The notes under the pieces were generated by a model. It was not told the origin of the DNA. It saw only the letters and a program-made list of their open reading frames with translations, and ran no database searches. A stretch of DNA of 59,855 nt, taken from contig SKFZ01000011.1 in the NCBI GenBank assembly GCA_007117695.1, positions 1 to 59,855 of the forward strand, in the 5' to 3' direction. This DNA is from Bacilli bacterium. Its GTDB lineage: Bacteria; Bacillota_I; Bacilli_A; RF39; UBA660. Below, one piece after another: positions 1 to 59,855 of the stretch. The stretch's first letter is position 1; every line of letters starts with the position of its first letter. The position numbers and the translations under genes were made by a program.

Positions 1-348
1 AGTTTGAGGTTCAACCCCTGCTTGAGCATCTATTAAAGCAACCGCACCATCAAGTACACGAAGTGATCTAGAAACTTCAACTGTGAAGTCTACGTGACCA
101 GGTGTATCGATAATGTTTAACCTGTGATTTTTCCAACGTGCTGTTGTTGCTGCTGATGTAATTGTAATACCACGTTCTTGTTCTTGTTCCATCCAGTCCA
201 TTTGAGAAGCCCCATCGTGAGTTTCTCCAATTTTATGAATTTTTTTTGTGTGAAACAATATACGTTCTGTACAAGTTGTTTTACCAGCATCAATATGGGC
301 CATGATTCCTAAATTTCTTGTTTTCTCTAAACTAAATTCACGAGCCAT
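1..348 (-). CDS. fusA: Elongation factor G, 5' part (runs off window edge)
   Basis: Manual translation from ATG at 348: [25 protein letters not shown]...[11 protein letters not shown]...DTPGHVDF; follows rpsL-rpsG. Confidence 0.98.
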
Positions 349-368
349 AATATTTATTTCCTTTCTTT

Positions 369-836
369 CTACCAACGATAATGTGCAAATGCTTTATTAG
401 CTTCTGCCATACGGTGGATTTCTTCACGTTTTTTAACTGCTGCACCTGTTCCATTAGATGCATCGATTATTTCATTAGCCAAATTATCAGCCATGCTTTT
501 ACCATTTCTAAGCCTTGCATAGTTTACTAACCAACGTAATGCAAGTTGTCTTGAACGGTCTGATTTAACCTCAATTGGTACTTGGTAATTAGCACCACCA
601 ACACGACGAGATTTAACTTCTAATGCTGGTTTTATATTTTCAAGTGCTGCTTCGAACACTTCCATTGGATCTTTATTAGTTCTTTCTTTGATTACATCAA
701 AGGCATCATACAAAATTGTTTGTGCTTGACCTTTTTTACCATCAACCATAATTCTATTAATTAATTTAGTAACTAATTTAGAATTATACATTGGATCTGC
801 TAGCACATCTCTTTTTTCCGCACGTCTTTTTCTCAT
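369..836 (-). CDS. rpsG: 30S ribosomal protein S7
   Basis: [11 protein letters not shown] and [13 protein letters not shown] motifs; str operon position. Confidence 0.99.
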
Positions 837-870
837 AATATCCTCCCTTCACTTTTATAAAATTAATTTT

Positions 871-1281
871 TTACTTAGCTTTTTTCGTTCCATATTTAGA
901 ACGACTTTGTTTTCTATTTTCAACTCCAGAAGTATCTAAGACACCTCTAACAACATGATAACGAACCCCGATTAAGTCCTTAACTCTACCACCACGTATT
1001 AATACAACACTGTGTTCTTGCAAGTTATGTCCTTCTCCTGGGATGTATGCAATCGTTTCCATTTGATTACTAAGTCTAACACGAGCAACTTTTCTCAAAG
1101 CTGAGTTAGGTTTTTTAGGTGTTCTAGTAGAAACTCTAGTACAAACTCCACGCATTTGTGGTGATTGTTCTTTTGTATACTTCTTTTCCTTGCTGTTATA
1201 TCCCACTCCTAAAATTGGAGATTTACTTTTCTTTGCTTTACTTTTTCTTTTTTTTCTAACAAGTTGGTTTATTGTTGGCAT
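871..1281 (-). CDS. rpsL: 30S ribosomal protein S12
   Basis: [27 protein letters not shown] motifs; start moved to ATG 1281 after AGGAGG RBS. Confidence 0.99.
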
Positions 1282-1297
1282 AATATCCTCCTTTCTT

Positions 1298-1402
1298 AAC
1301 ACACATATCCAGGTGTTTCATTTTTGTCATTAATTATAGGTTTGCTCTTGCAAACCAAAATTAAACGCATAATAAATATATCATTTTTAAACATTAATGT
1401 CA
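1298..1402 (-). promoter_or_regulatory. rpsL promoter and leader
   Basis: Minus strand TTGACA-17-TATATT with TG extension; GGTTTGC/GCAAACC hairpin; ACACCTGGATATGTG resembles a motif recalled upstream of rpsL in Bacillota. Confidence 0.55.
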
Positions 1403-1411
1403 AACAAAAAT

Positions 1412-1441
1412 AAAAAAAATAAAGATAAACTTTATTTTTTT
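1412..1441 (-). terminator. Intrinsic terminator after pilin-like gene
   Basis: AAAAAATAAAG / CTTTATTTTTT inverted repeat, A/T-rich and weak. Confidence 0.5.
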
Positions 1442-1784
1442 AATCACACTCACTATACACATCAAAATCATCACCTATGACTTTGATAAACCAGTCACAT
1501 TCATCAACTAAATCAGAATCTAAATATCCTTCATTTATTAATGTTGTATGGTTGATTAGTAATTCGTCATTTTCATTAACAGATCCATAATATTCTTCAA
1601 CGTAAGAAGTTGCTGCTGTTAAAACTGCAGATTCTATTGATACATCTGTATCAATAGGTTCAATATCTCCAAAATTTCTACTAATTAAAAACACGGCAAC
1701 AAATAAAGCCAGTGCTAAAACCGCAATTATAATAAATTCATCGGCTAAGCCCCATCCTCTGTTGTCTTTTAAAACTTTTTTCAT
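1440..1784 (-). CDS. Atypical type IV pilin-like protein
   Basis: Basic leader ending NRG|WGLADE, hydrophobic helix, LINEGYL motif and C-terminal Cys pair shared with the other pilins. Confidence 0.6.
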   Translation of the reverse strand: MKKVLKDNRGWGLADEFIIIAVLALALFVAVFLISRNFGDIEPIDTDVSIESAVLTAATSYVEEYYGSVNENDELLINHTTLINEGYLDSDLVDECDWFIKVIGDDFDVYSECD

Positions 1785-1792
1785 ACTACCTC

Positions 1793-2452
1793 CTAAAACA
1801 AATCTCTTTCTTTAATATTTTCTTTAAAGCTATATAGCTTTGCCGGTCTTCCTGTTTGTGATTCATTTTTGTAGCCAGTATCTTCTATTAACCCCAAATT
1901 AATAAACTTTTTTCTAAAATTTCTTCGATCAAATTTTTTGCTTAATATTTGCTCATATGTTCTTTGAATCTCAGGTAATGTGAAATCACTTGGAAACAAT
2001 TCTTTCAAAACGGTACTATTAACTAATTTCTTCTTCAAGTACTCTCTTGATTCTTCTACTATTTGTAAATGGTCAAAACCTACTTTAGGCAAATTATCAA
2101 TGTCAAACCATTCATATTCATATAAAGTTTCTTCTTGCTTAATTCCTACCGTTGTACTATTTATTAATCCTACATAGTTAATTCCAATAACTCTGTTATC
2201 AATGTTTCTATCTAGTTTTGTATAAACATTATACTGCTCATATGAAATTTCTTCTAGACCTACAACACTTAAAAGAATTTCTTTAATTACATCACTATCT
2301 TCTTCATCTTCTTTTATGTTTTCAGTTGGCAAAACCCAATAGTTTTTATAAGGTTCATCTTTTTTCTTAACCATAAAAACTTTTACTGTCCCTTCGCTAA
2401 CAGTAAATAAAGTTAAGATTAATTCAACTATATTTTTTTGTTGAGTTTTCAT
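1793..2452 (-). CDS. nrtR: NrtR-family regulator (degenerate Nudix + winged HTH)
   Basis: N-terminal Nudix fold with GFDH motif and degenerate Nudix box; C-terminal FTLPEIQRTYE...DRRNFRKK...GRPAKLY. Confidence 0.85.
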   Translation of the reverse strand: MKTQQKNIVELILTLFTVSEGTVKVFMVKKKDEPYKNYWVLPTENIKEDEEDSDVIKEILLSVVGLEEISYEQYNVYTKLDRNIDNRVIGINYVGLINSTTVGIKQEETLYEYEWFDIDNLPKVGFDHLQIVEESREYLKKKLVNSTVLKELFPSDFTLPEIQRTYEQILSKKFDRRNFRKKFINLGLIEDTGYKNESQTGRPAKLYSFKENIKERDLF

Positions 2453-2472
2453 AAAAATTCACCTAATTTCTT

Positions 2473-2521
2473 TGTGTTTGCTCTACACACTTATTTTATT
2501 ACTTTTAGCAAGCAATGTCAA
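2473..2521 (-). promoter_or_regulatory. Sigma-A promoter of nrtR with NrtR-type operator
   Basis: TTGACA (2516-2521), 17 nt, TAAAAT (2493-2498), then palindrome TGTGT-N7-ACACA (2473-2489) matching the GT-N7-AC NrtR core. Confidence 0.7.
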
Positions 2522-2546
2522 ATGAAAAAGACAGCATTGCTGTCTT
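2522..2546 (-). terminator. rpoC terminator overlapping the stop codon
   Basis: AAGACAGCA-N-TGCTGTCTT inverted repeat followed by a T-rich tract on the minus strand. Confidence 0.75.
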
Positions 2547-5500
2547 AATCTAACAATTCTTTTTCAAGAGCTTCTAAAGGTTCATCTTTTAATAAATCAA
2601 TTTCCAAATCAAACTCTGGCTTTTTGTACTTCTTAGCACCTGTACCAGCTGGAATTAATTTACCAATTATAATGTTTTCTTTTAAACCTTCTAAGTGATC
2701 AACTTTACCTTGAATTGCAGCATCTGTTAACATTCTTGTCGTTTCTTGGAAAGACGCTGCTGATAAGAACGATTCAGTTTCTAATGATACTTTAGTAATA
2801 CCACTTAATACTGGTTTACCTTTAGCTGGAATTTTTCCTTCTAAAATAATATTCTTATTCTCGTTTGTAAATATTCCAATATTAACAGTTGTTCCTGGCA
2901 ACATTTTTGTTGAACCCGGATCTGTAATTTTAATTCGAGAAATCATTCTTCTAGCAATTATCTCAATATGCATATCAGCAACATCAACACCTTGAGATCT
3001 ATATACTTTTTGAATTTCTGAAATTATATATTTTTGAACTGCTAAAGGATTTGTAACTGCAAGCATTTCCTTTGGACTAATTGCCCCTTGGTTAAGCTTT
3101 TGGCCTGCTTCTACTTTATCACCTTTTTTAACAATTAATTTAGCTCCATAATTTGTAACGTGTTCTTTAGTCTCAACATCGTTTTTAATAGTTACAACAT
3201 GTCTACCTTTATCTTCATCAATTTCGATTACTTCACCAGTAATTTCGGCGATTGTCGATTTACCTTTAGGGTTTCTAGCCTCAAATAACTCTTCTACTCT
3301 AGGTAAACCTTGAGTAATGTCATCACCTGCAACACCACCAGTGTTAAAAGTTCTCATCGTTAGCTGTGTACCTGGTTCACCAATAGACTGAGCCGCTATA
3401 ATACCAACAGCTTCGCCTACTTCAACCACATTACCTGTAGCATGATTAATTCCGTAACATTTTTGACAAACACCACGATCTACTTTACAAGTTAATACAC
3501 TTCTAATAGGTACTTTTTTAATGTCTGCATTAATTATTTTATCAGCTAATCTTTCAGTTATAAAAGTATTTGCCTCAATTAATACATCTTTAGAACTTGG
3601 ATCTATAATGTTTTTCCAAGTGTACCTTCCAATAATTCTTTCTTTTAACGTTTCTACTACTGTACCATCTTTATCATTGTATATGGTTTCAGCTACAATA
3701 CCCTCGGTTGTTCCACATTCTTCGCTTTTAACGATCATGTCTTGAACTACGTCTACTAATCTTCTAGTTAAATAACCTGCTTCAGCAGTTTTTAAAGCTG
3801 TATCTGCCGCACCTTTTCTAGTACCATGAGTAGATGTAAAGAATTCTGTTACTGTAACACCTTCTGTAAATGATGATGTAACAGGAATCTCAATAAATTT
3901 ACCTGATGGTTTATTAAATAGTCCACGCATACCTGCTAGCTGGTTATAATAACTAATATTACCACGAGCTTTTGATCTAATCATAATAGAAACAGGATTA
4001 TCAACATCATTAATAATTATTTCTTCTAATTCTTTTTCTATTGTATCTTTTGTTTCTGTCCATACTTCAACAACTTTAGCACTACGTTCAACATCTGTTA
4101 TTAACCCACGCTTAAAGTGTTTATTAATTTTTTCAACTTTACCTTGTGATTCAATTAATAATTCTTGTTTCTTTTTACTTTCTTTAACATCAGTTATCGC
4201 AATAGAAATACCTGATAATGTAGAATATTTAAATCCTAAATCTTTCATTTTATCAAGCATTGATGATGTTTCAGCTGTTTGATATCTTTTATATATTTGG
4301 GCAATTATATCGCCAAGTTTTCCTTTACCAAATGGTTCATTAATTGGCATATTAGCAATATGCTCTTTTAAATTAATACCTCTACCAACAAAACACTCTG
4401 CAGGTGTAATGTTTTCGATATTTTCCACAGTTCCAACATTAATAAATTGGAATGTATCTGGAAAAACCTCATTAAATATAATTTTCCCAGGCGTAGTTAC
4501 TAAATATTGATCTTTATATACTTCTGGAAATAACTTATATTTAAATGATTTGATTGGCAAAGCAATCCTTGCATGAAGACTTATTTCTTTTCTTTCATAC
4601 GACATAATTACTTCATTAGAATCTTTAAACACTCTTCCTTCACCTAATGCGCCTGCTTTTTCCATAGTTAAGTAATAATTACCTAAAACCATATCTTGAG
4701 CTGGCGTAACAATTGGTTTACCATCTGTTGGTTTCAAAATATTGTTTGAACCAAGCATTAATATTCTAGCCTCAGCTTTTGCTTCTTCTCCAATTGGAAC
4801 GTGAACCGCCATTTGGTCACCATCAAAGTCCGCATTAAATGCTGGACACACTAGTGGATGAAGCCTAATTGCTCTTCCGTTAATCAATTTTGGTTGGAAT
4901 GCTTGAATACCAAGTCTATGAAGAGTTGGCGCTCTATTAAGTAAAACTGGATGTTCTTGGATTTTTTCCTCTACAACATCCCAAACTCTTGGATCTTGAT
5001 TCTCAATCATTCGCTTAGCTGCCTTAATGTTAGATGCTAATTCTCTAGCCATCAATCCATTAATAACATGTGGTTTGAAAAGTTCAAGTGCCATCTCTTT
5101 TGGAATACCACATTCATACATTTTCAATGTAGGTCCAACAACAATAACAGAACGTCCCGAATAATCAACACGTTTACCTAGTAAGTTTTGACGGAAACGA
5201 CCTTGCTTACCTTTTAACATGTTAGAAAGTGATTTAAGCGGCCTATTTCCTGGACCAGTAATGTTTTTACCACGTCGTCCATTATCAAATAATGCATCCA
5301 CTGCTTCTTGAAGCATTCTTTTTTCATTTTGAATAATGATAGATGGTGCTCCAAGTTCAAATAACTTTTTCAATCGGTTATTTCTATTAATAACTCTTCT
5401 ATATAAATCATTTAAGTCACTTGCTGCAAACCTTCCACCATCAAGTTGAATCATCGGTCTAAGTTCAGGCGGTATAACCGGAAGTGCTCTTAAGATCATC

Positions 5501-6180
5501 CATTCTGGTTTATTTCCCGATTCTTTTAATGAACTTAGTACTTCAAGTCTTTTAATTAATTTGACTCTTCTTTGTGAAGTATTATCTTTGATTTCTGCTA
5601 GTTCGCTATCAATCGCTTTTATTTCTTTATCCAAGTCAACATTTTTAAGCAGTTCCTCAATCGCTTCAGCTCCCATGCCAACTTTAAATTGATCACCATA
5701 TATTTCGTAATATTTACGGTATTCACGATCAGATATCGTTTGTTTATATTCAATTGGTGCCGGACCTGGGTCCAAAACAACATAAGATACAAAATATAAA
5801 ACTTCCTCTAAGTCTCTTGGTGTCATCTCAAGAACTAGTCCCATACGAGGTGGAACTCCTTTTGAAAACCAGATGTGAGAGACAGGACTAGCTAATTCAA
5901 TGTGCCCCATTCTCTCTCTTCTAACCTTAGCAGTAGTTACTTCAACACCACAACGGTCACAAGTAACACCTTTATATCTTAACCTTTTATACTTACCACA
6001 ATTACATTCAAAGTCTTTAGTTGGACCAAAAATCTTTTCACAAAACAAACCTTCTTTTTCAGGTTTAAGCGTACGATAATTTATAGTTTCAGCTTTGTTA
6101 ACCTCACCGTATGACCAACTTCTTATTTTATCAGGAGATGCAATTCCAATTTTAATACCTTCAAAACTATTTACATTCAT
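2545..6180 (-). CDS. rpoC: RNA polymerase beta' subunit
   Basis: [12 protein letters not shown] catalytic motif, Zn-finger cysteines, [17 protein letters not shown]. Confidence 0.99.
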
Positions 6181-9100
6181 TAAGCTTCATCTCCTTTTTC
6201 AACTTTTTCTTCTTTGAAGTAATTAGATATTTCTTCTTTTACTTCTTCAATTGACATTTCATCAATCATATCTGTTAAATCTACATCTTTAACTGCATTT
6301 AAAGTTTTAAAGCCAATCTTTTCTAAGGCTTCAATAGCCTTACTACTTAAAGAAGTGTCTTCCAATAAAACCTCTTCTTCTACTTCTTCTAAAGATTCTA
6401 CCTCTTCATTTTCTGCTTCTTCAAGCGCTAACTTAGCTTCTTGTTCTTTTTTAAGTTCTAATTCTTCTAGATCTCTAATTTCTCTATACTCTCCATCTTC
6501 TGATAAAACAGTAATATCAAGACCTAAAGCTTGGAATTCTTTAATTAAAACTCTAAATGATTCAGGAATGCCCGGTTTTGGTATTGGATTTCCTTTTGCT
6601 AATGCTTCATAAACCTTAACACGTCCTACAACATCATCAGATTTAATAGTCATAATTTCTTGTAATATGTTAGCAGCACCATATGCATAAAGTGCCCAAA
6701 CTTCCATTTCACCAAATCTTTGTCCACCCATTTGTGCCTTACCACCAAGTGGTTGTTGCGTAACAAGTGAATATGGACCTATAGCTCTAGCATGAAGTTT
6801 GTCATCAATCATATGATTAAGTTTTAGCATATACATAACACCAACACTGACGTCATTGTCAAATGCTTCACCTGTTCTACCATCATATAGTTTAAACTTT
6901 CCGCTTCTACCTAGTCCTGCTTCTTCAAGAGCATCTAAAATTTCATCTTTAGTCGCACCATCAAATACTGGTGTTGCAACTTTGATTCCTAATTTTTTAG
7001 CAGCCATTCCTAAATGTAGTTCTAATATTTGTCCTATGTTAAGTCTTGATGGAACCCCAAGTGGACTAAGTAAGATATCAATTTGAGTACCATCTTTCAT
7101 ATAAGGCATATCTTCTTCAGGTAAAATCAATGAAATAACACCTTTATTACCGTGACGACCTGCGACCTTATCACCAACATTTATTTTTCTTTTCTTAGCA
7201 ATATATACACTAACACGTTTAAGTACTCCAGCACTTAACTCATCACAGTTTTCTTTTGTAAAAACTTTAACATCTTGTACTATACCGCCTCCACCATGTG
7301 GAACTCTTAGAGAAGTATCTCTAACCTCTCTTGTTTTTTCGCCGAATATTGCATGCAACAATTTTTCTTCAGATGTTAATTCCGCAACACCTTTTGGTGT
7401 AACTCTACCAACTAAAATGTCATCGTCACCTACTACGGTACCTATTCTTACAATACCACTGTCATCTAAATTTTTTCTAGAAGCTTCTGATACATTAGGT
7501 ATATCTCTAGTAAACTCTTCTGGGCCTAACTTAGTATCTCTACTTTCAATATCATATTGATCAATATGAATAGAAGTATAAACTTCATCTTTAACTAATC
7601 TTTCGTTAATAACTACAGCATCCTCATAGTTATAACCATCATAATTCATGAATGCTACTGTTAGGTTTTTCCCAACTGCCATCTCTCCTAAATCGGTAGA
7701 TGCACCGTCTGCTAAAACCATACCTTTTTTAACTTTATCGCCGACTTTAACAATCGGTTGTTGATTATAACAAGTACCTGAATTCGTTATTTCAAACTTA
7801 TCTAAATAATAAGTTTCCTCTGATTTTTTTGTTTTTATCGTAATTTTTTTAGAATCAACATAACTAACAACGCCATCTGATTTAGATTTAACTAAAACAC
7901 CTGCATCATATACAGAAACTGCTTCTATACCAGTACCAACAATTGGTGAATCTGATTTTATTAAAGGAACAGCTTGTCTTTGCATGTTAGATCCCATAAG
8001 CGCTCTTTTACCATCATCATGCTCCAAGAATGGAACACCAGATGTCGTAATCGAAACTGTTTGTTGTGGTGATACATCTAAGAAATCAATTTTTTCTTTA
8101 TCAACCATAATAGTTTCACCACGATGTCTTGCAGAAGTCTTACCTTCTACTAAATATCCTTCTTCGTCAACTTTAGTTGTTGCTTGAGAAATATAAAAAG
8201 GTAACTCCTCGTCTGCTGTCATATAAACTATCTCATCTGTTAACTTACAATCTACGATTTTTCTATATGGTGTCATAATGAAACCATATTCATTTATTTT
8301 TGCATAACTAGCAAGTTGTGTAATCAATCCAATGTTTGGACCCTCAGGAGTTTCAACCGGACATAATCTTCCATAATGGGAAACGTTTACATCACGAACT
8401 GCCATACTTGCTCTTTCCCTAGATAAACCACCAGGCCCTAATGAAGTTAATCTTCTTTTAGAAGACATTTCACTAACTGGGTTTGTTTGATCTAAAAATT
8501 GTGATAACTGTGAACTACCAAAAAACTCTTTTATAGACGCTGTTAGTGGTCTAATATTAATTAGTGATTTTGGTGTTACCTCATTAATATCTTGAGTAGA
8601 CATTCTATCTCTTATCATTTTTTCTATTCTTGTAATACCAATTCTAAATTGATTTTGTAAAAGTTCACCAACTTGCTTAACTCTTCTATTAGACAAATGG
8701 TCGATTTCATCATAATTACCAATACCTTCAAATAAGTTTAAGTAATATGAAATAGACGCATAAATATCTGATATCGTTAACCTTTTTTCATCTATAGATG
8801 GATCATTACCAATTATTGGCACAATGTTTTCAGGATTAGTTTTTGAATAAACTTTAACAATTTGAACTTTGTTATGTGTATCTAATTCTTCATTTATCGG
8901 AACTTCTACCATTCCATATCCATCATCCAAAACTTCTTTTAATTCCAATAAAACTTCTTTAGTAATAGTAGTTCCTTTCTCAAAAAGAACCTTTTTACCT
9001 TTTTTGATATCTTCTGCTAAAACAGTGTCGATTAATCTTTCAAAAACATTTAATTTTTTGTTAAATTTATATCTACCAACTTTAGCTAAATCATATTTAA

Positions 9101-9887
9101 AAGCATCAAAAAACCTAGCGATTAATTGGTTTTTAGAACTTTCCAAAGTTGACGGTTCACCCGGTCTTAACTTTGAATGAATATCTATTAACGCTTCATC
9201 CCTATTATTATTTGTATCTTTTTCAATTGTTTTTTCTATTAAATGGTTTTCACCAAAAAGACTAATGATATCTTCATCATTAGATAACCCTATTGCTCTT
9301 AAAAGTGAAGTTGCTGGAAGTTTTCTTGTTCTATCAATACGAACATAAAAAATATCCCTTGCATCGGTTTCATATTCTAAATATGTTCCTCTTGACGGAA
9401 TAAGAGAACCCGTAATAAGTGTTCTACCGTTTTTATCGATTTCTCTTCCATAATAAACACTTGGAGATCTAACAAGTTGCGAAACTATAACACGCTCCGC
9501 ACCATTAAATATAAAAGTACCATTTTCAGTCATCAAAGGCATTTCGCCTAAGAAAATGTTTTGCTCAGTTACTTCACCAGTCTCATTATTAAATAATCTA
9601 GCTTCAACTTTAAGTGGTGCTGCATAAGTCGATTTTCTGTCTTTGCACCCCTTTATTGAATACGTTGGTTCATCAAATGAGTATTCACCAAATTCCAACG
9701 ACAAATTTCCAGTAAAATTCTCTACTGGAAAAATATCATCAAATACTTCTTTAATACCCTCTTCTATGAACTTTTGATAAGAATCTTTTTGAACTTCTAA
9801 AAGATTACCTAATCCAATTGCATTTTCTGTCTTTGCATAAGACCTTCTCTCACGATAATCTCCGAATTTTTTGGTTTTGTAAGCCAT
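6180..9887 (-). CDS. rpoB: RNA polymerase beta subunit with extra C-terminal domain
   Basis: [21 protein letters not shown] and ETPEGPNIG motifs. Confidence 0.99.
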
Positions 9888-9985
9888 TGATCCACCCCTA
9901 TAACTATAATTTTGTTCAGAAATACTCTATTAAAAATAAAAAGCATGTCACCAATATATAATGTTACCAAAGAAAAAGCAATCTG

Positions 9986-10573
9986 TCAAACATTTGTAGC
10001 TTTTATAATATAAAAACCTTTGTTTTTATTTAACAATTTTACAGAAAAACAACTTTCAAGTTTTTTCATAATTGTTTTTGCTCCTTGGTTCTTATTTACT
10101 ACAATAATTAAACTACCATTTTTCTTTAAATGTTTTTTTGAGTCAAAAAGTATTTTATATAAAATTTCATTCCCCACTCTTATCGGCGGGTTTGATATTA
10201 TAAAGTCATATTTATCATCAACATTTGAATAGCAATCACTATAAAAAATATTCACAGAAACATTATTGATATTTGCATTTTTTTTCGCTAACAACAAAGC
10301 TCTTTCATTAACATCCACCATGTCAACATTAGCAGAAGAGTTGTCTTTTATAAAAATACCGATCGGTCCATAACCACATCCAAAATCAAGAACATTTCCA
10401 TGAATCTCCTCTAACTCTAAACTCTCAATCAAACTTCTAGTTCCAAAGTCCAGACCTTTTTTAGAAAAAACTCCATGGTCTGTTTTAAATTTATATTTCT
10501 TATTTTTAATTTTAACTTCAATAAGTGATTCGTCACTTTTTAAAGTTTCATCGTTTTCAAAATAGTGTTTCAT
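9986..10573 (-). CDS. Class I SAM-dependent methyltransferase (RsmC/YbxB-like)
   Basis: GVFSKKGLDFG, LDFGCGYGPIG, SNPP motifs; usual position between rplL and rpoB. Confidence 0.9.
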   Translation of the reverse strand: MKHYFENDETLKSDESLIEVKIKNKKYKFKTDHGVFSKKGLDFGTRSLIESLELEEIHGNVLDFGCGYGPIGIFIKDNSSANVDMVDVNERALLLAKKNANINNVSVNIFYSDCYSNVDDKYDFIISNPPIRVGNEILYKILFDSKKHLKKNGSLIIVVNKNQGAKTIMKKLESCFSVKLLNKNKGFYIIKATNV

Positions 10574-10598
10574 ATGTCACCCTTTATAAAACGCTTAA

Positions 10599-10626
10599 AG
10601 CCCATACTATATAAATAGTACAGGCT
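10599..10626 (-). terminator. rplL terminator
   Basis: Minus strand AGCCTGTACTAT-TTAT-ATAGTATGGGCT then TTAAGCGTTTT. Confidence 0.65.
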
Positions 10627-10647
10627 ATAAAGTTTATGTTTTTAAAA

Positions 10648-11013
10648 TTATTTTAATTCGATAGTTGCGCCAGCTTCTTCGAATTTAGCTTTTAATTCTT
10701 CTGCTTCGTCTTTTTCAACATCTTCTTTAACAGCTCCGCCGTTATCTGCGATTGCTTTTGCTTCTTTTAATCCTAAACCAGTAATTTCTCTTACTAATTT
10801 AATAACCGCGATTTTGTTTGGTCCTGCTGCAGTTAATTCAACATTAACTGTGCTTGGTCCAGCATCTTCTGCCTCAGCAGCCGGTGCTGCAACTGCTGCT
10901 GCTGATAAATCAATACCATAAGCCTCCACCATTGCATCTGTTAATTCTTTAATTTCTAATAAATTCATTTCATTTAAACTTTCAATAAGTTTTTCAGGCG
11001 TTAATTTTGCCAT
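10648..11013 (-). CDS. rplL: 50S ribosomal protein L7/L12
   Basis: [20 protein letters not shown] and Ala-rich hinge. Confidence 0.99.
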
Positions 11014-11041
11014 AATTCTTTCCTCCTCTTTTAATTAATAA

Positions 11042-11536
11042 TTATTTTTCTTCTAAATTTTGACCATGTAAGTCAAGTGCTATTGCCAACTCTTTTACAA
11101 CACCCATCATTCCTTGGGCTAACATAGTTAACAACACTTCTCTTGATGGAACTTGTGCAAGTTTTGTTAATTTTTCTTTATCAACAACTTCTCCATCTAC
11201 ATATCCAACTTTAAGTTCTAATGCATCATGCTTTTTTGCAAAATCATATAAAACTTTAATTGGAGCAATTTGATCTTCACTAAAAGCCATAGCTTTTGGT
11301 CCAACCATATGCTCATTTAAATCGATTTTCAAATCTTCTAAAGCTCTTTTTGTCATCGTATTTTTATATACTTTAACATCAGAATCATTTTCTCTAAGCA
11401 GTTTTCTAAGTTCTTTCATTTCAAAAACAGATAATCCTGCATATTCGAAAAATACTATTGATGAAGATTTTTTGGCGTTATTTTTTATTTCTTCAATGAC
11501 ATCTTTTTTCATTTCAATAACTTTTTCACTAGCCAT
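11042..11536 (-). CDS. rplJ: 50S ribosomal protein L10
   Basis: KVYKNT and PSREVLLTML motifs; upstream of rplL. Confidence 0.98.
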   Translation of the reverse strand: MASEKVIEMKKDVIEEIKNNAKKSSSIVFFEYAGLSVFEMKELRKLLRENDSDVKVYKNTMTKRALEDLKIDLNEHMVGPKAMAFSEDQIAPIKVLYDFAKKHDALELKVGYVDGEVVDKEKLTKLAQVPSREVLLTMLAQGMMGVVKELAIALDLHGQNLEEK

Positions 11537-11555
11537 ATTACACCTCCTATTTTCT

Positions 11556-11663
11556 ATAAAAAAAGTCCTACTCGTAGAGCAGGACGAAAGACTTATTCTT
11601 AAAAATAAGATTAAGTTCCTCGGTAGGAAATATTAAGCTTTCGCTCCTACTGTCTACGGTAAT
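11556..11663 (-). ncRNA. L10 leader (autoregulatory RNA with terminator)
   Basis: Minus strand ACCGTAGACAGTAGGAG...TTAA...CCTACCGAGG, then GTCCTGCTC/GAGTAGGAC hairpin and T-run before rplJ. Confidence 0.9.
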
Positions 11664-11703
11664 ATTAACTTTTCAAACAAACACATTATAACATAAGTCC
11701 ATT

Positions 11704-12390
11704 TTATTTGTCAAAGGTTACTTTGATTCCTGGACCCATAGTTGATGAAATATATGCGCTTTTTATGTACTCGCCTTTAGCAGTACTTGGTTTAGATTTT
11801 ATAATCATATCAACAAATGAATTTAAATTTTCAACTAATTTAGATTCATCGAATGAAACTTTACCAATAATAACATGAACATTTCCATAATTATCAGTTC
11901 TGTATTCAACGCGTCCTTTTTTAATGTCATTAACTGCTTTTTCAACATCAGTTGTAACAGTTCCAGTTTTAGGGTTTGGCATTAATCCTTTCGGGCCTAA
12001 TACTTTACCTATCTTACCTAACAACGGCATCATATCTGGTGTTGCAACGATAACATCGAAGTCAAACCAATTTTCAGATGATATTTTTTCGATCATATCA
12101 GCATCACCAACATAGTCAGCACCTGCTGCTTCTGCTGCTTTAGCTTGTTCTCCTTTTGCTAAAACTAAAACTTTTTTAGTTTTACCAGTACCATGAGGTA
12201 ACACTATCGCTCCTCTTAATTGTTGATCAGCTTTTTTAACATCAAGATTAAGTCTAACAACAAATTCAACTGATTCATCAAACTTAGCACTAGAAAGTTC
12301 TTTAACTAACTTTAATGCTTCTTCTTTTGAATAAACTTTTTTCTTATCAAACTTTTCTAACATTTCAACATTTCTTTTTGTCTTTTTCAT
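11704..12390 (-). CDS. rplA: 50S ribosomal protein L1
   Basis: [24 protein letters not shown] motifs; start at ATG 12390 after AGGAGG. Confidence 0.99.
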
Positions 12391-12401
12391 AATTTCCTCC
12401 T

Positions 12402-12433
12402 TATGTGGTATATGCGGATTTTCCTCCCACATA
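12402..12433 (-). promoter_or_regulatory. L1-binding leader upstream of rplA
   Basis: Minus strand TATGTGGGAGG-AAAA-TCCGCATATACCACATA, the GTGGGAG...ACCAC rRNA-mimic pattern next to the RBS. Confidence 0.8.
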
Positions 12434-12458
12434 GGCATAACCTATATGTGTATTATAA

Positions 12459-13073
12459 TTAATTTTCTTCTTTTGTTTCTTCTGAATCTTCATTAGTTTC
12501 TGAATCTTCTTCAGATTGTTCAGTAACTTCTGGTTCAGAAATGTTTTGAGCTTCTTCTTCCATTTTTTCAAGCTCAGCTTCTCTTTTAGCAAGTTCAAGT
12601 TCTTGTTGTTTAGCTTCTTCACCTTGCTCTGCAAGTTCTGCATCATTAACACCTTTAATAGCAACACCCATATTTCTAGCTGTTCCTTCGATTTCTTTTT
12701 TAGCTGCCTCTAAATCATAAGAATTTAAATCTTGTAACTTAATTTCTGCTATTTCCTCTAAATCTTTTACTGTTAAAGTTGCAACAACCTCATTTGCACC
12801 TTTTGATGAAGCCTTATCAATTTTTGCATATTTTTTAATTAAAAATGCTGCTGGTGGAGTTTTAACTACAAAATCAAAACTACGATCTTCATAAATCGAA
12901 ATTTCAACTGGCAGAGTATCCCCCATCTTTTCTTTAGTTTCATCATTAAATCTTGAACAAAACTCTCCTAAATTTATACCTGTAGGTCCTAAAATTGTAC
13001 CAACTGGTGGGGCTGCTGTTGCTTGCCCTGCTTTAATTTGAAGTTTTACTTTTTTACTAACGTTTTTTGCCAC
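12459..13073 (-). CDS. rplK: 50S ribosomal protein L11 with long acidic C-terminal extension
   Basis: APPVGTILG, KTPPA, GTARNMG motifs; GTG start after AGGAGG; 204 aa. Confidence 0.97.
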   Translation of the reverse strand: MAKNVSKKVKLQIKAGQATAAPPVGTILGPTGINLGEFCSRFNDETKEKMGDTLPVEISIYEDRSFDFVVKTPPAAFLIKKYAKIDKASSKGANEVVATLTVKDLEEIAEIKLQDLNSYDLEAAKKEIEGTARNMGVAIKGVNDAELAEQGEEAKQQELELAKREAELEKMEEEAQNISEPEVTEQSEEDSETNEDSEETKEEN

Positions 13074-13103
13074 GAAAACACCTCCTAAATTTAATTTTTT
13101 CGC

Positions 13104-13140
13104 GTGTGGTCCTAATAGCTTTTAATCCGCGCCTCCCACT
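13104..13140 (-). promoter_or_regulatory. Second L1-binding leader upstream of rplK
   Basis: Minus strand GTGGGAGGCGCGG...GGACCAC. Confidence 0.65.
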
Positions 13141-13202
13141 TTTTTCTATATCAAACAATAATATAGCCACTTAATAATAACATATCTTTTTTGAAAAAAC
13201 AA

Positions 13203-13736
13203 CTAAACTTTTTCAATTTCAGTAATATCAACATCAACAGTAGTAACTTGTCCAAATAGATCTACATCTATTTCCAATTTACTGTTTTCTTTATCTACTT
13301 TTTTAACAGTTCCAACCATGTCTTTAAATGGTCCATCAATAATCCTAACTTTATCTTCTACATTAAGATTACCGCCAATTTCTACTCTTCTCATTCCCAT
13401 AGAGTTAAGTATTTTATCCACTTCTTGCGGAGTTAATGGAAAAGGTTTAGCACCTTTACCAGAAGATCCTAAAAGGCCTGTTACACCAGGAGTATTTCTA
13501 ACTTTAAACCATACATCATCAGTTAAAATCATTTCTATTAAAATATACCCTGGAAACATTTTTTTCTTTTTCTCTTTTACTTCTCCATTTTTATTTTCTA
13601 CTTCTGTTTGTTCTGGAACAACTACTCTAAATATATGGTCCTCAAGTCCATATGACTTAATTATCATTTCTAGTTTTTCTTTAACCTTATTCTCATGCCC
13701 AGAATAAGTATTAACTACATACCATTCTTTTTGCAT
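13203..13736 (-). CDS. nusG: Transcription factor NusG
   Basis: WYVVNTYSGHENKVK, FPGYIL, VRNTPGVTG and KOW motif. Confidence 0.99.
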   Translation of the reverse strand: MQKEWYVVNTYSGHENKVKEKLEMIIKSYGLEDHIFRVVVPEQTEVENKNGEVKEKKKKMFPGYILIEMILTDDVWFKVRNTPGVTGLLGSSGKGAKPFPLTPQEVDKILNSMGMRRVEIGGNLNVEDKVRIIDGPFKDMVGTVKKVDKENSKLEIDVDLFGQVTTVDVDITEIEKV

Positions 13737-13915
13737 TAGTTAACCACCTGTTTTAAAAAGGCTATAATTACATCTAGTGCTAGAAAATAAACTGAAAATA
13801 ACATAATCAAACCAATTACTGCAATAGAGTATTTTGCCATAGTTTTTTTTGTTGGGAAACTTACTTTTGACATTTCTTTTCTTACTTCTTTTAAAAAGTC
13901 TTTGATTTTCTTCAT
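13736..13915 (-). CDS. secE: Preprotein translocase SecE (59 aa, absent from ORF track)
   Basis: Manual translation MKKIKDFLKEVRKEMSKVSFPTKKTMAKYSIAVIGLIMLFSVYFLALDVIIAFLKQVVN*; TAATG overlap with nusG. Confidence 0.95.
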   Translation of the reverse strand: MKKIKDFLKEVRKEMSKVSFPTKKTMAKYSIAVIGLIMLFSVYFLALDVIIAFLKQVVN

Positions 13916-14015
13916 TCTTTCACCTACTTATAAAATTTGTGTTTTTTTCAAAATAAAAAACACTTTCGTGCATGTCTACATAAATAGTAGCACGACTGTG
14001 TCTTAAAGTCAATAT

Positions 14016-14870
14016 TTAAAACTTAATATGTGATAATTCTTCTTCTTTAGACCTTTTATAACTAGAAGCATTAATAGCAATACCAAAAACTAATATGTAA
14101 GCTAGTATATAGACCCAAATCATTAATACTATGATGTTTGATAAACTTCCGTAAAACAAACCATAATTTGCAAAGTTACTAACGTATGATGAATAAAGAC
14201 CTGTTACAACACTCCAGCAAACAGTTGTGAAAATTGCTCCTTTATTAACATGCTTGCTTGGAATAGGATAATCTGGAGCAATTGTATATATTATTTTTAT
14301 TATAATGAATATAAATAACAATGATACTGGCCATTGGAATAAAATGAATAACAAGTAAAGTTCATCACTTATAATAGAAAATAAATTAAAATCTAAAATA
14401 AACTTTAAAATCATCGAACCAAATGCAACAACAAAAACTATAAATGAAAACAATGACACTAAAAGAACGGTCATAAAAATTGCCTTTGTTCTTCTTTTGA
14501 TTAAATTTTTCCCTTCCAATTCATACATCGCATTTGAAGCAACTATAATAGAATGCGGTCCATTGGATGCAACGAAAAATCCCATTATCATAAAAAATAT
14601 TATATTTAAGTTAATCCTTGGTGTTCTAAAGTTTTCCACTAATAAAAGCCTAACTTCTTCTGGAACAGTATCTCCTACTAAACTTGCTATCGCATCTAAA
14701 TTAATTGGGACAATGGTCAGCAAAAAACCTAGTAATGTTATGGTTGGTATTAATGATAAAAAAAGGAAATAAGCAAGTTGACCTGGCAATATTTTCATTT
14801 CCCTTTTTTTAGATATTTTTTTAATTTTTTGAAAGATATCTTTAATTCTTTCTAAATCAATTTTTTTCAT
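14016..14870 (-). CDS. YihY/BrkB family membrane protein
   Basis: LAYFLFLSLIP and YGSLSNIIVLMIWVY motifs; multiple TM helices. Confidence 0.88.
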   Translation of the reverse strand: MKKIDLERIKDIFQKIKKISKKREMKILPGQLAYFLFLSLIPTITLLGFLLTIVPINLDAIASLVGDTVPEEVRLLLVENFRTPRINLNIIFFMIMGFFVASNGPHSIIVASNAMYELEGKNLIKRRTKAIFMTVLLVSLFSFIVFVVAFGSMILKFILDFNLFSIISDELYLLFILFQWPVSLLFIFIIIKIIYTIAPDYPIPSKHVNKGAIFTTVCWSVVTGLYSSYVSNFANYGLFYGSLSNIIVLMIWVYILAYILVFGIAINASSYKRSKEEELSHIKF

Positions 14871-14879
14871 AAATACCTC

Positions 14880-16955
14880 TTAATTATTTAATTCTTCTTT
14901 TTCCTTTTTCATATCAAGTGTAGCTTCATTTATAGCATCATCAATAGTTTTTATACCATTTTCAATCATACTATAACCTACTGCAGCACCAAAGTTATGA
15001 GAAATATTTTTTAACTCTTTTTGAATTTTCTTAACATATGATGATACTTGCTTATCTTCATGGCCTACCATGTAAACTAAAAATTCATTTCCATCTGTTC
15101 TTACAATTTCACTATTTTCCACTTGCGTTGTAATTAAAACATTCGCCGCCTCTTTAATGATTTTATCACCTTCTTGATGACCATAATTATCATTAACATA
15201 AGCCAAGTTATTTAAATCTATTATCACAATCGACTGTGGATAAACTTCTGACTCATCCCATGCTTCAACATTTTCAGATAAGTAATTTCTATTTTTAAGT
15301 GATGTCAACATATCAATATACTTTAACTTATCCCCTTTATTAATAGTCTTTTTCTTAGAACTACTCATTTCTCTTATTTTAGCATTTATAAAATAACCAA
15401 TAATTGAAAGGAGCAATAAATATCCTAAATAATTAAAAACTACGACTACATAATTTGGTGTTTCTATTGCAATTAAATCTGACATAACCCCTGATTTGTA
15501 GCTATTAATATTTGTTCCATCTACATAAAATGATAAAAATTCATTAAAAACTTCATTATCACTAATATCTCTAAAAACATAATTATTATTAGAACTAGAA
15601 CTTCCGACATATAATACGTCATATAAATTTAATTCGTTTTTATTTAAGTAATTAAAAGTATTATAATCTAAGGCTAAAACACTTTCACTATCTAAGTTAG
15701 AAAGCAGATCAGATACAGTATCAAAACTAGTAACTGAAATATCTGAATTATTTAAATATTCATAAACACTTGTATCAGAAATAGAAAGCACTTCATGTCC
15801 ATTTAACGAATTAATATTACTAATCGTATAATCATTTGAAATCTCGCTTACTAAAACAAATTTATCCTCAAACAACTTTGAAGATCTAACCACATCTAAA
15901 TTATAATCCACTTCTTTCAAATTATCATAATAAAAATCTATTTCGTTTGCATTAAATGCATTAATAATTTGTTCATTATTTTCAAAAACTCTAAACTCAA
16001 CTTCAACGTCTGCTAAACTTCTAAAACTGCTTATCAAGTTATAGTGAAAACCTCTATATATTTCAAAAGGCTGAGTCTCAAAATAAAATTGATTTTCTAA
16101 AACACCAATAATATACCTTTTACTTCTAAAATCCGCTCTTTCTTGACTACCGATATCTTTAAATAAAAAGTAGTCACTTGAATAGTTTATGTTAAAAGAG
16201 TTAATGAAGTTTTGACTTCTCCAATTTTCAAAATACTTAGTTATTATATTATTCAAACGATCTTCTTCACCTAAAGTAATAACATAATCTTGGGTCATGT
16301 CATAAATTTTGTATGACACATCTAAATCATCATTAGACACTATTAACTCTAAACTATGGATAAAAGGTAAAATTATTGCATCAACCGTACTTTCCCCTTC
16401 ATCATCTTCATCTTCAAAACCACTATAAGCTTCTAACATTTCGTCTATTGTACCATAAGCACTAAAACTAATATTGCTTGCCCCTTTAAAGCTATCGTTA
16501 GCTTTAGACAAGTAATCATCTAAAACAGCAATTTCAATATCTTCTATTTCTTTAACATTATTAAAACTCCCTAAATTAGATAATAATACAAAGTGATCTT
16601 GATAAACTAATATATCATCATCACTTTTGTTGTTAACAACTTTAAATGAGTAGTCACTTTGAATATTTATTGATGACCTATGAGATGACTTGTTAAAATT
16701 TAGTGTCACTTCCTCTTCTAAATCGTTGAAAAAATCAAACATAACACCCTGGCCATCTCTACTAAATACTGGAACATTGTTTAAAATTCCAAAATCAAAA
16801 ACACGACTTCTATTACTTTCTACCCACTGTCTTTCAACAAGAGTTAAACTGGTATCAGAGTCTTCTCTAAACATAATTGTATATATAGCCAGTGCTGCTA
16901 GTATTAAAAATGCAATACTGGATATAATTATTATTTTTTTATTTTTTTTCTTCAT
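14880..16955 (-). CDS. Membrane sensor with extracellular solute-binding-like domains and degenerate GGDEF domain
   Basis: Two TM segments; C-terminal DMLTSLKNRN, IDLNNLAYVNDNYGHQEGD, RTDGNEF. Confidence 0.85.
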   Translation of the reverse strand: MKKKNKKIIIISSIAFLILAALAIYTIMFREDSDTSLTLVERQWVESNRSRVFDFGILNNVPVFSRDGQGVMFDFFNDLEEEVTLNFNKSSHRSSINIQSDYSFKVVNNKSDDDILVYQDHFVLLSNLGSFNNVKEIEDIEIAVLDDYLSKANDSFKGASNISFSAYGTIDEMLEAYSGFEDEDDEGESTVDAIILPFIHSLELIVSNDDLDVSYKIYDMTQDYVITLGEEDRLNNIITKYFENWRSQNFINSFNINYSSDYFLFKDIGSQERADFRSKRYIIGVLENQFYFETQPFEIYRGFHYNLISSFRSLADVEVEFRVFENNEQIINAFNANEIDFYYDNLKEVDYNLDVVRSSKLFEDKFVLVSEISNDYTISNINSLNGHEVLSISDTSVYEYLNNSDISVTSFDTVSDLLSNLDSESVLALDYNTFNYLNKNELNLYDVLYVGSSSSNNNYVFRDISDNEVFNEFLSFYVDGTNINSYKSGVMSDLIAIETPNYVVVVFNYLGYLLLLSIIGYFINAKIREMSSSKKKTINKGDKLKYIDMLTSLKNRNYLSENVEAWDESEVYPQSIVIIDLNNLAYVNDNYGHQEGDKIIKEAANVLITTQVENSEIVRTDGNEFLVYMVGHEDKQVSSYVKKIQKELKNISHNFGAAVGYSMIENGIKTIDDAINEATLDMKKEKEELNN

Positions 16956-16965
16956 CTTTTATCAC

Positions 16966-17436
16966 CTATAATTCAATGTTATTAGTCCATATAAACTCAC
17001 TGCCTGTATGGTGCTTATAACCTATTGCTGGAAAATTTTCGTTTTCAGCATCCTCACTTTTTAAAAATAATTGTATATCATAAAAATTTAAAACTTCTTC
17101 GTCTTCAGCAAAGAATTCTAATAATTCATCTGCAAATAAAACTGCATCAGAAATGATTGTTTCGTCTGAAAATGAAACTGTAATATTTATAATTCTTCCA
17201 TAAATATTAGTATTAAAAGAAAGTATTTCTTCTTTTTCTAAAACTTCCTCTTTAAAATCGTCTAAATAAGTAGTGTCAATCCTAACATTTTCTATGCCGT
17301 CTAACCTACTTCCGTATCTACTTTGATTATTAGTATGATATATAAATACAAAGAAGACAAACAACACTATTGATAATAATATTAAGAATAGTGCAAGCAA
17401 TATCATTTGTAATTTATATTTTTTAATAAAATTCAT
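16966..17436 (-). CDS. Hypothetical single-TM membrane protein
   Basis: 156-aa ORF with RBS, N-terminal TM helix, acidic ectodomain. Confidence 0.75.
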   Translation of the reverse strand: MNFIKKYKLQMILLALFLILLSIVLFVFFVFIYHTNNQSRYGSRLDGIENVRIDTTYLDDFKEEVLEKEEILSFNTNIYGRIINITVSFSDETIISDAVLFADELLEFFAEDEEVLNFYDIQLFLKSEDAENENFPAIGYKHHTGSEFIWTNNIEL

Positions 17437-17486
17437 AATTCACCTCGACGTTTAAGATTATACTATATTAGTTTTTTTTTATCAAA

Positions 17487-18899
17487 TTATTGTTTTTTTA
17501 ACTCTTGACTCAACAATTTACTAGCAAGTCCAGGATTAACTTGCCCCTTAGTTTCTTTCATTACTTGTCCCATTAAATATTTAAAAGCTTTATCCTTACC
17601 ATCTTTATAATCTTTAATAGCACCTTCATTTTTGTTTAAAACTTCTTTTATTATTTTTAAAACCGAATCTTCATCGCTGATTTGCTTAATAGATAAGTCA
17701 TCCATAATTTTATTTATATCATCTACTTTTTCTAAAAAAACAGGAATAATATCTTTTACATGTTTCGAAGAAATAGTATTATTATCTACTAATTCAACTA
17801 TCTTCTCAAACCTTGATATATCAAAATTAGTTTTTTCTAAAGAAATACTTTTTTCATTTAAATAGCCTGAAACATCACCTGTTAAAATATTGCTTGCTTT
17901 AACAAAATTAACACAATCACCTAAATTTAACATTACAAATGCAAGCTCCTTATTTAATAAGAGTGCTTCAATGTTTTTAGGGTTAATACCCTTTTTGGAA
18001 AATAAAGTTTTCATTTCCTTCGGTAACATAGGCATTTTTTCTTTGATTTTATCGATCTCTTCATCTGTAATATGAACAAAAGGAATATCTGGTTCTGGAA
18101 AATACCTATAATCGTTATTTTTTTCTTTAACTCTCATAGAAATAGTTTTTTTGTTAACATCATCAAATCTTCTAGTTTCTTCTATAACAGTTCCATTGCT
18201 TTCTAAAATCTCTTGTTGTCTTTTTATTTCATATGATATAGCATTACCTACATTAGTAATAGACCCAATATTTTTTACTTCTACCTTGTTACCTAAAACT
18301 TCATCCTTGCTCAAAGAAACATTAGCATCACACCTTAGACTACCTTCTTCCATTTTAACGTCAGATATCCCAAGGTATAACAATATATTTCTTAATTCTT
18401 TTACATATTGCATCGCTTCTTTTTCACTTTTGATATCTGGCTTAGTAACAATTTCTACTAAAGGACATCCAGCTCTATTAAAATTTAAATAAGTAGAATC
18501 TCCCACATGCTTACTTTTAGCTGTGTCTTCCTCAATATGAATTCTCTCAATTCTTATTTTTTTTGTTTCACCAGAAACTTCAATTTCAACATAACCATCG
18601 AACCCTATTGGAGTTTTATTTTGGGTTATTTGATACCCTTTAGGAAGGTCTGGATAAAAATAATTTTTTCTATCAAAATGCATGACCTTATTTATATTAC
18701 AATTTAATGCAAGCGCTGCTGCTAGGGCCATATCAATAACATCTTTATTAAGTTTAGGTAATGTACCGGGCATTCCTAAGTCTCTTTCATTAACGAAAAT
18801 GTTTGGTGTATCACTATATGAATTTTTACTGTTTGAAAAAACTTTCAAATCACTAGTTAAAAAAGCATGAACTTCTATTCCAATAGTTGCTTTATACAT
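17487..18899 (-). CDS. gatB: Asp/Glu-tRNA amidotransferase subunit B
   Basis: IGIEVH, FDRKNYFYPDLPKGYQITQ, LRCDANVS, YRYFPEPD. Confidence 0.98.
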   Translation of the reverse strand: MYKATIGIEVHAFLTSDLKVFSNSKNSYSDTPNIFVNERDLGMPGTLPKLNKDVIDMALAAALALNCNINKVMHFDRKNYFYPDLPKGYQITQNKTPIGFDGYVEIEVSGETKKIRIERIHIEEDTAKSKHVGDSTYLNFNRAGCPLVEIVTKPDIKSEKEAMQYVKELRNILLYLGISDVKMEEGSLRCDANVSLSKDEVLGNKVEVKNIGSITNVGNAISYEIKRQQEILESNGTVIEETRRFDDVNKKTISMRVKEKNNDYRYFPEPDIPFVHITDEEIDKIKEKMPMLPKEMKTLFSKKGINPKNIEALLLNKELAFVMLNLGDCVNFVKASNILTGDVSGYLNEKSISLEKTNFDISRFEKIVELVDNNTISSKHVKDIIPVFLEKVDDINKIMDDLSIKQISDEDSVLKIIKEVLNKNEGAIKDYKDGKDKAFKYLMGQVMKETKGQVNPGLASKLLSQELKKQ

Positions 18900-20343
18900 T
18901 TGAATCACCCGCTAAATTGTTATTAATATTTAACTTTTTCTCAAGTTTATATGCAAAATTATATATAACATCTTCCTTATAACTGTTTGATATAATATGA
19001 AGTCCTACAGGAAGCTTTTCATCGTTAAAACCTACCGGCATTGACATGGCTGGAAGGCCGGCCATATTAGCTGGTATAGTTAGCAAGTCATCTGTAAAAC
19101 TAGTCAAATAATCTTTTTCATCACTATTTAAATCGTAAGCAACATTAGTGGAAGTAGGTCCTATAATTAAGTCATATTTTGATAAAACATTTTTTAAGCT
19201 TTTAGTTAATTCGCTTCTTACTTTAAGAGCTTTATCATAATATATGTGAGCATTCTTACCGCTCAAAACATATGAACCTATCATTAACCTTCTTTTTACT
19301 TCAACACCAAAACCTTCAGTTCTTGTATTTTTGTAAAGTTCATCTAAATTTTCAAATTTCTCTGAAATATAACCGTATCTTATACCATCAAATCTTGCTA
19401 AATTACTACTCGCCTCTGCTAAAGCAATAGTTTGATATAGGCACACTGAATAATCAAGATGTTTAACATCGACATAATCTACTTTTATCCCCATATTTTT
19501 CACAACATCGATTGTTTTTAAAATAATATTTTTAACTTCAACATCAACTTGCTCAGATAAATAAAAATTAGGCACGGCAACACTCATGTTTGAAACATCT
19601 TTGTCTATATTACTAATGAAGTCAGTAGGCAAATCAAAACTAGTCATGTCATTATCATCCTTACCAGAAATAGCACTTAAAATTAATGCATTATCATAAA
19701 CATTTTTGCTTATAGTTCCAATTTGATCTAAACTAGATGCAAAAGATATCAAACCATATCTTGAAACCCTTCCATAAGTAGGTTTCATACCAACTACACC
19801 ACAAAATGAAGAGGGTTGCCTAACTGATCCACCCGTGTCTGAGCCTAATGATAAAACCACTTCACTAGCCGAAACAGTCGCCGCACTTCCACTACTACTT
19901 CCACCTGGAACTTTATTTTTATTCCATGGGTTTAAAACACTTTTATAGTAACTTGTTTCACCTGTTGAGCCCATTGCAAATTCATCCATATTAGTTTTAC
20001 CAACAATTATCATGTTTTTTTCATTAATCATTTTGACAACTGTTGCATCATAAGTTGGAATAAAATTTTCTAACATTTTTGATGCTGCAGTAGTTTTCAA
20101 ATCTTTTGTAATAATATTGTCTTTTAAAGCAATAGGTATTCCAAATAATAAGTTATCTACTTCTTTATCTTCAATTTCTTTCGCTTTTTTTAAAGCTTGT
20201 TCTTTATTCAATGTAATATACGTATTTAAATTGTTTTTTTCAATCTTAAAAAAAGCCTCATTAACTAAATCTATCGGCTTAATTTTTTTGCTTTTTAAAA
20301 GCTCATTAATCGCTCTTATATCTAAATCTAAATAATTAGTCAT
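18892..20343 (-). CDS. gatA: Asp/Glu-tRNA amidotransferase subunit A
   Basis: Amidase signature PGGSSSGSA and SDTGGSVRQP; KTNMDEFAMG. Confidence 0.98.
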   Translation of the reverse strand: MTNYLDLDIRAINELLKSKKIKPIDLVNEAFFKIEKNNLNTYITLNKEQALKKAKEIEDKEVDNLLFGIPIALKDNIITKDLKTTAASKMLENFIPTYDATVVKMINEKNMIIVGKTNMDEFAMGSTGETSYYKSVLNPWNKNKVPGGSSSGSAATVSASEVVLSLGSDTGGSVRQPSSFCGVVGMKPTYGRVSRYGLISFASSLDQIGTISKNVYDNALILSAISGKDDNDMTSFDLPTDFISNIDKDVSNMSVAVPNFYLSEQVDVEVKNIILKTIDVVKNMGIKVDYVDVKHLDYSVCLYQTIALAEASSNLARFDGIRYGYISEKFENLDELYKNTRTEGFGVEVKRRLMIGSYVLSGKNAHIYYDKALKVRSELTKSLKNVLSKYDLIIGPTSTNVAYDLNSDEKDYLTSFTDDLLTIPANMAGLPAMSMPVGFNDEKLPVGLHIISNSYKEDVIYNFAYKLEKKLNINNNLAGDSNV

Positions 20344-20632
20344 TTATTACCTTCACAACCTTTATGTAATCTTCATCCTTAGATGAAGCATTTTTTAAAA
20401 CATTTTTCTTTAACATATTATTTTCTTCGAGTAGTTTTTCATATGTGTTAATGTTTTCACTAGGTGAAACCATTACTCTTGCATCAGCATCTATTTCTAA
20501 TTCAGTAATTTTATCAATCTCACTCATTATACCTGATAATTGTTCCTGATACATTTCTATGTTGCTATCACCAACGTTTAATTTAGCTAAATTAGCAACA
20601 TGCTCTACTTCCTTCTTTGTTAACTTCTCCAT
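20336..20632 (-). CDS. gatC: Asp/Glu-tRNA amidotransferase subunit C
   Basis: EVEHVANLAKL motif; directly upstream of gatA. Confidence 0.93.
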   Translation of the reverse strand: MEKLTKKEVEHVANLAKLNVGDSNIEMYQEQLSGIMSEIDKITELEIDADARVMVSPSENINTYEKLLEENNMLKKNVLKNASSKDEDYIKVVKVIND

Positions 20633-20643
20633 CCAATCACCTC

Positions 20644-20997
20644 TTAGTACTCTATTTCATATTTATGCGAACCATTAACATTAGTTATTATAACTCTTAA
20701 ATCTCCTGGAAATGGCTCGTCAGTTTTTGGGTTTATCAAATCTCTTCTAACATAATTACCTTGAACTAGTTGATCAAAGTAAACCTCATAACTATCACCA
20801 TGAAATCTAGGTAGTTCATTAACATGATCTGCTTCCCAGTTTTTAGTAGAATCAATAATAGTTCTCTTAGCACTTTCATATGCAACTTCATCACTTCTAG
20901 TTATAAACCTATCAACCGTAGGAACCACAATAAGTGCGACTATTCCTAAAATAACTATTACACCTAATAACTCGACTAATGAAAAACCTTTTTTCAT
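20644..20997 (-). CDS. Type IV pilin-like protein (ComGC-like core)
   Basis: Start re-placed at MKKG|FSLVELLGVIVILGIVALIVVP (class III signal peptide); QLVQGNY...INPKT. Confidence 0.9.
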   Translation of the reverse strand: MKKGFSLVELLGVIVILGIVALIVVPTVDRFITRSDEVAYESAKRTIIDSTKNWEADHVNELPRFHGDSYEVYFDQLVQGNYVRRDLINPKTDEPFPGDLRVIITNVNGSHKYEIEY

Positions 20998-21013
20998 AAT
21001 ATCACCTATTTTA

Positions 21014-21070
21014 ATTTTATCACTTATAGCAATTAAAGACAATAAAAAAGAAAGGTTACTCACCTTTCTT
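21014..21070 (-). promoter_or_regulatory. Compact terminator plus sigma-A promoter upstream of pilin/gatCAB
   Basis: AAGAAAGGT/ACCTTTCTT hairpin across the ytxH-like stop, T-run, then TTGTCT-17-TAAAAT with TG extension. Confidence 0.7.
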
Positions 21071-21454
21071 ATCTAGCCTTTTTAAAACATCATCTGCTAC
21101 AACAATAGTTTTTTGTAATACTGCTTCTGCTGCTTCTTCTAGCTTAGGTTGACCTTTTTCTTTAGCTGTTTCAACTAATTCTTTCGCCTTTTTTTCTAAT
21201 TCCTTAGATTTTTTCTTTGCTGTTTTTAAAACTTCTTCTTTATCCAAGTTTTCAATTTCTAACTTTAACTCGTCTACTTTTAAAACAAACTCATCTCTTA
21301 AAAGTTCAACATCAACTTCCATAGCCTGCTCTTTTAATTCTTCGATTTTATTCATCAAATCTTTTCTAGTTTCACTACCTTTTTTAGGTGCAAATAAAAC
21401 TCCTAGTGCTGCGCCAATTACTGCCCCAGCTACAAATTTACCTTTTTTCGCCAT
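21056..21454 (-). CDS. YtxH-domain protein
   Basis: FVAGAVIGAALGVLFAPKKGSETRKDL signature. Confidence 0.9.
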   Translation of the reverse strand: MAKKGKFVAGAVIGAALGVLFAPKKGSETRKDLMNKIEELKEQAMEVDVELLRDEFVLKVDELKLEIENLDKEEVLKTAKKKSKELEKKAKELVETAKEKGQPKLEEAAEAVLQKTIVVADDVLKRLDKKGE

Positions 21455-21804
21455 TATGACTCACTTCCTTTCTTTTTACTTTTTTTGCTCTCTTTTTTTG
21501 AATCTTCTTTTTTCTTTTCACTTTTAGCATCTTTTTTCTCGGCTTTGCTTTTTCTACTAAACATAGATGTTACAAGACCAACAGCAATGTTTACAAACGT
21601 ATCTCCCAAAAATGAAAGTCCATCTGCAGTAGTATCTACTACATCAAAAAGTTTATCTAGTTTCTTACTTTTTCTTGCCACATCATCAACTACAACATCT
21701 ACTTTACTCAAAGTCGATATTAATTTAAATATTAATAAAATTAATGATATTAATACGATGAATAGCAACATGTATAAAACTACTTGATATGGATCTGGTT
21801 GCAT
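21454..21804 (-). CDS. YtxG/DUF948-like membrane protein
   Basis: N-terminal TM plus helical region, Lys-rich tail; adjacent to ytxH-like gene. Confidence 0.6.
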   Translation of the reverse strand: MQPDPYQVVLYMLLFIVLISLILLIFKLISTLSKVDVVVDDVARKSKKLDKLFDVVDTTADGLSFLGDTFVNIAVGLVTSMFSRKSKAEKKDAKSEKKKEDSKKESKKSKKKGSES

Positions 21805-22568
21805 TATAATTCCTCCTTCTCATCATACATAGTATCTATTAAATCAAATAAATCATCTTTTTCTGCTTCTTCTTCATTATTTTCTTCATCTTTTAATTCA
21901 TCGAAAAGTGGTTTATTCCTATCTGATCTAGTATTAACATGGGCTACATAATCAATTTCTGATTTCTCTTCATCCTCATCTAAAACACCATTCAAATTAA
22001 AGTCTAACTCATCGAAAATATCGCCGTTACCCTCTTCTTCATAATATTGATCATTACTTGAATCATCTTCTAAAGGTGCACTATATAAATCTGTTTCAAG
22101 TTCATCTTCGATAGTACCAAAAGCTTTTTTTCTAATAGCATCAATCGAAAGATCTGTTTTAGTATTATAAATTGGATCTTTTTTATTTTTTTCCCTCACA
22201 TCTTCTTTTAAATAGTTTTTATCCAAAACCCCATATACTGGTGAAATGATAGGTGAAGGTGAAAAATGTTTTTTAGTATCCTTTTTCTCTTTATTTATTT
22301 TATAAGTAGAAACAGGCTTTTTAGGCAGCTCTTTTTTTTCAGCTTTTGGAAGAGTTTCAAAATCCTCATCATCAAACCAAACTTTTTCTTCCTTAGGAAT
22401 ATCTTTTAAAACTTCATTTTCCAAAACTGGCACTTCCTCTTTTTTAACTTCTTTTTCTTCCTCTTTAGGAGGACTAATTTCAACATGCATAACTTCTTTT
22501 TTGACAGGAGCTTCATCCACTTCAACTTCGTCTGTGAACAAATCTTTAAACTTATCAACTAACCCCAT
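21804..22568 (-). CDS. Acidic, largely disordered hypothetical protein (SftA N-terminus-like motifs)
   Basis: N-terminal amphipathic helix GLVDKFKDLF; KKHFSPSPIISPVYG motif; D/E-rich. Confidence 0.7.
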   Translation of the reverse strand: MGLVDKFKDLFTDEVEVDEAPVKKEVMHVEISPPKEEEKEVKKEEVPVLENEVLKDIPKEEKVWFDDEDFETLPKAEKKELPKKPVSTYKINKEKKDTKKHFSPSPIISPVYGVLDKNYLKEDVREKNKKDPIYNTKTDLSIDAIRKKAFGTIEDELETDLYSAPLEDDSSNDQYYEEEGNGDIFDELDFNLNGVLDEDEEKSEIDYVAHVNTRSDRNKPLFDELKDEENNEEEAEKDDLFDLIDTMYDEKEEL

Positions 22569-22572
22569 CAAA

Positions 22573-23202
22573 TCACCTACTTTCTAACTCTTCTTGATCA
22601 ACTAATTCAATATATTGTCTACTTAAGTCTGTTTCAATAGTTTCAACCGCTGAGAAAATATCATATGTCTCTTCTCTTGCTGTGAAAAAATCATCATTTA
22701 ACATTAATTCAATAACGTTATCATTAAACTGGACTGTCGATAATATATAAGAAGCATTTAAAATAACATCATTCAACTTTGAATACGTAGTTACTGCCTC
22801 TATTTTTGCAAAATTATACATAAATTGAATATAGTAAAGATCATCTTGCTCCTTAATCAATATGTAACCTTGCTTATCACGGGCATCGATTTCTTTAGAA
22901 TAGTAAGCATCAGAATCTTCTTCAAAATCTACTTCTCTTTGATGAAAATACCCAATAGCATCTATGTATAGGAAATAATAAACACCTTCTGAATAAAACT
23001 TTTCATTTAGATCCGTTGAGTCAATATATGAAACTCCTCTTGGAATATAATATTTGTAACCTCTACCAACTCTATTATAAAGAGTATTATCTTTAGACAA
23101 TACTACATTGACAATGTTGTCGATATCAGATGTATCTATTCTAACTATTGTACAGCCTGAAATCACCGCTGTAAGCAATATTAGAATTAACATTTTTTTC
23201 AT
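22573..23202 (-). CDS. Hypothetical lipoprotein
   Basis: MKK, hydrophobic stretch, lipobox ISG|C. Confidence 0.8.
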   Translation of the reverse strand: MKKMLILILLTAVISGCTIVRIDTSDIDNIVNVVLSKDNTLYNRVGRGYKYYIPRGVSYIDSTDLNEKFYSEGVYYFLYIDAIGYFHQREVDFEEDSDAYYSKEIDARDKQGYILIKEQDDLYYIQFMYNFAKIEAVTTYSKLNDVILNASYILSTVQFNDNVIELMLNDDFFTAREETYDIFSAVETIETDLSRQYIELVDQEELESR

Positions 23203-23271
23203 AACTCACCACTCTTACTATTAGTATATCAAAATTATATTTTTATCAAAAGAAAATATAATTTTACGTGT

Positions 23272-23913
23272 CTAGTCTTTGTATACTTTGGACACTTGTA
23301 CTTTATATATTTTATCGCCTTTTTGCGAAAACTTTCTTTCATATTCTGTTTGAATATTACCTTTTAAATCTGTTTTATAAAGATCTAGCGAAACATCATT
23401 TATTAAATAACCATGGTTAGAAAAACTTATTAATGAATATTCAAATAACTTTCTATTATCAGTCTTTTGAGTAATAATACATTTTTCTTTAAATATTTTA
23501 TCGTATCTTTTTAAAAATCTATCACTTGTTAGCCTTCTATGCTCGTGCCTATTTTTAGGCCAAGGATCAGAAAAATTCAAATATAGATGGTCTATTTCGC
23601 TATCAAATAGATCTTCAATATTAGTTGCATCAAACCTCATTAAAATTAAATTATCAAACTCAAATTCATCGGCTTTTTTGCAAGCTTTCAATAATACTGT
23701 ATCAAATTTTTCAATACTTATAAAATTAATGCTAGGATACATTTTAGCCATCCCTATTATGAAATCACCTTTACCTGTACCTATTTCTAAATGAATCGGA
23801 TTATCATTTTTAAATATCTTTTTAAAGTTGCCTTTATTATTTTCAGGCTCCTTTATAAAGTATTTTGTTTCCAATAATTTTTTATTAGCATTTTTTATGT
23901 TTCTAAGTCTCAT
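23272..23913 (-). CDS. trmB: tRNA (guanine-N7)-methyltransferase
   Basis: LEIGTGKG, LNFSDPWPKNRHEHRRLT, TEYE. Confidence 0.97.
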   Translation of the reverse strand: MRLRNIKNANKKLLETKYFIKEPENNKGNFKKIFKNDNPIHLEIGTGKGDFIIGMAKMYPSINFISIEKFDTVLLKACKKADEFEFDNLILMRFDATNIEDLFDSEIDHLYLNFSDPWPKNRHEHRRLTSDRFLKRYDKIFKEKCIITQKTDNRKLFEYSLISFSNHGYLINDVSLDLYKTDLKGNIQTEYERKFSQKGDKIYKVQVSKVYKD

Positions 23914-23974
23914 GTTATCACCACAATCATTATATCATTTTTTCATTAATATTAAAATTAAAAGAGGAAGAAGA

Positions 23975-25765
23975 TTAAAATCTTCCTCCTCCACCTCCTC
24001 CACCGAAGGAACCTCCTCCTGATGAGAAGCCTCCCCCTGTTCCTGAAGCAGAAGCCATACTTGAGCTGGCACTAGTGTAAGCTCTTGTTACACTACTATT
24101 TAAACTAGAGTTAAGCGAAACTACTCTTGTAAAATAATATGTATTAAAAGCACTTATGTTAACTTGTTGATCTGGCATTTCTTTGACTTTTATTTCCATA
24201 GTTCTAGCAAGTTTTTTAGCATTTTTAAAAACTAATGCATAAACTAAATACTTTTCCCATAAAACAACTTTAGGTAAATCTCTTTGCTCAAAATTACCAA
24301 AGTCAGTTATAAACTTTTTCAAGCCTTTCCATTTTGCATAATCCTCATTACCTTCTTTAGTCCTTTTCTTAATTAAAGAAACGTAAACTGCAAATAATAT
24401 CCCTAGTACAAAAGGAGTAATAAGATAAATAATCGTTAAATATAAGTAAAGGCCGATTCCAAACAATAACAATAATAAAAATGAATGCAATAAATACTTA
24501 AGATGTTCTTCCCCTTCGTAGAAGAAGTTATATTTTTTAGCCTCAATTGTCGCTTCATCTTTCCATGCATTAAATTTGTTAAAAAAATCTTCGGCATTCT
24601 TTTTAGAATAATCATTAATATCTTTCATAGTTACAGAACCTTTTTTAATGTCTTCGAAAAATAATTCAACTAAAAGTTGATCTGATTTTTTAAGTTTGCT
24701 TTTGTCTGAAACAAACCTTAATCTAAAATCATTTTTCCCCTCTTCTTCAAATGTCACTTTTTTCAAAGCAATCAAATTCATAAGTGCTGCAGACATTTCA
24801 TTTGCAGTTATTTTCTTATTCATTAAATAACCTACGATCTCAGGTCCATAATCATTTGGAAAATCTCTATAATAATCTGTTTTAAATCCGCTTTCATATT
24901 CTTTATCATATTTTTTATACACTTTATACGTTAATGGAATCGTTAAAATAGAGCCCACGATTATTGAAAGTTTTGCTAAATTTCTTTGGATTCTCATTCT
25001 CCTAATAACCTTGTTACGCTCCTCGGCCCACTCTTTTTCTATTTCTAAAATAGTATCCAAAGCGACCATGTTTGTCGTTTTATTAGAGTCTTTTACAGCC
25101 TCTTTATTAAAAACTAACCTAATATCAACAGGTGTATTTGCATTAATAAATTCCGCTGTTAACAATGCATGATCATTATCTATTTCAATATTACCATCAA
25201 CTCTACCATGAGCCCAACCTCTCAAGTCATCAACTTCACCTTCAAAATTAACAATAACCTCGAAATTTCTAATATTCTCTACCATCTCATTTGAAAATAT
25301 TTGCCACCCCAATTCAGCAACATCTTCATGAACTACAGCCATATTATGAATTATATATTCTATATAAAAATCTTTTCCACTTACACTGGGATTATACATC
25401 CTAATAACATCACCTCGGAAAGTATATTTATCAGAATCTCCAGCACTTGGCACACCAGGTGCTACAAGTTCATACTCATTATTCTCGCCAACTGATAAAA
25501 CAGTCAATCTATCCCCATCATAAATTGCACTTCCTTCAAGTGACTCTCTATCTGATGTAAAGGGTCTAGAATTCAATCCTCTATATCTTATTATTCTTTC
25601 AAAACCACTATAAGTACCACCCAAAACAAAGTGTTCCCTAACTCTTAAATCCCCATTTTCCATAACAGTTGCTTCCATTTTAAAGCTGTTAATAGTATCG
25701 GCAAAAACATTAATGGGTGCTAAAATTAAAATAATAAAAAATAATATTAATAAATTTTTTTTCAT
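23975..25765 (-). CDS. DUF2207-domain membrane protein
   Basis: Signal peptide, WAHG, LWEKYLVYALVF, Gly/Ser-rich GGGGGGRF tail; paired with lemA. Confidence 0.9.
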   Translation of the reverse strand: MKKNLLILFFIILILAPINVFADTINSFKMEATVMENGDLRVREHFVLGGTYSGFERIIRYRGLNSRPFTSDRESLEGSAIYDGDRLTVLSVGENNEYELVAPGVPSAGDSDKYTFRGDVIRMYNPSVSGKDFYIEYIIHNMAVVHEDVAELGWQIFSNEMVENIRNFEVIVNFEGEVDDLRGWAHGRVDGNIEIDNDHALLTAEFINANTPVDIRLVFNKEAVKDSNKTTNMVALDTILEIEKEWAEERNKVIRRMRIQRNLAKLSIIVGSILTIPLTYKVYKKYDKEYESGFKTDYYRDFPNDYGPEIVGYLMNKKITANEMSAALMNLIALKKVTFEEEGKNDFRLRFVSDKSKLKKSDQLLVELFFEDIKKGSVTMKDINDYSKKNAEDFFNKFNAWKDEATIEAKKYNFFYEGEEHLKYLLHSFLLLLLFGIGLYLYLTIIYLITPFVLGILFAVYVSLIKKRTKEGNEDYAKWKGLKKFITDFGNFEQRDLPKVVLWEKYLVYALVFKNAKKLARTMEIKVKEMPDQQVNISAFNTYYFTRVVSLNSSLNSSVTRAYTSASSSMASASGTGGGFSSGGGSFGGGGGGGRF

Positions 25766-25802
25766 AATACTCCTCCTATAAAAAAAGCTCACCGAAGTAA
25801 GC

Positions 25803-26372
25803 TTAAAATTTCACATCTGGCACTACACGCTCGGCTTCGGTAGCCTCAAAAAATGGTTCTGGCTTAAAGTTGAAAATGCCAGCAATAATATTTGAAGGAA
25901 ACATTTCAATTTTATTTTTGTATTTTAAAACTGCATCATTATAAAATTGTCTTGCATAAGCAATTTTGTCTTCCGTTTCTTTTAAGTTATCTTGCATTTT
26001 TAAGAAACTAGAATCCGCCTTTAACTCTGGGTATGCTTCAGACAATGCAAATAATCTTCCTAAAACTTGTGATAACTCACCATTTGCTTGCATTTCTGCT
26101 TCTTTTGAACCAGATTCAACACTAGAAACTGCTTTATTTCTAGCACTTATAACTGCCTCAAACGTTTCTTTCTCATGCGATGCATAACCTTTAACTGTTT
26201 CAACTAAATTGGGTATTAAATCGGCTCTTCTCTTAATAAGAACCTCGATTTGTGCCCATTGGTCTTGAACAGCATTTCTAAATTTTACTAATTTATTGTA
26301 GTTTGATACTACAAATGCTAAAATCAATAAAATTAAAAAGAAAATAACTCCTAATACAACTAAAACTATCAT
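25803..26372 (-). CDS. lemA: LemA family protein
   Basis: RRADLIPNLVETVKGYASHE, EAYPELKA, ARQFYND. Confidence 0.96.
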   Translation of the reverse strand: MIVLVVLGVIFFLILLILAFVVSNYNKLVKFRNAVQDQWAQIEVLIKRRADLIPNLVETVKGYASHEKETFEAVISARNKAVSSVESGSKEAEMQANGELSQVLGRLFALSEAYPELKADSSFLKMQDNLKETEDKIAYARQFYNDAVLKYKNKIEMFPSNIIAGIFNFKPEPFFEATEAERVVPDVKF

Positions 26373-26425
26373 AAAAATCACTCCACTCTAATATTCATTT
26401 TACTATATTAAATATTAATACGCAA

Positions 26426-26450
26426 TAAAAAAGAAGGTTTTTACCTTCTT
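26426..26450 (-). terminator. Terminator overlapping pilin-CLec stop codon
   Basis: AAGAAGGT-N4-ACCTTCTT plus T-run on minus strand. Confidence 0.7.
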
Positions 26451-27817
26451 GAAATAGTTAACCTATATGCTTCATCACTACTACCACCACCGGTAGAGTT
26501 AGAATAATCAAGCATTTCACTTACTCCTCTTACTAAAAAAGGTCTTGGTCCTGTTAAGAAATCTTTACTGCCACCATGAAATGTATTAGTTTCTGATAAT
26601 CCATGACCATAACAAATATTTCCACGACAAGCTTGGTCTATATTGTCGCTAGTGTAATTATCATAAAACTTATCCTCTGGAAAAGGACTAAGTAATGAAC
26701 CCCCTATTCGTTTATTGTAACTACTCATTACAAAGTCACTAGGAAGCCCCACCATATTATATACCCCATATTCGTTATTAGTTGTTGAACCACCAACGCT
26801 TATAGAAGAAGAATCGATGCCATATTCTGATTGTGCTAAATAAGAAATTGCAGCCCATTCAGTATTTTTTTGAACTCTAGTACTTAATGTTCCGCTTGGA
26901 AATCCATACGGATTATTCGATGAATTCATACTTGATACTAAAGTATATAAAGTATTTACAGATTGATTAGTTATTACAGAATCTGTACTCTTGCTTGTAA
27001 TTAAATCTAAGTCGCCTGTTAATTGATACTTAGAAGCCCAAAACCCTCTTAAACTCTTTTCTCCAAAAGTAAAAGCAGGATGAACTCGATAACCTTGGCC
27101 TTCTACTGGCGAAGAGACAAATGGTGCACCTTTAACAAATTCAATATCTATTGGATTTTCTTCAACTTTATACTTAAATCTAGGTATCCAAACAAGCTCC
27201 AATAAAATATGATCATTATCAATTATTTCTCCCGGCTCTACATTTAAATAATTGTCCTTGTGAGCTTCATGAACTACTACAGCATTTGCCCAAATACTAT
27301 TTTCATAATCATACCATGGACTTGAATCTGGATTTCGATTATCTGCTTTAACTATATTTGCCCCTTCATATCTAATTGGAATCATCCCTTTATGAAGGTA
27401 AGGTCTGTTTGCAAAACTTGAATCAGCATTCTCAATACAAGGTGCATCATAAAGCCTAACTATATGAGTTTCTATTGGTTTATACGCACACCACTTATCA
27501 AATTCAATTAAAACATCGATATCCCCATCTTCATTAACTACAATTTCACCTACCCCAGTTACCGAACCGCTTATTGGTATGCTAGGTGAAATCGAATCTT
27601 CACTATTACCATCAATTTCATATACTTGATAAATACCAAAGCCACGGCTTGCCTTATCAAGTTCAACTGCATGTACTAGTCCATTAACACTATCCAGGAA
27701 TGATTCTTTTCGCGAGTTATCTATTACACCTCTTATTATCGGTGTAGTAATTCCTGCGATTATTCCTAAAATAACAATTACTGCTAAAAGCTCAACTAGT
27801 GTAAAACCTTTTTTCAT
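26441..27817 (-). CDS. Type IV pilin N-terminus fused to a putative FGE-type C-type-lectin-fold domain
   Basis: MKKG|FTLVELLAVIVILGII; C-terminal VWIPRF, HPAF, GFWASKY, NTEWAAISYL, STTNNEYGVYNMVG, FLVRG...AYR. Confidence 0.8.
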   Translation of the reverse strand: MKKGFTLVELLAVIVILGIIAGITTPIIRGVIDNSRKESFLDSVNGLVHAVELDKASRGFGIYQVYEIDGNSEDSISPSIPISGSVTGVGEIVVNEDGDIDVLIEFDKWCAYKPIETHIVRLYDAPCIENADSSFANRPYLHKGMIPIRYEGANIVKADNRNPDSSPWYDYENSIWANAVVVHEAHKDNYLNVEPGEIIDNDHILLELVWIPRFKYKVEENPIDIEFVKGAPFVSSPVEGQGYRVHPAFTFGEKSLRGFWASKYQLTGDLDLITSKSTDSVITNQSVNTLYTLVSSMNSSNNPYGFPSGTLSTRVQKNTEWAAISYLAQSEYGIDSSSISVGGSTTNNEYGVYNMVGLPSDFVMSSYNKRIGGSLLSPFPEDKFYDNYTSDNIDQACRGNICYGHGLSETNTFHGGSKDFLTGPRPFLVRGVSEMLDYSNSTGGGSSDEAYRLTISRR

Positions 27818-27824
27818 ATTATCA

Positions 27825-30800
27825 CTATTCCTTTTCAGACAAATTTTTATAGTACTCAAACCTAGCAATTGCATTTTCTTTGTTACCTTTAATTAACGAA
27901 GATGCATTTTCTTCATTAACAACACTTAAAACCTTAAATCTTTTTTGTGACATTAAAAAGTCCTCATAAGAATCAAAGTCAGCTTTTTTATGATCTAAAA
28001 TTAACTTAGAAACTCTAGGATCAAACCTAAAAATCGGGAAATATCCACAGTTTGTAGCATCCTTTTCATACTGAAACCTATTAGCTAATCCACCTTTTAT
28101 ACCATGAGATATACAAGGTGAAAAAGCAATTATAATAGATGGTCCTTCAAAACTTTCTGCTTCCTTAAACGCTTTTAAAACTTGATTTGGGTTAGCACCC
28201 ATATTAACTTGAGCCACATAAACATTAGGATATGTCAAAGCCATCTTAGCTAAGTCTTTGCTATTAGTCTTTTTACCATCATATGAAAAGGCGGCAATAC
28301 TTCCTTTTTTAGTAGCTTTGGATGTTTGACCTCCGGTATTTGAATAAACTTCTGTATCAACTACTAAAATGTTAATGTCTTCTCCACTTGCTAAAACATG
28401 ATCAATTCCTCCAAAACCAATATCATAAGCCCAGCCATCTCCACCTATAGCCCACACACTTGGTTTTTTAATATGATCTTTTAACTCTTTTATTTCATCG
28501 TTTGTATTATCAAAATCAATTTTTTCATATATTTCTTTTGATTTTTCAAAATCATTTTTGCACTCAAGCCATTCATTAAATAGTTTTTGATTTGGATCAT
28601 CATTAGTTTCTTTTATTAATTTTTCTAATTTAGCTCTTTTAAAAGTATTAGCAACTAAGATACCATAACCAAATTCGGCATTATCTTCAAAAAGTGAACT
28701 AGCCCAAGGTACATTATAAGGAGTACTTGGAGCACTGCCTCCGTATATCGAAGAACAACCAGTAGCATTAGCAATAATCATATTATCACCATAAAGTTGA
28801 GTTAATAGTTTTATGTAAGGTGTTTCACCACACCCAGCACAAGCACCAGAAAATTCAAACTTAGGAGTTTTGAATTGACTACCTTTAACTAAACTAGTAT
28901 TAACATCTTTTTTCTCTTTAACTTTATTTAATAAATATTCAAAGTTGCTTTGTTCACCATTATCTAATTGACTTTTAATATCTACCATAGATAAAGCTTT
29001 GTTACCCTTTTTACCAGGGCAAACATTAGCACACACACTACATCCAGTACAATCTTTAATTGAAACTGAAATAGTATATTTATATTTATCTTTATGGTTT
29101 TTATCCATAGGTTCAAGTAATTTATCTAAAACTTTTTCATCGGCATTTGAAACCTCTTCTTCATCTAATAAAAATGGTCTAATAACCCCATGTGGACAAG
29201 CAAGTGAACATAAATTACATTGAATACAATTTTCTTTATCATAACATGGCACTTTATCACTAATAGATCTTTTTTCATATTTACTATTAGCACCCTCAAA
29301 TGTGCCATCTGGGTTTTCATTGAATGCTGAGACTGGTAGTTTATCACCTAGTCCTTTGTTCATAGATAAAACAATATCTTCATCCAACTCTTCTTTAATT
29401 ACTAAATATTCACCATCTGGAATTTCTACTAAAACTAAATTTTCTGAAGCCACTTCAATAGCATTTTGATTGGCCATTACAATTTTAGGTCCTAGTTTAC
29501 TAAAGTTTTCTTCTGCTAAGTCTTTTAATTTTTCTTTGCTTTCATTGTAATCAATCAAATCACTTAAGCTAAATATTACGCTTTCAAAAATCGTACTTAA
29601 CTTACCATCAATTCCTAATTTGTTTGCAATTTTATCTGCATCTATAGTGTAAAAACTAATGTTTTTGTCAATAAGCTTGCGTTTAATATTATCATCTAAG
29701 AAATCTAAGATTTCCTCTTTATTTTTATTAGTATTTAAAATAAACTTCCCATTTTCTTTGATGTTTGCTAAAACATCATACTTATTTAAATATGAGTCTT
29801 TAGTACAAACAACTATTAAAGGATTATCAACATAATAAGTTGATCTGATCTTATCTTTATTGAATCTTAAGTGACCTACCGTTACTCCACCAGATTTTTT
29901 TGAATCATATTGAAAATAACCTTGAACATTGTAAGGAGTATTTTCACCAACAAGTTTAATGATGTTTTTAGAAGCACTAACCATTCCATCACTTCCATAA
30001 CCATAAAGTAAGTACTCACATGATTTTGAAATTTTAAACTTGTTATCAACTTTTAAGCTTAAATTAGTTACATCATCATTTATCCCAATAGTGAAATTGT
30101 TTTTCATATCACTTTTTAAATTATCATATACAGCCTTTATTTGAGCCGGCGTAGTATTTTTAGAAGATAAACCATATCTCCCACCAATAACTTCAACATC
30201 CTTGTTTGAAAACGCATTTTTAACATCTAAGTATAATGGTTCACCAGTAGAACCCTGTTCCTTTGTTCTATCAAGAACCGCAATTTTTTCTACAGAGTTA
30301 GGCAGAGATTCAATAAACTTATCGATTACAAAAGGCCTATACAAATGAACTTCTAATAAACCTACATTTTCACCCATATTATTCAAAGTATCAATTGTCT
30401 CTCTTATAGTTTCACAAACTGAACCCATTGCAACAATGACTCTTGTAGCATTTTCCTCACCGTAATAATTAAAAGGTTTGTATTTCATTCCGGTTAGTTC
30501 GTTTACTTTATCCATATAAAAACTGACATTATCATAAATTTTATCATAAAATTGATTTCTAACTTCTGTTGCTTGAAAATAAACATCATCATTTTGAGCC
30601 ATACCACGCGTTACTGGGTTGCTCGGATTCAAAGAATTTTTTCGAAATTTTTCTAAAGCATCTTTATCAAGCAATTCTTTTAGTTCATGATCTTCTAAAA
30701 GTGTGACATTCGTCAGTTCATGACTAGTTCTAAAACCATCAAAAAAGTGCATAAATGGAATGCTTGATTTTAGTGAACTCAAATGAGCGACTGCAGATAA

Positions 30801-31250
30801 AAGCGCCGCGTCTTGAACTGAAGAAGAAGCTAACATAGCAAAACCAGTTTGTCTTGCTGCATAAACATCTTGATGATCACCCATAATACTAAGAGCATGA
30901 GTAGAAATACTTCTAGCTGCCACATGAATTACTCCAGGCAACATCTCCCCAGCCATTTTATACATATTAGGAATCATTAAAAGAAGCCCTTGACTTGAAG
31001 TAAAAGTAGAAGCTAGGCTCCCTCCTTGTAAAACTCCATGAATCATACCGGCTGCACCCGCTTCACTTTGCATTTCAACAACTCTAACTGAATCGCCAAA
31101 AGCGTTTAATCGTCCTTCAGAACTAAACTTATCTATATTTTCAGCCATCTGGCTAGATGGTGTAATTGGATAAATTCCTGCTACTTCGGTAAATGCGTAT
31201 GATGTATAACTAGCAGCAAAGTTACCATCAACTGTTTTTTTAATCGCCAA
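27825..31250 (-). CDS. nifJ: Pyruvate:ferredoxin (flavodoxin) oxidoreductase
   Basis: YPITPSS, two CxxCxxC...CP ferredoxin motifs, FSGACAGCGE, GGDGWAYDIG; probable TTG start at 31250. Confidence 0.98.
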   Translation of the reverse strand: MAIKKTVDGNFAASYTSYAFTEVAGIYPITPSSQMAENIDKFSSEGRLNAFGDSVRVVEMQSEAGAAGMIHGVLQGGSLASTFTSSQGLLLMIPNMYKMAGEMLPGVIHVAARSISTHALSIMGDHQDVYAARQTGFAMLASSSVQDAALLSAVAHLSSLKSSIPFMHFFDGFRTSHELTNVTLLEDHELKELLDKDALEKFRKNSLNPSNPVTRGMAQNDDVYFQATEVRNQFYDKIYDNVSFYMDKVNELTGMKYKPFNYYGEENATRVIVAMGSVCETIRETIDTLNNMGENVGLLEVHLYRPFVIDKFIESLPNSVEKIAVLDRTKEQGSTGEPLYLDVKNAFSNKDVEVIGGRYGLSSKNTTPAQIKAVYDNLKSDMKNNFTIGINDDVTNLSLKVDNKFKISKSCEYLLYGYGSDGMVSASKNIIKLVGENTPYNVQGYFQYDSKKSGGVTVGHLRFNKDKIRSTYYVDNPLIVVCTKDSYLNKYDVLANIKENGKFILNTNKNKEEILDFLDDNIKRKLIDKNISFYTIDADKIANKLGIDGKLSTIFESVIFSLSDLIDYNESKEKLKDLAEENFSKLGPKIVMANQNAIEVASENLVLVEIPDGEYLVIKEELDEDIVLSMNKGLGDKLPVSAFNENPDGTFEGANSKYEKRSISDKVPCYDKENCIQCNLCSLACPHGVIRPFLLDEEEVSNADEKVLDKLLEPMDKNHKDKYKYTISVSIKDCTGCSVCANVCPGKKGNKALSMVDIKSQLDNGEQSNFEYLLNKVKEKKDVNTSLVKGSQFKTPKFEFSGACAGCGETPYIKLLTQLYGDNMIIANATGCSSIYGGSAPSTPYNVPWASSLFEDNAEFGYGILVANTFKRAKLEKLIKETNDDPNQKLFNEWLECKNDFEKSKEIYEKIDFDNTNDEIKELKDHIKKPSVWAIGGDGWAYDIGFGGIDHVLASGEDINILVVDTEVYSNTGGQTSKATKKGSIAAFSYDGKKTNSKDLAKMALTYPNVYVAQVNMGANPNQVLKAFKEAESFEGPSIIIAFSPCISHGIKGGLANRFQYEKDATNCGYFPIFRFDPRVSKLILDHKKADFDSYEDFLMSQKRFKVLSVVNEENASSLIKGNKENAIARFEYYKNLSEKE

Positions 31251-31306
31251 AAAAATCACCCCTATTATTAATTATATTATAGCATGTATATATTTTTATA
31301 TAAAGA

Positions 31307-31330
31307 AAAACAAAACCTTAGTTTTGTTTT
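31307..31330 (-). terminator. Terminator after pilin-LamG gene
   Basis: AAAACAAAAC-N4-GTTTTGTTTT inverted repeat. Confidence 0.65.
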
Positions 31331-32846
31331 ATCTCAAACTTGACAGATACAATTGATTTGCTTCCTGCTGATCAAATGATCTATCAAATATCATCACATC
31401 ATCTAAAAAGCCTTGATACATATAATTACTCATATAACTTAATGACCACTGGCCGATTAATAACATCTCAGCATCAAAATCAACTTCCTTCGGTAATGTA
31501 GCGTTGTTATCATGCTTTCCATTAATATAAAAATCAACTTGATTTGAACTTTCAATATATGTAACTACTATGTGCTGCCATTCATTAAAGATCACTGATG
31601 AGTTACTTCTAGTGTCATTATATTCTCTGGTCCCATCTGTATAACCAACTGATAAAGTAATATTATCATTATGGAGGTTAACACCTAAGTTAGTTGTTTG
31701 ACTATGATTATGAAGCGTAACAAGACCTTGCAATCCAGTATTAACTTCTGGCTTCATCCAAAAAGCAAAAGTTTGATCCCCTGATAAATCTAATTCTAAA
31801 TCAGATCTAATATATTTATTCTGACCATCAAAATAATATGATCCTCTACCTAATTTACTATCCTCAACCCACTTAGGAGTATTATTTAAAATTAATGTTG
31901 AATTGAAAATTTCATTTACATTATTAACTATGGTGTCTTCTCTTACACCTTCAACAAAAGGTGTTGCTTTGTTTTTTTGTTCTAATTGAGGAGCACAAAT
32001 CCAAGTTCTACTATTCGGATCATTAATCGGTTCAGAACTATAAAATCTATAATTTATTCTAGTTGATTCACTATGCCCCGGATTAACAAAAGAATCCCAT
32101 TCTATTCTATGCCATCTCATATCATTTGGGACACTCTTGCTCTCACCCCAGACCCTTCCATCTTCTGATGAGTCAGCAGTAAAATAAGTCACATTAAAAT
32201 CGGAATCTCTAGTTCTAACGTATAGCGTAGGCGTATATGTTTCTGAAGCTTCTTTATTTGCATTTTCTACCGTTGCATATAAAACAGGGTCCTCACCATC
32301 TCTATCGAATCCGAATGAAGTAGTACCTTTGGGACATTCAAGTTCATCATACTTTATGTTATTCATAGCATTATGATTCCAACCAGCATCAAAATTATAA
32401 TTAGTAATAATGTTTTCGGTTGTCTCAGCAAAAGTATCAAAATTATAATAAAGGACTAGTCCGAACTGTTCTGATGAATTTACATCATTATTAACGCAAT
32501 CAGTTATAGGTAAAGTTGAATAGTTAATTTCTGATACTTTAGTGAAAATTACGTAACCACTACAAACATTTCCACCATGAGGGTTAACTACTTCATTTAA
32601 AAAATTCGCTTCCTTCAACTCTAAAAAACTCACCTCAAATGATTCTCCAATTTCCAAGTTAATGTCGTTTGAAAAAGTATTCAAATAATTTTCAGCCGCC
32701 CTAATTATGTTTTTATTGTTTTCTTTGTAAGCTGTGTTCCTTGAATCTAAAATTACATTATTAACTCTCGGGATTGCAATAAGTACGATAATCCCAAGAA
32801 TAATTATAACAGCCAACATTTCAACTAATGTAAAACCTTTTTTCAT
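31329..32846 (-). CDS. Type IV pilin N-terminus fused to LamG-like jelly-roll domain
   Basis: MKKG|FTLVEMLAVIIILGII; GLVLYYNFD, YYFDG, TFAFWMKP, WQHIVVTY, FYING, GFLDDVMIFDRS. Confidence 0.9.
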   Translation of the reverse strand: MKKGFTLVEMLAVIIILGIIVLIAIPRVNNVILDSRNTAYKENNKNIIRAAENYLNTFSNDINLEIGESFEVSFLELKEANFLNEVVNPHGGNVCSGYVIFTKVSEINYSTLPITDCVNNDVNSSEQFGLVLYYNFDTFAETTENIITNYNFDAGWNHNAMNNIKYDELECPKGTTSFGFDRDGEDPVLYATVENANKEASETYTPTLYVRTRDSDFNVTYFTADSSEDGRVWGESKSVPNDMRWHRIEWDSFVNPGHSESTRINYRFYSSEPINDPNSRTWICAPQLEQKNKATPFVEGVREDTIVNNVNEIFNSTLILNNTPKWVEDSKLGRGSYYFDGQNKYIRSDLELDLSGDQTFAFWMKPEVNTGLQGLVTLHNHSQTTNLGVNLHNDNITLSVGYTDGTREYNDTRSNSSVIFNEWQHIVVTYIESSNQVDFYINGKHDNNATLPKEVDFDAEMLLIGQWSLSYMSNYMYQGFLDDVMIFDRSFDQQEANQLYLSSLR

Positions 32847-32914
32847 AAGTCACCTTCTCTACTTTAATAATTTTATCACTTTAATAAATTATAGTAAATA
32901 AAAAAGATAGAACC

Positions 32915-33526
32915 TTAATTTCTATCTACTATTTTTTGAACCTTCTTTTTAATCCTTTGAAGTGCGTTATCAACAGCTTTAGGCGATACATCTAACACTT
33001 CTGCAATTTCCTTATAATTAAATCCATCTACTTTCATACTAAATACTCTATATTCATAATCAGTAAGTTCATCATTTATTTTTTTTAAAAGTTTTTCTTT
33101 TTTTTCTTCTTGAATTAATAAATCTTCTGGATTGTTTTTATCATCTTTTAAAAGAAACTCAAATGGGTTACTCTCATCCCCTTCGCTAACATCAATTGCA
33201 ATAGCTTCATTTAAGTGTTTATGTTTTAATCTTTTAGTACTAACTATTAAAGATATCATTCTTCTTTCAATGCACGTTTTAGCATAAGTATAAAAAGAAG
33301 TGTCCTTGTTGTCTTTATATGTGTTTATCGCCTGATTAAGCCCAATCATTCCTTCTTGAATTAAATCATTGATGTCCACACCAACATTTTTACATGTTAT
33401 AGACATTTTGTTTGCAAGTGTTTTAATTAATGGATCATATTTTTCAAAAATTATTTCTTTAGAAACTTCATCGTTTTCATAAATATATGACAATATTTCC
33501 TTATCATTTAAGTCTTTGTAATCCAT
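32915..33526 (-). CDS. sigH: Sigma-70 family alternative sigma factor, SigH-like
   Basis: DLIQEGMIGL, SFYTYAKTCIER, YKEIAE...KAVDNALQRIKKK; follows rlmB. Confidence 0.9.
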   Translation of the reverse strand: MDYKDLNDKEILSYIYENDEVSKEIIFEKYDPLIKTLANKMSITCKNVGVDINDLIQEGMIGLNQAINTYKDNKDTSFYTYAKTCIERRMISLIVSTKRLKHKHLNEAIAIDVSEGDESNPFEFLLKDDKNNPEDLLIQEEKKEKLLKKINDELTDYEYRVFSMKVDGFNYKEIAEVLDVSPKAVDNALQRIKKKVQKIVDRN

Positions 33527-33534
33527 ATAATCAC

Positions 33535-34224
33535 CTACCTTCTTTGCTTAATAGCTTCAAACAAAATAATGCCGGCTGCAACAGACGCATTCAAACTATT
33601 AATTTGTCCTTCTAGTTTGATGGTTGCTATAAAATCAGACTCTTTTTTAACAAGCCTGCTTATACCACTACCTTCGCTCCCAATAACAATAGCAATATTA
33701 CCTTTGTAATCTATTTCATCGTGAGATTTCCCATCTAAGTCAGTTGCAACAATCCAGTATCCTTTGTCCTTTAGTTCGTTCATAGCACTAACAATGTTAG
33801 TTACTAATATTATATTTACCCTATCTAAAGCACCAGCGCTTGTCTTCATGACAGTACTAGTTATTCTAACACTTCTATTTTTAGGAATAATTATATTTTT
33901 TATACCGGCTGCTTCACATGTTCTGATTATTGCACCAAAATTATGAGGATCCTCAATATGGTCTAGTATTACTACTAGTTCTCCTTCTTTAATAACACTC
34001 ATATTTTTATAATCATAATCTTTAATATCAATAATTATACCTTGATTATTTTTCATATCAAATTCTTCAAATTCTTTTTTACTTAAAAAATATACTTCAA
34101 GTTTAAAATTTTTAATATCAGAAATTATTTTTTTATCATTAAACTCTTTTAAAAGATATACTTTATTAATTTTATCTGGATTTTTAACTATTTCCTTAAA
34201 TACATTTTTCCCACAAACTAACAT
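33535..34224 (-). CDS. rlmB: 23S rRNA Gm2251 methyltransferase
   Basis: LDHIEDPHNFGAIIRT, IGSEGSG, SLNASVAAG; next to mrnC. Confidence 0.92.
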   Translation of the reverse strand: MLVCGKNVFKEIVKNPDKINKVYLLKEFNDKKIISDIKNFKLEVYFLSKKEFEEFDMKNNQGIIIDIKDYDYKNMSVIKEGELVVILDHIEDPHNFGAIIRTCEAAGIKNIIIPKNRSVRITSTVMKTSAGALDRVNIILVTNIVSAMNELKDKGYWIVATDLDGKSHDEIDYKGNIAIVIGSEGSGISRLVKKESDFIATIKLEGQINSLNASVAAGIILFEAIKQRR

Positions 34225-34598
34225 AAATTACCTCCTAAAATATGATTCATTAATTCATCAATTCTTTCTTTCTTGTTTTCTAAATATAAATATCCGATCA
34301 AAGCTTCTAATCCAGTCGCATGCTTATATGTTAAAACATCGGTATTTTTTGGATTACTTTTGCCTTTATGATTTCTCGCTCTTTTAACTACGCTTATTTC
34401 ATCTTCACTCAATATATCATTATTAATTAATAAAAGAAGAAACTTTGCTTGAGCCTTGGCACTAACATAGTTAATAGCTTCTTTTGATAATAAATTAACT
34501 TTAACAATCCCATCTTTTATTAACTTTTCCCTAACATAAAGTTCATAAATGGAGTCACCTAAGTATGCTAAAGTTAAAACATTTATATTACTACTCAT
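34218..34598 (-). CDS. mrnC: Mini-ribonuclease III
   Basis: LAYLGDSIYE, YVSAKAQA, YKHATGLEALIGYL. Confidence 0.95.
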   Translation of the reverse strand: MSSNINVLTLAYLGDSIYELYVREKLIKDGIVKVNLLSKEAINYVSAKAQAKFLLLLINNDILSEDEISVVKRARNHKGKSNPKNTDVLTYKHATGLEALIGYLYLENKKERIDELMNHILGGNLC

Positions 34599-35442
34599 TG
34601 GCGAGCCTATCAAAAGTAATGTTTTTGATATTACCACTTTTTAAGTCATTTATTAAAATGTTATAAACCTTTTCATAGTCTACGACTCCGCCTTTTACTA
34701 AACAACCTCTTTTTTCACCTATTTTATCAAGCATTTCAATAACATCACTACTAGCATCGATGCTATATCTTTCTTGCAAACGGTTTGGATAATATTTTGC
34801 CAAAGTATTTAATATATATATTGCAACATCAGATATTGGTAAAACCTCTTCTTTAATTGCTGTTAAACTAGCTAAGTTTAAGGCCTCTTCTTCGGTCTCA
34901 ATCTTAGGCCATAAAATACCAGGCGAATCTAATAATTCATAATCATTATTAATTCTTATCCACTCTAACCCTTTAGTAACTCCAGGTTTATTACCTGTTT
35001 TAGTAACGTTTTTTGAAACAAGTCTATTAATCAAAGTAGACTTACCAACATTTGGGATTCCAACTATTAATACTCTAGTTTTCTTTGGTTTTAAACCCTT
35101 TTTTTCCCTCTTTAAGTTAGCCTCACTCATTAAATTATTTGTTTTTTCTAAAATTACATTTTTATTAACCTTTTTTGATATGTCCATAGGTAAAACAACA
35201 TAACCTTTTTGCCTATAATACTCAACCCATTTATCAGTTATGCTTTTATCACATAAATCATATTTAGTCATTATCATTAATTTAGGTTTATTTCTAGTAT
35301 ATTTATCTAAATCTTTTATTTTAGATGAATAAGGCATTCTAGCATCAACAACTTCAAAAATCACATCTATTAAACTTAGTTTTTCTAAAATTAAACGCTT
35401 AGTTTTAGCCATATGTCCTGGATACCAATTTATTTCAGCCAT
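34591..35442 (-). CDS. rbgA: Ribosome biogenesis GTPase RbgA/YlqF
   Basis: INWYPGHMAK, DAR, GIPNVGKST, DSPGILWP. Confidence 0.97.
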   Translation of the reverse strand: MAEINWYPGHMAKTKRLILEKLSLIDVIFEVVDARMPYSSKIKDLDKYTRNKPKLMIMTKYDLCDKSITDKWVEYYRQKGYVVLPMDISKKVNKNVILEKTNNLMSEANLKREKKGLKPKKTRVLIVGIPNVGKSTLINRLVSKNVTKTGNKPGVTKGLEWIRINNDYELLDSPGILWPKIETEEEALNLASLTAIKEEVLPISDVAIYILNTLAKYYPNRLQERYSIDASSDVIEMLDKIGEKRGCLVKGGVVDYEKVYNILINDLKSGNIKNITFDRLANE

Positions 35443-35515
35443 AATATCACTTCCAATCTCAATAATTATAACATAAAAAAAGCCAATAACAAAAAGCTAT
35501 CGACTTATTTTAAAA

Positions 35516-35890
35516 CTATGGTGTTTGATAACTAGCCCCGCAATTTAAAAATGGTTCATATTTAATAATACCCTCTTCATATAAAACATCTACATGACCA
35601 GTACATGGCATGTTATCATTTCTACTATCTTTTATTTCACTAATGTAACCATAATCTATAAGAATTTCTAAATCGATAGTAACAACATCAGTCTCTTCAT
35701 CAGGTAAAACTATATCTTCTGTCAAAGCATAATTTCTTGCAGCACGCTCCATCGTCTTTTCATGATTTTCATAAATACTTACTCTACTATCACTAACTAT
35801 TCTATTAGAAATAGTAGTAGTAATTAATGCAATAATCCCAATAATTATTATTACTCCAAGCAACTCAACTAGCGTAAACCCCTTTTTCAT
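35516..35890 (-). CDS. Type IV pilin-like protein
   Basis: Start re-placed at MKKG|FTLVELLGVIIIIGII; LIDYGYI and Cys pair CTG...FLNC. Confidence 0.9.
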   Translation of the reverse strand: MKKGFTLVELLGVIIIIGIIALITTTISNRIVSDSRVSIYENHEKTMERAARNYALTEDIVLPDEETDVVTIDLEILIDYGYISEIKDSRNDNMPCTGHVDVLYEEGIIKYEPFLNCGASYQTP

Positions 35891-35930
35891 ATTATCACCT
35901 AGTAAAAGTATATCACAAAAAAAGCAAGAA

Positions 35931-35960
35931 AAAAACAAACTTAAATTAAGTTTGCTTTTC
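35931..35960 (-). terminator. Terminator after pilin paralogue A
   Basis: CAAACTTAA-A-TTAAGTTTG inverted repeat with T-run on minus strand. Confidence 0.6.
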
Positions 35961-35972
35961 TAGATAACATTA

Positions 35973-36353
35973 CTAATCTTCGCATGCTTCTTGATGATCG
36001 TTCATTCTTCCGCTGCTCTCACGCTGGAATCCGAAACCATTAACACAAAATTCTGCATCCGCATCAATTTCACCATCAGTGATAGGAACATTCATTTTAT
36101 CAGGTGCTGTACCTTGAATGTCAATGTTGCTGTTTTCATCGTAAACTGCTGGTATTTCTTCTTGAGCCAGAATTTTTAAAGCAACGTCATGCTCAATAGC
36201 TTTAACTGTACCATAAGCAGCATTTCTTGCAGAACCTTTTCTAGCCTCCTCAATCGAGTTCATTACAACCGGAGTTGCAATTAATGCGATTACAGCTAAA
36301 ATTACGATTACAGCTAATAATTCGATTAATGTAAAACCTTTATTATTTTTCAT
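35973..36353 (-). CDS. Type IV pilin, paralogue A (major-pilin candidate)
   Basis: MKNNKG|FTLIELLAVIVILAVIALIATP; C-terminal Cys pair; AAAGGGGT RBS. Confidence 0.92.
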   Translation of the reverse strand: MKNNKGFTLIELLAVIVILAVIALIATPVVMNSIEEARKGSARNAAYGTVKAIEHDVALKILAQEEIPAVYDENSNIDIQGTAPDKMNVPITDGEIDADAEFCVNGFGFQRESSGRMNDHQEACED

Positions 36354-36470
36354 TCTTTTCTTACCCCTTTCTATTATATAATATATCATACTATGTGATA
36401 TAAAATCAATATGTTTTGTACTCATTTACACAAAACAATCAATTTGACTTAGAATTTTACACTTATAAGA

Positions 36471-36902
36471 TTATGGAGTTTCACAATAATCATCGTCATC
36501 TTCGTGATCTACTCTAAAATCTCCACCTGATTGAAGTGCTGCAGAATATTCATCAATACACATTCCGCCACCACTAATTTCGTTGTTAGTGAATTCTAAT
36601 CTTAAAATTGATGGAATAGTTCCTTGAATATCAAAACTATCATCAAATTCTTCAATACCTTCATAATTGTAAATGTCGGCATTTTCTTCGCCATGGATCT
36701 GAAAATCCGGCTCTTCTAATACTCTTATAGCAATATCATGTTCAACTGATTTAACAACTCCATAAGCTGTGTTTCTCGCAGAACCTCTTCTTGCCTCCTC
36801 GATTGAATTCATTACAACTGGTGTTGCAATTAATGCGATTACTGCTAGTATTACTATTACTGCTAGTAATTCGATTAATGTGAAACCTTTTTGGTTTTTC
36901 AT
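36471..36902 (-). CDS. Type IV pilin, paralogue B (major-pilin candidate)
   Basis: MKNQKG|FTLIELLAVIVILAVIALIATP; C-terminal Cys pair. Confidence 0.92.
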   Translation of the reverse strand: MKNQKGFTLIELLAVIVILAVIALIATPVVMNSIEEARRGSARNTAYGVVKSVEHDIAIRVLEEPDFQIHGEENADIYNYEGIEEFDDSFDIQGTIPSILRLEFTNNEISGGGMCIDEYSAALQSGGDFRVDHEDDDDYCETP

Positions 36903-36986
36903 TATTCTAATACCCCCTTCTATAATACAATGCTAACAAATATAAAAAGAGGTTTCAAGGGTGAGAAAAAATTTATACACTGTTTG

Positions 36987-37481
36987 TCACTTTAATTTTC
37001 CAAACCCATTTAACGGATATATTCTAAAACTAGTTCTACCTATAATTTCACTATCATTTACAAGGCCTATCGTCCTACTGTCAAGAGAATTATCTCTATT
37101 ATCACCTAATACAAAATAATAATTGTCCGGTATTGTTTCATGGCCTAGTAAATCAATTGAATAATTACCAGTAGCCCCGAAATTAAAAATATCATCGACT
37201 GAGTCAGAATTGACATATAAACTATCATTTTCATATTCGATGTGTTCACCCGGTAGTCCGATAATTCTTTTTACAAGTTTTTGGCCATCAGTGTCGACAA
37301 CAACAATATCAAATCTATTTAAATTTCTGTATCTTTTATTCAATAATAATACTTCACCATCATTTAATGTCGGCTCCATTGATATGCCATTTACTCTAAC
37401 AGGTGTAACTATTAAAGTTCTAATTAGTACTACCACTATAAAAACTATTACATATGGATATACAGTTTTTAAAATTTTCAT
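36987..37481 (-). CDS. lepB: Signal peptidase I
   Basis: GISMEPTL (Ser), LVKRIIGLPG (Lys), GDNRDNSLDSR. Confidence 0.96.
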   Translation of the reverse strand: MKILKTVYPYVIVFIVVVLIRTLIVTPVRVNGISMEPTLNDGEVLLLNKRYRNLNRFDIVVVDTDGQKLVKRIIGLPGEHIEYENDSLYVNSDSVDDIFNFGATGNYSIDLLGHETIPDNYYFVLGDNRDNSLDSRTIGLVNDSEIIGRTSFRIYPLNGFGKLK

Positions 37482-37497
37482 ATACATCACCTATATA

Positions 37498-37527
37498 AAA
37501 AATAAGACTAAATTTAGTCTTATTTTT
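37498..37527 (-). terminator. 30-bp perfect palindrome over the rplS stop; probable terminator
   Basis: AAAAATAAGACTAAA|TTTAGTCTTATTTTT. Confidence 0.7.
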
Positions 37528-37864
37528 CTTGTCTTTCTTTTATTTTCGGCTGTTTAACTAAATCTCTAATATAATTTAATTTAGCTCTTCTTACTTTACC
37601 TTTTCTTAAAACAGTAATTGAGTCAATTTTTGGTGAATTCATTGGAATAGTTCTTTCTACACCAACTCCTCCTGAAACTTTTCTAACTGTAAAAGTTTGA
37701 CTTACACCACCACTTTGAATCGCCATTACTAGCCCTTCAAATGCCTGGATTCTTTCTCTAGTACCTTCCTTAACTTTAAGATCTACTCTAATAGTATCTC
37801 CTACTCTAAATTCAGGTAAGTCTGTTCTAATTTGATCTTTAGTAATTTTACTTATCAAATCCAC
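37520..37864 (-). CDS. rplS: 50S ribosomal protein L19
   Basis: [21 protein letters not shown]. Confidence 0.99.
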
Positions 37865-37889
37865 AATGTCACTCTCCTTTTCTTTAAAC

Positions 37890-37921
37890 TTTGATCTTGA
37901 ACATATTTTCAGCGGATCAAG
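37890..37921 (-). ncRNA. Probable L19 leader
   Basis: Minus strand TTGATCCGCTGAAAATATGTTCAAGATCAA hairpin containing CCGCTG upstream of the rplS RBS. Confidence 0.55.
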
Positions 37922-37964
37922 TAGACGATATTAATTTTAGCACATTTAACTAGTTTGTGCAATA

Positions 37965-38357
37965 TCATTTTGTTTTAAAAGTATTTGTTTTTTCAATCTT
38001 TTTTATAAGTTCATCTATTTGAGCTAGAATTGAATCAAAACTATCTTTAGTAAGGATTTTTCCATGCTTTTCTAAGAGTTCTTTTTTCAAAATATAAGCA
38101 TTATTAAAAATGTCTTTTGCTTGGCCACCTTCTGTTTCATCTGCTTCTTCATTTATTTCCTTTAATTTCAAATATGTTTTCTTAATTATAATATTACTTG
38201 CAAGATCTTTGCTATAAATAGTTACCTTGGAAATACTAGATTGCTTTTTCGCCCTCTTCTTTGGGAAAAAACTATAACCGATACCTTTTTTTAAAGTTCC
38301 TGAAATCGCAATTTGAAGAGGAACTTTTTTAATTAATGAATAACTACTTCTTTTCAA
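37965..38357 (-). CDS. Hypothetical basic protein
   Basis: 130-aa ORF with TTG start, tightly packed between trmD and rplS. Confidence 0.7.
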   Translation of the reverse strand: MKRSSYSLIKKVPLQIAISGTLKKGIGYSFFPKKRAKKQSSISKVTIYSKDLASNIIIKKTYLKLKEINEEADETEGGQAKDIFNNAYILKKELLEKHGKILTKDSFDSILAQIDELIKKIEKTNTFKTK

Positions 38358-38361
38358 AAAA

Positions 38362-39030
38362 TCAACTCTTTTCTAACAAGTCTGGTCTTTTTTCTTTAGT
38401 TTTCAAAACCCTTTGTTCATCACGCCACTTTTTAACATTTTCGTGATGTCCAGAATACAAAACTTCTGGAACGACTTTTCCTCTAAAATTTTTAGGTTTT
38501 GTATAAACTGGGTAATCAAGTAAATTATCATTAAAAGTTTCACTCTTAATTGACTCCTCACTTATAACACCTGGAATTAACCTTGCGACACTATCTACTA
38601 TAACCATCGAAGCAACTTCACCACCAGTTAATATATAGTCCCCAATACTAATTTCTATATCTACAATATCCAAAATTCTTTCATCAAAGCCTTCGTAATG
38701 ACCACATATTATTATTAAATGCTTTTCTTCTTTTAATTCAACAGCTTTTTTTTGATTATAAGTTTTTCCTTGCGGTGTCATTAAAATAACTTTTGAATCT
38801 TTTGAAATAAGTGATTCGACTGCTAAATAAATTGGCTCTGGCATCAAAACCATACCGCCACCACCGCCGAACTGATAATCATCAACCTTTTTATGCTTGT
38901 CTTTAGAAAATTCTCTAAAGTCAACTAAATTAACTTCTATCTTTTTATTTTCTATTGCCCTTTTAATAATCGATGTATTTAAAAACCCTTCAAACATTTC
39001 AGGGAAAATTGTTAAAATATCAATCTTCAT
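38362..39030 (-). CDS. trmD: tRNA (guanine37-N1)-methyltransferase
   Basis: VDDYQFGGGGGMV, CGHYEGFDER, SIGDYILTGGE. Confidence 0.98.
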   Translation of the reverse strand: MKIDILTIFPEMFEGFLNTSIIKRAIENKKIEVNLVDFREFSKDKHKKVDDYQFGGGGGMVLMPEPIYLAVESLISKDSKVILMTPQGKTYNQKKAVELKEEKHLIIICGHYEGFDERILDIVDIEISIGDYILTGGEVASMVIVDSVARLIPGVISEESIKSETFNDNLLDYPVYTKPKNFRGKVVPEVLYSGHHENVKKWRDEQRVLKTKEKRPDLLEKS

Positions 39031-39511
39031 TTAAAAACACCTCTACTGATTGCAAATGAATTTCATTGTTTTTAACATCAACTTTCAAAATGTATTCATC
39101 AACATAAGGTACCAAAAACGTTTTTTTAGCTTCAATTTCTAATATATCATGTGCTTGACTAAGTAAAATATCTTTAACAACACCTATTTGTTTGTTTTCG
39201 AAATAAACGTCCATATTTACTAAGTCTTCTCTTAAAACTTCATCTCCAAAAATTTCTTCTTTATTGAAGTATACCTTTTTTCCTTTATACATTAAAATAT
39301 CATTTATGTTATCAATTCCTTCAAAAGTAAACATATCGAACTTTTTATGTGGACGATAACTTCTTATAGTAAATTCTTTTTTTTCATCACCAATGTAAAT
39401 TTTTGTTTTCGGCTTAAACATTTTATCTTTTAACTCAAAGTTAGATAAAACTCTAACTTCACCTCTAATACCGTGAGTATTAACTAACTTTCCAACATAT
39501 ACATATCCCAT
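39020..39511 (-). CDS. rimM: Ribosome maturation factor RimM
   Basis: GKLVNTHGIRGEV; upstream of trmD. Confidence 0.95.
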   Translation of the reverse strand: MGYVYVGKLVNTHGIRGEVRVLSNFELKDKMFKPKTKIYIGDEKKEFTIRSYRPHKKFDMFTFEGIDNINDILMYKGKKVYFNKEEIFGDEVLREDLVNMDVYFENKQIGVVKDILLSQAHDILEIEAKKTFLVPYVDEYILKVDVKNNEIHLQSVEVFLNED

Positions 39512-39515
39512 ATTA

Positions 39516-40244
39516 CTACCCATTTAACTCATACATAAGTATGCTTGCAGCCACACCTACATTAAGGCTTTCAGAATCTGGGTCTGTTGGTATAAAAATA
39601 TGTTTATCACATATATCTAACAATTCTTTTTTAACACCACGGCCTTCATTACCAACAATTATTGCAAACTTGTCTGGTTTATCTACAAACTTAACATCGG
39701 TTCCTGAATCTACTTTTGTTCCAAGTAATTTATATCCGTCTTCTTTCATCTCACATATTTCTTCTGTAATAACCATATCTACTATATTGATATGAAAGAA
39801 AGCACCTTGTGTCGCACGAATTACTTTTTCATTATAAACATCAACACTATCTTCAGAAATAACTACAGAATCATAATTAAGAGCCAATGCACTTCTAATA
39901 ATAGTTCCTAAGTTTCCAGGATCTTGAATCGCATCGGCAATTAAAACTTTAGTTCCCAAATCTTCCTTAGGTTTTTTCTTATTGCAAACAGCTAAAAATT
40001 TTGATGGAGACTCTAATTTACTCAAATACTTCATAACTTCTTTAGTCACAATTAATTTGGGTTTATCAACGTTAATATATGACCCTTCTTCAATAACTAA
40101 ATAATCTATAAGGCCAGCTTTACTAGCTTCTTCAACTAAATGCTCAGTTTCCACAATGAACTTTCCATGAATGTTTCTATACTTTGGCTTGTGTAACCTC
40201 TTAATTTCTTTTATTTTTTCATTATCTTTCGATGAATAAATCAT
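39516..40244 (-). CDS. TrmH/SpoU family RNA methyltransferase
   Basis: IQDPGNLGTIIRSA, GNEGRGV, ESLNVGVAA. Confidence 0.92.
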   Translation of the reverse strand: MIYSSKDNEKIKEIKRLHKPKYRNIHGKFIVETEHLVEEASKAGLIDYLVIEEGSYINVDKPKLIVTKEVMKYLSKLESPSKFLAVCNKKKPKEDLGTKVLIADAIQDPGNLGTIIRSALALNYDSVVISEDSVDVYNEKVIRATQGAFFHINIVDMVITEEICEMKEDGYKLLGTKVDSGTDVKFVDKPDKFAIIVGNEGRGVKKELLDICDKHIFIPTDPDSESLNVGVAASILMYELNG

Positions 40245-40296
40245 ACAAATCACCTCTTAATTTATTTTATCAAAATAATAGTACATAGTCCATTGA

Positions 40297-40326
40297 AAAA
40301 AGTATTGATTTATAAATCAATACTTT
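40297..40326. repeat. Copy 1 of a 30-bp repeat containing a 28-bp perfect palindrome; probable glyQS terminator
   Basis: AAAAAGTATTGATTTATAAATCAATACTTT, identical to 47887-47916. Confidence 0.9.
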
Positions 40327-40333
40327 AATCTTT

Positions 40334-41704
40334 TTATAAAGCTATATTTTTTCTAATATAATCTTCTAAATTTTCTAACTTAATAGTTTCTTGTTTCATA
40401 CTATCTCTAAATCTAACTGTAACAGTATTATTGTTTATTGTTTCATCATCTATAGTAATCGCAAAAGGAGTCCCTATTATATCAGACCTTCTATATCTTT
40501 TTCCGATATTTCCAGACTCATCATAAGTTACCATAAATCTTTTTGAAAGAGATGCATAAACTTCGCTCGCTTTTTCTGAATGATGCTTTTTAACAAGTGG
40601 TAATATTGCTGCTTTATAAGGTGCCAATGCTGGATGAAATGCCATAACCTCTCTTGTTTCACCATTTTCCAAAACCTCTTCTTTATATGCATCACACATT
40701 ACTGCAAGAACTAATCTATCAGCACCAAGAGAAGGTTCAATAACATATGGAATATATCTTTCATTAGTTTCTGGATCAAAATATGTTAAATCTTTTTTTG
40801 AATGCTCAATATGTTTGGACAAATCATAATCAGTTCTTGATGCAATACCCCAAAGTTCTCCAAAACCAAAAGGAAATTTATATTCAATATCTACAGTTGC
40901 ATTTGAATAATGCGATAATTCATCTTCTTGATGGTCTCTAAATTTTAAATTTTCTTCTTTTATATTTAAATCTTTTAAAAATTTCATAGAATAATTTTTA
41001 TAATATTCAAACCACTCAATCTCGGTTCCAGGTTTGCAAAAAAATTCTAATTCCATTTGTTCAAACTCTCTAGTCCTAAAAGTGAAATTACCAGGAGTTA
41101 TTTCATTTCTAAACGCTTTACCAATTTGCGCGATACCAAAAGGAAGCTTTAATCTCATTGTTCTTTGAACATTAACAAAATTTGTAAAAATTCCTTGAGC
41201 AGTCTCCGGCCTTAAATATATTTCATTAGCAGAATCTTCCGTTACACCTTGACTAGTTTTAAACATTAAATTAAATTTTCTAATGTTAGTGTAATCAAGC
41301 GAACCACATTTAGGACAAGTAACTTTGTTTTCATAAATAAAGTTTAATAACTTTTCATCATCAAAAAGTGCTTCATCAATTTCACCTTTTAAGAAGTCTT
41401 CAACAATTTTATCAGCACGATGTCTTGTTTTACACTTTTTACAATCTATTAATGGATCACTAAAGCCATCGATATGTCCACTTGCTTTCCATACAGTCGA
41501 ATTCATCAAAATAGAAGCATCCATACCTACATTATATTTATTTTCACGGACAAACCTTTGCCACCACGCTTTTTTAATATTATTTTTAAGTTCAACACCT
41601 AAAGGACCATAATCCCATGTGTTAGCTAGTCCACCATATATTTCACTTCCTTGAAATATAAAACCATATTGTTTTGATAAATTAATTATTTTTTCCATTT
41701 CCAT
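40334..41704 (-). CDS. glyQS: Glycine--tRNA ligase, homodimeric type
   Basis: [39 protein letters not shown]. Confidence 0.97.
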
Positions 41705-41727
41705 AAATACACCTCTTTCAAATTTAA

Positions 41728-41905
41728 TAAAAAAACTCCTAGAAATATGTAAAGACGGTTGCCCGCGGTTCCACTTTACTTACTCTAGAAGAATCTCTTT
41801 TGTAATAATCACTCCAAAGTTCCATATTAAATTTAATCTACTAGTTTCACACTATCACCAGTTCACTTAAAGATTAATAACATTAATACCTCTTCATCAA
41901 CGCTT
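41728..41905 (-). promoter_or_regulatory. T-box riboswitch (Gly)
   Basis: Stem I motifs AGTGAACTGGTG...GTGTGAAA, candidate GGA specifier, T-box AAAGTGGAACCGCG, hairpin plus T-run before glyQS. Confidence 0.85.
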
Positions 41906-41955
41906 TAAAATATAAATTATATATTCATTATATTTTTAATTTAATTGTTTGTCAA

Positions 41956-42375
41956 CTATTTGGACAACCCTTTGTCCTTGTTTTTACAAACCCAACCAAT
42001 ATCACTTAAATAAATGTGTTCTCTTACATATGAACCATCACTAGATAATGGCATCAATGAGCCATACTTTAAACTATCTTTGTTTGCGATGAAATAAAAC
42101 GTATTACTATTATTCATTGCACACAGTTCAAAGCCCTCATCTTTTATATTTATTTTAACACTTTTGATTGGAAACATGCTTGTCATTGCAAAAAAGTAAT
42201 GAATTTTTTCTTCTACTTGTTCCAAATCCAAAACTTTATTTCCATAAATGCTATCTGCAACATCAATATCTTGTAAAATGCTTTCAGAAATAAAACTAAC
42301 CGCCTCAGATACACGATCAAAATTATTTTCAATTATCGCCTCTTTTATAATGTTTTCAAATTCTTTGAAATTCAT
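41956..42375 (-). CDS. Hypothetical protein
   Basis: 139-aa ORF with GAGGTG RBS directly after recO; no recognised motif. Confidence 0.7.
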   Translation of the reverse strand: MNFKEFENIIKEAIIENNFDRVSEAVSFISESILQDIDVADSIYGNKVLDLEQVEEKIHYFFAMTSMFPIKSVKINIKDEGFELCAMNNSNTFYFIANKDSLKYGSLMPLSSDGSYVREHIYLSDIGWVCKNKDKGLSK

Positions 42376-42385
42376 GTAACACCTC

Positions 42386-43117
42386 TTAATTTAGTTTGCT
42401 CAAATTTTTTAAAAAAGATTTACTTCTCAAATATAGACCTGTATATCTATCATAATATTCATCTAAAAACTCATTTATTTCAACTTTTGATTTTTCACTT
42501 ACATCTAATTTAGTTATTTTTGAAATATCAACATAATAAAACATTCTAATTAATTTAATTGTCTTATTAGACACAGGCGCTTCATCAGTAACACAAGAAT
42601 CACAAACATAACCACCTGCACTATTTGATAAAGTTTCAATGCCTGAAGTAGAACCACAAATAGAGCAAGAATCAAGAGTCGGCATTACACCTAATAAATC
42701 CAAATATTTAAGCTCTAAAATGTTTGAAATTACAGCCGGATCGTATCCCTCATCTATTTTAATTAAACTTTGAACAAGTAACTGATAAACTAATTTATCA
42801 TCACTTTGTTTCATAACTTGTGAAGATAAATCTAATAAAAAACTTGCATATGATATTTTAGTAATATCTTTTTTTATGTTTTTAAAGTTATTTGATACAT
42901 CGACACTGATTAACGTTGATAGTTTATCTTTTTTATAATAAATATTAAAATCACCATATACAAGTTTATTAGTAACACTTCTCAACTCACTTTTCATGGT
43001 CCTAGAACCCTTAGCCATTATCCCAACAATTCCTTCTTCGGTAATTATATCGATTATTTTGGAAGTTTCACTGTATTTTTGTTCTCTTACAACAATTCCT
43101 TCAATTTTTCTAATCAT
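42386..43117 (-). CDS. recO: DNA repair protein RecO
   Basis: N-terminal OB fold (YSETSKI, AKG), CxxC...CxxC Zn finger; follows era. Confidence 0.93.
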   Translation of the reverse strand: MIRKIEGIVVREQKYSETSKIIDIITEEGIVGIMAKGSRTMKSELRSVTNKLVYGDFNIYYKKDKLSTLISVDVSNNFKNIKKDITKISYASFLLDLSSQVMKQSDDKLVYQLLVQSLIKIDEGYDPAVISNILELKYLDLLGVMPTLDSCSICGSTSGIETLSNSAGGYVCDSCVTDEAPVSNKTIKLIRMFYYVDISKITKLDVSEKSKVEINEFLDEYYDRYTGLYLRSKSFLKNLSKLN

Positions 43118-43118
43118 T

Positions 43119-44003
43119 TTAATCGAACTCTCTAAATCCCAAATCTTGCAAGTGTTTTTCTTTATCGCGCCACTTTTTTATAGTTTTCACCTGAAGATCT
43201 AAATGAACTTTACTATTTAACAAAACTTCTAACTCTTCTCTAGCAAGTGTTCCTATTTCTTTTATTTTACTTCCTTTGTTACCAATTATTATTTTTTTCA
43301 AAGATTCCCTGTCAACCACGATATTAACACTTATGACATATGAATTTTTTTGTTTCTCAATATTTTCTGTAATGCATGTAACAGAGTGTGGGACTTCTTC
43401 ACCAGTTTTATAAAACACTTTTTCTCTAACTATTTCAGAAATTAAAAAACTTATTGGCTTATTTGTTATATCGTTTTCCTCATAATATTTATGAGGATCA
43501 CTAATATAATTTTTCAATGTTTTAATTAAAGCATCTGTATTATCTTTTTTAGAAGCCGAAATTGGTACAATTTCACTAAAGTCATATAAGTCTTTGTATT
43601 CAATTATTTTATTTAATATTTCCTCGTGCCTAATTTTATCAACCTTATTTAAAATCAAAAAAACAGGCTTATCAATTTCTTTTAACTTCTCTAATACAAA
43701 TTGATCTCCTTTTCCTAATTCCTCACTAGCATCTACTAAAAATAAAACTACATCTACATCTTTAATACTGTAATATGCTTGCTTATTTAAATAATCTCCC
43801 AATTTATGTTTAGGTTTATGAATACCTGGAGTATCAACAAAAACCATTTGAGACTCGGAATCATTATAAATTCCTTGAATTATATTTCTAGTAGTGCCTG
43901 GTTTACTTGATGTTATAACCACCTTTTTACCAACAATACTATTTATTAAAGTTGACTTCCCTACATTAGGCCTGCCAACTACTGCTATAAACCCTGACTT
44001 CAT
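43119..44003 (-). CDS. era: GTPase Era
   Basis: GRPNVGKST, DTPGIH, NKVD, KH-domain IIIGNKG. Confidence 0.98.
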   Translation of the reverse strand: MKSGFIAVVGRPNVGKSTLINSIVGKKVVITSSKPGTTRNIIQGIYNDSESQMVFVDTPGIHKPKHKLGDYLNKQAYYSIKDVDVVLFLVDASEELGKGDQFVLEKLKEIDKPVFLILNKVDKIRHEEILNKIIEYKDLYDFSEIVPISASKKDNTDALIKTLKNYISDPHKYYEENDITNKPISFLISEIVREKVFYKTGEEVPHSVTCITENIEKQKNSYVISVNIVVDRESLKKIIIGNKGSKIKEIGTLAREELEVLLNSKVHLDLQVKTIKKWRDKEKHLQDLGFREFD

Positions 44004-44383
44004 TTTAAATCCTCGCTGCTAAATGGATGAGTAAGTATCTCGCTAATTTTATATGTTTTACTTCTAGTGTCATTTGAAATCACTAATAATTCATCTCCTG
44101 TAAAAAACTCAGCAAGTGTTTGCCTACATATAAAACATGGGAATGCTACATCATCACCATCAACCATTACATAAAGGGCTTTAAAATCACCTTTTCGGTA
44201 ACCTTTAGTAATCGCTGAATTTATGGCATTACGCTCAGCACAAATAGTTGCACCATATGAAGCATTTTCTACATTTACACCTTTAAACATATATTCGTCA
44301 TTAGTAACAACAATAGCTGCTACTGGATATTTTGAATACGGTGAATAACTTTTAGCAAGTAATTTTTTCAATTCTTCTCTCAT
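44000..44383 (-). CDS. cdd: Cytidine deaminase
   Basis: NVENASYG, CAER, PCxxCRQ. Confidence 0.96.
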   Translation of the reverse strand: MREELKKLLAKSYSPYSKYPVAAIVVTNDEYMFKGVNVENASYGATICAERNAINSAITKGYRKGDFKALYVMVDGDDVAFPCFICRQTLAEFFTGDELLVISNDTRSKTYKISEILTHPFSSEDLK

Positions 44384-44399
44384 TATTTAGCCCCCTTTT

Positions 44400-44795
44400 T
44401 TAAAATAAATAATTAATAATATGCGGAATAAAAACAACAAAGCCGATAATAGCAGCTGCTAGTGAGTAAACAAAAACCGCCGCAGATGCACAATCTTTAG
44501 CCACTTTTGCTAGTGGATGAAACTCTGGTGACACAAGGTCTACTACCGCCTCAAGTGCAGTGTTAATCAACTCTGTAGCAAGTATAATACTTATCATAAT
44601 TAACAAAACTGCCCATTCCGCTACACTAACTCTAAAAAAAGCTCCTGCAATTAAAACTAACGCTGTCATAAAAAAATGAATAGTCATACTCTGTTCATAT
44701 TTATACGCATATTTTAAACCCTCAAATGAGTACTTAAAGCTATTTTTAAATCTACATAACCCCATTTTTTTGTTTTCCCTATCTTTTAATTCCAT
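44400..44795 (-). CDS. dgkA: Diacylglycerol/undecaprenol kinase
   Basis: ELINTALEAVVDL and AKVAKD; ybeY-dgkA-cdd-era order. Confidence 0.93.
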   Translation of the reverse strand: MELKDRENKKMGLCRFKNSFKYSFEGLKYAYKYEQSMTIHFFMTALVLIAGAFFRVSVAEWAVLLIMISIILATELINTALEAVVDLVSPEFHPLAKVAKDCASAAVFVYSLAAAIIGFVVFIPHIINYLF

Positions 44796-45225
44796 AACCT
44801 TCTAAAATCCTTTCTTGTAATTCAAACATTTTTTTTTCATTTTCTATTTTATCATGACTATACCCTAATAAATGAAGTAAGCCATGAACTATTAAAAAGG
44901 ACAGTTCCCTTTTTAAGCTATGATTATATTCTTTTGCCTGACTCTTGGCAGTATCAAAAGACACATATACATCACCTAGCATTCTAATACTAGGAATATT
45001 TATAGTTTTTTCATCTTCAAGCGCAAACGATATAACATCAGTTGATGTATCTTTATTTCTATACTGTTTATTAATTTTTTTAATTTCCTCATCATCCACA
45101 AGTATTATATCAAATATTGCATTATCAACTTCTAAAACTTCTAAACTATAGTTAACTAGCCCTATTAAATCATTTTTAAAACTTATATCTTCATTTGTTT
45201 CATTAAAAACATTAAATTCATTCAT
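44779..45225 (-). CDS. ybeY: rRNA maturation RNase YbeY
   Basis: TDVISF and HGLLHLLGYSH. Confidence 0.96.
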   Translation of the reverse strand: MNEFNVFNETNEDISFKNDLIGLVNYSLEVLEVDNAIFDIILVDDEEIKKINKQYRNKDTSTDVISFALEDEKTINIPSIRMLGDVYVSFDTAKSQAKEYNHSLKRELSFLIVHGLLHLLGYSHDKIENEKKMFELQERILEGYGIKR

Positions 45226-45833
45226 TAGATCACCACCAAATGACTTAAAAAATATATTATTAAAATTAAAATGGCAATAAATGTAATAATGTTAATAAAC
45301 CAATCATTTTGAAGTGGTTTAGGTAAATTTTCTTTTATTCTATGAATTACTCTATATAATAAATAACCAAGAAAACCTCCAAGCACATTCAAAATTAAAT
45401 CATCAACATCAAATACTCTACCAATTATACTTTGTGTTAACTCAATAGTAAGAGATGTAGCAAAACTTAAAATTAATACTATTTTAACTTTATTTAACTT
45501 CAAAAAATATGAAACAAAAAATCCATAAGGAATAAACATAACAGTATTTCCTACAATGTCTCTTATAAATCTCTCATCATTAATCCCAAATCGCATAATT
45601 TCTCTAAATGGAACAAAATTTGAAGTTGTCCAGTCGACGTCTTGATAAGTTACTGCATAAAATAATGCCATAATATAAATTATAAACCCTAATAATAAAA
45701 CATCTTTATAAAAAACAAATTCCTTTTTATTAATAATAACATCGGCAACTCTAAAACTTGTTAATATTGAAACTATAATTACAAGCATCGGCCAAATATT
45801 ATGTAAAATATTTATAGTTTCTTGAACAAGCAT
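45225..45833 (-). CDS. VanZ-family membrane protein
   Basis: NFVPF, GNTVMFIPYG, IELTQ...GRVFDVDDLILNVLG. Confidence 0.9.
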   Translation of the reverse strand: MLVQETINILHNIWPMLVIIVSILTSFRVADVIINKKEFVFYKDVLLLGFIIYIMALFYAVTYQDVDWTTSNFVPFREIMRFGINDERFIRDIVGNTVMFIPYGFFVSYFLKLNKVKIVLILSFATSLTIELTQSIIGRVFDVDDLILNVLGGFLGYLLYRVIHRIKENLPKPLQNDWFINIITFIAILILIIYFLSHLVVI

Positions 45834-45963
45834 AAAATCACCCCCTACATAGACATTTTACTATTTTTATCTAAACTTTACAACGATTTTAAACATTTTT
45901 ATTTTTTGTCATTTTTATTTAATAAAAAAATATTTCGTGCTATAATTTTAAGTAGGTGATAAT

Positions 45964-47331
45964 ATGAGAAAGACAACAACAATAATAATTTCTAAAGCAG
46001 CAATTTTCTTTTTAGACAAACTGGGCCGAGGCACTGCTTTTCCTGGTAAAATCGCTTTAATTATGGATAAATATATTATGAATAAAATCAAAATAAAAGG
46101 AAAAGTAATAATAATTACAGGTTCCTCTGGAAAAGGTAGCACCTCCTCTTTAATTGCTAAAATATTAAGAGGTTCTAATTATTCAGTAACTTTTAATGAT
46201 GGCGCAAGCAACCTTACTAACGGTATTTTAACTACTTTATTAAAAGACACTGACTTTAAAGGCGTTATAAATTCTGACTTTTTAGTCTTAGAAATCGATG
46301 AAAGATATGTTAAAGAAATAGCCAAAGTAATTAAACCTGACTATTTACTAATAACTAACATAACAAGAGATCAGTCGCCAAGAAACGTGCATTTTGATAA
46401 TGTAGCAAATGAAATAAAAAAAGGTCTTCATGTTAATACACATTTAATACTTAACTGTGACGATCCTTATTCCAACACATTTATTACTAATCGAGATAAG
46501 GTGACTTTATTTGGAATCGAAAAAACTAAGTATTCATATCCAAAAAAAATTAACAAAAACCTAAACATGGAGTATTGTCCAAAATGTAACAATAAATTAA
46601 ACTATGAATATTATCATGTTGAATCATATGGTAAATTTAATTGTGAAAACTGTTCTTTCAAAAGAGAAAAACCTCACTATCAAATTAATTCAATAGATTT
46701 TGAAAGCAGAGAAATAACTATAAATAATAAGTACAAAACGTGCATTAAAGATGGTATCCTTCACAGTGCTTATACAGCTTTAGGCGCTTTTAGCGTATGT
46801 GGCCTTTTAGGAATAGACTTAACTAAAATAACTAATGAAATGAATTCACATTGTAAAAATTATAAAAATGATTTTATTATAAAATATAAGAACATAAATA
46901 TATATAACCTTTTTACTAAAAATGAGAACTCATCTACTTTTAATTATGCTCTTACTTTTGTAGATAGAATTAAAGATAAAAAAAATGTAGTAATTGGTTG
47001 GTCTGTTATAAGCAGAAGATATGATTATAAAGACATATCATGGATTTACGATATTGATTTTGAAATTCTTAAAAACCATGACATAAAAAAATTAATCTGC
47101 TTTGGTCCAAATAGTGATGAAATAGAACAAAGATTTATATTAGCAGGTTTTGACAAAAAAATGATTATAAAATTAAAAGATACTCAAGAACTTTTAAAAT
47201 ACATTGTTAAAAATCCTAAAGTAAACTTTTATAATATAGTAGATTCTACATACAGTAATAAAAAAATATTTAAAAACTTTTCAGAATATTTATATGAAAC
47301 AGAAAAGAAATTAGGTGATCTCGATGATTAA
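45964..47331 (+). CDS. murT: MurT-like Mur ligase with DUF1727 (lipid II isoglutaminyl synthase subunit)
   Basis: ITGSSGKGST P-loop, LEIDE, TNITRDQ, CPKC...CENC, DISWIYDIDFE. Confidence 0.9.
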   Translation: MRKTTTIIISKAAIFFLDKLGRGTAFPGKIALIMDKYIMNKIKIKGKVIIITGSSGKGSTSSLIAKILRGSNYSVTFNDGASNLTNGILTTLLKDTDFKGVINSDFLVLEIDERYVKEIAKVIKPDYLLITNITRDQSPRNVHFDNVANEIKKGLHVNTHLILNCDDPYSNTFITNRDKVTLFGIEKTKYSYPKKINKNLNMEYCPKCNNKLNYEYYHVESYGKFNCENCSFKREKPHYQINSIDFESREITINNKYKTCIKDGILHSAYTALGAFSVCGLLGIDLTKITNEMNSHCKNYKNDFIIKYKNINIYNLFTKNENSSTFNYALTFVDRIKDKKNVVIGWSVISRRYDYKDISWIYDIDFEILKNHDIKKLICFGPNSDEIEQRFILAGFDKKMIIKLKDTQELLKYIVKNPKVNFYNIVDSTYSNKKIFKNFSEYLYETEKKLGDLDD

Positions 47332-47905
47332 AGTATTACATCTGTACTATGATTTAATGAACCTTTATGGGGAAAGTGGTAATATTCTTGCAATAACAAA
47401 TCATTTGAAAAACAAAAAATTAGATTATAAAGTTGACTACAAAAGCATCGGTGATAAAATTAATTTTGACGATTACAACTTAGTATATATAGGATGTGGG
47501 ACAGAGAATAATCAAAAAATTGCATTAAAACACTTAACTGAATATAAAGAGGATGTCAAAGAATATATCGATAACAACAAAGTGTTAATTGCAACAGGAA
47601 ATTCTTATGAACTTTTTGGAAAATTTATCGAAAACACTAATGGAAAAAGATTTAAAGGACTTAGTATATTTAACTACTCTTCTAAAGAAGTCCAAGATAG
47701 AATAGTTAAACAAATAAATAATGGTATTAAGGGTTTTATAAACAGTGGCAGTATCGTAACTAAAAACCATAAACCACTATTTACAATAAAAGACTATAAT
47801 GACGGGTTTAAGTATAAAAATTTTTATGGAACTCACATAATAGGTCCTTTGCTTGTATTAAATGACAATTTTTTAAAAGACATAATAAAAAGTATTGATT
47901 TATAA
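47324..47905 (+). CDS. gatD: GatD/CobQ-like glutamine amidotransferase, catalytic residues substituted
   Basis: HLYYDLMNLYGESGN, GTHIIGPLL..N; overlaps murT end. Confidence 0.85.
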   Translation: MIKVLHLYYDLMNLYGESGNILAITNHLKNKKLDYKVDYKSIGDKINFDDYNLVYIGCGTENNQKIALKHLTEYKEDVKEYIDNNKVLIATGNSYELFGKFIENTNGKRFKGLSIFNYSSKEVQDRIVKQINNGIKGFINSGSIVTKNHKPLFTIKDYNDGFKYKNFYGTHIIGPLLVLNDNFLKDIIKSIDL

Positions 47906-47918
47906 ATCAATACTTTTT
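47887..47918. repeat. Copy 2 of the palindrome (32 bp here); probable bidirectional terminator between convergent genes
   Basis: AAAAAGTATTGATTTA|TAAATCAATACTTTTT; left arm encodes GatD KSIDL*. Confidence 0.9.
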
Positions 47919-47922
47919 TTAT

Positions 47923-50900
47923 TTAATTACTAAAGTGTGTAATTGAACAAGTTCTACTTGTATTTGTTTCTCTTCCGGTATTATTTCTTATTTGAATATT
48001 TTGAATTGTTACAGTTCCAGCTGGTGCACTATGTGACGGGATACTCCAGGTTAAAAGTGATGAGGTTGTTGAAGATCTAGTCACACCATCAAATCTTGCT
48101 GAATAACGTGCAATACCACTCGAGCTAGAGGCACTAAAATTAACTCTAAATTGTTGACTAACAGAATGATAACTACAAGTAACTGAATTAATAGTTGGAA
48201 TAGTATTATCTATTCTAAACCCTCCTGATGAAGTCATCCTACAATTTCCAGCACCATCACAAAGTCTAGCCCATAAATATCTAGTACCTTGAATCGCCGA
48301 ATTATATGTTCTTGTTGTACCGCTTGTATGATTGTATATAATTGATGAAGAAGATGGCGATGATGATGATGCCCAAATATATCTAAAAGTATTAGTTCCA
48401 CTTATTCCAGGACTACCTGACAATACTGTGCTATGACTAGTACTCCACGTACTATTTGAATTTGGTGAATAAGTTATAGTTGGTGTTACTCTGTCAATTC
48501 TAAATCTTCCGCTTGTTACTGTATTAGTATTTCCAGCATTATCTTCTACTTGAACTTGTACCCTATAAGTACCTGAACCAGATAAGTTTCGATTAACTGA
48601 CGTTGATGTTGAATAACTTGACCATGATCCATAACTAGAACCATCATTTGTTGATGTTCTTATTCGCATTCTTCTATATCCTGAACCTCCACTATCACTT
48701 CCAGTAACAGTGACGGTAACTGCACTATTTCCCCATGAAGTCTGGCTACTTGGTGAAAAACTCACAGTTGGTGAAGTTTTATCTATTCTATATCTTCCAC
48801 TTGTTACTGTTCTAGTGTTTCCAGCATTATCTTCGACCTCTACTTGTATTCTATTTATACCAGTACTACTTAATGTTCGATTAACTGAAGTTGAGGTTGA
48901 ATAGCTTGACCAAGATCCATAACTAGAACCATCATTAGATGATGTTCTTATTCGCATTCTTCTATATCCTGAGCCTCCACTATCACTTCCAGTAACGGTA
49001 ACAACAACATTACTGTTACCCCACGAAGAACTCGTTGGTGAGAAACTAACATTAGGATTAGTTTTATCTATTCTTACATGTGCTGTTGATGATGCTGAAC
49101 CAGTGTTTCCAGCATTATCTACAACTCTTGCTTGTATTTCTATATTTGTTGTAGATGAATATGTAATAGATGATGAATAATTTGTCCATGATCCCCAAGA
49201 ACCACCTGAAGGTCTTGTTCGATATTGATATCTATCTCTACCTGACGGACCTGCGTTTCCACCACTTATTGATATTGTTCTATTTCCATTTGTCCAAGTT
49301 GTACTTCCTCCACTTATTGACGGAGCAGTTGGATTAGTTTGGTCTATTCTATATACCCCACTAGTTAATGTTGATACATTACCTGCATGGTCTTCTACTT
49401 GAACTTGAATTCTATGTTCTCCAGAACCGGATAAAGTTCTGCTAGTAGAAGATGATGTTGTATAACTTGACCATGATCCATAACTAGAACCATTATTTGA
49501 TGAAACTCTAGTTCTCATTCTTCTATATCCTGAACCACCACTATCACTGGCTGATATCGACACACTTACATTATTATTATTCCATGATGTTTGACTATTG
49601 GGCGAGAAACTTGCGGTTGGAGCTGTTTGATCTACTCGGTATGGACCACAATCAACTACTCTAGGATTATTTGCATTATCAATTGCTTCAATGTTTACTC
49701 TATGAGTTCCATTAGATGAAAATGTTTGTGTAAAGCTTCCCGCTCTATTTGTCCATGATCCCCAACTAGAACCATTATTAGAAGATGTTCTACTTCTAAC
49801 ACTTGATAAGCCCGATAAAGAATCTGAGACACTAACAGATACAGAAACATTACTATTGCCCCATGAAGTACTTGTAGGCGAACACGATACAGAAGGGTTT
49901 GTTCTGTCTATTCTAATATATCTAGTTGATGTAGCCGAACCTGTATTACCAGCGTTATCTATGATTCTTGCTTGTATTTCTCTATCCATTTCTGAATCAT
50001 ATGTAATAGAAGATGAATAATTTGTCCATGATCCCCAAGAATCGCCAGACAGTCTTGTTCGGTATTGATATCTATCTACTCCCGATGGACCTGGGTTTCC
50101 ACCACTTATTGATATTGTTCTACTTCCGTTTGTCCATGAAGTACTTGCACCACTTATTGATGGGGCTGTTGGAATATCTTTGTCTATCAATAATGATCTC
50201 ATAGAACTTGCTTCAGACACATTTCCTTCATAGTCAATGGCTCTTAAGCATAGTTCATCTTCTCTTGTAGTATTAAATGTAATTGGATTAGTATATTCTT
50301 GCCATGTTGGATTAGTAGCATCACAGTTTAAAGTATATTCATACCTATCAACACCTACTCCAATATCATTTGCTTCAACATTTCCTAGCCAAACATTTTC
50401 ATTCGTCCAACTGCTATCATACATTGAACCACTACTATTGTTTAACCTAAGTTCAAAAGTTGGTACAGTTGGTGGTGTTGTATCTTCAATTTCTACATTT
50501 AATGAAAGACTCCTTTCATTGCCATACCAATCACTTACAGTATATGTTAGGCTATATTGCCCAACCATGTGCAAATCCAAATTAGTAGTTACGACAACTT
50601 GATCTAGATCAAACAGTTCAACATCACATCTATTAATAGATGGGTCTTCTTCATCACAACTATTGTCATTTAAATTCATATCTGGAATCGAAAAAGCATG
50701 TCCCGCTTCGTGTACAATGCTTGATGGCCTTGTGCTTTCAAGTATTTCTATTGTTGGACTCGTTGTATCATCAACTTTTAAATATACTATTTCTTCTGTT
50801 TCTAACTTTAAATTTTCATCAACCACTCTATATAAAATTTCATAATCATACGGATTTGACTTTTCACTTAAAACATTAGTTTCAATGCTTCTTACTATTT

Positions 50901-51426
50901 CACCTTCATCATTTTTTATTAATGGACCTATGACATTTAGAGGATTTCCCAAATAGTCTGTTGCACTAACCTCAGGAAGAACATATCTCTCATTTACTTC
51001 TACAGTTTGATTTGTGCCACCCGATATAGAAATTATTGGCATGTATGATTCAGATGCAGTATCACAATCATCTTCAGTATAATCAAAATTGTATTGACTA
51101 TAATCTTCGTTATAAGTAACTACAATACAACCTTTTAACTCTTCATTAGTTCTAGGATCGATTATTTCATCGGTATTTATAATTCCCTCTGCTTTAAAAC
51201 GGTCTATATCAAAAAAGAATATTCCCTCTTGATCAACAGGTAAAGAGTTAATATTTTCAATTGACCAACCTCTTAAGCTACTCTCTAATCTTTCTATTTG
51301 TTCATAATATAATCTTTCTTTTGTTCTTTCTATACTATAATTTATAGACAGTACCGACACAGTTGAAATTATTGCAATAACTATTATTACAGCTAGCACT
51401 TCTATTAAAGTAAATCCTTTTTTCAT
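47923..51426 (-). CDS. Giant type IV pilin-anchored protein with tandem Ig-like repeats
   Basis: MKKG|FTLIEVLAVIIVIAII; two DUF5011-like Ig domains (ATDYLG, LTYTVSDWYGN); ~92-96-aa repeats ending DNAGN...RIDxTxP. Confidence 0.9.
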   Translation of the reverse strand: MKKGFTLIEVLAVIIVIAIISTVSVLSINYSIERTKERLYYEQIERLESSLRGWSIENINSLPVDQEGIFFFDIDRFKAEGIINTDEIIDPRTNEELKGCIVVTYNEDYSQYNFDYTEDDCDTASESYMPIISISGGTNQTVEVNERYVLPEVSATDYLGNPLNVIGPLIKNDEGEIVRSIETNVLSEKSNPYDYEILYRVVDENLKLETEEIVYLKVDDTTSPTIEILESTRPSSIVHEAGHAFSIPDMNLNDNSCDEEDPSINRCDVELFDLDQVVVTTNLDLHMVGQYSLTYTVSDWYGNERSLSLNVEIEDTTPPTVPTFELRLNNSSGSMYDSSWTNENVWLGNVEANDIGVGVDRYEYTLNCDATNPTWQEYTNPITFNTTREDELCLRAIDYEGNVSEASSMRSLLIDKDIPTAPSISGASTSWTNGSRTISISGGNPGPSGVDRYQYRTRLSGDSWGSWTNYSSSITYDSEMDREIQARIIDNAGNTGSATSTRYIRIDRTNPSVSCSPTSTSWGNSNVSVSVSVSDSLSGLSSVRSRTSSNNGSSWGSWTNRAGSFTQTFSSNGTHRVNIEAIDNANNPRVVDCGPYRVDQTAPTASFSPNSQTSWNNNNVSVSISASDSGGSGYRRMRTRVSSNNGSSYGSWSSYTTSSSTSRTLSGSGEHRIQVQVEDHAGNVSTLTSGVYRIDQTNPTAPSISGGSTTWTNGNRTISISGGNAGPSGRDRYQYRTRPSGGSWGSWTNYSSSITYSSTTNIEIQARVVDNAGNTGSASSTAHVRIDKTNPNVSFSPTSSSWGNSNVVVTVTGSDSGGSGYRRMRIRTSSNDGSSYGSWSSYSTSTSVNRTLSSTGINRIQVEVEDNAGNTRTVTSGRYRIDKTSPTVSFSPSSQTSWGNSAVTVTVTGSDSGGSGYRRMRIRTSTNDGSSYGSWSSYSTSTSVNRNLSGSGTYRVQVQVEDNAGNTNTVTSGRFRIDRVTPTITYSPNSNSTWSTSHSTVLSGSPGISGTNTFRYIWASSSSPSSSSIIYNHTSGTTRTYNSAIQGTRYLWARLCDGAGNCRMTSSGGFRIDNTIPTINSVTCSYHSVSQQFRVNFSASSSSGIARYSARFDGVTRSSTTSSLLTWSIPSHSAPAGTVTIQNIQIRNNTGRETNTSRTCSITHFSN
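48484..50172 (-). repeat. Intragenic repeat array with A-B-B / A-B-B order, ~280-aa period
   Basis: A units (TAPSISG..WTNG..RYQYRTR) start near 50172 and 49332; B units (SFSP..SDSGGSGYRRMR) near 49896, 49620, 49056, 48771; long identical DNA stretches between units. Confidence 0.9.
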
Positions 51427-51489
51427 CCTATTCCTCCACTATGTATTATTATATTAAATATAACATAAACACACATAAAAAGAAAGAAA

Positions 51490-51517
51490 AAAACAACAAA
51501 GAAATCTTTGTTGTTTT
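51490..51517 (-). terminator. Terminator after DUF5684 gene
   Basis: AAAACAACAAAGA-AA-TCTTTGTTGTTTT with T-run on minus strand. Confidence 0.75.
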
Positions 51518-51529
51518 AAGGTTAAATGG

Positions 51530-51907
51530 TTAAGCAATGTACTCGGCATCGCCAAACCCAAGTAACATATACCCTATAAATGGGAACAAAAATAAAATTA
51601 TTGCAAATCCTATATCTTTGCCAAACGCTTCTGCTAATTTAACCGCAAATAAAATACTTACTATAATATTAACGAATGGTATTAATAGCAAAATTATCAT
51701 CCATAAATCAAGTTTCGCAATTTGAAACATTACAATTACATTATAAATAGGAATCAAAACTTCCCATCCGCCTCTTCCTGCTTTTTGAAATGTTTTCCAC
51801 AATCCTGCGATAGTAAGAATTAGTAGTATAAATGTAATGAATAAAAATGCACCACCAAATATGGCTAATCCATCAGATGTGTAAGTATAGTCTGTAGTTG
51901 TATACAT
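51530..51907 (-). CDS. DUF5684-type membrane protein
   Basis: WKTFQKAGRGGWEVLIPIYN, LAEAFGK, LGFGDAEY. Confidence 0.85.
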   Translation of the reverse strand: MYTTTDYTYTSDGLAIFGGAFLFITFILLILTIAGLWKTFQKAGRGGWEVLIPIYNVIVMFQIAKLDLWMIILLLIPFVNIIVSILFAVKLAEAFGKDIGFAIILFLFPFIGYMLLGFGDAEYIA

Positions 51908-51999
51908 AACATACTCACCCCCTATCTAGTAACAATTGTTAATACAAAGTAAACCTACTATCTACTTTATATTATAATACCACTATTTCTAGCATAAAT

Positions 52000-54363
52000 C
52001 TATTTGTCTCTTAATTTTGCATCAATATTTTTTTCTACTTCATCTATTATTTTGTTTAATAAGTCATTTGCAAATTCATCTGATAAAGTTTGGTTTTTAT
52101 CTCCAAAAACCATGTTGAACGCCACTGATTTAGTACCATCATCAAAATTATAAATATCAAAAACCGATAAACTTTTTAAATATTTATTAGCTACTTTTCT
52201 AATATGCTTTTCTATTTTAGATGCTTTAATAGAATTATCAACTACGAAAGCTACATCCTTGTTTATAGTTGGGTACTTAGAAATATCTCTACATTTAATT
52301 CCCCTAACTTTAAGTTCCATTAATTTTGATAAATCAATTTCAAAAACAAATACTTCTTCCTTGCTTAATAAAGGGTGTACCTGACCTAAATATCCAATAT
52401 GAATTTTATTAACATATATGCTTGTAGATCTATGTGGGTGATAATTATTTGGAAGTTCTTCATCAATAAACTCATATCTATCAGCAAGACCAAGTGAATT
52501 AAGAAAGTTCTCGACAATTCCTTTTGTTAAGTAAAAATCTGCTTTCAAACTAATTTGTTGCACTTCATTAGATAAATATGTGCCACTAATTAAACCCGCC
52601 ACTAATACTTTTGAATCGTAACCGTTATTCTTATAATATACATCACTAACTTCAAATATGTTTACGTTTTTAACCCCTCTTGAGAAATTATATTTATAAT
52701 TTTCAAATAAACTAGCAACTAAGTTTTGGCGGCAAACTTTTTTATCTTCACTCATTGGATTAGCTATAGTTATTTTGTCATGATAATAGCTAAACTCATT
52801 TAAATCTCTAGCAAGCGTATAATTAACTGCCTCTACTAAGCCCAAGTTAGATAAAACATCTTGCGCATCTCTAATTAATTTACCAGTTTTAGTATAACTA
52901 CCTCTTTTAACTTCAAATACAGGAAGTTTCCCTTCAAGGTTATCATAGCCATGGATTCTACCAACTTCTTCAATTAAATCTTCTTTTATTTCTATATCAA
53001 GCCTTCTTCTTGGAACATGTACTTCAAAATGTCCTTTATTTTTAACTTTGAAATTCAACCTTTCAAAAACTGCGACAACTTCTTTACTTGTGATATTCAT
53101 GCCTAAAGTTTCTTGTATATCTGATAAAGTTACTTTAATAACCTTATCATCTTTTTCTAATTCATCATGAATTAAAATACCTTTATTAACTTTACCTGAA
53201 GCATATTTTTCAAGTAAGTGACATGCTCTTTTAAGCGCAAATAAAGTAATATTTGGATCAATGCCTTTTTCAAACCTGCTTGATGCTTCGCTTCTTAAAA
53301 CTTTTTTAGAAGTTAACCTAACATTAGTTTTATTAAACTGAGCCGCCTCTATTAAAATATTTTTAGTATTATTAGAAACCTCAGTATCAAGACTTCCCAT
53401 GACTCCTGCTAAAGCGATTGGAGTTTTAGAATCTGTTACTAAAACATCATTAGAATCAACATCTCTAACTACATCATCCAAAGTAGTTATACTTTTAAAG
53501 TCGTCTCCCATAGTAATTAGGATTTTACTATTTAATTTATCTGCGTCGAAAAAATGAAGCGGCTGACCAGTCTCAAGCATTACATAATTACTAATATCTA
53601 CAACATTATTAATCGGTCTAATTCCACTTGCAATCAATCTTGATTTTATAAATTGAGGTGAGTCCTTAATTTCAACATCACTAACTAATTTTGCTAAATA
53701 AGCCATACATTTATTTGTTTCTACTTTTAAACTAAATTTGTCAGATACTTTATCATTTATTTCATTAAAACTAATATCTGGCATATTAACTTTTCTACCA
53801 TATATTGCTGAAACTTCGTAAGCCATTCCTATTATGCTCATTAAATCTCCACGATCTGCTGTTAAATCAAAATCAATAATATAATCATCGAAATGCAAAT
53901 ATTCATTTGGATCCTCACCCGCAGCAGCGGAATCTTCTAATTCGTGAATTCCATCAATATCACTTTGCTTTAAAAGTGACTTATCTATACCTAACTCAAG
54001 AAGTGAGCATATCATACCGTTAGACTCAACACCTAAAATTTTTGTCTTTTTAATTTTAAAATCTCCCGGAAGAACTGCGCCTTCTTTGGCAACTACAACT
54101 TTTAACCCTTTTCTAACATTGGGTGCACCACAAATTATTGTTAAAACTTCATCTTTAACATCAACAGTACAAATACTTAATTTGTCACTTTGCTCATGTT
54201 TTTTACATTCTAAAACTTCACCAACAACTAAATTTTTAGAACTTGCTAATCTCTTAATAGATTCATATTCGTTCCCTACATTAAGCATCTTATCAGCTAA
54301 TTCATATACATCTATATCGCTTAAATCTATATAATCGTTTAAAAAATTTCTACTAAGCTTCAT
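52000..54363 (-). CDS. pheT: Phenylalanine--tRNA ligase beta subunit
   Basis: ICGAPNV, SNGMICS, RPINNVVDISNYVMLETGQPLH, DLIEEVGRIHGY. Confidence 0.98.
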   Translation of the reverse strand: MKLSRNFLNDYIDLSDIDVYELADKMLNVGNEYESIKRLASSKNLVVGEVLECKKHEQSDKLSICTVDVKDEVLTIICGAPNVRKGLKVVVAKEGAVLPGDFKIKKTKILGVESNGMICSLLELGIDKSLLKQSDIDGIHELEDSAAAGEDPNEYLHFDDYIIDFDLTADRGDLMSIIGMAYEVSAIYGRKVNMPDISFNEINDKVSDKFSLKVETNKCMAYLAKLVSDVEIKDSPQFIKSRLIASGIRPINNVVDISNYVMLETGQPLHFFDADKLNSKILITMGDDFKSITTLDDVVRDVDSNDVLVTDSKTPIALAGVMGSLDTEVSNNTKNILIEAAQFNKTNVRLTSKKVLRSEASSRFEKGIDPNITLFALKRACHLLEKYASGKVNKGILIHDELEKDDKVIKVTLSDIQETLGMNITSKEVVAVFERLNFKVKNKGHFEVHVPRRRLDIEIKEDLIEEVGRIHGYDNLEGKLPVFEVKRGSYTKTGKLIRDAQDVLSNLGLVEAVNYTLARDLNEFSYYHDKITIANPMSEDKKVCRQNLVASLFENYKYNFSRGVKNVNIFEVSDVYYKNNGYDSKVLVAGLISGTYLSNEVQQISLKADFYLTKGIVENFLNSLGLADRYEFIDEELPNNYHPHRSTSIYVNKIHIGYLGQVHPLLSKEEVFVFEIDLSKLMELKVRGIKCRDISKYPTINKDVAFVVDNSIKASKIEKHIRKVANKYLKSLSVFDIYNFDDGTKSVAFNMVFGDKNQTLSDEFANDLLNKIIDEVEKNIDAKLRDK

Positions 54364-55402
54364 CTTCAAGTCCTCCCTTTCTGTTAAATTGATTTAAAAA
54401 TCTAAGATCATTAGTATAAAAATCTCTAATATCAGATATCCCATATTTAAGCATTGCTACTCTTTCAATTCCTAAACCAAAAGCAAAGCCTTTATAAACC
54501 TCAGGGTCATATCCACTCATTTTCAAAACATTAGGATGGACCATACCTGAACCTAAAATTTCGATAAATCCTGTATTTGAACAAAAAGAACAACCTTTTC
54601 CCTTACACTTAAAACATGAGATATCAACTTCAATACTTGGTTCTGTAAAAGGAAAGTAACTTGGCCTAAACCTAACTTTTACATCTTTTCCAAATATTTT
54701 TTTAGCAAACTCCTCTAAAGTTCCTTTTAAGTGAGCTAAAGAAATGTTTTTTCCAATTACTAACCCTTCAATTTGCATAAATTGATGTGAATGGGTTGGG
54801 TCGTCATCATCTCTTCTATATGTTTTTCCAGGCGAAATAATTCTTATTTCTCCTTCACTCTTTTCCATTGTCCTAACTTGGACTGGTGATGTTTGAGTTC
54901 TTAATAAGACTTCATCATTTACATAAAAAGTGTCTTGAGCATCTCTTGCAGGATGATTTTTTGGTAAATTTAACTTCTCAAAATTATATAAATCAAACTC
55001 AACTTCAGGACCTTCAACAACATCATATCCCATAGATACAAAAATTTCTTCAATCTCTCTTCTTACTTTAGTAAGAGGGTGAACAAAGCCTAATGGCAAT
55101 TTAGTACTTGGCAAAGAAGTATCTATTTTCTCATCTAGCAACCTTTTTTCTAACTCTTTTGATTCTAGTTTTTCAAGTAAATCCTCAATTTTTTTAGAAA
55201 CTTCTTTTTTTGTTTCATTTAAACTTTTACCAAAATCTTTTTTTTCATCATTAGATAAATCTTTAATTAATGGACTAAGTTTTTGAATCTCCCCTTTTTT
55301 ACCTAAATATTTTACTCTAAGTTCATTTAAATCTTTAATATTATCAATGCTTTTGATTTCTTCGTTAAACATTTGTTTAATTTCTACTACCTTTTCTTTC
55401 AT
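54353..55402 (-). CDS. pheS: Phenylalanine--tRNA ligase alpha subunit
   Basis: HPARDAQDTF, LRTQTSPVQ, FRPSYFPFTEPS, GFAFGLGIER. Confidence 0.99.
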   Translation of the reverse strand: MKEKVVEIKQMFNEEIKSIDNIKDLNELRVKYLGKKGEIQKLSPLIKDLSNDEKKDFGKSLNETKKEVSKKIEDLLEKLESKELEKRLLDEKIDTSLPSTKLPLGFVHPLTKVRREIEEIFVSMGYDVVEGPEVEFDLYNFEKLNLPKNHPARDAQDTFYVNDEVLLRTQTSPVQVRTMEKSEGEIRIISPGKTYRRDDDDPTHSHQFMQIEGLVIGKNISLAHLKGTLEEFAKKIFGKDVKVRFRPSYFPFTEPSIEVDISCFKCKGKGCSFCSNTGFIEILGSGMVHPNVLKMSGYDPEVYKGFAFGLGIERVAMLKYGISDIRDFYTNDLRFLNQFNRKGGLEDEA

Positions 55403-55425
55403 AATATTTCCTCCTTATTATAGTA

Positions 55426-55628
55426 TAAAAAAATCACATCCTAACAATAAGGACGTGATTACGTGGTACCACCTTAATTCGCAGTATAAACTGCCTCAAA
55501 CACTATATCGCGTGACCGGACATTATTAATGTCTGCTAGAAGATGAATTCATAAATGGTTACTATTAGTTTGCACCACCACTAACTCGCTTAAAGTAACT
55601 TTTTTACTACTACTTCTTCATCAATGCA
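55426..55628 (-). promoter_or_regulatory. T-box riboswitch (Phe)
   Basis: Stem I AGCGAGTTAGTGGTGGTGCAAA, TTC specifier in GAATTCATC, T-box AAGGGTGGTACCACG, terminator AATCACGTCCT/AGGATGTGATT plus T-run. Confidence 0.93.
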
Positions 55629-55680
55629 TTAATTGATTGATTAAATTATAACACATGTTAATATTGCTTTCAACATTATG

Positions 55681-57291
55681 TTATGTTTGTTCTTTTATAT
55701 CTCTTTTATTATATGTAATGAAACCAATAACTATTAAAATAATTGCGATTAAAATCATTACTAAAAGTGGGATAACTTTAATTTCGCCTACCGGATAGTT
55801 TGGAATGTTTCCAAAAGGAGTAGTTTTAATAATTATTTCTGAAATATTTAATAAATCTCCTAAGTAACTTACGAAAAAGGAGTATGCTATATATAGCCAA
55901 ACTATAGGTGTTGCTTTTTCATAAATTCCGTTTAAAAATATAGCAAGTCCTATCATTATTAACATTGCTGGATAATATACTACAATCGATTTAAGCATTG
56001 TAAAAAGTGATATCGGATCATCCATAACTTGACTTGATGCAAAGTAAAGGCCATATGCTGATAAAATTAACATTAAAAATCCCAAAACTAATGAAATTAT
56101 TAAATTGGTAAGTAATAATTCGTTTTTCGATACACTTTTAGAAAGGATATTTTCAATTCTTTTCTTTTTCTCTTCACTCCTTATTTTCAGTGCGAAAATA
56201 ACTGCTGGAATTGTCCCTATAATTGCCATAACAAGCATTATCACTGTCATAAATTGTTCGCTTAACGAAAAGTTAGAGTTTGCTTCAATTAATTGTTGGA
56301 TCATTTCATTACTTAAAATAAATTGTTCCAAATCTCCAAATATAGATCCATATGTAACCCCTAATAAAAACATTGTAATAAACCACGCGATTATACTAGT
56401 TCTTTGAAGTCTCAAATATAAACCTAGTGGCGTTTTCAAAAACTTTGAGGCACTATTTCGACCAGGCTTTGAGGCTATAAAACCGGAACCTAGATCACGA
56501 ATAGAATTTAAATATAAAGCTAGCCCAAATAATAAAACTGACCAAACAAACATTATTAATATAGGCCACCAATTATTAATCACATATGGATATGTTCGCA
56601 ATATTAAGCCAAGTGGTGATATTAATGAAAGCATTTCACTACTAACATCACCTACTGCTCTTATAAGGTATGCTAACATTAAGAAAGCAAAAGAGTAAAA
56701 AATAGTACTACGACTATTTTCCGCTAATTGAGCAAAAACTAATGTCAAAGATGAAAAAAACATTCCTGTAACTGCTAGTGTTGCTGCATACACTAGTGAA
56801 CCTTCTAATGTAATATTTTCTATACCTGTTAAATACATGAAAATAGTCATTAATAAAAAGAGTAAGATAAAAGAGGTACTCATCACCTTGTTTATTGCAA
56901 GACCTACTGATAGTCTTCCAACAGGAAGTGATCTAATCATCTCAATTAATCCTTCTTCTTCATCGGCTCTTGTATTTTTGTTTACAATCAAAATAGCCAT
57001 TATACTTACCGCAATCGCAGTAAACAAAAGCATTTGGTGTGACATTTGAGCACCAACATGATAATTATCAAGCCCTTCGCTAGGACCAACCATTACCGTC
57101 ATAGCAGGATTTTTCATAGTCTCAGCCATTGCAAACATTTCTTCTTGTGAACTATATAATTCAGTAAAAGCTCCAACTACCATTACATTTATCGCAATAA
57201 TAGATATTATCCAAATACTTATTGTTATCCAATTTCTTTTTACAATTAATTTTATTAAATCAAATGTTCTTTTGTACAAATTCATATCCAT
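55681..57291 (-). CDS. ABC-2 type exporter permease (TnrB3-like)
   Basis: About 12 TM helices in two halves; TRADEEEGLIEMIRSLPVGR, RDLGSG. Confidence 0.88.
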   Translation of the reverse strand: MDMNLYKRTFDLIKLIVKRNWITISIWIISIIAINVMVVGAFTELYSSQEEMFAMAETMKNPAMTVMVGPSEGLDNYHVGAQMSHQMLLFTAIAVSIMAILIVNKNTRADEEEGLIEMIRSLPVGRLSVGLAINKVMSTSFILLFLLMTIFMYLTGIENITLEGSLVYAATLAVTGMFFSSLTLVFAQLAENSRSTIFYSFAFLMLAYLIRAVGDVSSEMLSLISPLGLILRTYPYVINNWWPILIMFVWSVLLFGLALYLNSIRDLGSGFIASKPGRNSASKFLKTPLGLYLRLQRTSIIAWFITMFLLGVTYGSIFGDLEQFILSNEMIQQLIEANSNFSLSEQFMTVIMLVMAIIGTIPAVIFALKIRSEEKKKRIENILSKSVSKNELLLTNLIISLVLGFLMLILSAYGLYFASSQVMDDPISLFTMLKSIVVYYPAMLIMIGLAIFLNGIYEKATPIVWLYIAYSFFVSYLGDLLNISEIIIKTTPFGNIPNYPVGEIKVIPLLVMILIAIILIVIGFITYNKRDIKEQT

Positions 57292-57292
57292 C

Positions 57293-58183
57293 TTAATCAA
57301 CCTCTACGTTTTCATAATGACGCATGAATAATTCTTCTAATGTTGGCGGATAACTTTCTATTTTAACAACTTCAAAATCGCTTATCTTTTTTATAATATC
57401 TGGCAGCATGCTATTATCTACTTGGAATGAATATCCACTCTCTTTTTTAGCAAAAGAATGTATTCCACTTAATTTTTCAATACCTTTAATTTCTTTTTTA
57501 GTTTCAGCATAAATATTTGTCCTAGTTAAATGCTTCATTTCTTTTAAAATTCCACTTTCAATTATTTTCCCATTTTTTATAATGCTTACTTTATCACAAA
57601 GTTTTTCTACCTCGACTAAAATATGACTAGATAGCAAAACGCTTTTGCCCTCTTTTTTTACTTCAGCAATACATTTATGAAACTCTTGTTCCATTAATGG
57701 ATCTAGACCACTTGTCGGTTCATCTAATATGAATAAATCTGCATCAGATGCGAAGGCTGCTATTAATGCAACTTTTTGTCTATTACCTTTTGAATATGTT
57801 CTACACTTTTTAGATGTGTCCAAATTAAATCTTTTTATTAACTCATCTCTTTTTTGTTTGTTAACTTCTCCTCTAAGCGAGGTAAATAAATCGATAACCT
57901 CACCACCAGTTAAGTTAGGCCATAAGTTTACTTCTCCTGGAACATATGCAACCTTTTTGTGTATTTCAACAGCATCGCTCCATGCATCCATTTTAAAAAC
58001 TTTTGTATCTCCTTCATCAGCTTTTAAAATACCTAAAATAACTCTAATTGCTGTTGTTTTTCCGGCACCATTAGGTCCGATAAAACCATAAACTTCTCCT
58101 TTTTTTATCTCAAGATCAATCTTATCTAATGCTTTTAATTTACCAAATTTTTTTGTAACACCTTTTACTTCCAAAACTTTCAT
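57293..58183 (-). CDS. ABC exporter ATP-binding subunit
   Basis: GPNGAGKTT, YSKGNRQK, ILDEPTSGLDP, SSH. Confidence 0.96.
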   Translation of the reverse strand: MKVLEVKGVTKKFGKLKALDKIDLEIKKGEVYGFIGPNGAGKTTAIRVILGILKADEGDTKVFKMDAWSDAVEIHKKVAYVPGEVNLWPNLTGGEVIDLFTSLRGEVNKQKRDELIKRFNLDTSKKCRTYSKGNRQKVALIAAFASDADLFILDEPTSGLDPLMEQEFHKCIAEVKKEGKSVLLSSHILVEVEKLCDKVSIIKNGKIIESGILKEMKHLTRTNIYAETKKEIKGIEKLSGIHSFAKKESGYSFQVDNSMLPDIIKKISDFEVVKIESYPPTLEELFMRHYENVEVD

Positions 58184-58208
58184 AGTTCACCTCTGATCAT
58201 ATTATATC

Positions 58209-58240
58209 AAAAAAAAAGAAATGTTTTATAACATTTCTTT
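58209..58240 (-). terminator. pgi terminator overlapping the last codons
   Basis: AAAGAAATGTT-N4-AACATTTCTTT plus T-run. Confidence 0.75.
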
Positions 58241-59374
58241 AATTTCTTTTTTGTATGCTTCGACTCCTGGTTGATTAAATGGGTTTACTCCCTGAATATA
58301 TGAACTATAGTAGCAAGACAACATAAAAAACTGCATTAAATAACCCATATGGTACTCATCAATTTTATCTATTTCAATCAAATTAGAACTTATATCTCCT
58401 GAAAAATGAGCTTTTAAAGTCGCATCACAAGCAATGCTGTTTAATGAACTTACGCTTTTATTCATAGATGTAATGTCATTTTTACTTTTTACAACCTTAA
58501 ACACAGTTTGAAAAAGTATAGGACTTCCTTCTTGGATAAATTGACCTAATGAATGAAGGTCTCTTGTGTTTAATATTGTCATAGGAAGAATACCATTTTT
58601 ATTTTTTCCTAATGTTTCTCCATAAAGTTGAGAAATCCATTTTAAAAATATGTATAGCTTTGGTTCGTAGCAAACGTATGCCTCAACTGGTTTTTGAACT
58701 TTAAAAAATTCATCTCTAACTTGAGCATATTTAATGATGTCATCTTTATTAGAAATAGCATCCATAGCCCCTCTTTTTAGTTCCATAACATTAATCCCCG
58801 CATAAATAAGAGGAAATAATCCTACTGGTGTAAAAACAGAAAATCTACCTCCTATAGTTTTAGGTATTTCTAAAAACTCACATTCATTTTCTTTCGCCAA
58901 AGTATGAAGAGGACTTCCAGCATCAGAGGTGATAATAATTTTGTTTTTATTAACATAATTTTTCAAAACATTAAAAGCAGTTGAAACTTCTAGTGTAGTT
59001 CCTGATTTGCTAATAACATTTAAATAAACATTCTTATCTTTTAACTCTTCTATTAAATCATGCAAATAATCACTTGATAAACTATTTCCTGCATAGTAAA
59101 CACCTTTATCATCAAAGTAGCCACTTAAAGCGTCAATTAAGGCCTTAGAACCTAAGTAAGACCCACCTATTCCAACAACTACTAAAACGCCATTATCATC
59201 CTTGATTTTTTTCGCTAGATTACTCATTTTAGAAATTAATCTTTCTTCAAACAATTCATCTAAATCATAAAATGAATGCGCATCTTTTATCCTTATCAAA
59301 TAATCATTATAGTCCTCATAGCATATTTTTTTAACATTTATGTTAGTATATTTTTCAAATTCAAAATTAATCAT
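58226..59374 (-). CDS. pgi: Glucose-6-phosphate isomerase (short form)
   Basis: GIGGSYLG, SKSGTTLE, IGGRFSV, DLHSLGQ, PFNQPGVEAYK; ATGA overlap with upstream gene. Confidence 0.95.
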   Translation of the reverse strand: MINFEFEKYTNINVKKICYEDYNDYLIRIKDAHSFYDLDELFEERLISKMSNLAKKIKDDNGVLVVVGIGGSYLGSKALIDALSGYFDDKGVYYAGNSLSSDYLHDLIEELKDKNVYLNVISKSGTTLEVSTAFNVLKNYVNKNKIIITSDAGSPLHTLAKENECEFLEIPKTIGGRFSVFTPVGLFPLIYAGINVMELKRGAMDAISNKDDIIKYAQVRDEFFKVQKPVEAYVCYEPKLYIFLKWISQLYGETLGKNKNGILPMTILNTRDLHSLGQFIQEGSPILFQTVFKVVKSKNDITSMNKSVSSLNSIACDATLKAHFSGDISSNLIEIDKIDEYHMGYLMQFFMLSCYYSSYIQGVNPFNQPGVEAYKKEIKEML

Positions 59375-59855
59375 AAATCCTCCTTGATTATGCAAGTCAC
59401 TTTATGTTTTTTGTTATCATCTATTAACTTTATTTTGTTATCTAAAACAAATTTAGAATCCCCTTCAATAATTACTTTTCCTTTTTCTAATTCTTTAGGG
59501 TTTTTTATTAAAATCTCATATTTTGTATTTAAGTGATTGTAAGTCACGCTATACTCTTTCATATCTTTAGAGATGTTAGGGTTTATTACTAAGTAATCAC
59601 CCTCTTTTTTTATACCTAAAATGTTTTCTAATAAAACTTTATAAGCCCAGCTAGCAGAACCTGTATACCAAGTCCAACCACCTCGTCCTTCATGGCCTTT
59701 GTTAGAATATACATCAGCGGCAATAACATAAGGCTCTGTTTTATATTTTTCAACTAAGACATCTTCACTAGATTTATTAATAGGATTAATTAACCTAAAT
59801 AAATTAAATGCATTTAAGCTTTCATCAGTTTTAGTTAATGCCTGAATATACCAAA
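59371..59855 (-). CDS. 3' end of GH94 glycoside phosphorylase (NdvB/Cgs-type C-terminal domain), partial
   Basis: Frame open to the window edge: INPINK...YKTEPYVIAADVYSNKGHEGRGGWTWYTGSASW...LGI. Confidence 0.9.
   Translation of the reverse strand, partial: WYIQALTKTDESLNAFNLFRLINPINKSSEDVLVEKYKTEPYVIAADVYSNKGHEGRGGWTWYTGSASWAYKVLLENILGIKKEGDYLVINPNISKDMKEYSVTYNHLNTKYEILIKNPKELEKGKVIIEGDSKFVLDNKIKLIDDNKKHKVTCIIKEDL

Follow-up and report, generated by a model that had tools for sequence, protein, structure and literature searches.

A genome-wide repertoire of type IV pilin-family genes, many with binding-type domains, dispersed among housekeeping genes of a 0.55-Mb Bacilli genome

The window, that is, the whole stretch of 59,855 nucleotides analysed (contig SKFZ01000011.1 of the Bacilli assembly GCA_007117695.1), contains eight genes whose N-termini resemble prepilin (class III) signals and which lie scattered among housekeeping genes. 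This raised the question of whether the eight are genuine pilins, what would assemble them, and what they might present at the cell surface. The preliminary description of this DNA had read the prepilin helix as a general surface-display handle, by which many binding domains are loaded onto one pilus encoded elsewhere. The genome assembly is 81% complete, and negative results on machinery and reverse transcriptase genes are to be read with that in mind.

All eight open reading frames were present on the minus strand with the starts that had been claimed for them. In seven, the N-terminus follows the pattern M-K-(K/N..)-G↓F-(T/S)-L-(V/I)-E (the arrow marks the predicted cut) and continues with approximately 20 hydrophobic residues, while the eighth (p1, 1440..1784) deviates. 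The same seven passed the Pfam N_methyl model PF07963 with 22.2–40 bits against a cut-off of 21.2, and the four small genes run against TIGR02532 reached 25.1–35.3 bits (cut-off 16.3). The small prepilins among the seven are p2 (20644..20997; 117 aa, MKKG↓FSLVE) and a tandem trio consisting of p7 (36471..36902; 143 aa, with the top N_methyl score of the genome), its paralogue p6 (35973..36353; 126 aa, MKNNKG↓FTLIE) and, as the last member, p5 (35516..35890; 124 aa). The other three are p3 (26441..27817; 458 aa), p4 (31329..32846; 505 aa) and p8 (47923..51426; 1167 aa), which are modular pilins by definition, a pilin module being joined in each to a domain that is not specific to type IV pili. 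In seven genes the pilin module terminates in a Cys pair, whereas p2 has no Cys. The L..(G/N)(Y/F/I) motif reported for five genes (those starting the ranges 1440, 20644, 31329, 35516 and 47923) was recovered in alignments, but the label "ComGC-like" attached to it was not supported, as the NCBIfam ComGC model scored 19.6–29.8 bits against a cut-off of 75 and its matches spanned the N-terminus only.

The deviating gene p1 encodes 114 aa beginning with MKKVLKDNRG↓WGLADEF, so that a cut after G10 would give W1 and D5. It had no Pfam or NCBIfam match, and a word-index search for homologues retrieved only p1 itself. Exhaustive phmmer yielded 24 representatives, of which 22 are relatives, the remaining two being p1 and a spurious repeat protein; N(R/K)GWG is conserved among the 16 relatives that were aligned with p1. 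When the profile of this family was compared with the canonical pilin modules of the genome, hhalign returned a probability of 99.0% (E 2.8e-18, 116 columns). As the profiles match, p1 can be regarded, by profile–profile homology, as a member of the pilin family whose signal is a variant, and N(R/K)G↓WGL constitutes a concrete family for annotation. Consequently, all eight window genes were confirmed as genuine members of the type IV pilin family.

They belong to a repertoire that comprises approximately 30 type IV pilin-family genes throughout the genome. The whole-genome N_methyl scan proposed earlier gave 28 matches, exactly seven of them on the studied contig, i.e., the window genes named above, and a regular-expression motif retrieved the same 28. 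Three further non-canonical pilin-family genes and one truncated at its 5' end were found beyond this set; Pfam-based pilin counts thus overlook variant signals, here in 3 of 31 full-length genes. The canonical genes total 12,043 aa (6.6% of 547,906 bp) and are spread over 24 separate runs on 14 contigs, whereas the pil genes of Streptococcus sanguinis form a single locus. Twenty-eight N_methyl matches in 0.55 Mb exceed the chance expectation; most of the sampled Bacilli have 0–9, and the median among relatives in the family is 8 prepilins. As a side observation, 4 of 62 contig ends fall within prepilin genes, the number predicted by 6.6% coverage, and three of these four breaks are at most 62 codons from the start, a mild excess only.

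The N-termini could also be uncleaved signal anchors that merely resemble class III signals. Related genes do include degenerate forms, such as MKKG↓VIGGL on an LRR_5 protein (contig C17), and the W1 and D5 of p1 point the same way. Against this, G-1, F1, and E5 are strictly conserved in all 28 canonical genes, each scoring above the Pfam cut-off, and a bifunctional-type A24 peptidase is retained in a very small genome. This explanation was therefore considered highly improbable.

The peptidase belongs to a machinery encoded outside the window, in which, as had been stated, there is no ATPase, platform or peptidase gene. Contig C18 of the same genome carries one each of a PilB-type ATPase, a PilC/GspF platform protein and an A24 prepilin peptidase with A24_N_bact and Peptidase_A24 domains, and housekeeping genes are interspersed among them. 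The condition set beforehand for rejecting the pilus reading, a genome devoid of prepilin peptidase or assembly ATPase, is thereby contradicted. The ATPase matched T2SSE with 426 bits, and TIGR02533 and TIGR02538 with 498 and 484 bits, respectively; the platform protein has T2SSF twice in one 654-aa frame. Neither protein reaches the NCBIfam equivalog cut-offs for PilB, GspE, PilC or GspF. Within the 81%-complete genome, the ATPase was the single T2SSE match above cut-off, so that no retraction ATPase PilT was found, and PilM_2 had no match; in both respects the set differs from a type IVa pilus (PilB, PilT, PilM/N/O) and from the S. sanguinis system. In one relative that was examined, the additional T2SSE genes were TadA/VirB11-like and not PilT. 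One or two prepilin genes lie within 1.5 kb of the PilB-type gene in 19 of 29 relatives and in the studied genome. From this gene order, the ATPase together with two minor pilins next to it appears to make up a family-wide core, with the scattered modular pilins as a putative variable accessory set.

Such a machinery might serve mainly as a Com-type competence pseudopilus for DNA uptake, which would be useful in a tiny genome, with most prepilins unrelated to adhesion. The likeness to the monoderm Com system (ComGA, ComGB, ComGC-GG, ComC) lies in the one ATPase, platform and peptidase, the several small pilins and the retraction ATPase not being found, as well as in ComEC on the machinery contig and a weak ComGD-like match adjoining the ATPase. 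However, the ComGA, ComGB and ComGC models remained below their cut-offs (265 bits against 300 for ComGA on the ATPase and 143 against 240 for ComGB) and below the PilB/GspE and PilC/GspF models. Moreover, Com systems do not feature bulky adhesin-type cargo, and DNA uptake leaves lectin, LRR or Ig-type cargo on approximately 20 prepilins unexplained. Competence as the main function was accordingly judged improbable.

The identity of the cargo was examined by Pfam, structure models and Foldseek. The three large cargo regions described for the window were all verified. In p4, the cargo is LamG_3 (a ConA-like lectin domain; E 4.9e-21), and p8 continues into a long Ig-like stalk of Big_13, Big_3_2, DUF7743 and Bact_surface_Ig-like repeats; a paralogue encoded on contig C1 aligns with the whole of p8 at 43% identity. 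For p3, the model (pLDDT 89.2) shows a helix at 7–58 and a sheet followed by the cargo, which is predicted to adopt a C-type-lectin/FGE fold. Pfam FGE-sulfatase remained below threshold for p3, and the best Foldseek matches of the cargo were variable proteins of diversity-generating retroelements (DGRs), namely, TaqVP (5vf4, E 2.9e-4), Mtd and TvpA, together with FGE; the C-type-lectin-fold matches include 5vf4, 1yu3, 2y3c and 6xtq. The cargo belongs to an un-named family of 478 proteins at E <= 1e-5, a second concrete family for annotation, and a first contig scan of other genomes with p3 confirmed no relative.

These structural matches suggested that p3 might be the target of a DGR. The fold is shared, but RVT_1 matched nothing in the 81%-complete genome, and a search for a template-like repeat corresponding to the 3' ends of the two CLec genes was negative. 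With neither reverse transcriptase nor template-like repeat detected, the DGR idea was rejected as very nearly without likelihood.

Throughout the genome, the modular prepilins number approximately 20, that is, p3, p4, p8 and some 17 others, and the cargo behind similar pilin modules comprises LRR_5, DUF285, Fib_succ_major, LamG_3, Ig-like, GLUG and CLec/FGE-fold domains. Two genes on contig C6 are 62% identical in the pilin module only, their cargo being different, while Fib_succ_major occurs behind different modules in genes on contigs C16 and C18. These comparisons show pilin modules and cargo shuffled between paralogues. The shuffling and the many different binding-type domains behind the same kind of module lend partial support to the notion of the prepilin helix as a general display handle. 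It is qualified by two sortase-domain genes in the genome, which represent another possible display route; a simple, crude regular expression found no LPXTG-type tail in 675 frames.

The model of p7 (pLDDT 84.6) is, like that of p3, lollipop-shaped, with a helix at 9–63 and a four-stranded sheet. In the PDB, Foldseek had no match for the p7 model at E <= 0.001, while VIA-align placed nine type IV pilins or pseudopilins among the top 20 rows, with weak scores (Z <= 4.6); when p3, p7 and p4 were searched by sequence against the PDB, the matches were confined to the N-terminal helix of known pilins. The p7 family has 5548 matches, and among the 120 listed, 3 were named PilA by a source. The p6/p7 type is our guess at the best candidate for the major pilin, and the small tandem paralogues recall the major pilins PilE1 and PilE2 of S. 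sanguinis.

Alternatively, the binding domains could be displayed without a long pilus, the cleaved prepilins being membrane-anchored or gathered in a short pseudopilus or raft, and the class III signal being a sorting or anchoring device as in the T2SS/Com pseudopilus or the Sulfolobus bindosome. The single ATPase, PilT and PilM not being found, and machinery scores about equal for GspE/GspF and PilB/PilC fit this arrangement, and long Ig stalks such as that of p8 and those of its paralogues might reach across the wall by themselves. The bindosome offers a precedent, as its sugar-binding proteins, which are not fibre subunits, carry class III signals (PMC3047682); that system is archaeal, its cargo consists of ABC-transporter binding proteins, and it needs a dedicated Bas system. 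On the other hand, the tandem small cargo-free pilins with top motif scores and their large family with members named PilA fit a filament body, and pilins with short cargo (p3, p4) would presumably not clear the wall without a fibre. On balance, display without a long pilus was considered rather unlikely, though a serious alternative.

The placement of the genes was then compared with the claim that pilins sit inside or between housekeeping clusters. The placements were seen: p1 follows an NrtR-like gene at a distance of 8 nt and has rpsL downstream, p2 lies 11 nt upstream of gatC, the start of p3 is 7 nt past the PFOR stop codon, p4 is downstream of a sigH-like gene, and the p5–p6–p7 trio sits between lepB and rbgA/ylqF. 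As almost any gene adjoins housekeeping genes in a 0.55-Mb genome, this adjacency is partly trivial. Terminator prediction gave 12 terminator-like sites, compared with 4.5 ± 2.2 for shuffled sequences. Three of the hairpins, all on the minus strand, bear on the pilins. One at 26431..26450 directly follows p3 and implies a PFOR–p3 unit; another at 35480..35506, directly after p5 and before rbgA, closes the trio as a unit. The third (21048..21070) follows a YtxH-like gene just upstream of p2, so that p2 would head the gatCAB unit. Co-transcription of pilins with housekeeping genes is predicted from this layout. Separately, contigs of one DNA dataset and one RNA run were compared with the region: long ones match p2, p3 and p4 near-identically, no long piece was listed for 35467–37910, and neither expression nor variants could be read from them. 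A look-up of RNA datasets matching the region listed none.

The proposed comparison of insertion sites was made by searching the prepilin motif by regular expression within 1.5 kb on either side of each anchor gene, a procedure that could miss divergent prepilins. The motif occurred in 0 of 28 loci of relatives at rbgA, 0 of 29 each at sigH and pheT, 0 of 29 at the gatA-type anchor (clear orthologues being only 8), and 1 of 26 at PFOR, and tblastn found no p1 homologue at the rpsL locus of 26 relatives. Other genera of the family, therefore, almost entirely lack a prepilin at these slots. A same-genus genome has a syntenic orthologue of p2 (70% identity over 83 aa) and keeps the PFOR–pilin adjacency. 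Judged by synteny, the window placements appear genus-specific, and copies probably entered housekeeping transcription units within the genus.

Taken together, we favor, with a probability of roughly 0.6, a repertoire of about 30 genes served by one machine, with small pilins as the filament and modular pilins as minor binding subunits. The leader, mostly MKKG↓F and with 4 residues in 18 of 28 canonical prepilins (a further difference from S. sanguinis), is very short; the single A24 peptidase would cut it and methylate residue 1. The PilB-type ATPase and PilC-type platform would then polymerise the small cargo-free pilins, with the p6/p7 type as candidate major subunit, into a filament crossing the wall. 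The large modular pilins (p3, p4, p8 and ~17 others) may join as minor subunits, probably at the tip, where lectin-like, LRR or Ig modules could mediate adhesion. We know of no tested precedent for some twenty bulky subunits on one filament.

The closest known counterpart is also monoderm: the type IV pili of S. sanguinis contain two modular minor pilins, PilB (vWA) and PilC (ConA-like lectin), in which a class III-signal pilin module is fused to a binding module (PMC8179133, PMC9934059), as in p4 with its ConA/LamG-type lectin. Where S. sanguinis has two modular pilins, approximately 20 are present here, with LRR_5, DUF285, Fib_succ_major, CLec/FGE, GLUG and long Ig stalks. An InterPro survey counted >1,200 modular pilins in 264 architectures, with PF13385 lectin cargo among the frequent ones (PMC8179133). 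The design principle is the same; the survey counts proteins rather than per-genome repertoires, and its available part describes no 0.55-Mb genome with ~30 prepilins. The modular design is thus already known (PMC8179133), and it is the scale and scattering that are notable here, not a new kind of system. Our literature searches found nothing on pili of RFN20, on pilins of this lineage, or linking DUF1559 with prepilin; a TANB77 pilin paper (PMC11680825), judging from its available part, was set aside as not relevant to these pilins.

A bolder extension, which we regard as speculative and doubtful, is that the genus uses the type IV filament as its main combinatorial display platform. At least 20 alternative adhesins with shuffled handles and heads would share one minimal PilB/PilC/PilD machine that lacks a retraction motor, many of their genes being wired into core operons (PFOR, gatCAB, lepB-rbgA, rpoC-rpsL) and therefore active during all growth. 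Within Bacilli, a lifestyle of obligate attachment (epibiotic or host-bound) would then have evolved in parallel to Patescibacteria. Saccharibacteria/Patescibacteria episymbionts keep type IV pili and several pilins in ultra-small genomes for host-cell attachment (PMC11623550, PMC9894109); they belong to another phylum, have two distinct type IV pilus systems and show twitching. Relatives of the organism studied here are found mainly as animal-gut MAGs. If all subunits load on one filament, the system would be a natural extreme case for studying bulky-subunit capacity and the control of subunit choice; it would also suggest a central place for attachment in the biology of these widespread, uncultured, small-genome Bacilli.

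The complete contig of 59,855 bp, C2, belongs to an assembly totaling 547,906 bp in 31 contigs, which is 81% complete and 0.69% contaminated, with approximately 30% G+C. Almost all of its genes lie on the minus strand, as do the eight open reading frames that the preliminary description had taken for pilin genes, all of which were present: p1 (1440-1784), p2 (20644-20997), p3 (26441-27817), p4 (31329-32846), p5 (35516-35890), p6 (35973-36353), p7 (36471-36902), and p8 (47923-51426). The claimed prepilin N-terminus scored above the Pfam N_methyl cut-off in seven genes, p2 to p8, and these were exactly the matches obtained on this contig when the whole genome was scanned. Their leaders were basic, 4-6 residues long, and ended in Gly; next came F-(T/S)-L-(V/I)-E and then a run of hydrophobic residues. 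An L..(G/N)(Y/F/I) core was common to p1, p2, p4, p5, and p8, while p3, p6, and p7 formed a second module type. The motif of the proposed ComGC-like core was found in five genes, but membership in ComGC was not borne out, the matches being confined to the N-terminus and far below the cut-off. A Cys pair closed the pilin module in seven of the eight genes; p2 contained no Cys.

The gene p1 gave no Pfam or NCBIfam match and was an orphan in a word-index homologue search. An exhaustive phmmer search of 1.84 billion representatives (E <= 0.001) returned 24 matches, of which 22 were relatives; the other two were p1 itself and a spurious repeat protein. When p1 was aligned with 16 of these relatives (108-150 aa), N(R/K)G|WG, the hydrophobic stretch, an L..EG(Y/F) motif, and the Cys pair were retained. 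The p1-family profile matched a profile built from ten of the genome's canonical pilin modules with an hhalign probability of 99.0% (E 2.8e-18) over 116 columns, covering the globular part as well, while p1 as a single sequence reached only 72%. The profile match thus places p1 in the pilin family, with a class III signal of variant form (W1, D5). Relaxing the signal pattern revealed two further variants genome-wide, C17:10592-11074 (HG|IALID) and C18:10951-11466 (KG|FLLIE), the latter adjoining an ATPase gene. Separately, C17:33464-35388 encodes LRR_5 (BspA-type) proteins that lack a canonical prepilin signal; one of them starts with MKKG|VIGGL, resembling a decayed class III signal.

The three cargo assignments made earlier held. 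LamG_3 was identified in p4 (31329-32846, minus strand; E 4.9e-21) and Big_13, Big_3_2, DUF7743, and Bact_surface_Ig-like repeats in p8 (47923-51426, minus strand), all by Pfam. In p3, Pfam found no cargo domain. Its AlphaFold model, built from 48 sequences with a pLDDT of 89.2, consisted of a large domain behind a helix (residues 7-58) and a small sheet, and the top Foldseek matches were variable proteins of diversity-generating retroelements (DGR; TaqVP 5vf4, E 2.9e-4), followed by PvdO, FGE, Mtd, and TvpA. The cargo of p3 is accordingly modeled as a C-type-lectin/FGE fold. That p3 is itself a DGR target was considered highly improbable.

Across the genome, 28 canonical prepilin genes were counted, the number being the same by HMM and by an independent regex. 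With 12,043 encoded aa, they take up 6.6% of the assembly and form 24 separate runs over 14 contigs. The total rises to approximately 32 when the three variants and a 5'-truncated pilin+LamG gene are included. The canonical set comprised 8 small cargo-free and approximately 20 modular genes, the latter carrying LRR_5, DUF285, Fib_succ_major, LamG_3, Ig-like, GLUG, or CLec/FGE-fold cargo. Paralogues shared at most 62% identity in any aligned stretch and were mosaic, one module type occurring with various cargo and one cargo on various modules, which supports the proposal of swappable cargo. Two LamG_3 proteins on contig C22 (C22:23205-23576 and C22:26593-27042; frames of 540 and 427 aa) had plain signal-anchor-like rather than prepilin N-termini.

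The preliminary description had assumed a pilus encoded elsewhere, and a prepilin peptidase (A24_N_bact and Peptidase_A24), an assembly ATPase, and a platform gene were found together on contig C18. The condition named earlier as refuting the proposal, a genome with no prepilin peptidase or assembly ATPase, thus does not apply. The reading that the N-termini are uncleaved anchors was judged very unlikely. The ATPase (T2SSE, 451 aa, 426 bits) matched the GspE and PilB models best and ComGA less well; ComEC was also located on C18. A Com machine as the system served by these pilins is rather improbable. The platform protein was a 654-aa frame (L001:15900-17864) with two T2SSF domains behind an extension of approximately 250 aa. 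These first residues, hydrophobic segments followed by a Lys/Glu-rich part, are either a true extension or an upstream in-frame region. The machinery genes were interspersed with rpoD, trmK, an LCP gene, mutS, nusB, and xseAB, as well as three further modular pilins with LRR_5, Fib_succ_major, and Ig cargo. In this 81% complete assembly, one T2SSE ATPase and no PilM were found. A PilB-type gene occurred in 30/30 sampled relatives. Additional T2SSE-family genes occur in relatives; those of the one relative examined (G041, L309 and L310) were TadA/VirB11-like and not PilT. One stood behind a ParA/MinD-like gene, as in Tad pili, and the other was of a weaker class, and neither class was found in the present, 81% complete assembly. 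Display of the prepilins on a pseudopilus or in a bindosome-like structure is an alternative of some, though minor, likelihood.

On the pilus reading, the most likely one, the peptidase would cleave behind Gly and methylate residue 1, the ATPase and platform protein would polymerize the small pilins, and the modular pilins would be added as minor components, with the tip as the probable site, displaying their binding heads. As major pilin, p6 and p7 are the leading candidates, given their top motif scores and tandem arrangement. Their family gave 5548 matches, and 3 among the 120 listed carry the source name PilA; the nearest homologues were likewise tandem, on short contigs.

The neighbors of the eight genes were identified by NCBIfam and sequence. 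The gene p1 lies between an NrtR-like gene, itself preceded by rpoC, and rpsL; p2 between a YtxH-like gene and gatCAB; p3 between PFOR and a LemA-like gene; p4 behind a sigH-like gene; p7, p6, and p5 between rplS-lepB and rbgA; and p8 behind pheT and a small membrane protein gene. The smallest gaps were 7 nt (PFOR-p3), 8 nt (NrtR-like gene-p1), and 11 nt (p2-gatC). Terminator-like hairpins were located 3' of p5, 3' of p3, and 5' of p2; 12 such sites were observed versus 4.5 +/- 2.2 in shuffles. These hairpins suggest the transcription units PFOR-p3, p2-gatCAB, and (lepB)-p7-p6-p5. The NrtR-like Nudix/HTH regulator (1793-2452; 90.6 bits versus an equivalog cut-off of 400) interrupts the usual rpoC-rpsL neighborhood. 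The region directly downstream of p3 (23975-25792 and 25803-26381) holds the LemA/MamQ-like gene and, beside it, a 605-aa membrane protein whose C-terminal tail is rich in Ser and Gly.

When the flanks of each anchor were compared in the family's other genera, a prepilin motif lay no more than 1.5 kb away in 0/28 loci for rbgA, 0/29 each for sigH, pheT, and gatA-type genes (clear orthologues in 8 only), and 1/26 for PFOR; for rpsL, tblastn found a p1 homologue in 0/26 loci. The lepB-rbgA slot was empty in two relatives and held unrelated genes in two more: a 451-aa coiled-coil membrane protein in one genus and two unrelated small genes in another (L017:2354-3709, L018:2448-3646). In a same-genus genome, a p2 orthologue with 70% identity occupied the syntenic position, and PFOR was directly followed by a pilin start. 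In contrast to these genus-specific placements, the prepilin pair beside the ATPase was common to 19/29 relatives. As judged from these loci, the repertoire consists of a conserved core and a variable accessory set that appears recently placed. The GatA-type matches (L056-L084) fell into two classes: 8 genomes showed 54-64% identity and the others 36-41%, which suggests that in some genera GatA has been replaced or the amidase is a different one. Single in-frame stops (TAA or TGA) in otherwise full-length rbgA/sigH matches of relatives G024, G015, and G023 could be sequencing errors or pseudogenes.

Modular pilins are already described in one paper (>1,200 proteins, 264 architectures; PMC8179133), where filament presentation is proposed. 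Nothing on the pilin repertoires of this lineage was found in the open-access literature. New are the per-genome scale that prepilins reach despite the tiny genome size, the wiring of pilin genes into core operons, which is specific to the genus, the core/accessory split, and the G|WGL pilin variant. The N_methyl count had a median of 8 (range, 0-33) in 23 genomes of 0.8-1.3 Mb drawn from the family's other genera, and the same-genus genome (52% complete) had 9. With 28 in 0.55 Mb, the present genome showed the top density among those compared. Among 300 genomes sampled from the class, 34/34 family members had matches, several with at least 26, and most Bacilli outside the family had 0-9. The named relatives are chiefly "uncultured Bacilli" metagenome-assembled genomes from animal guts. 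Therefore, it was concluded from these uneven counts that prepilin expansion is a patchy trait of the family, extreme in this organism.
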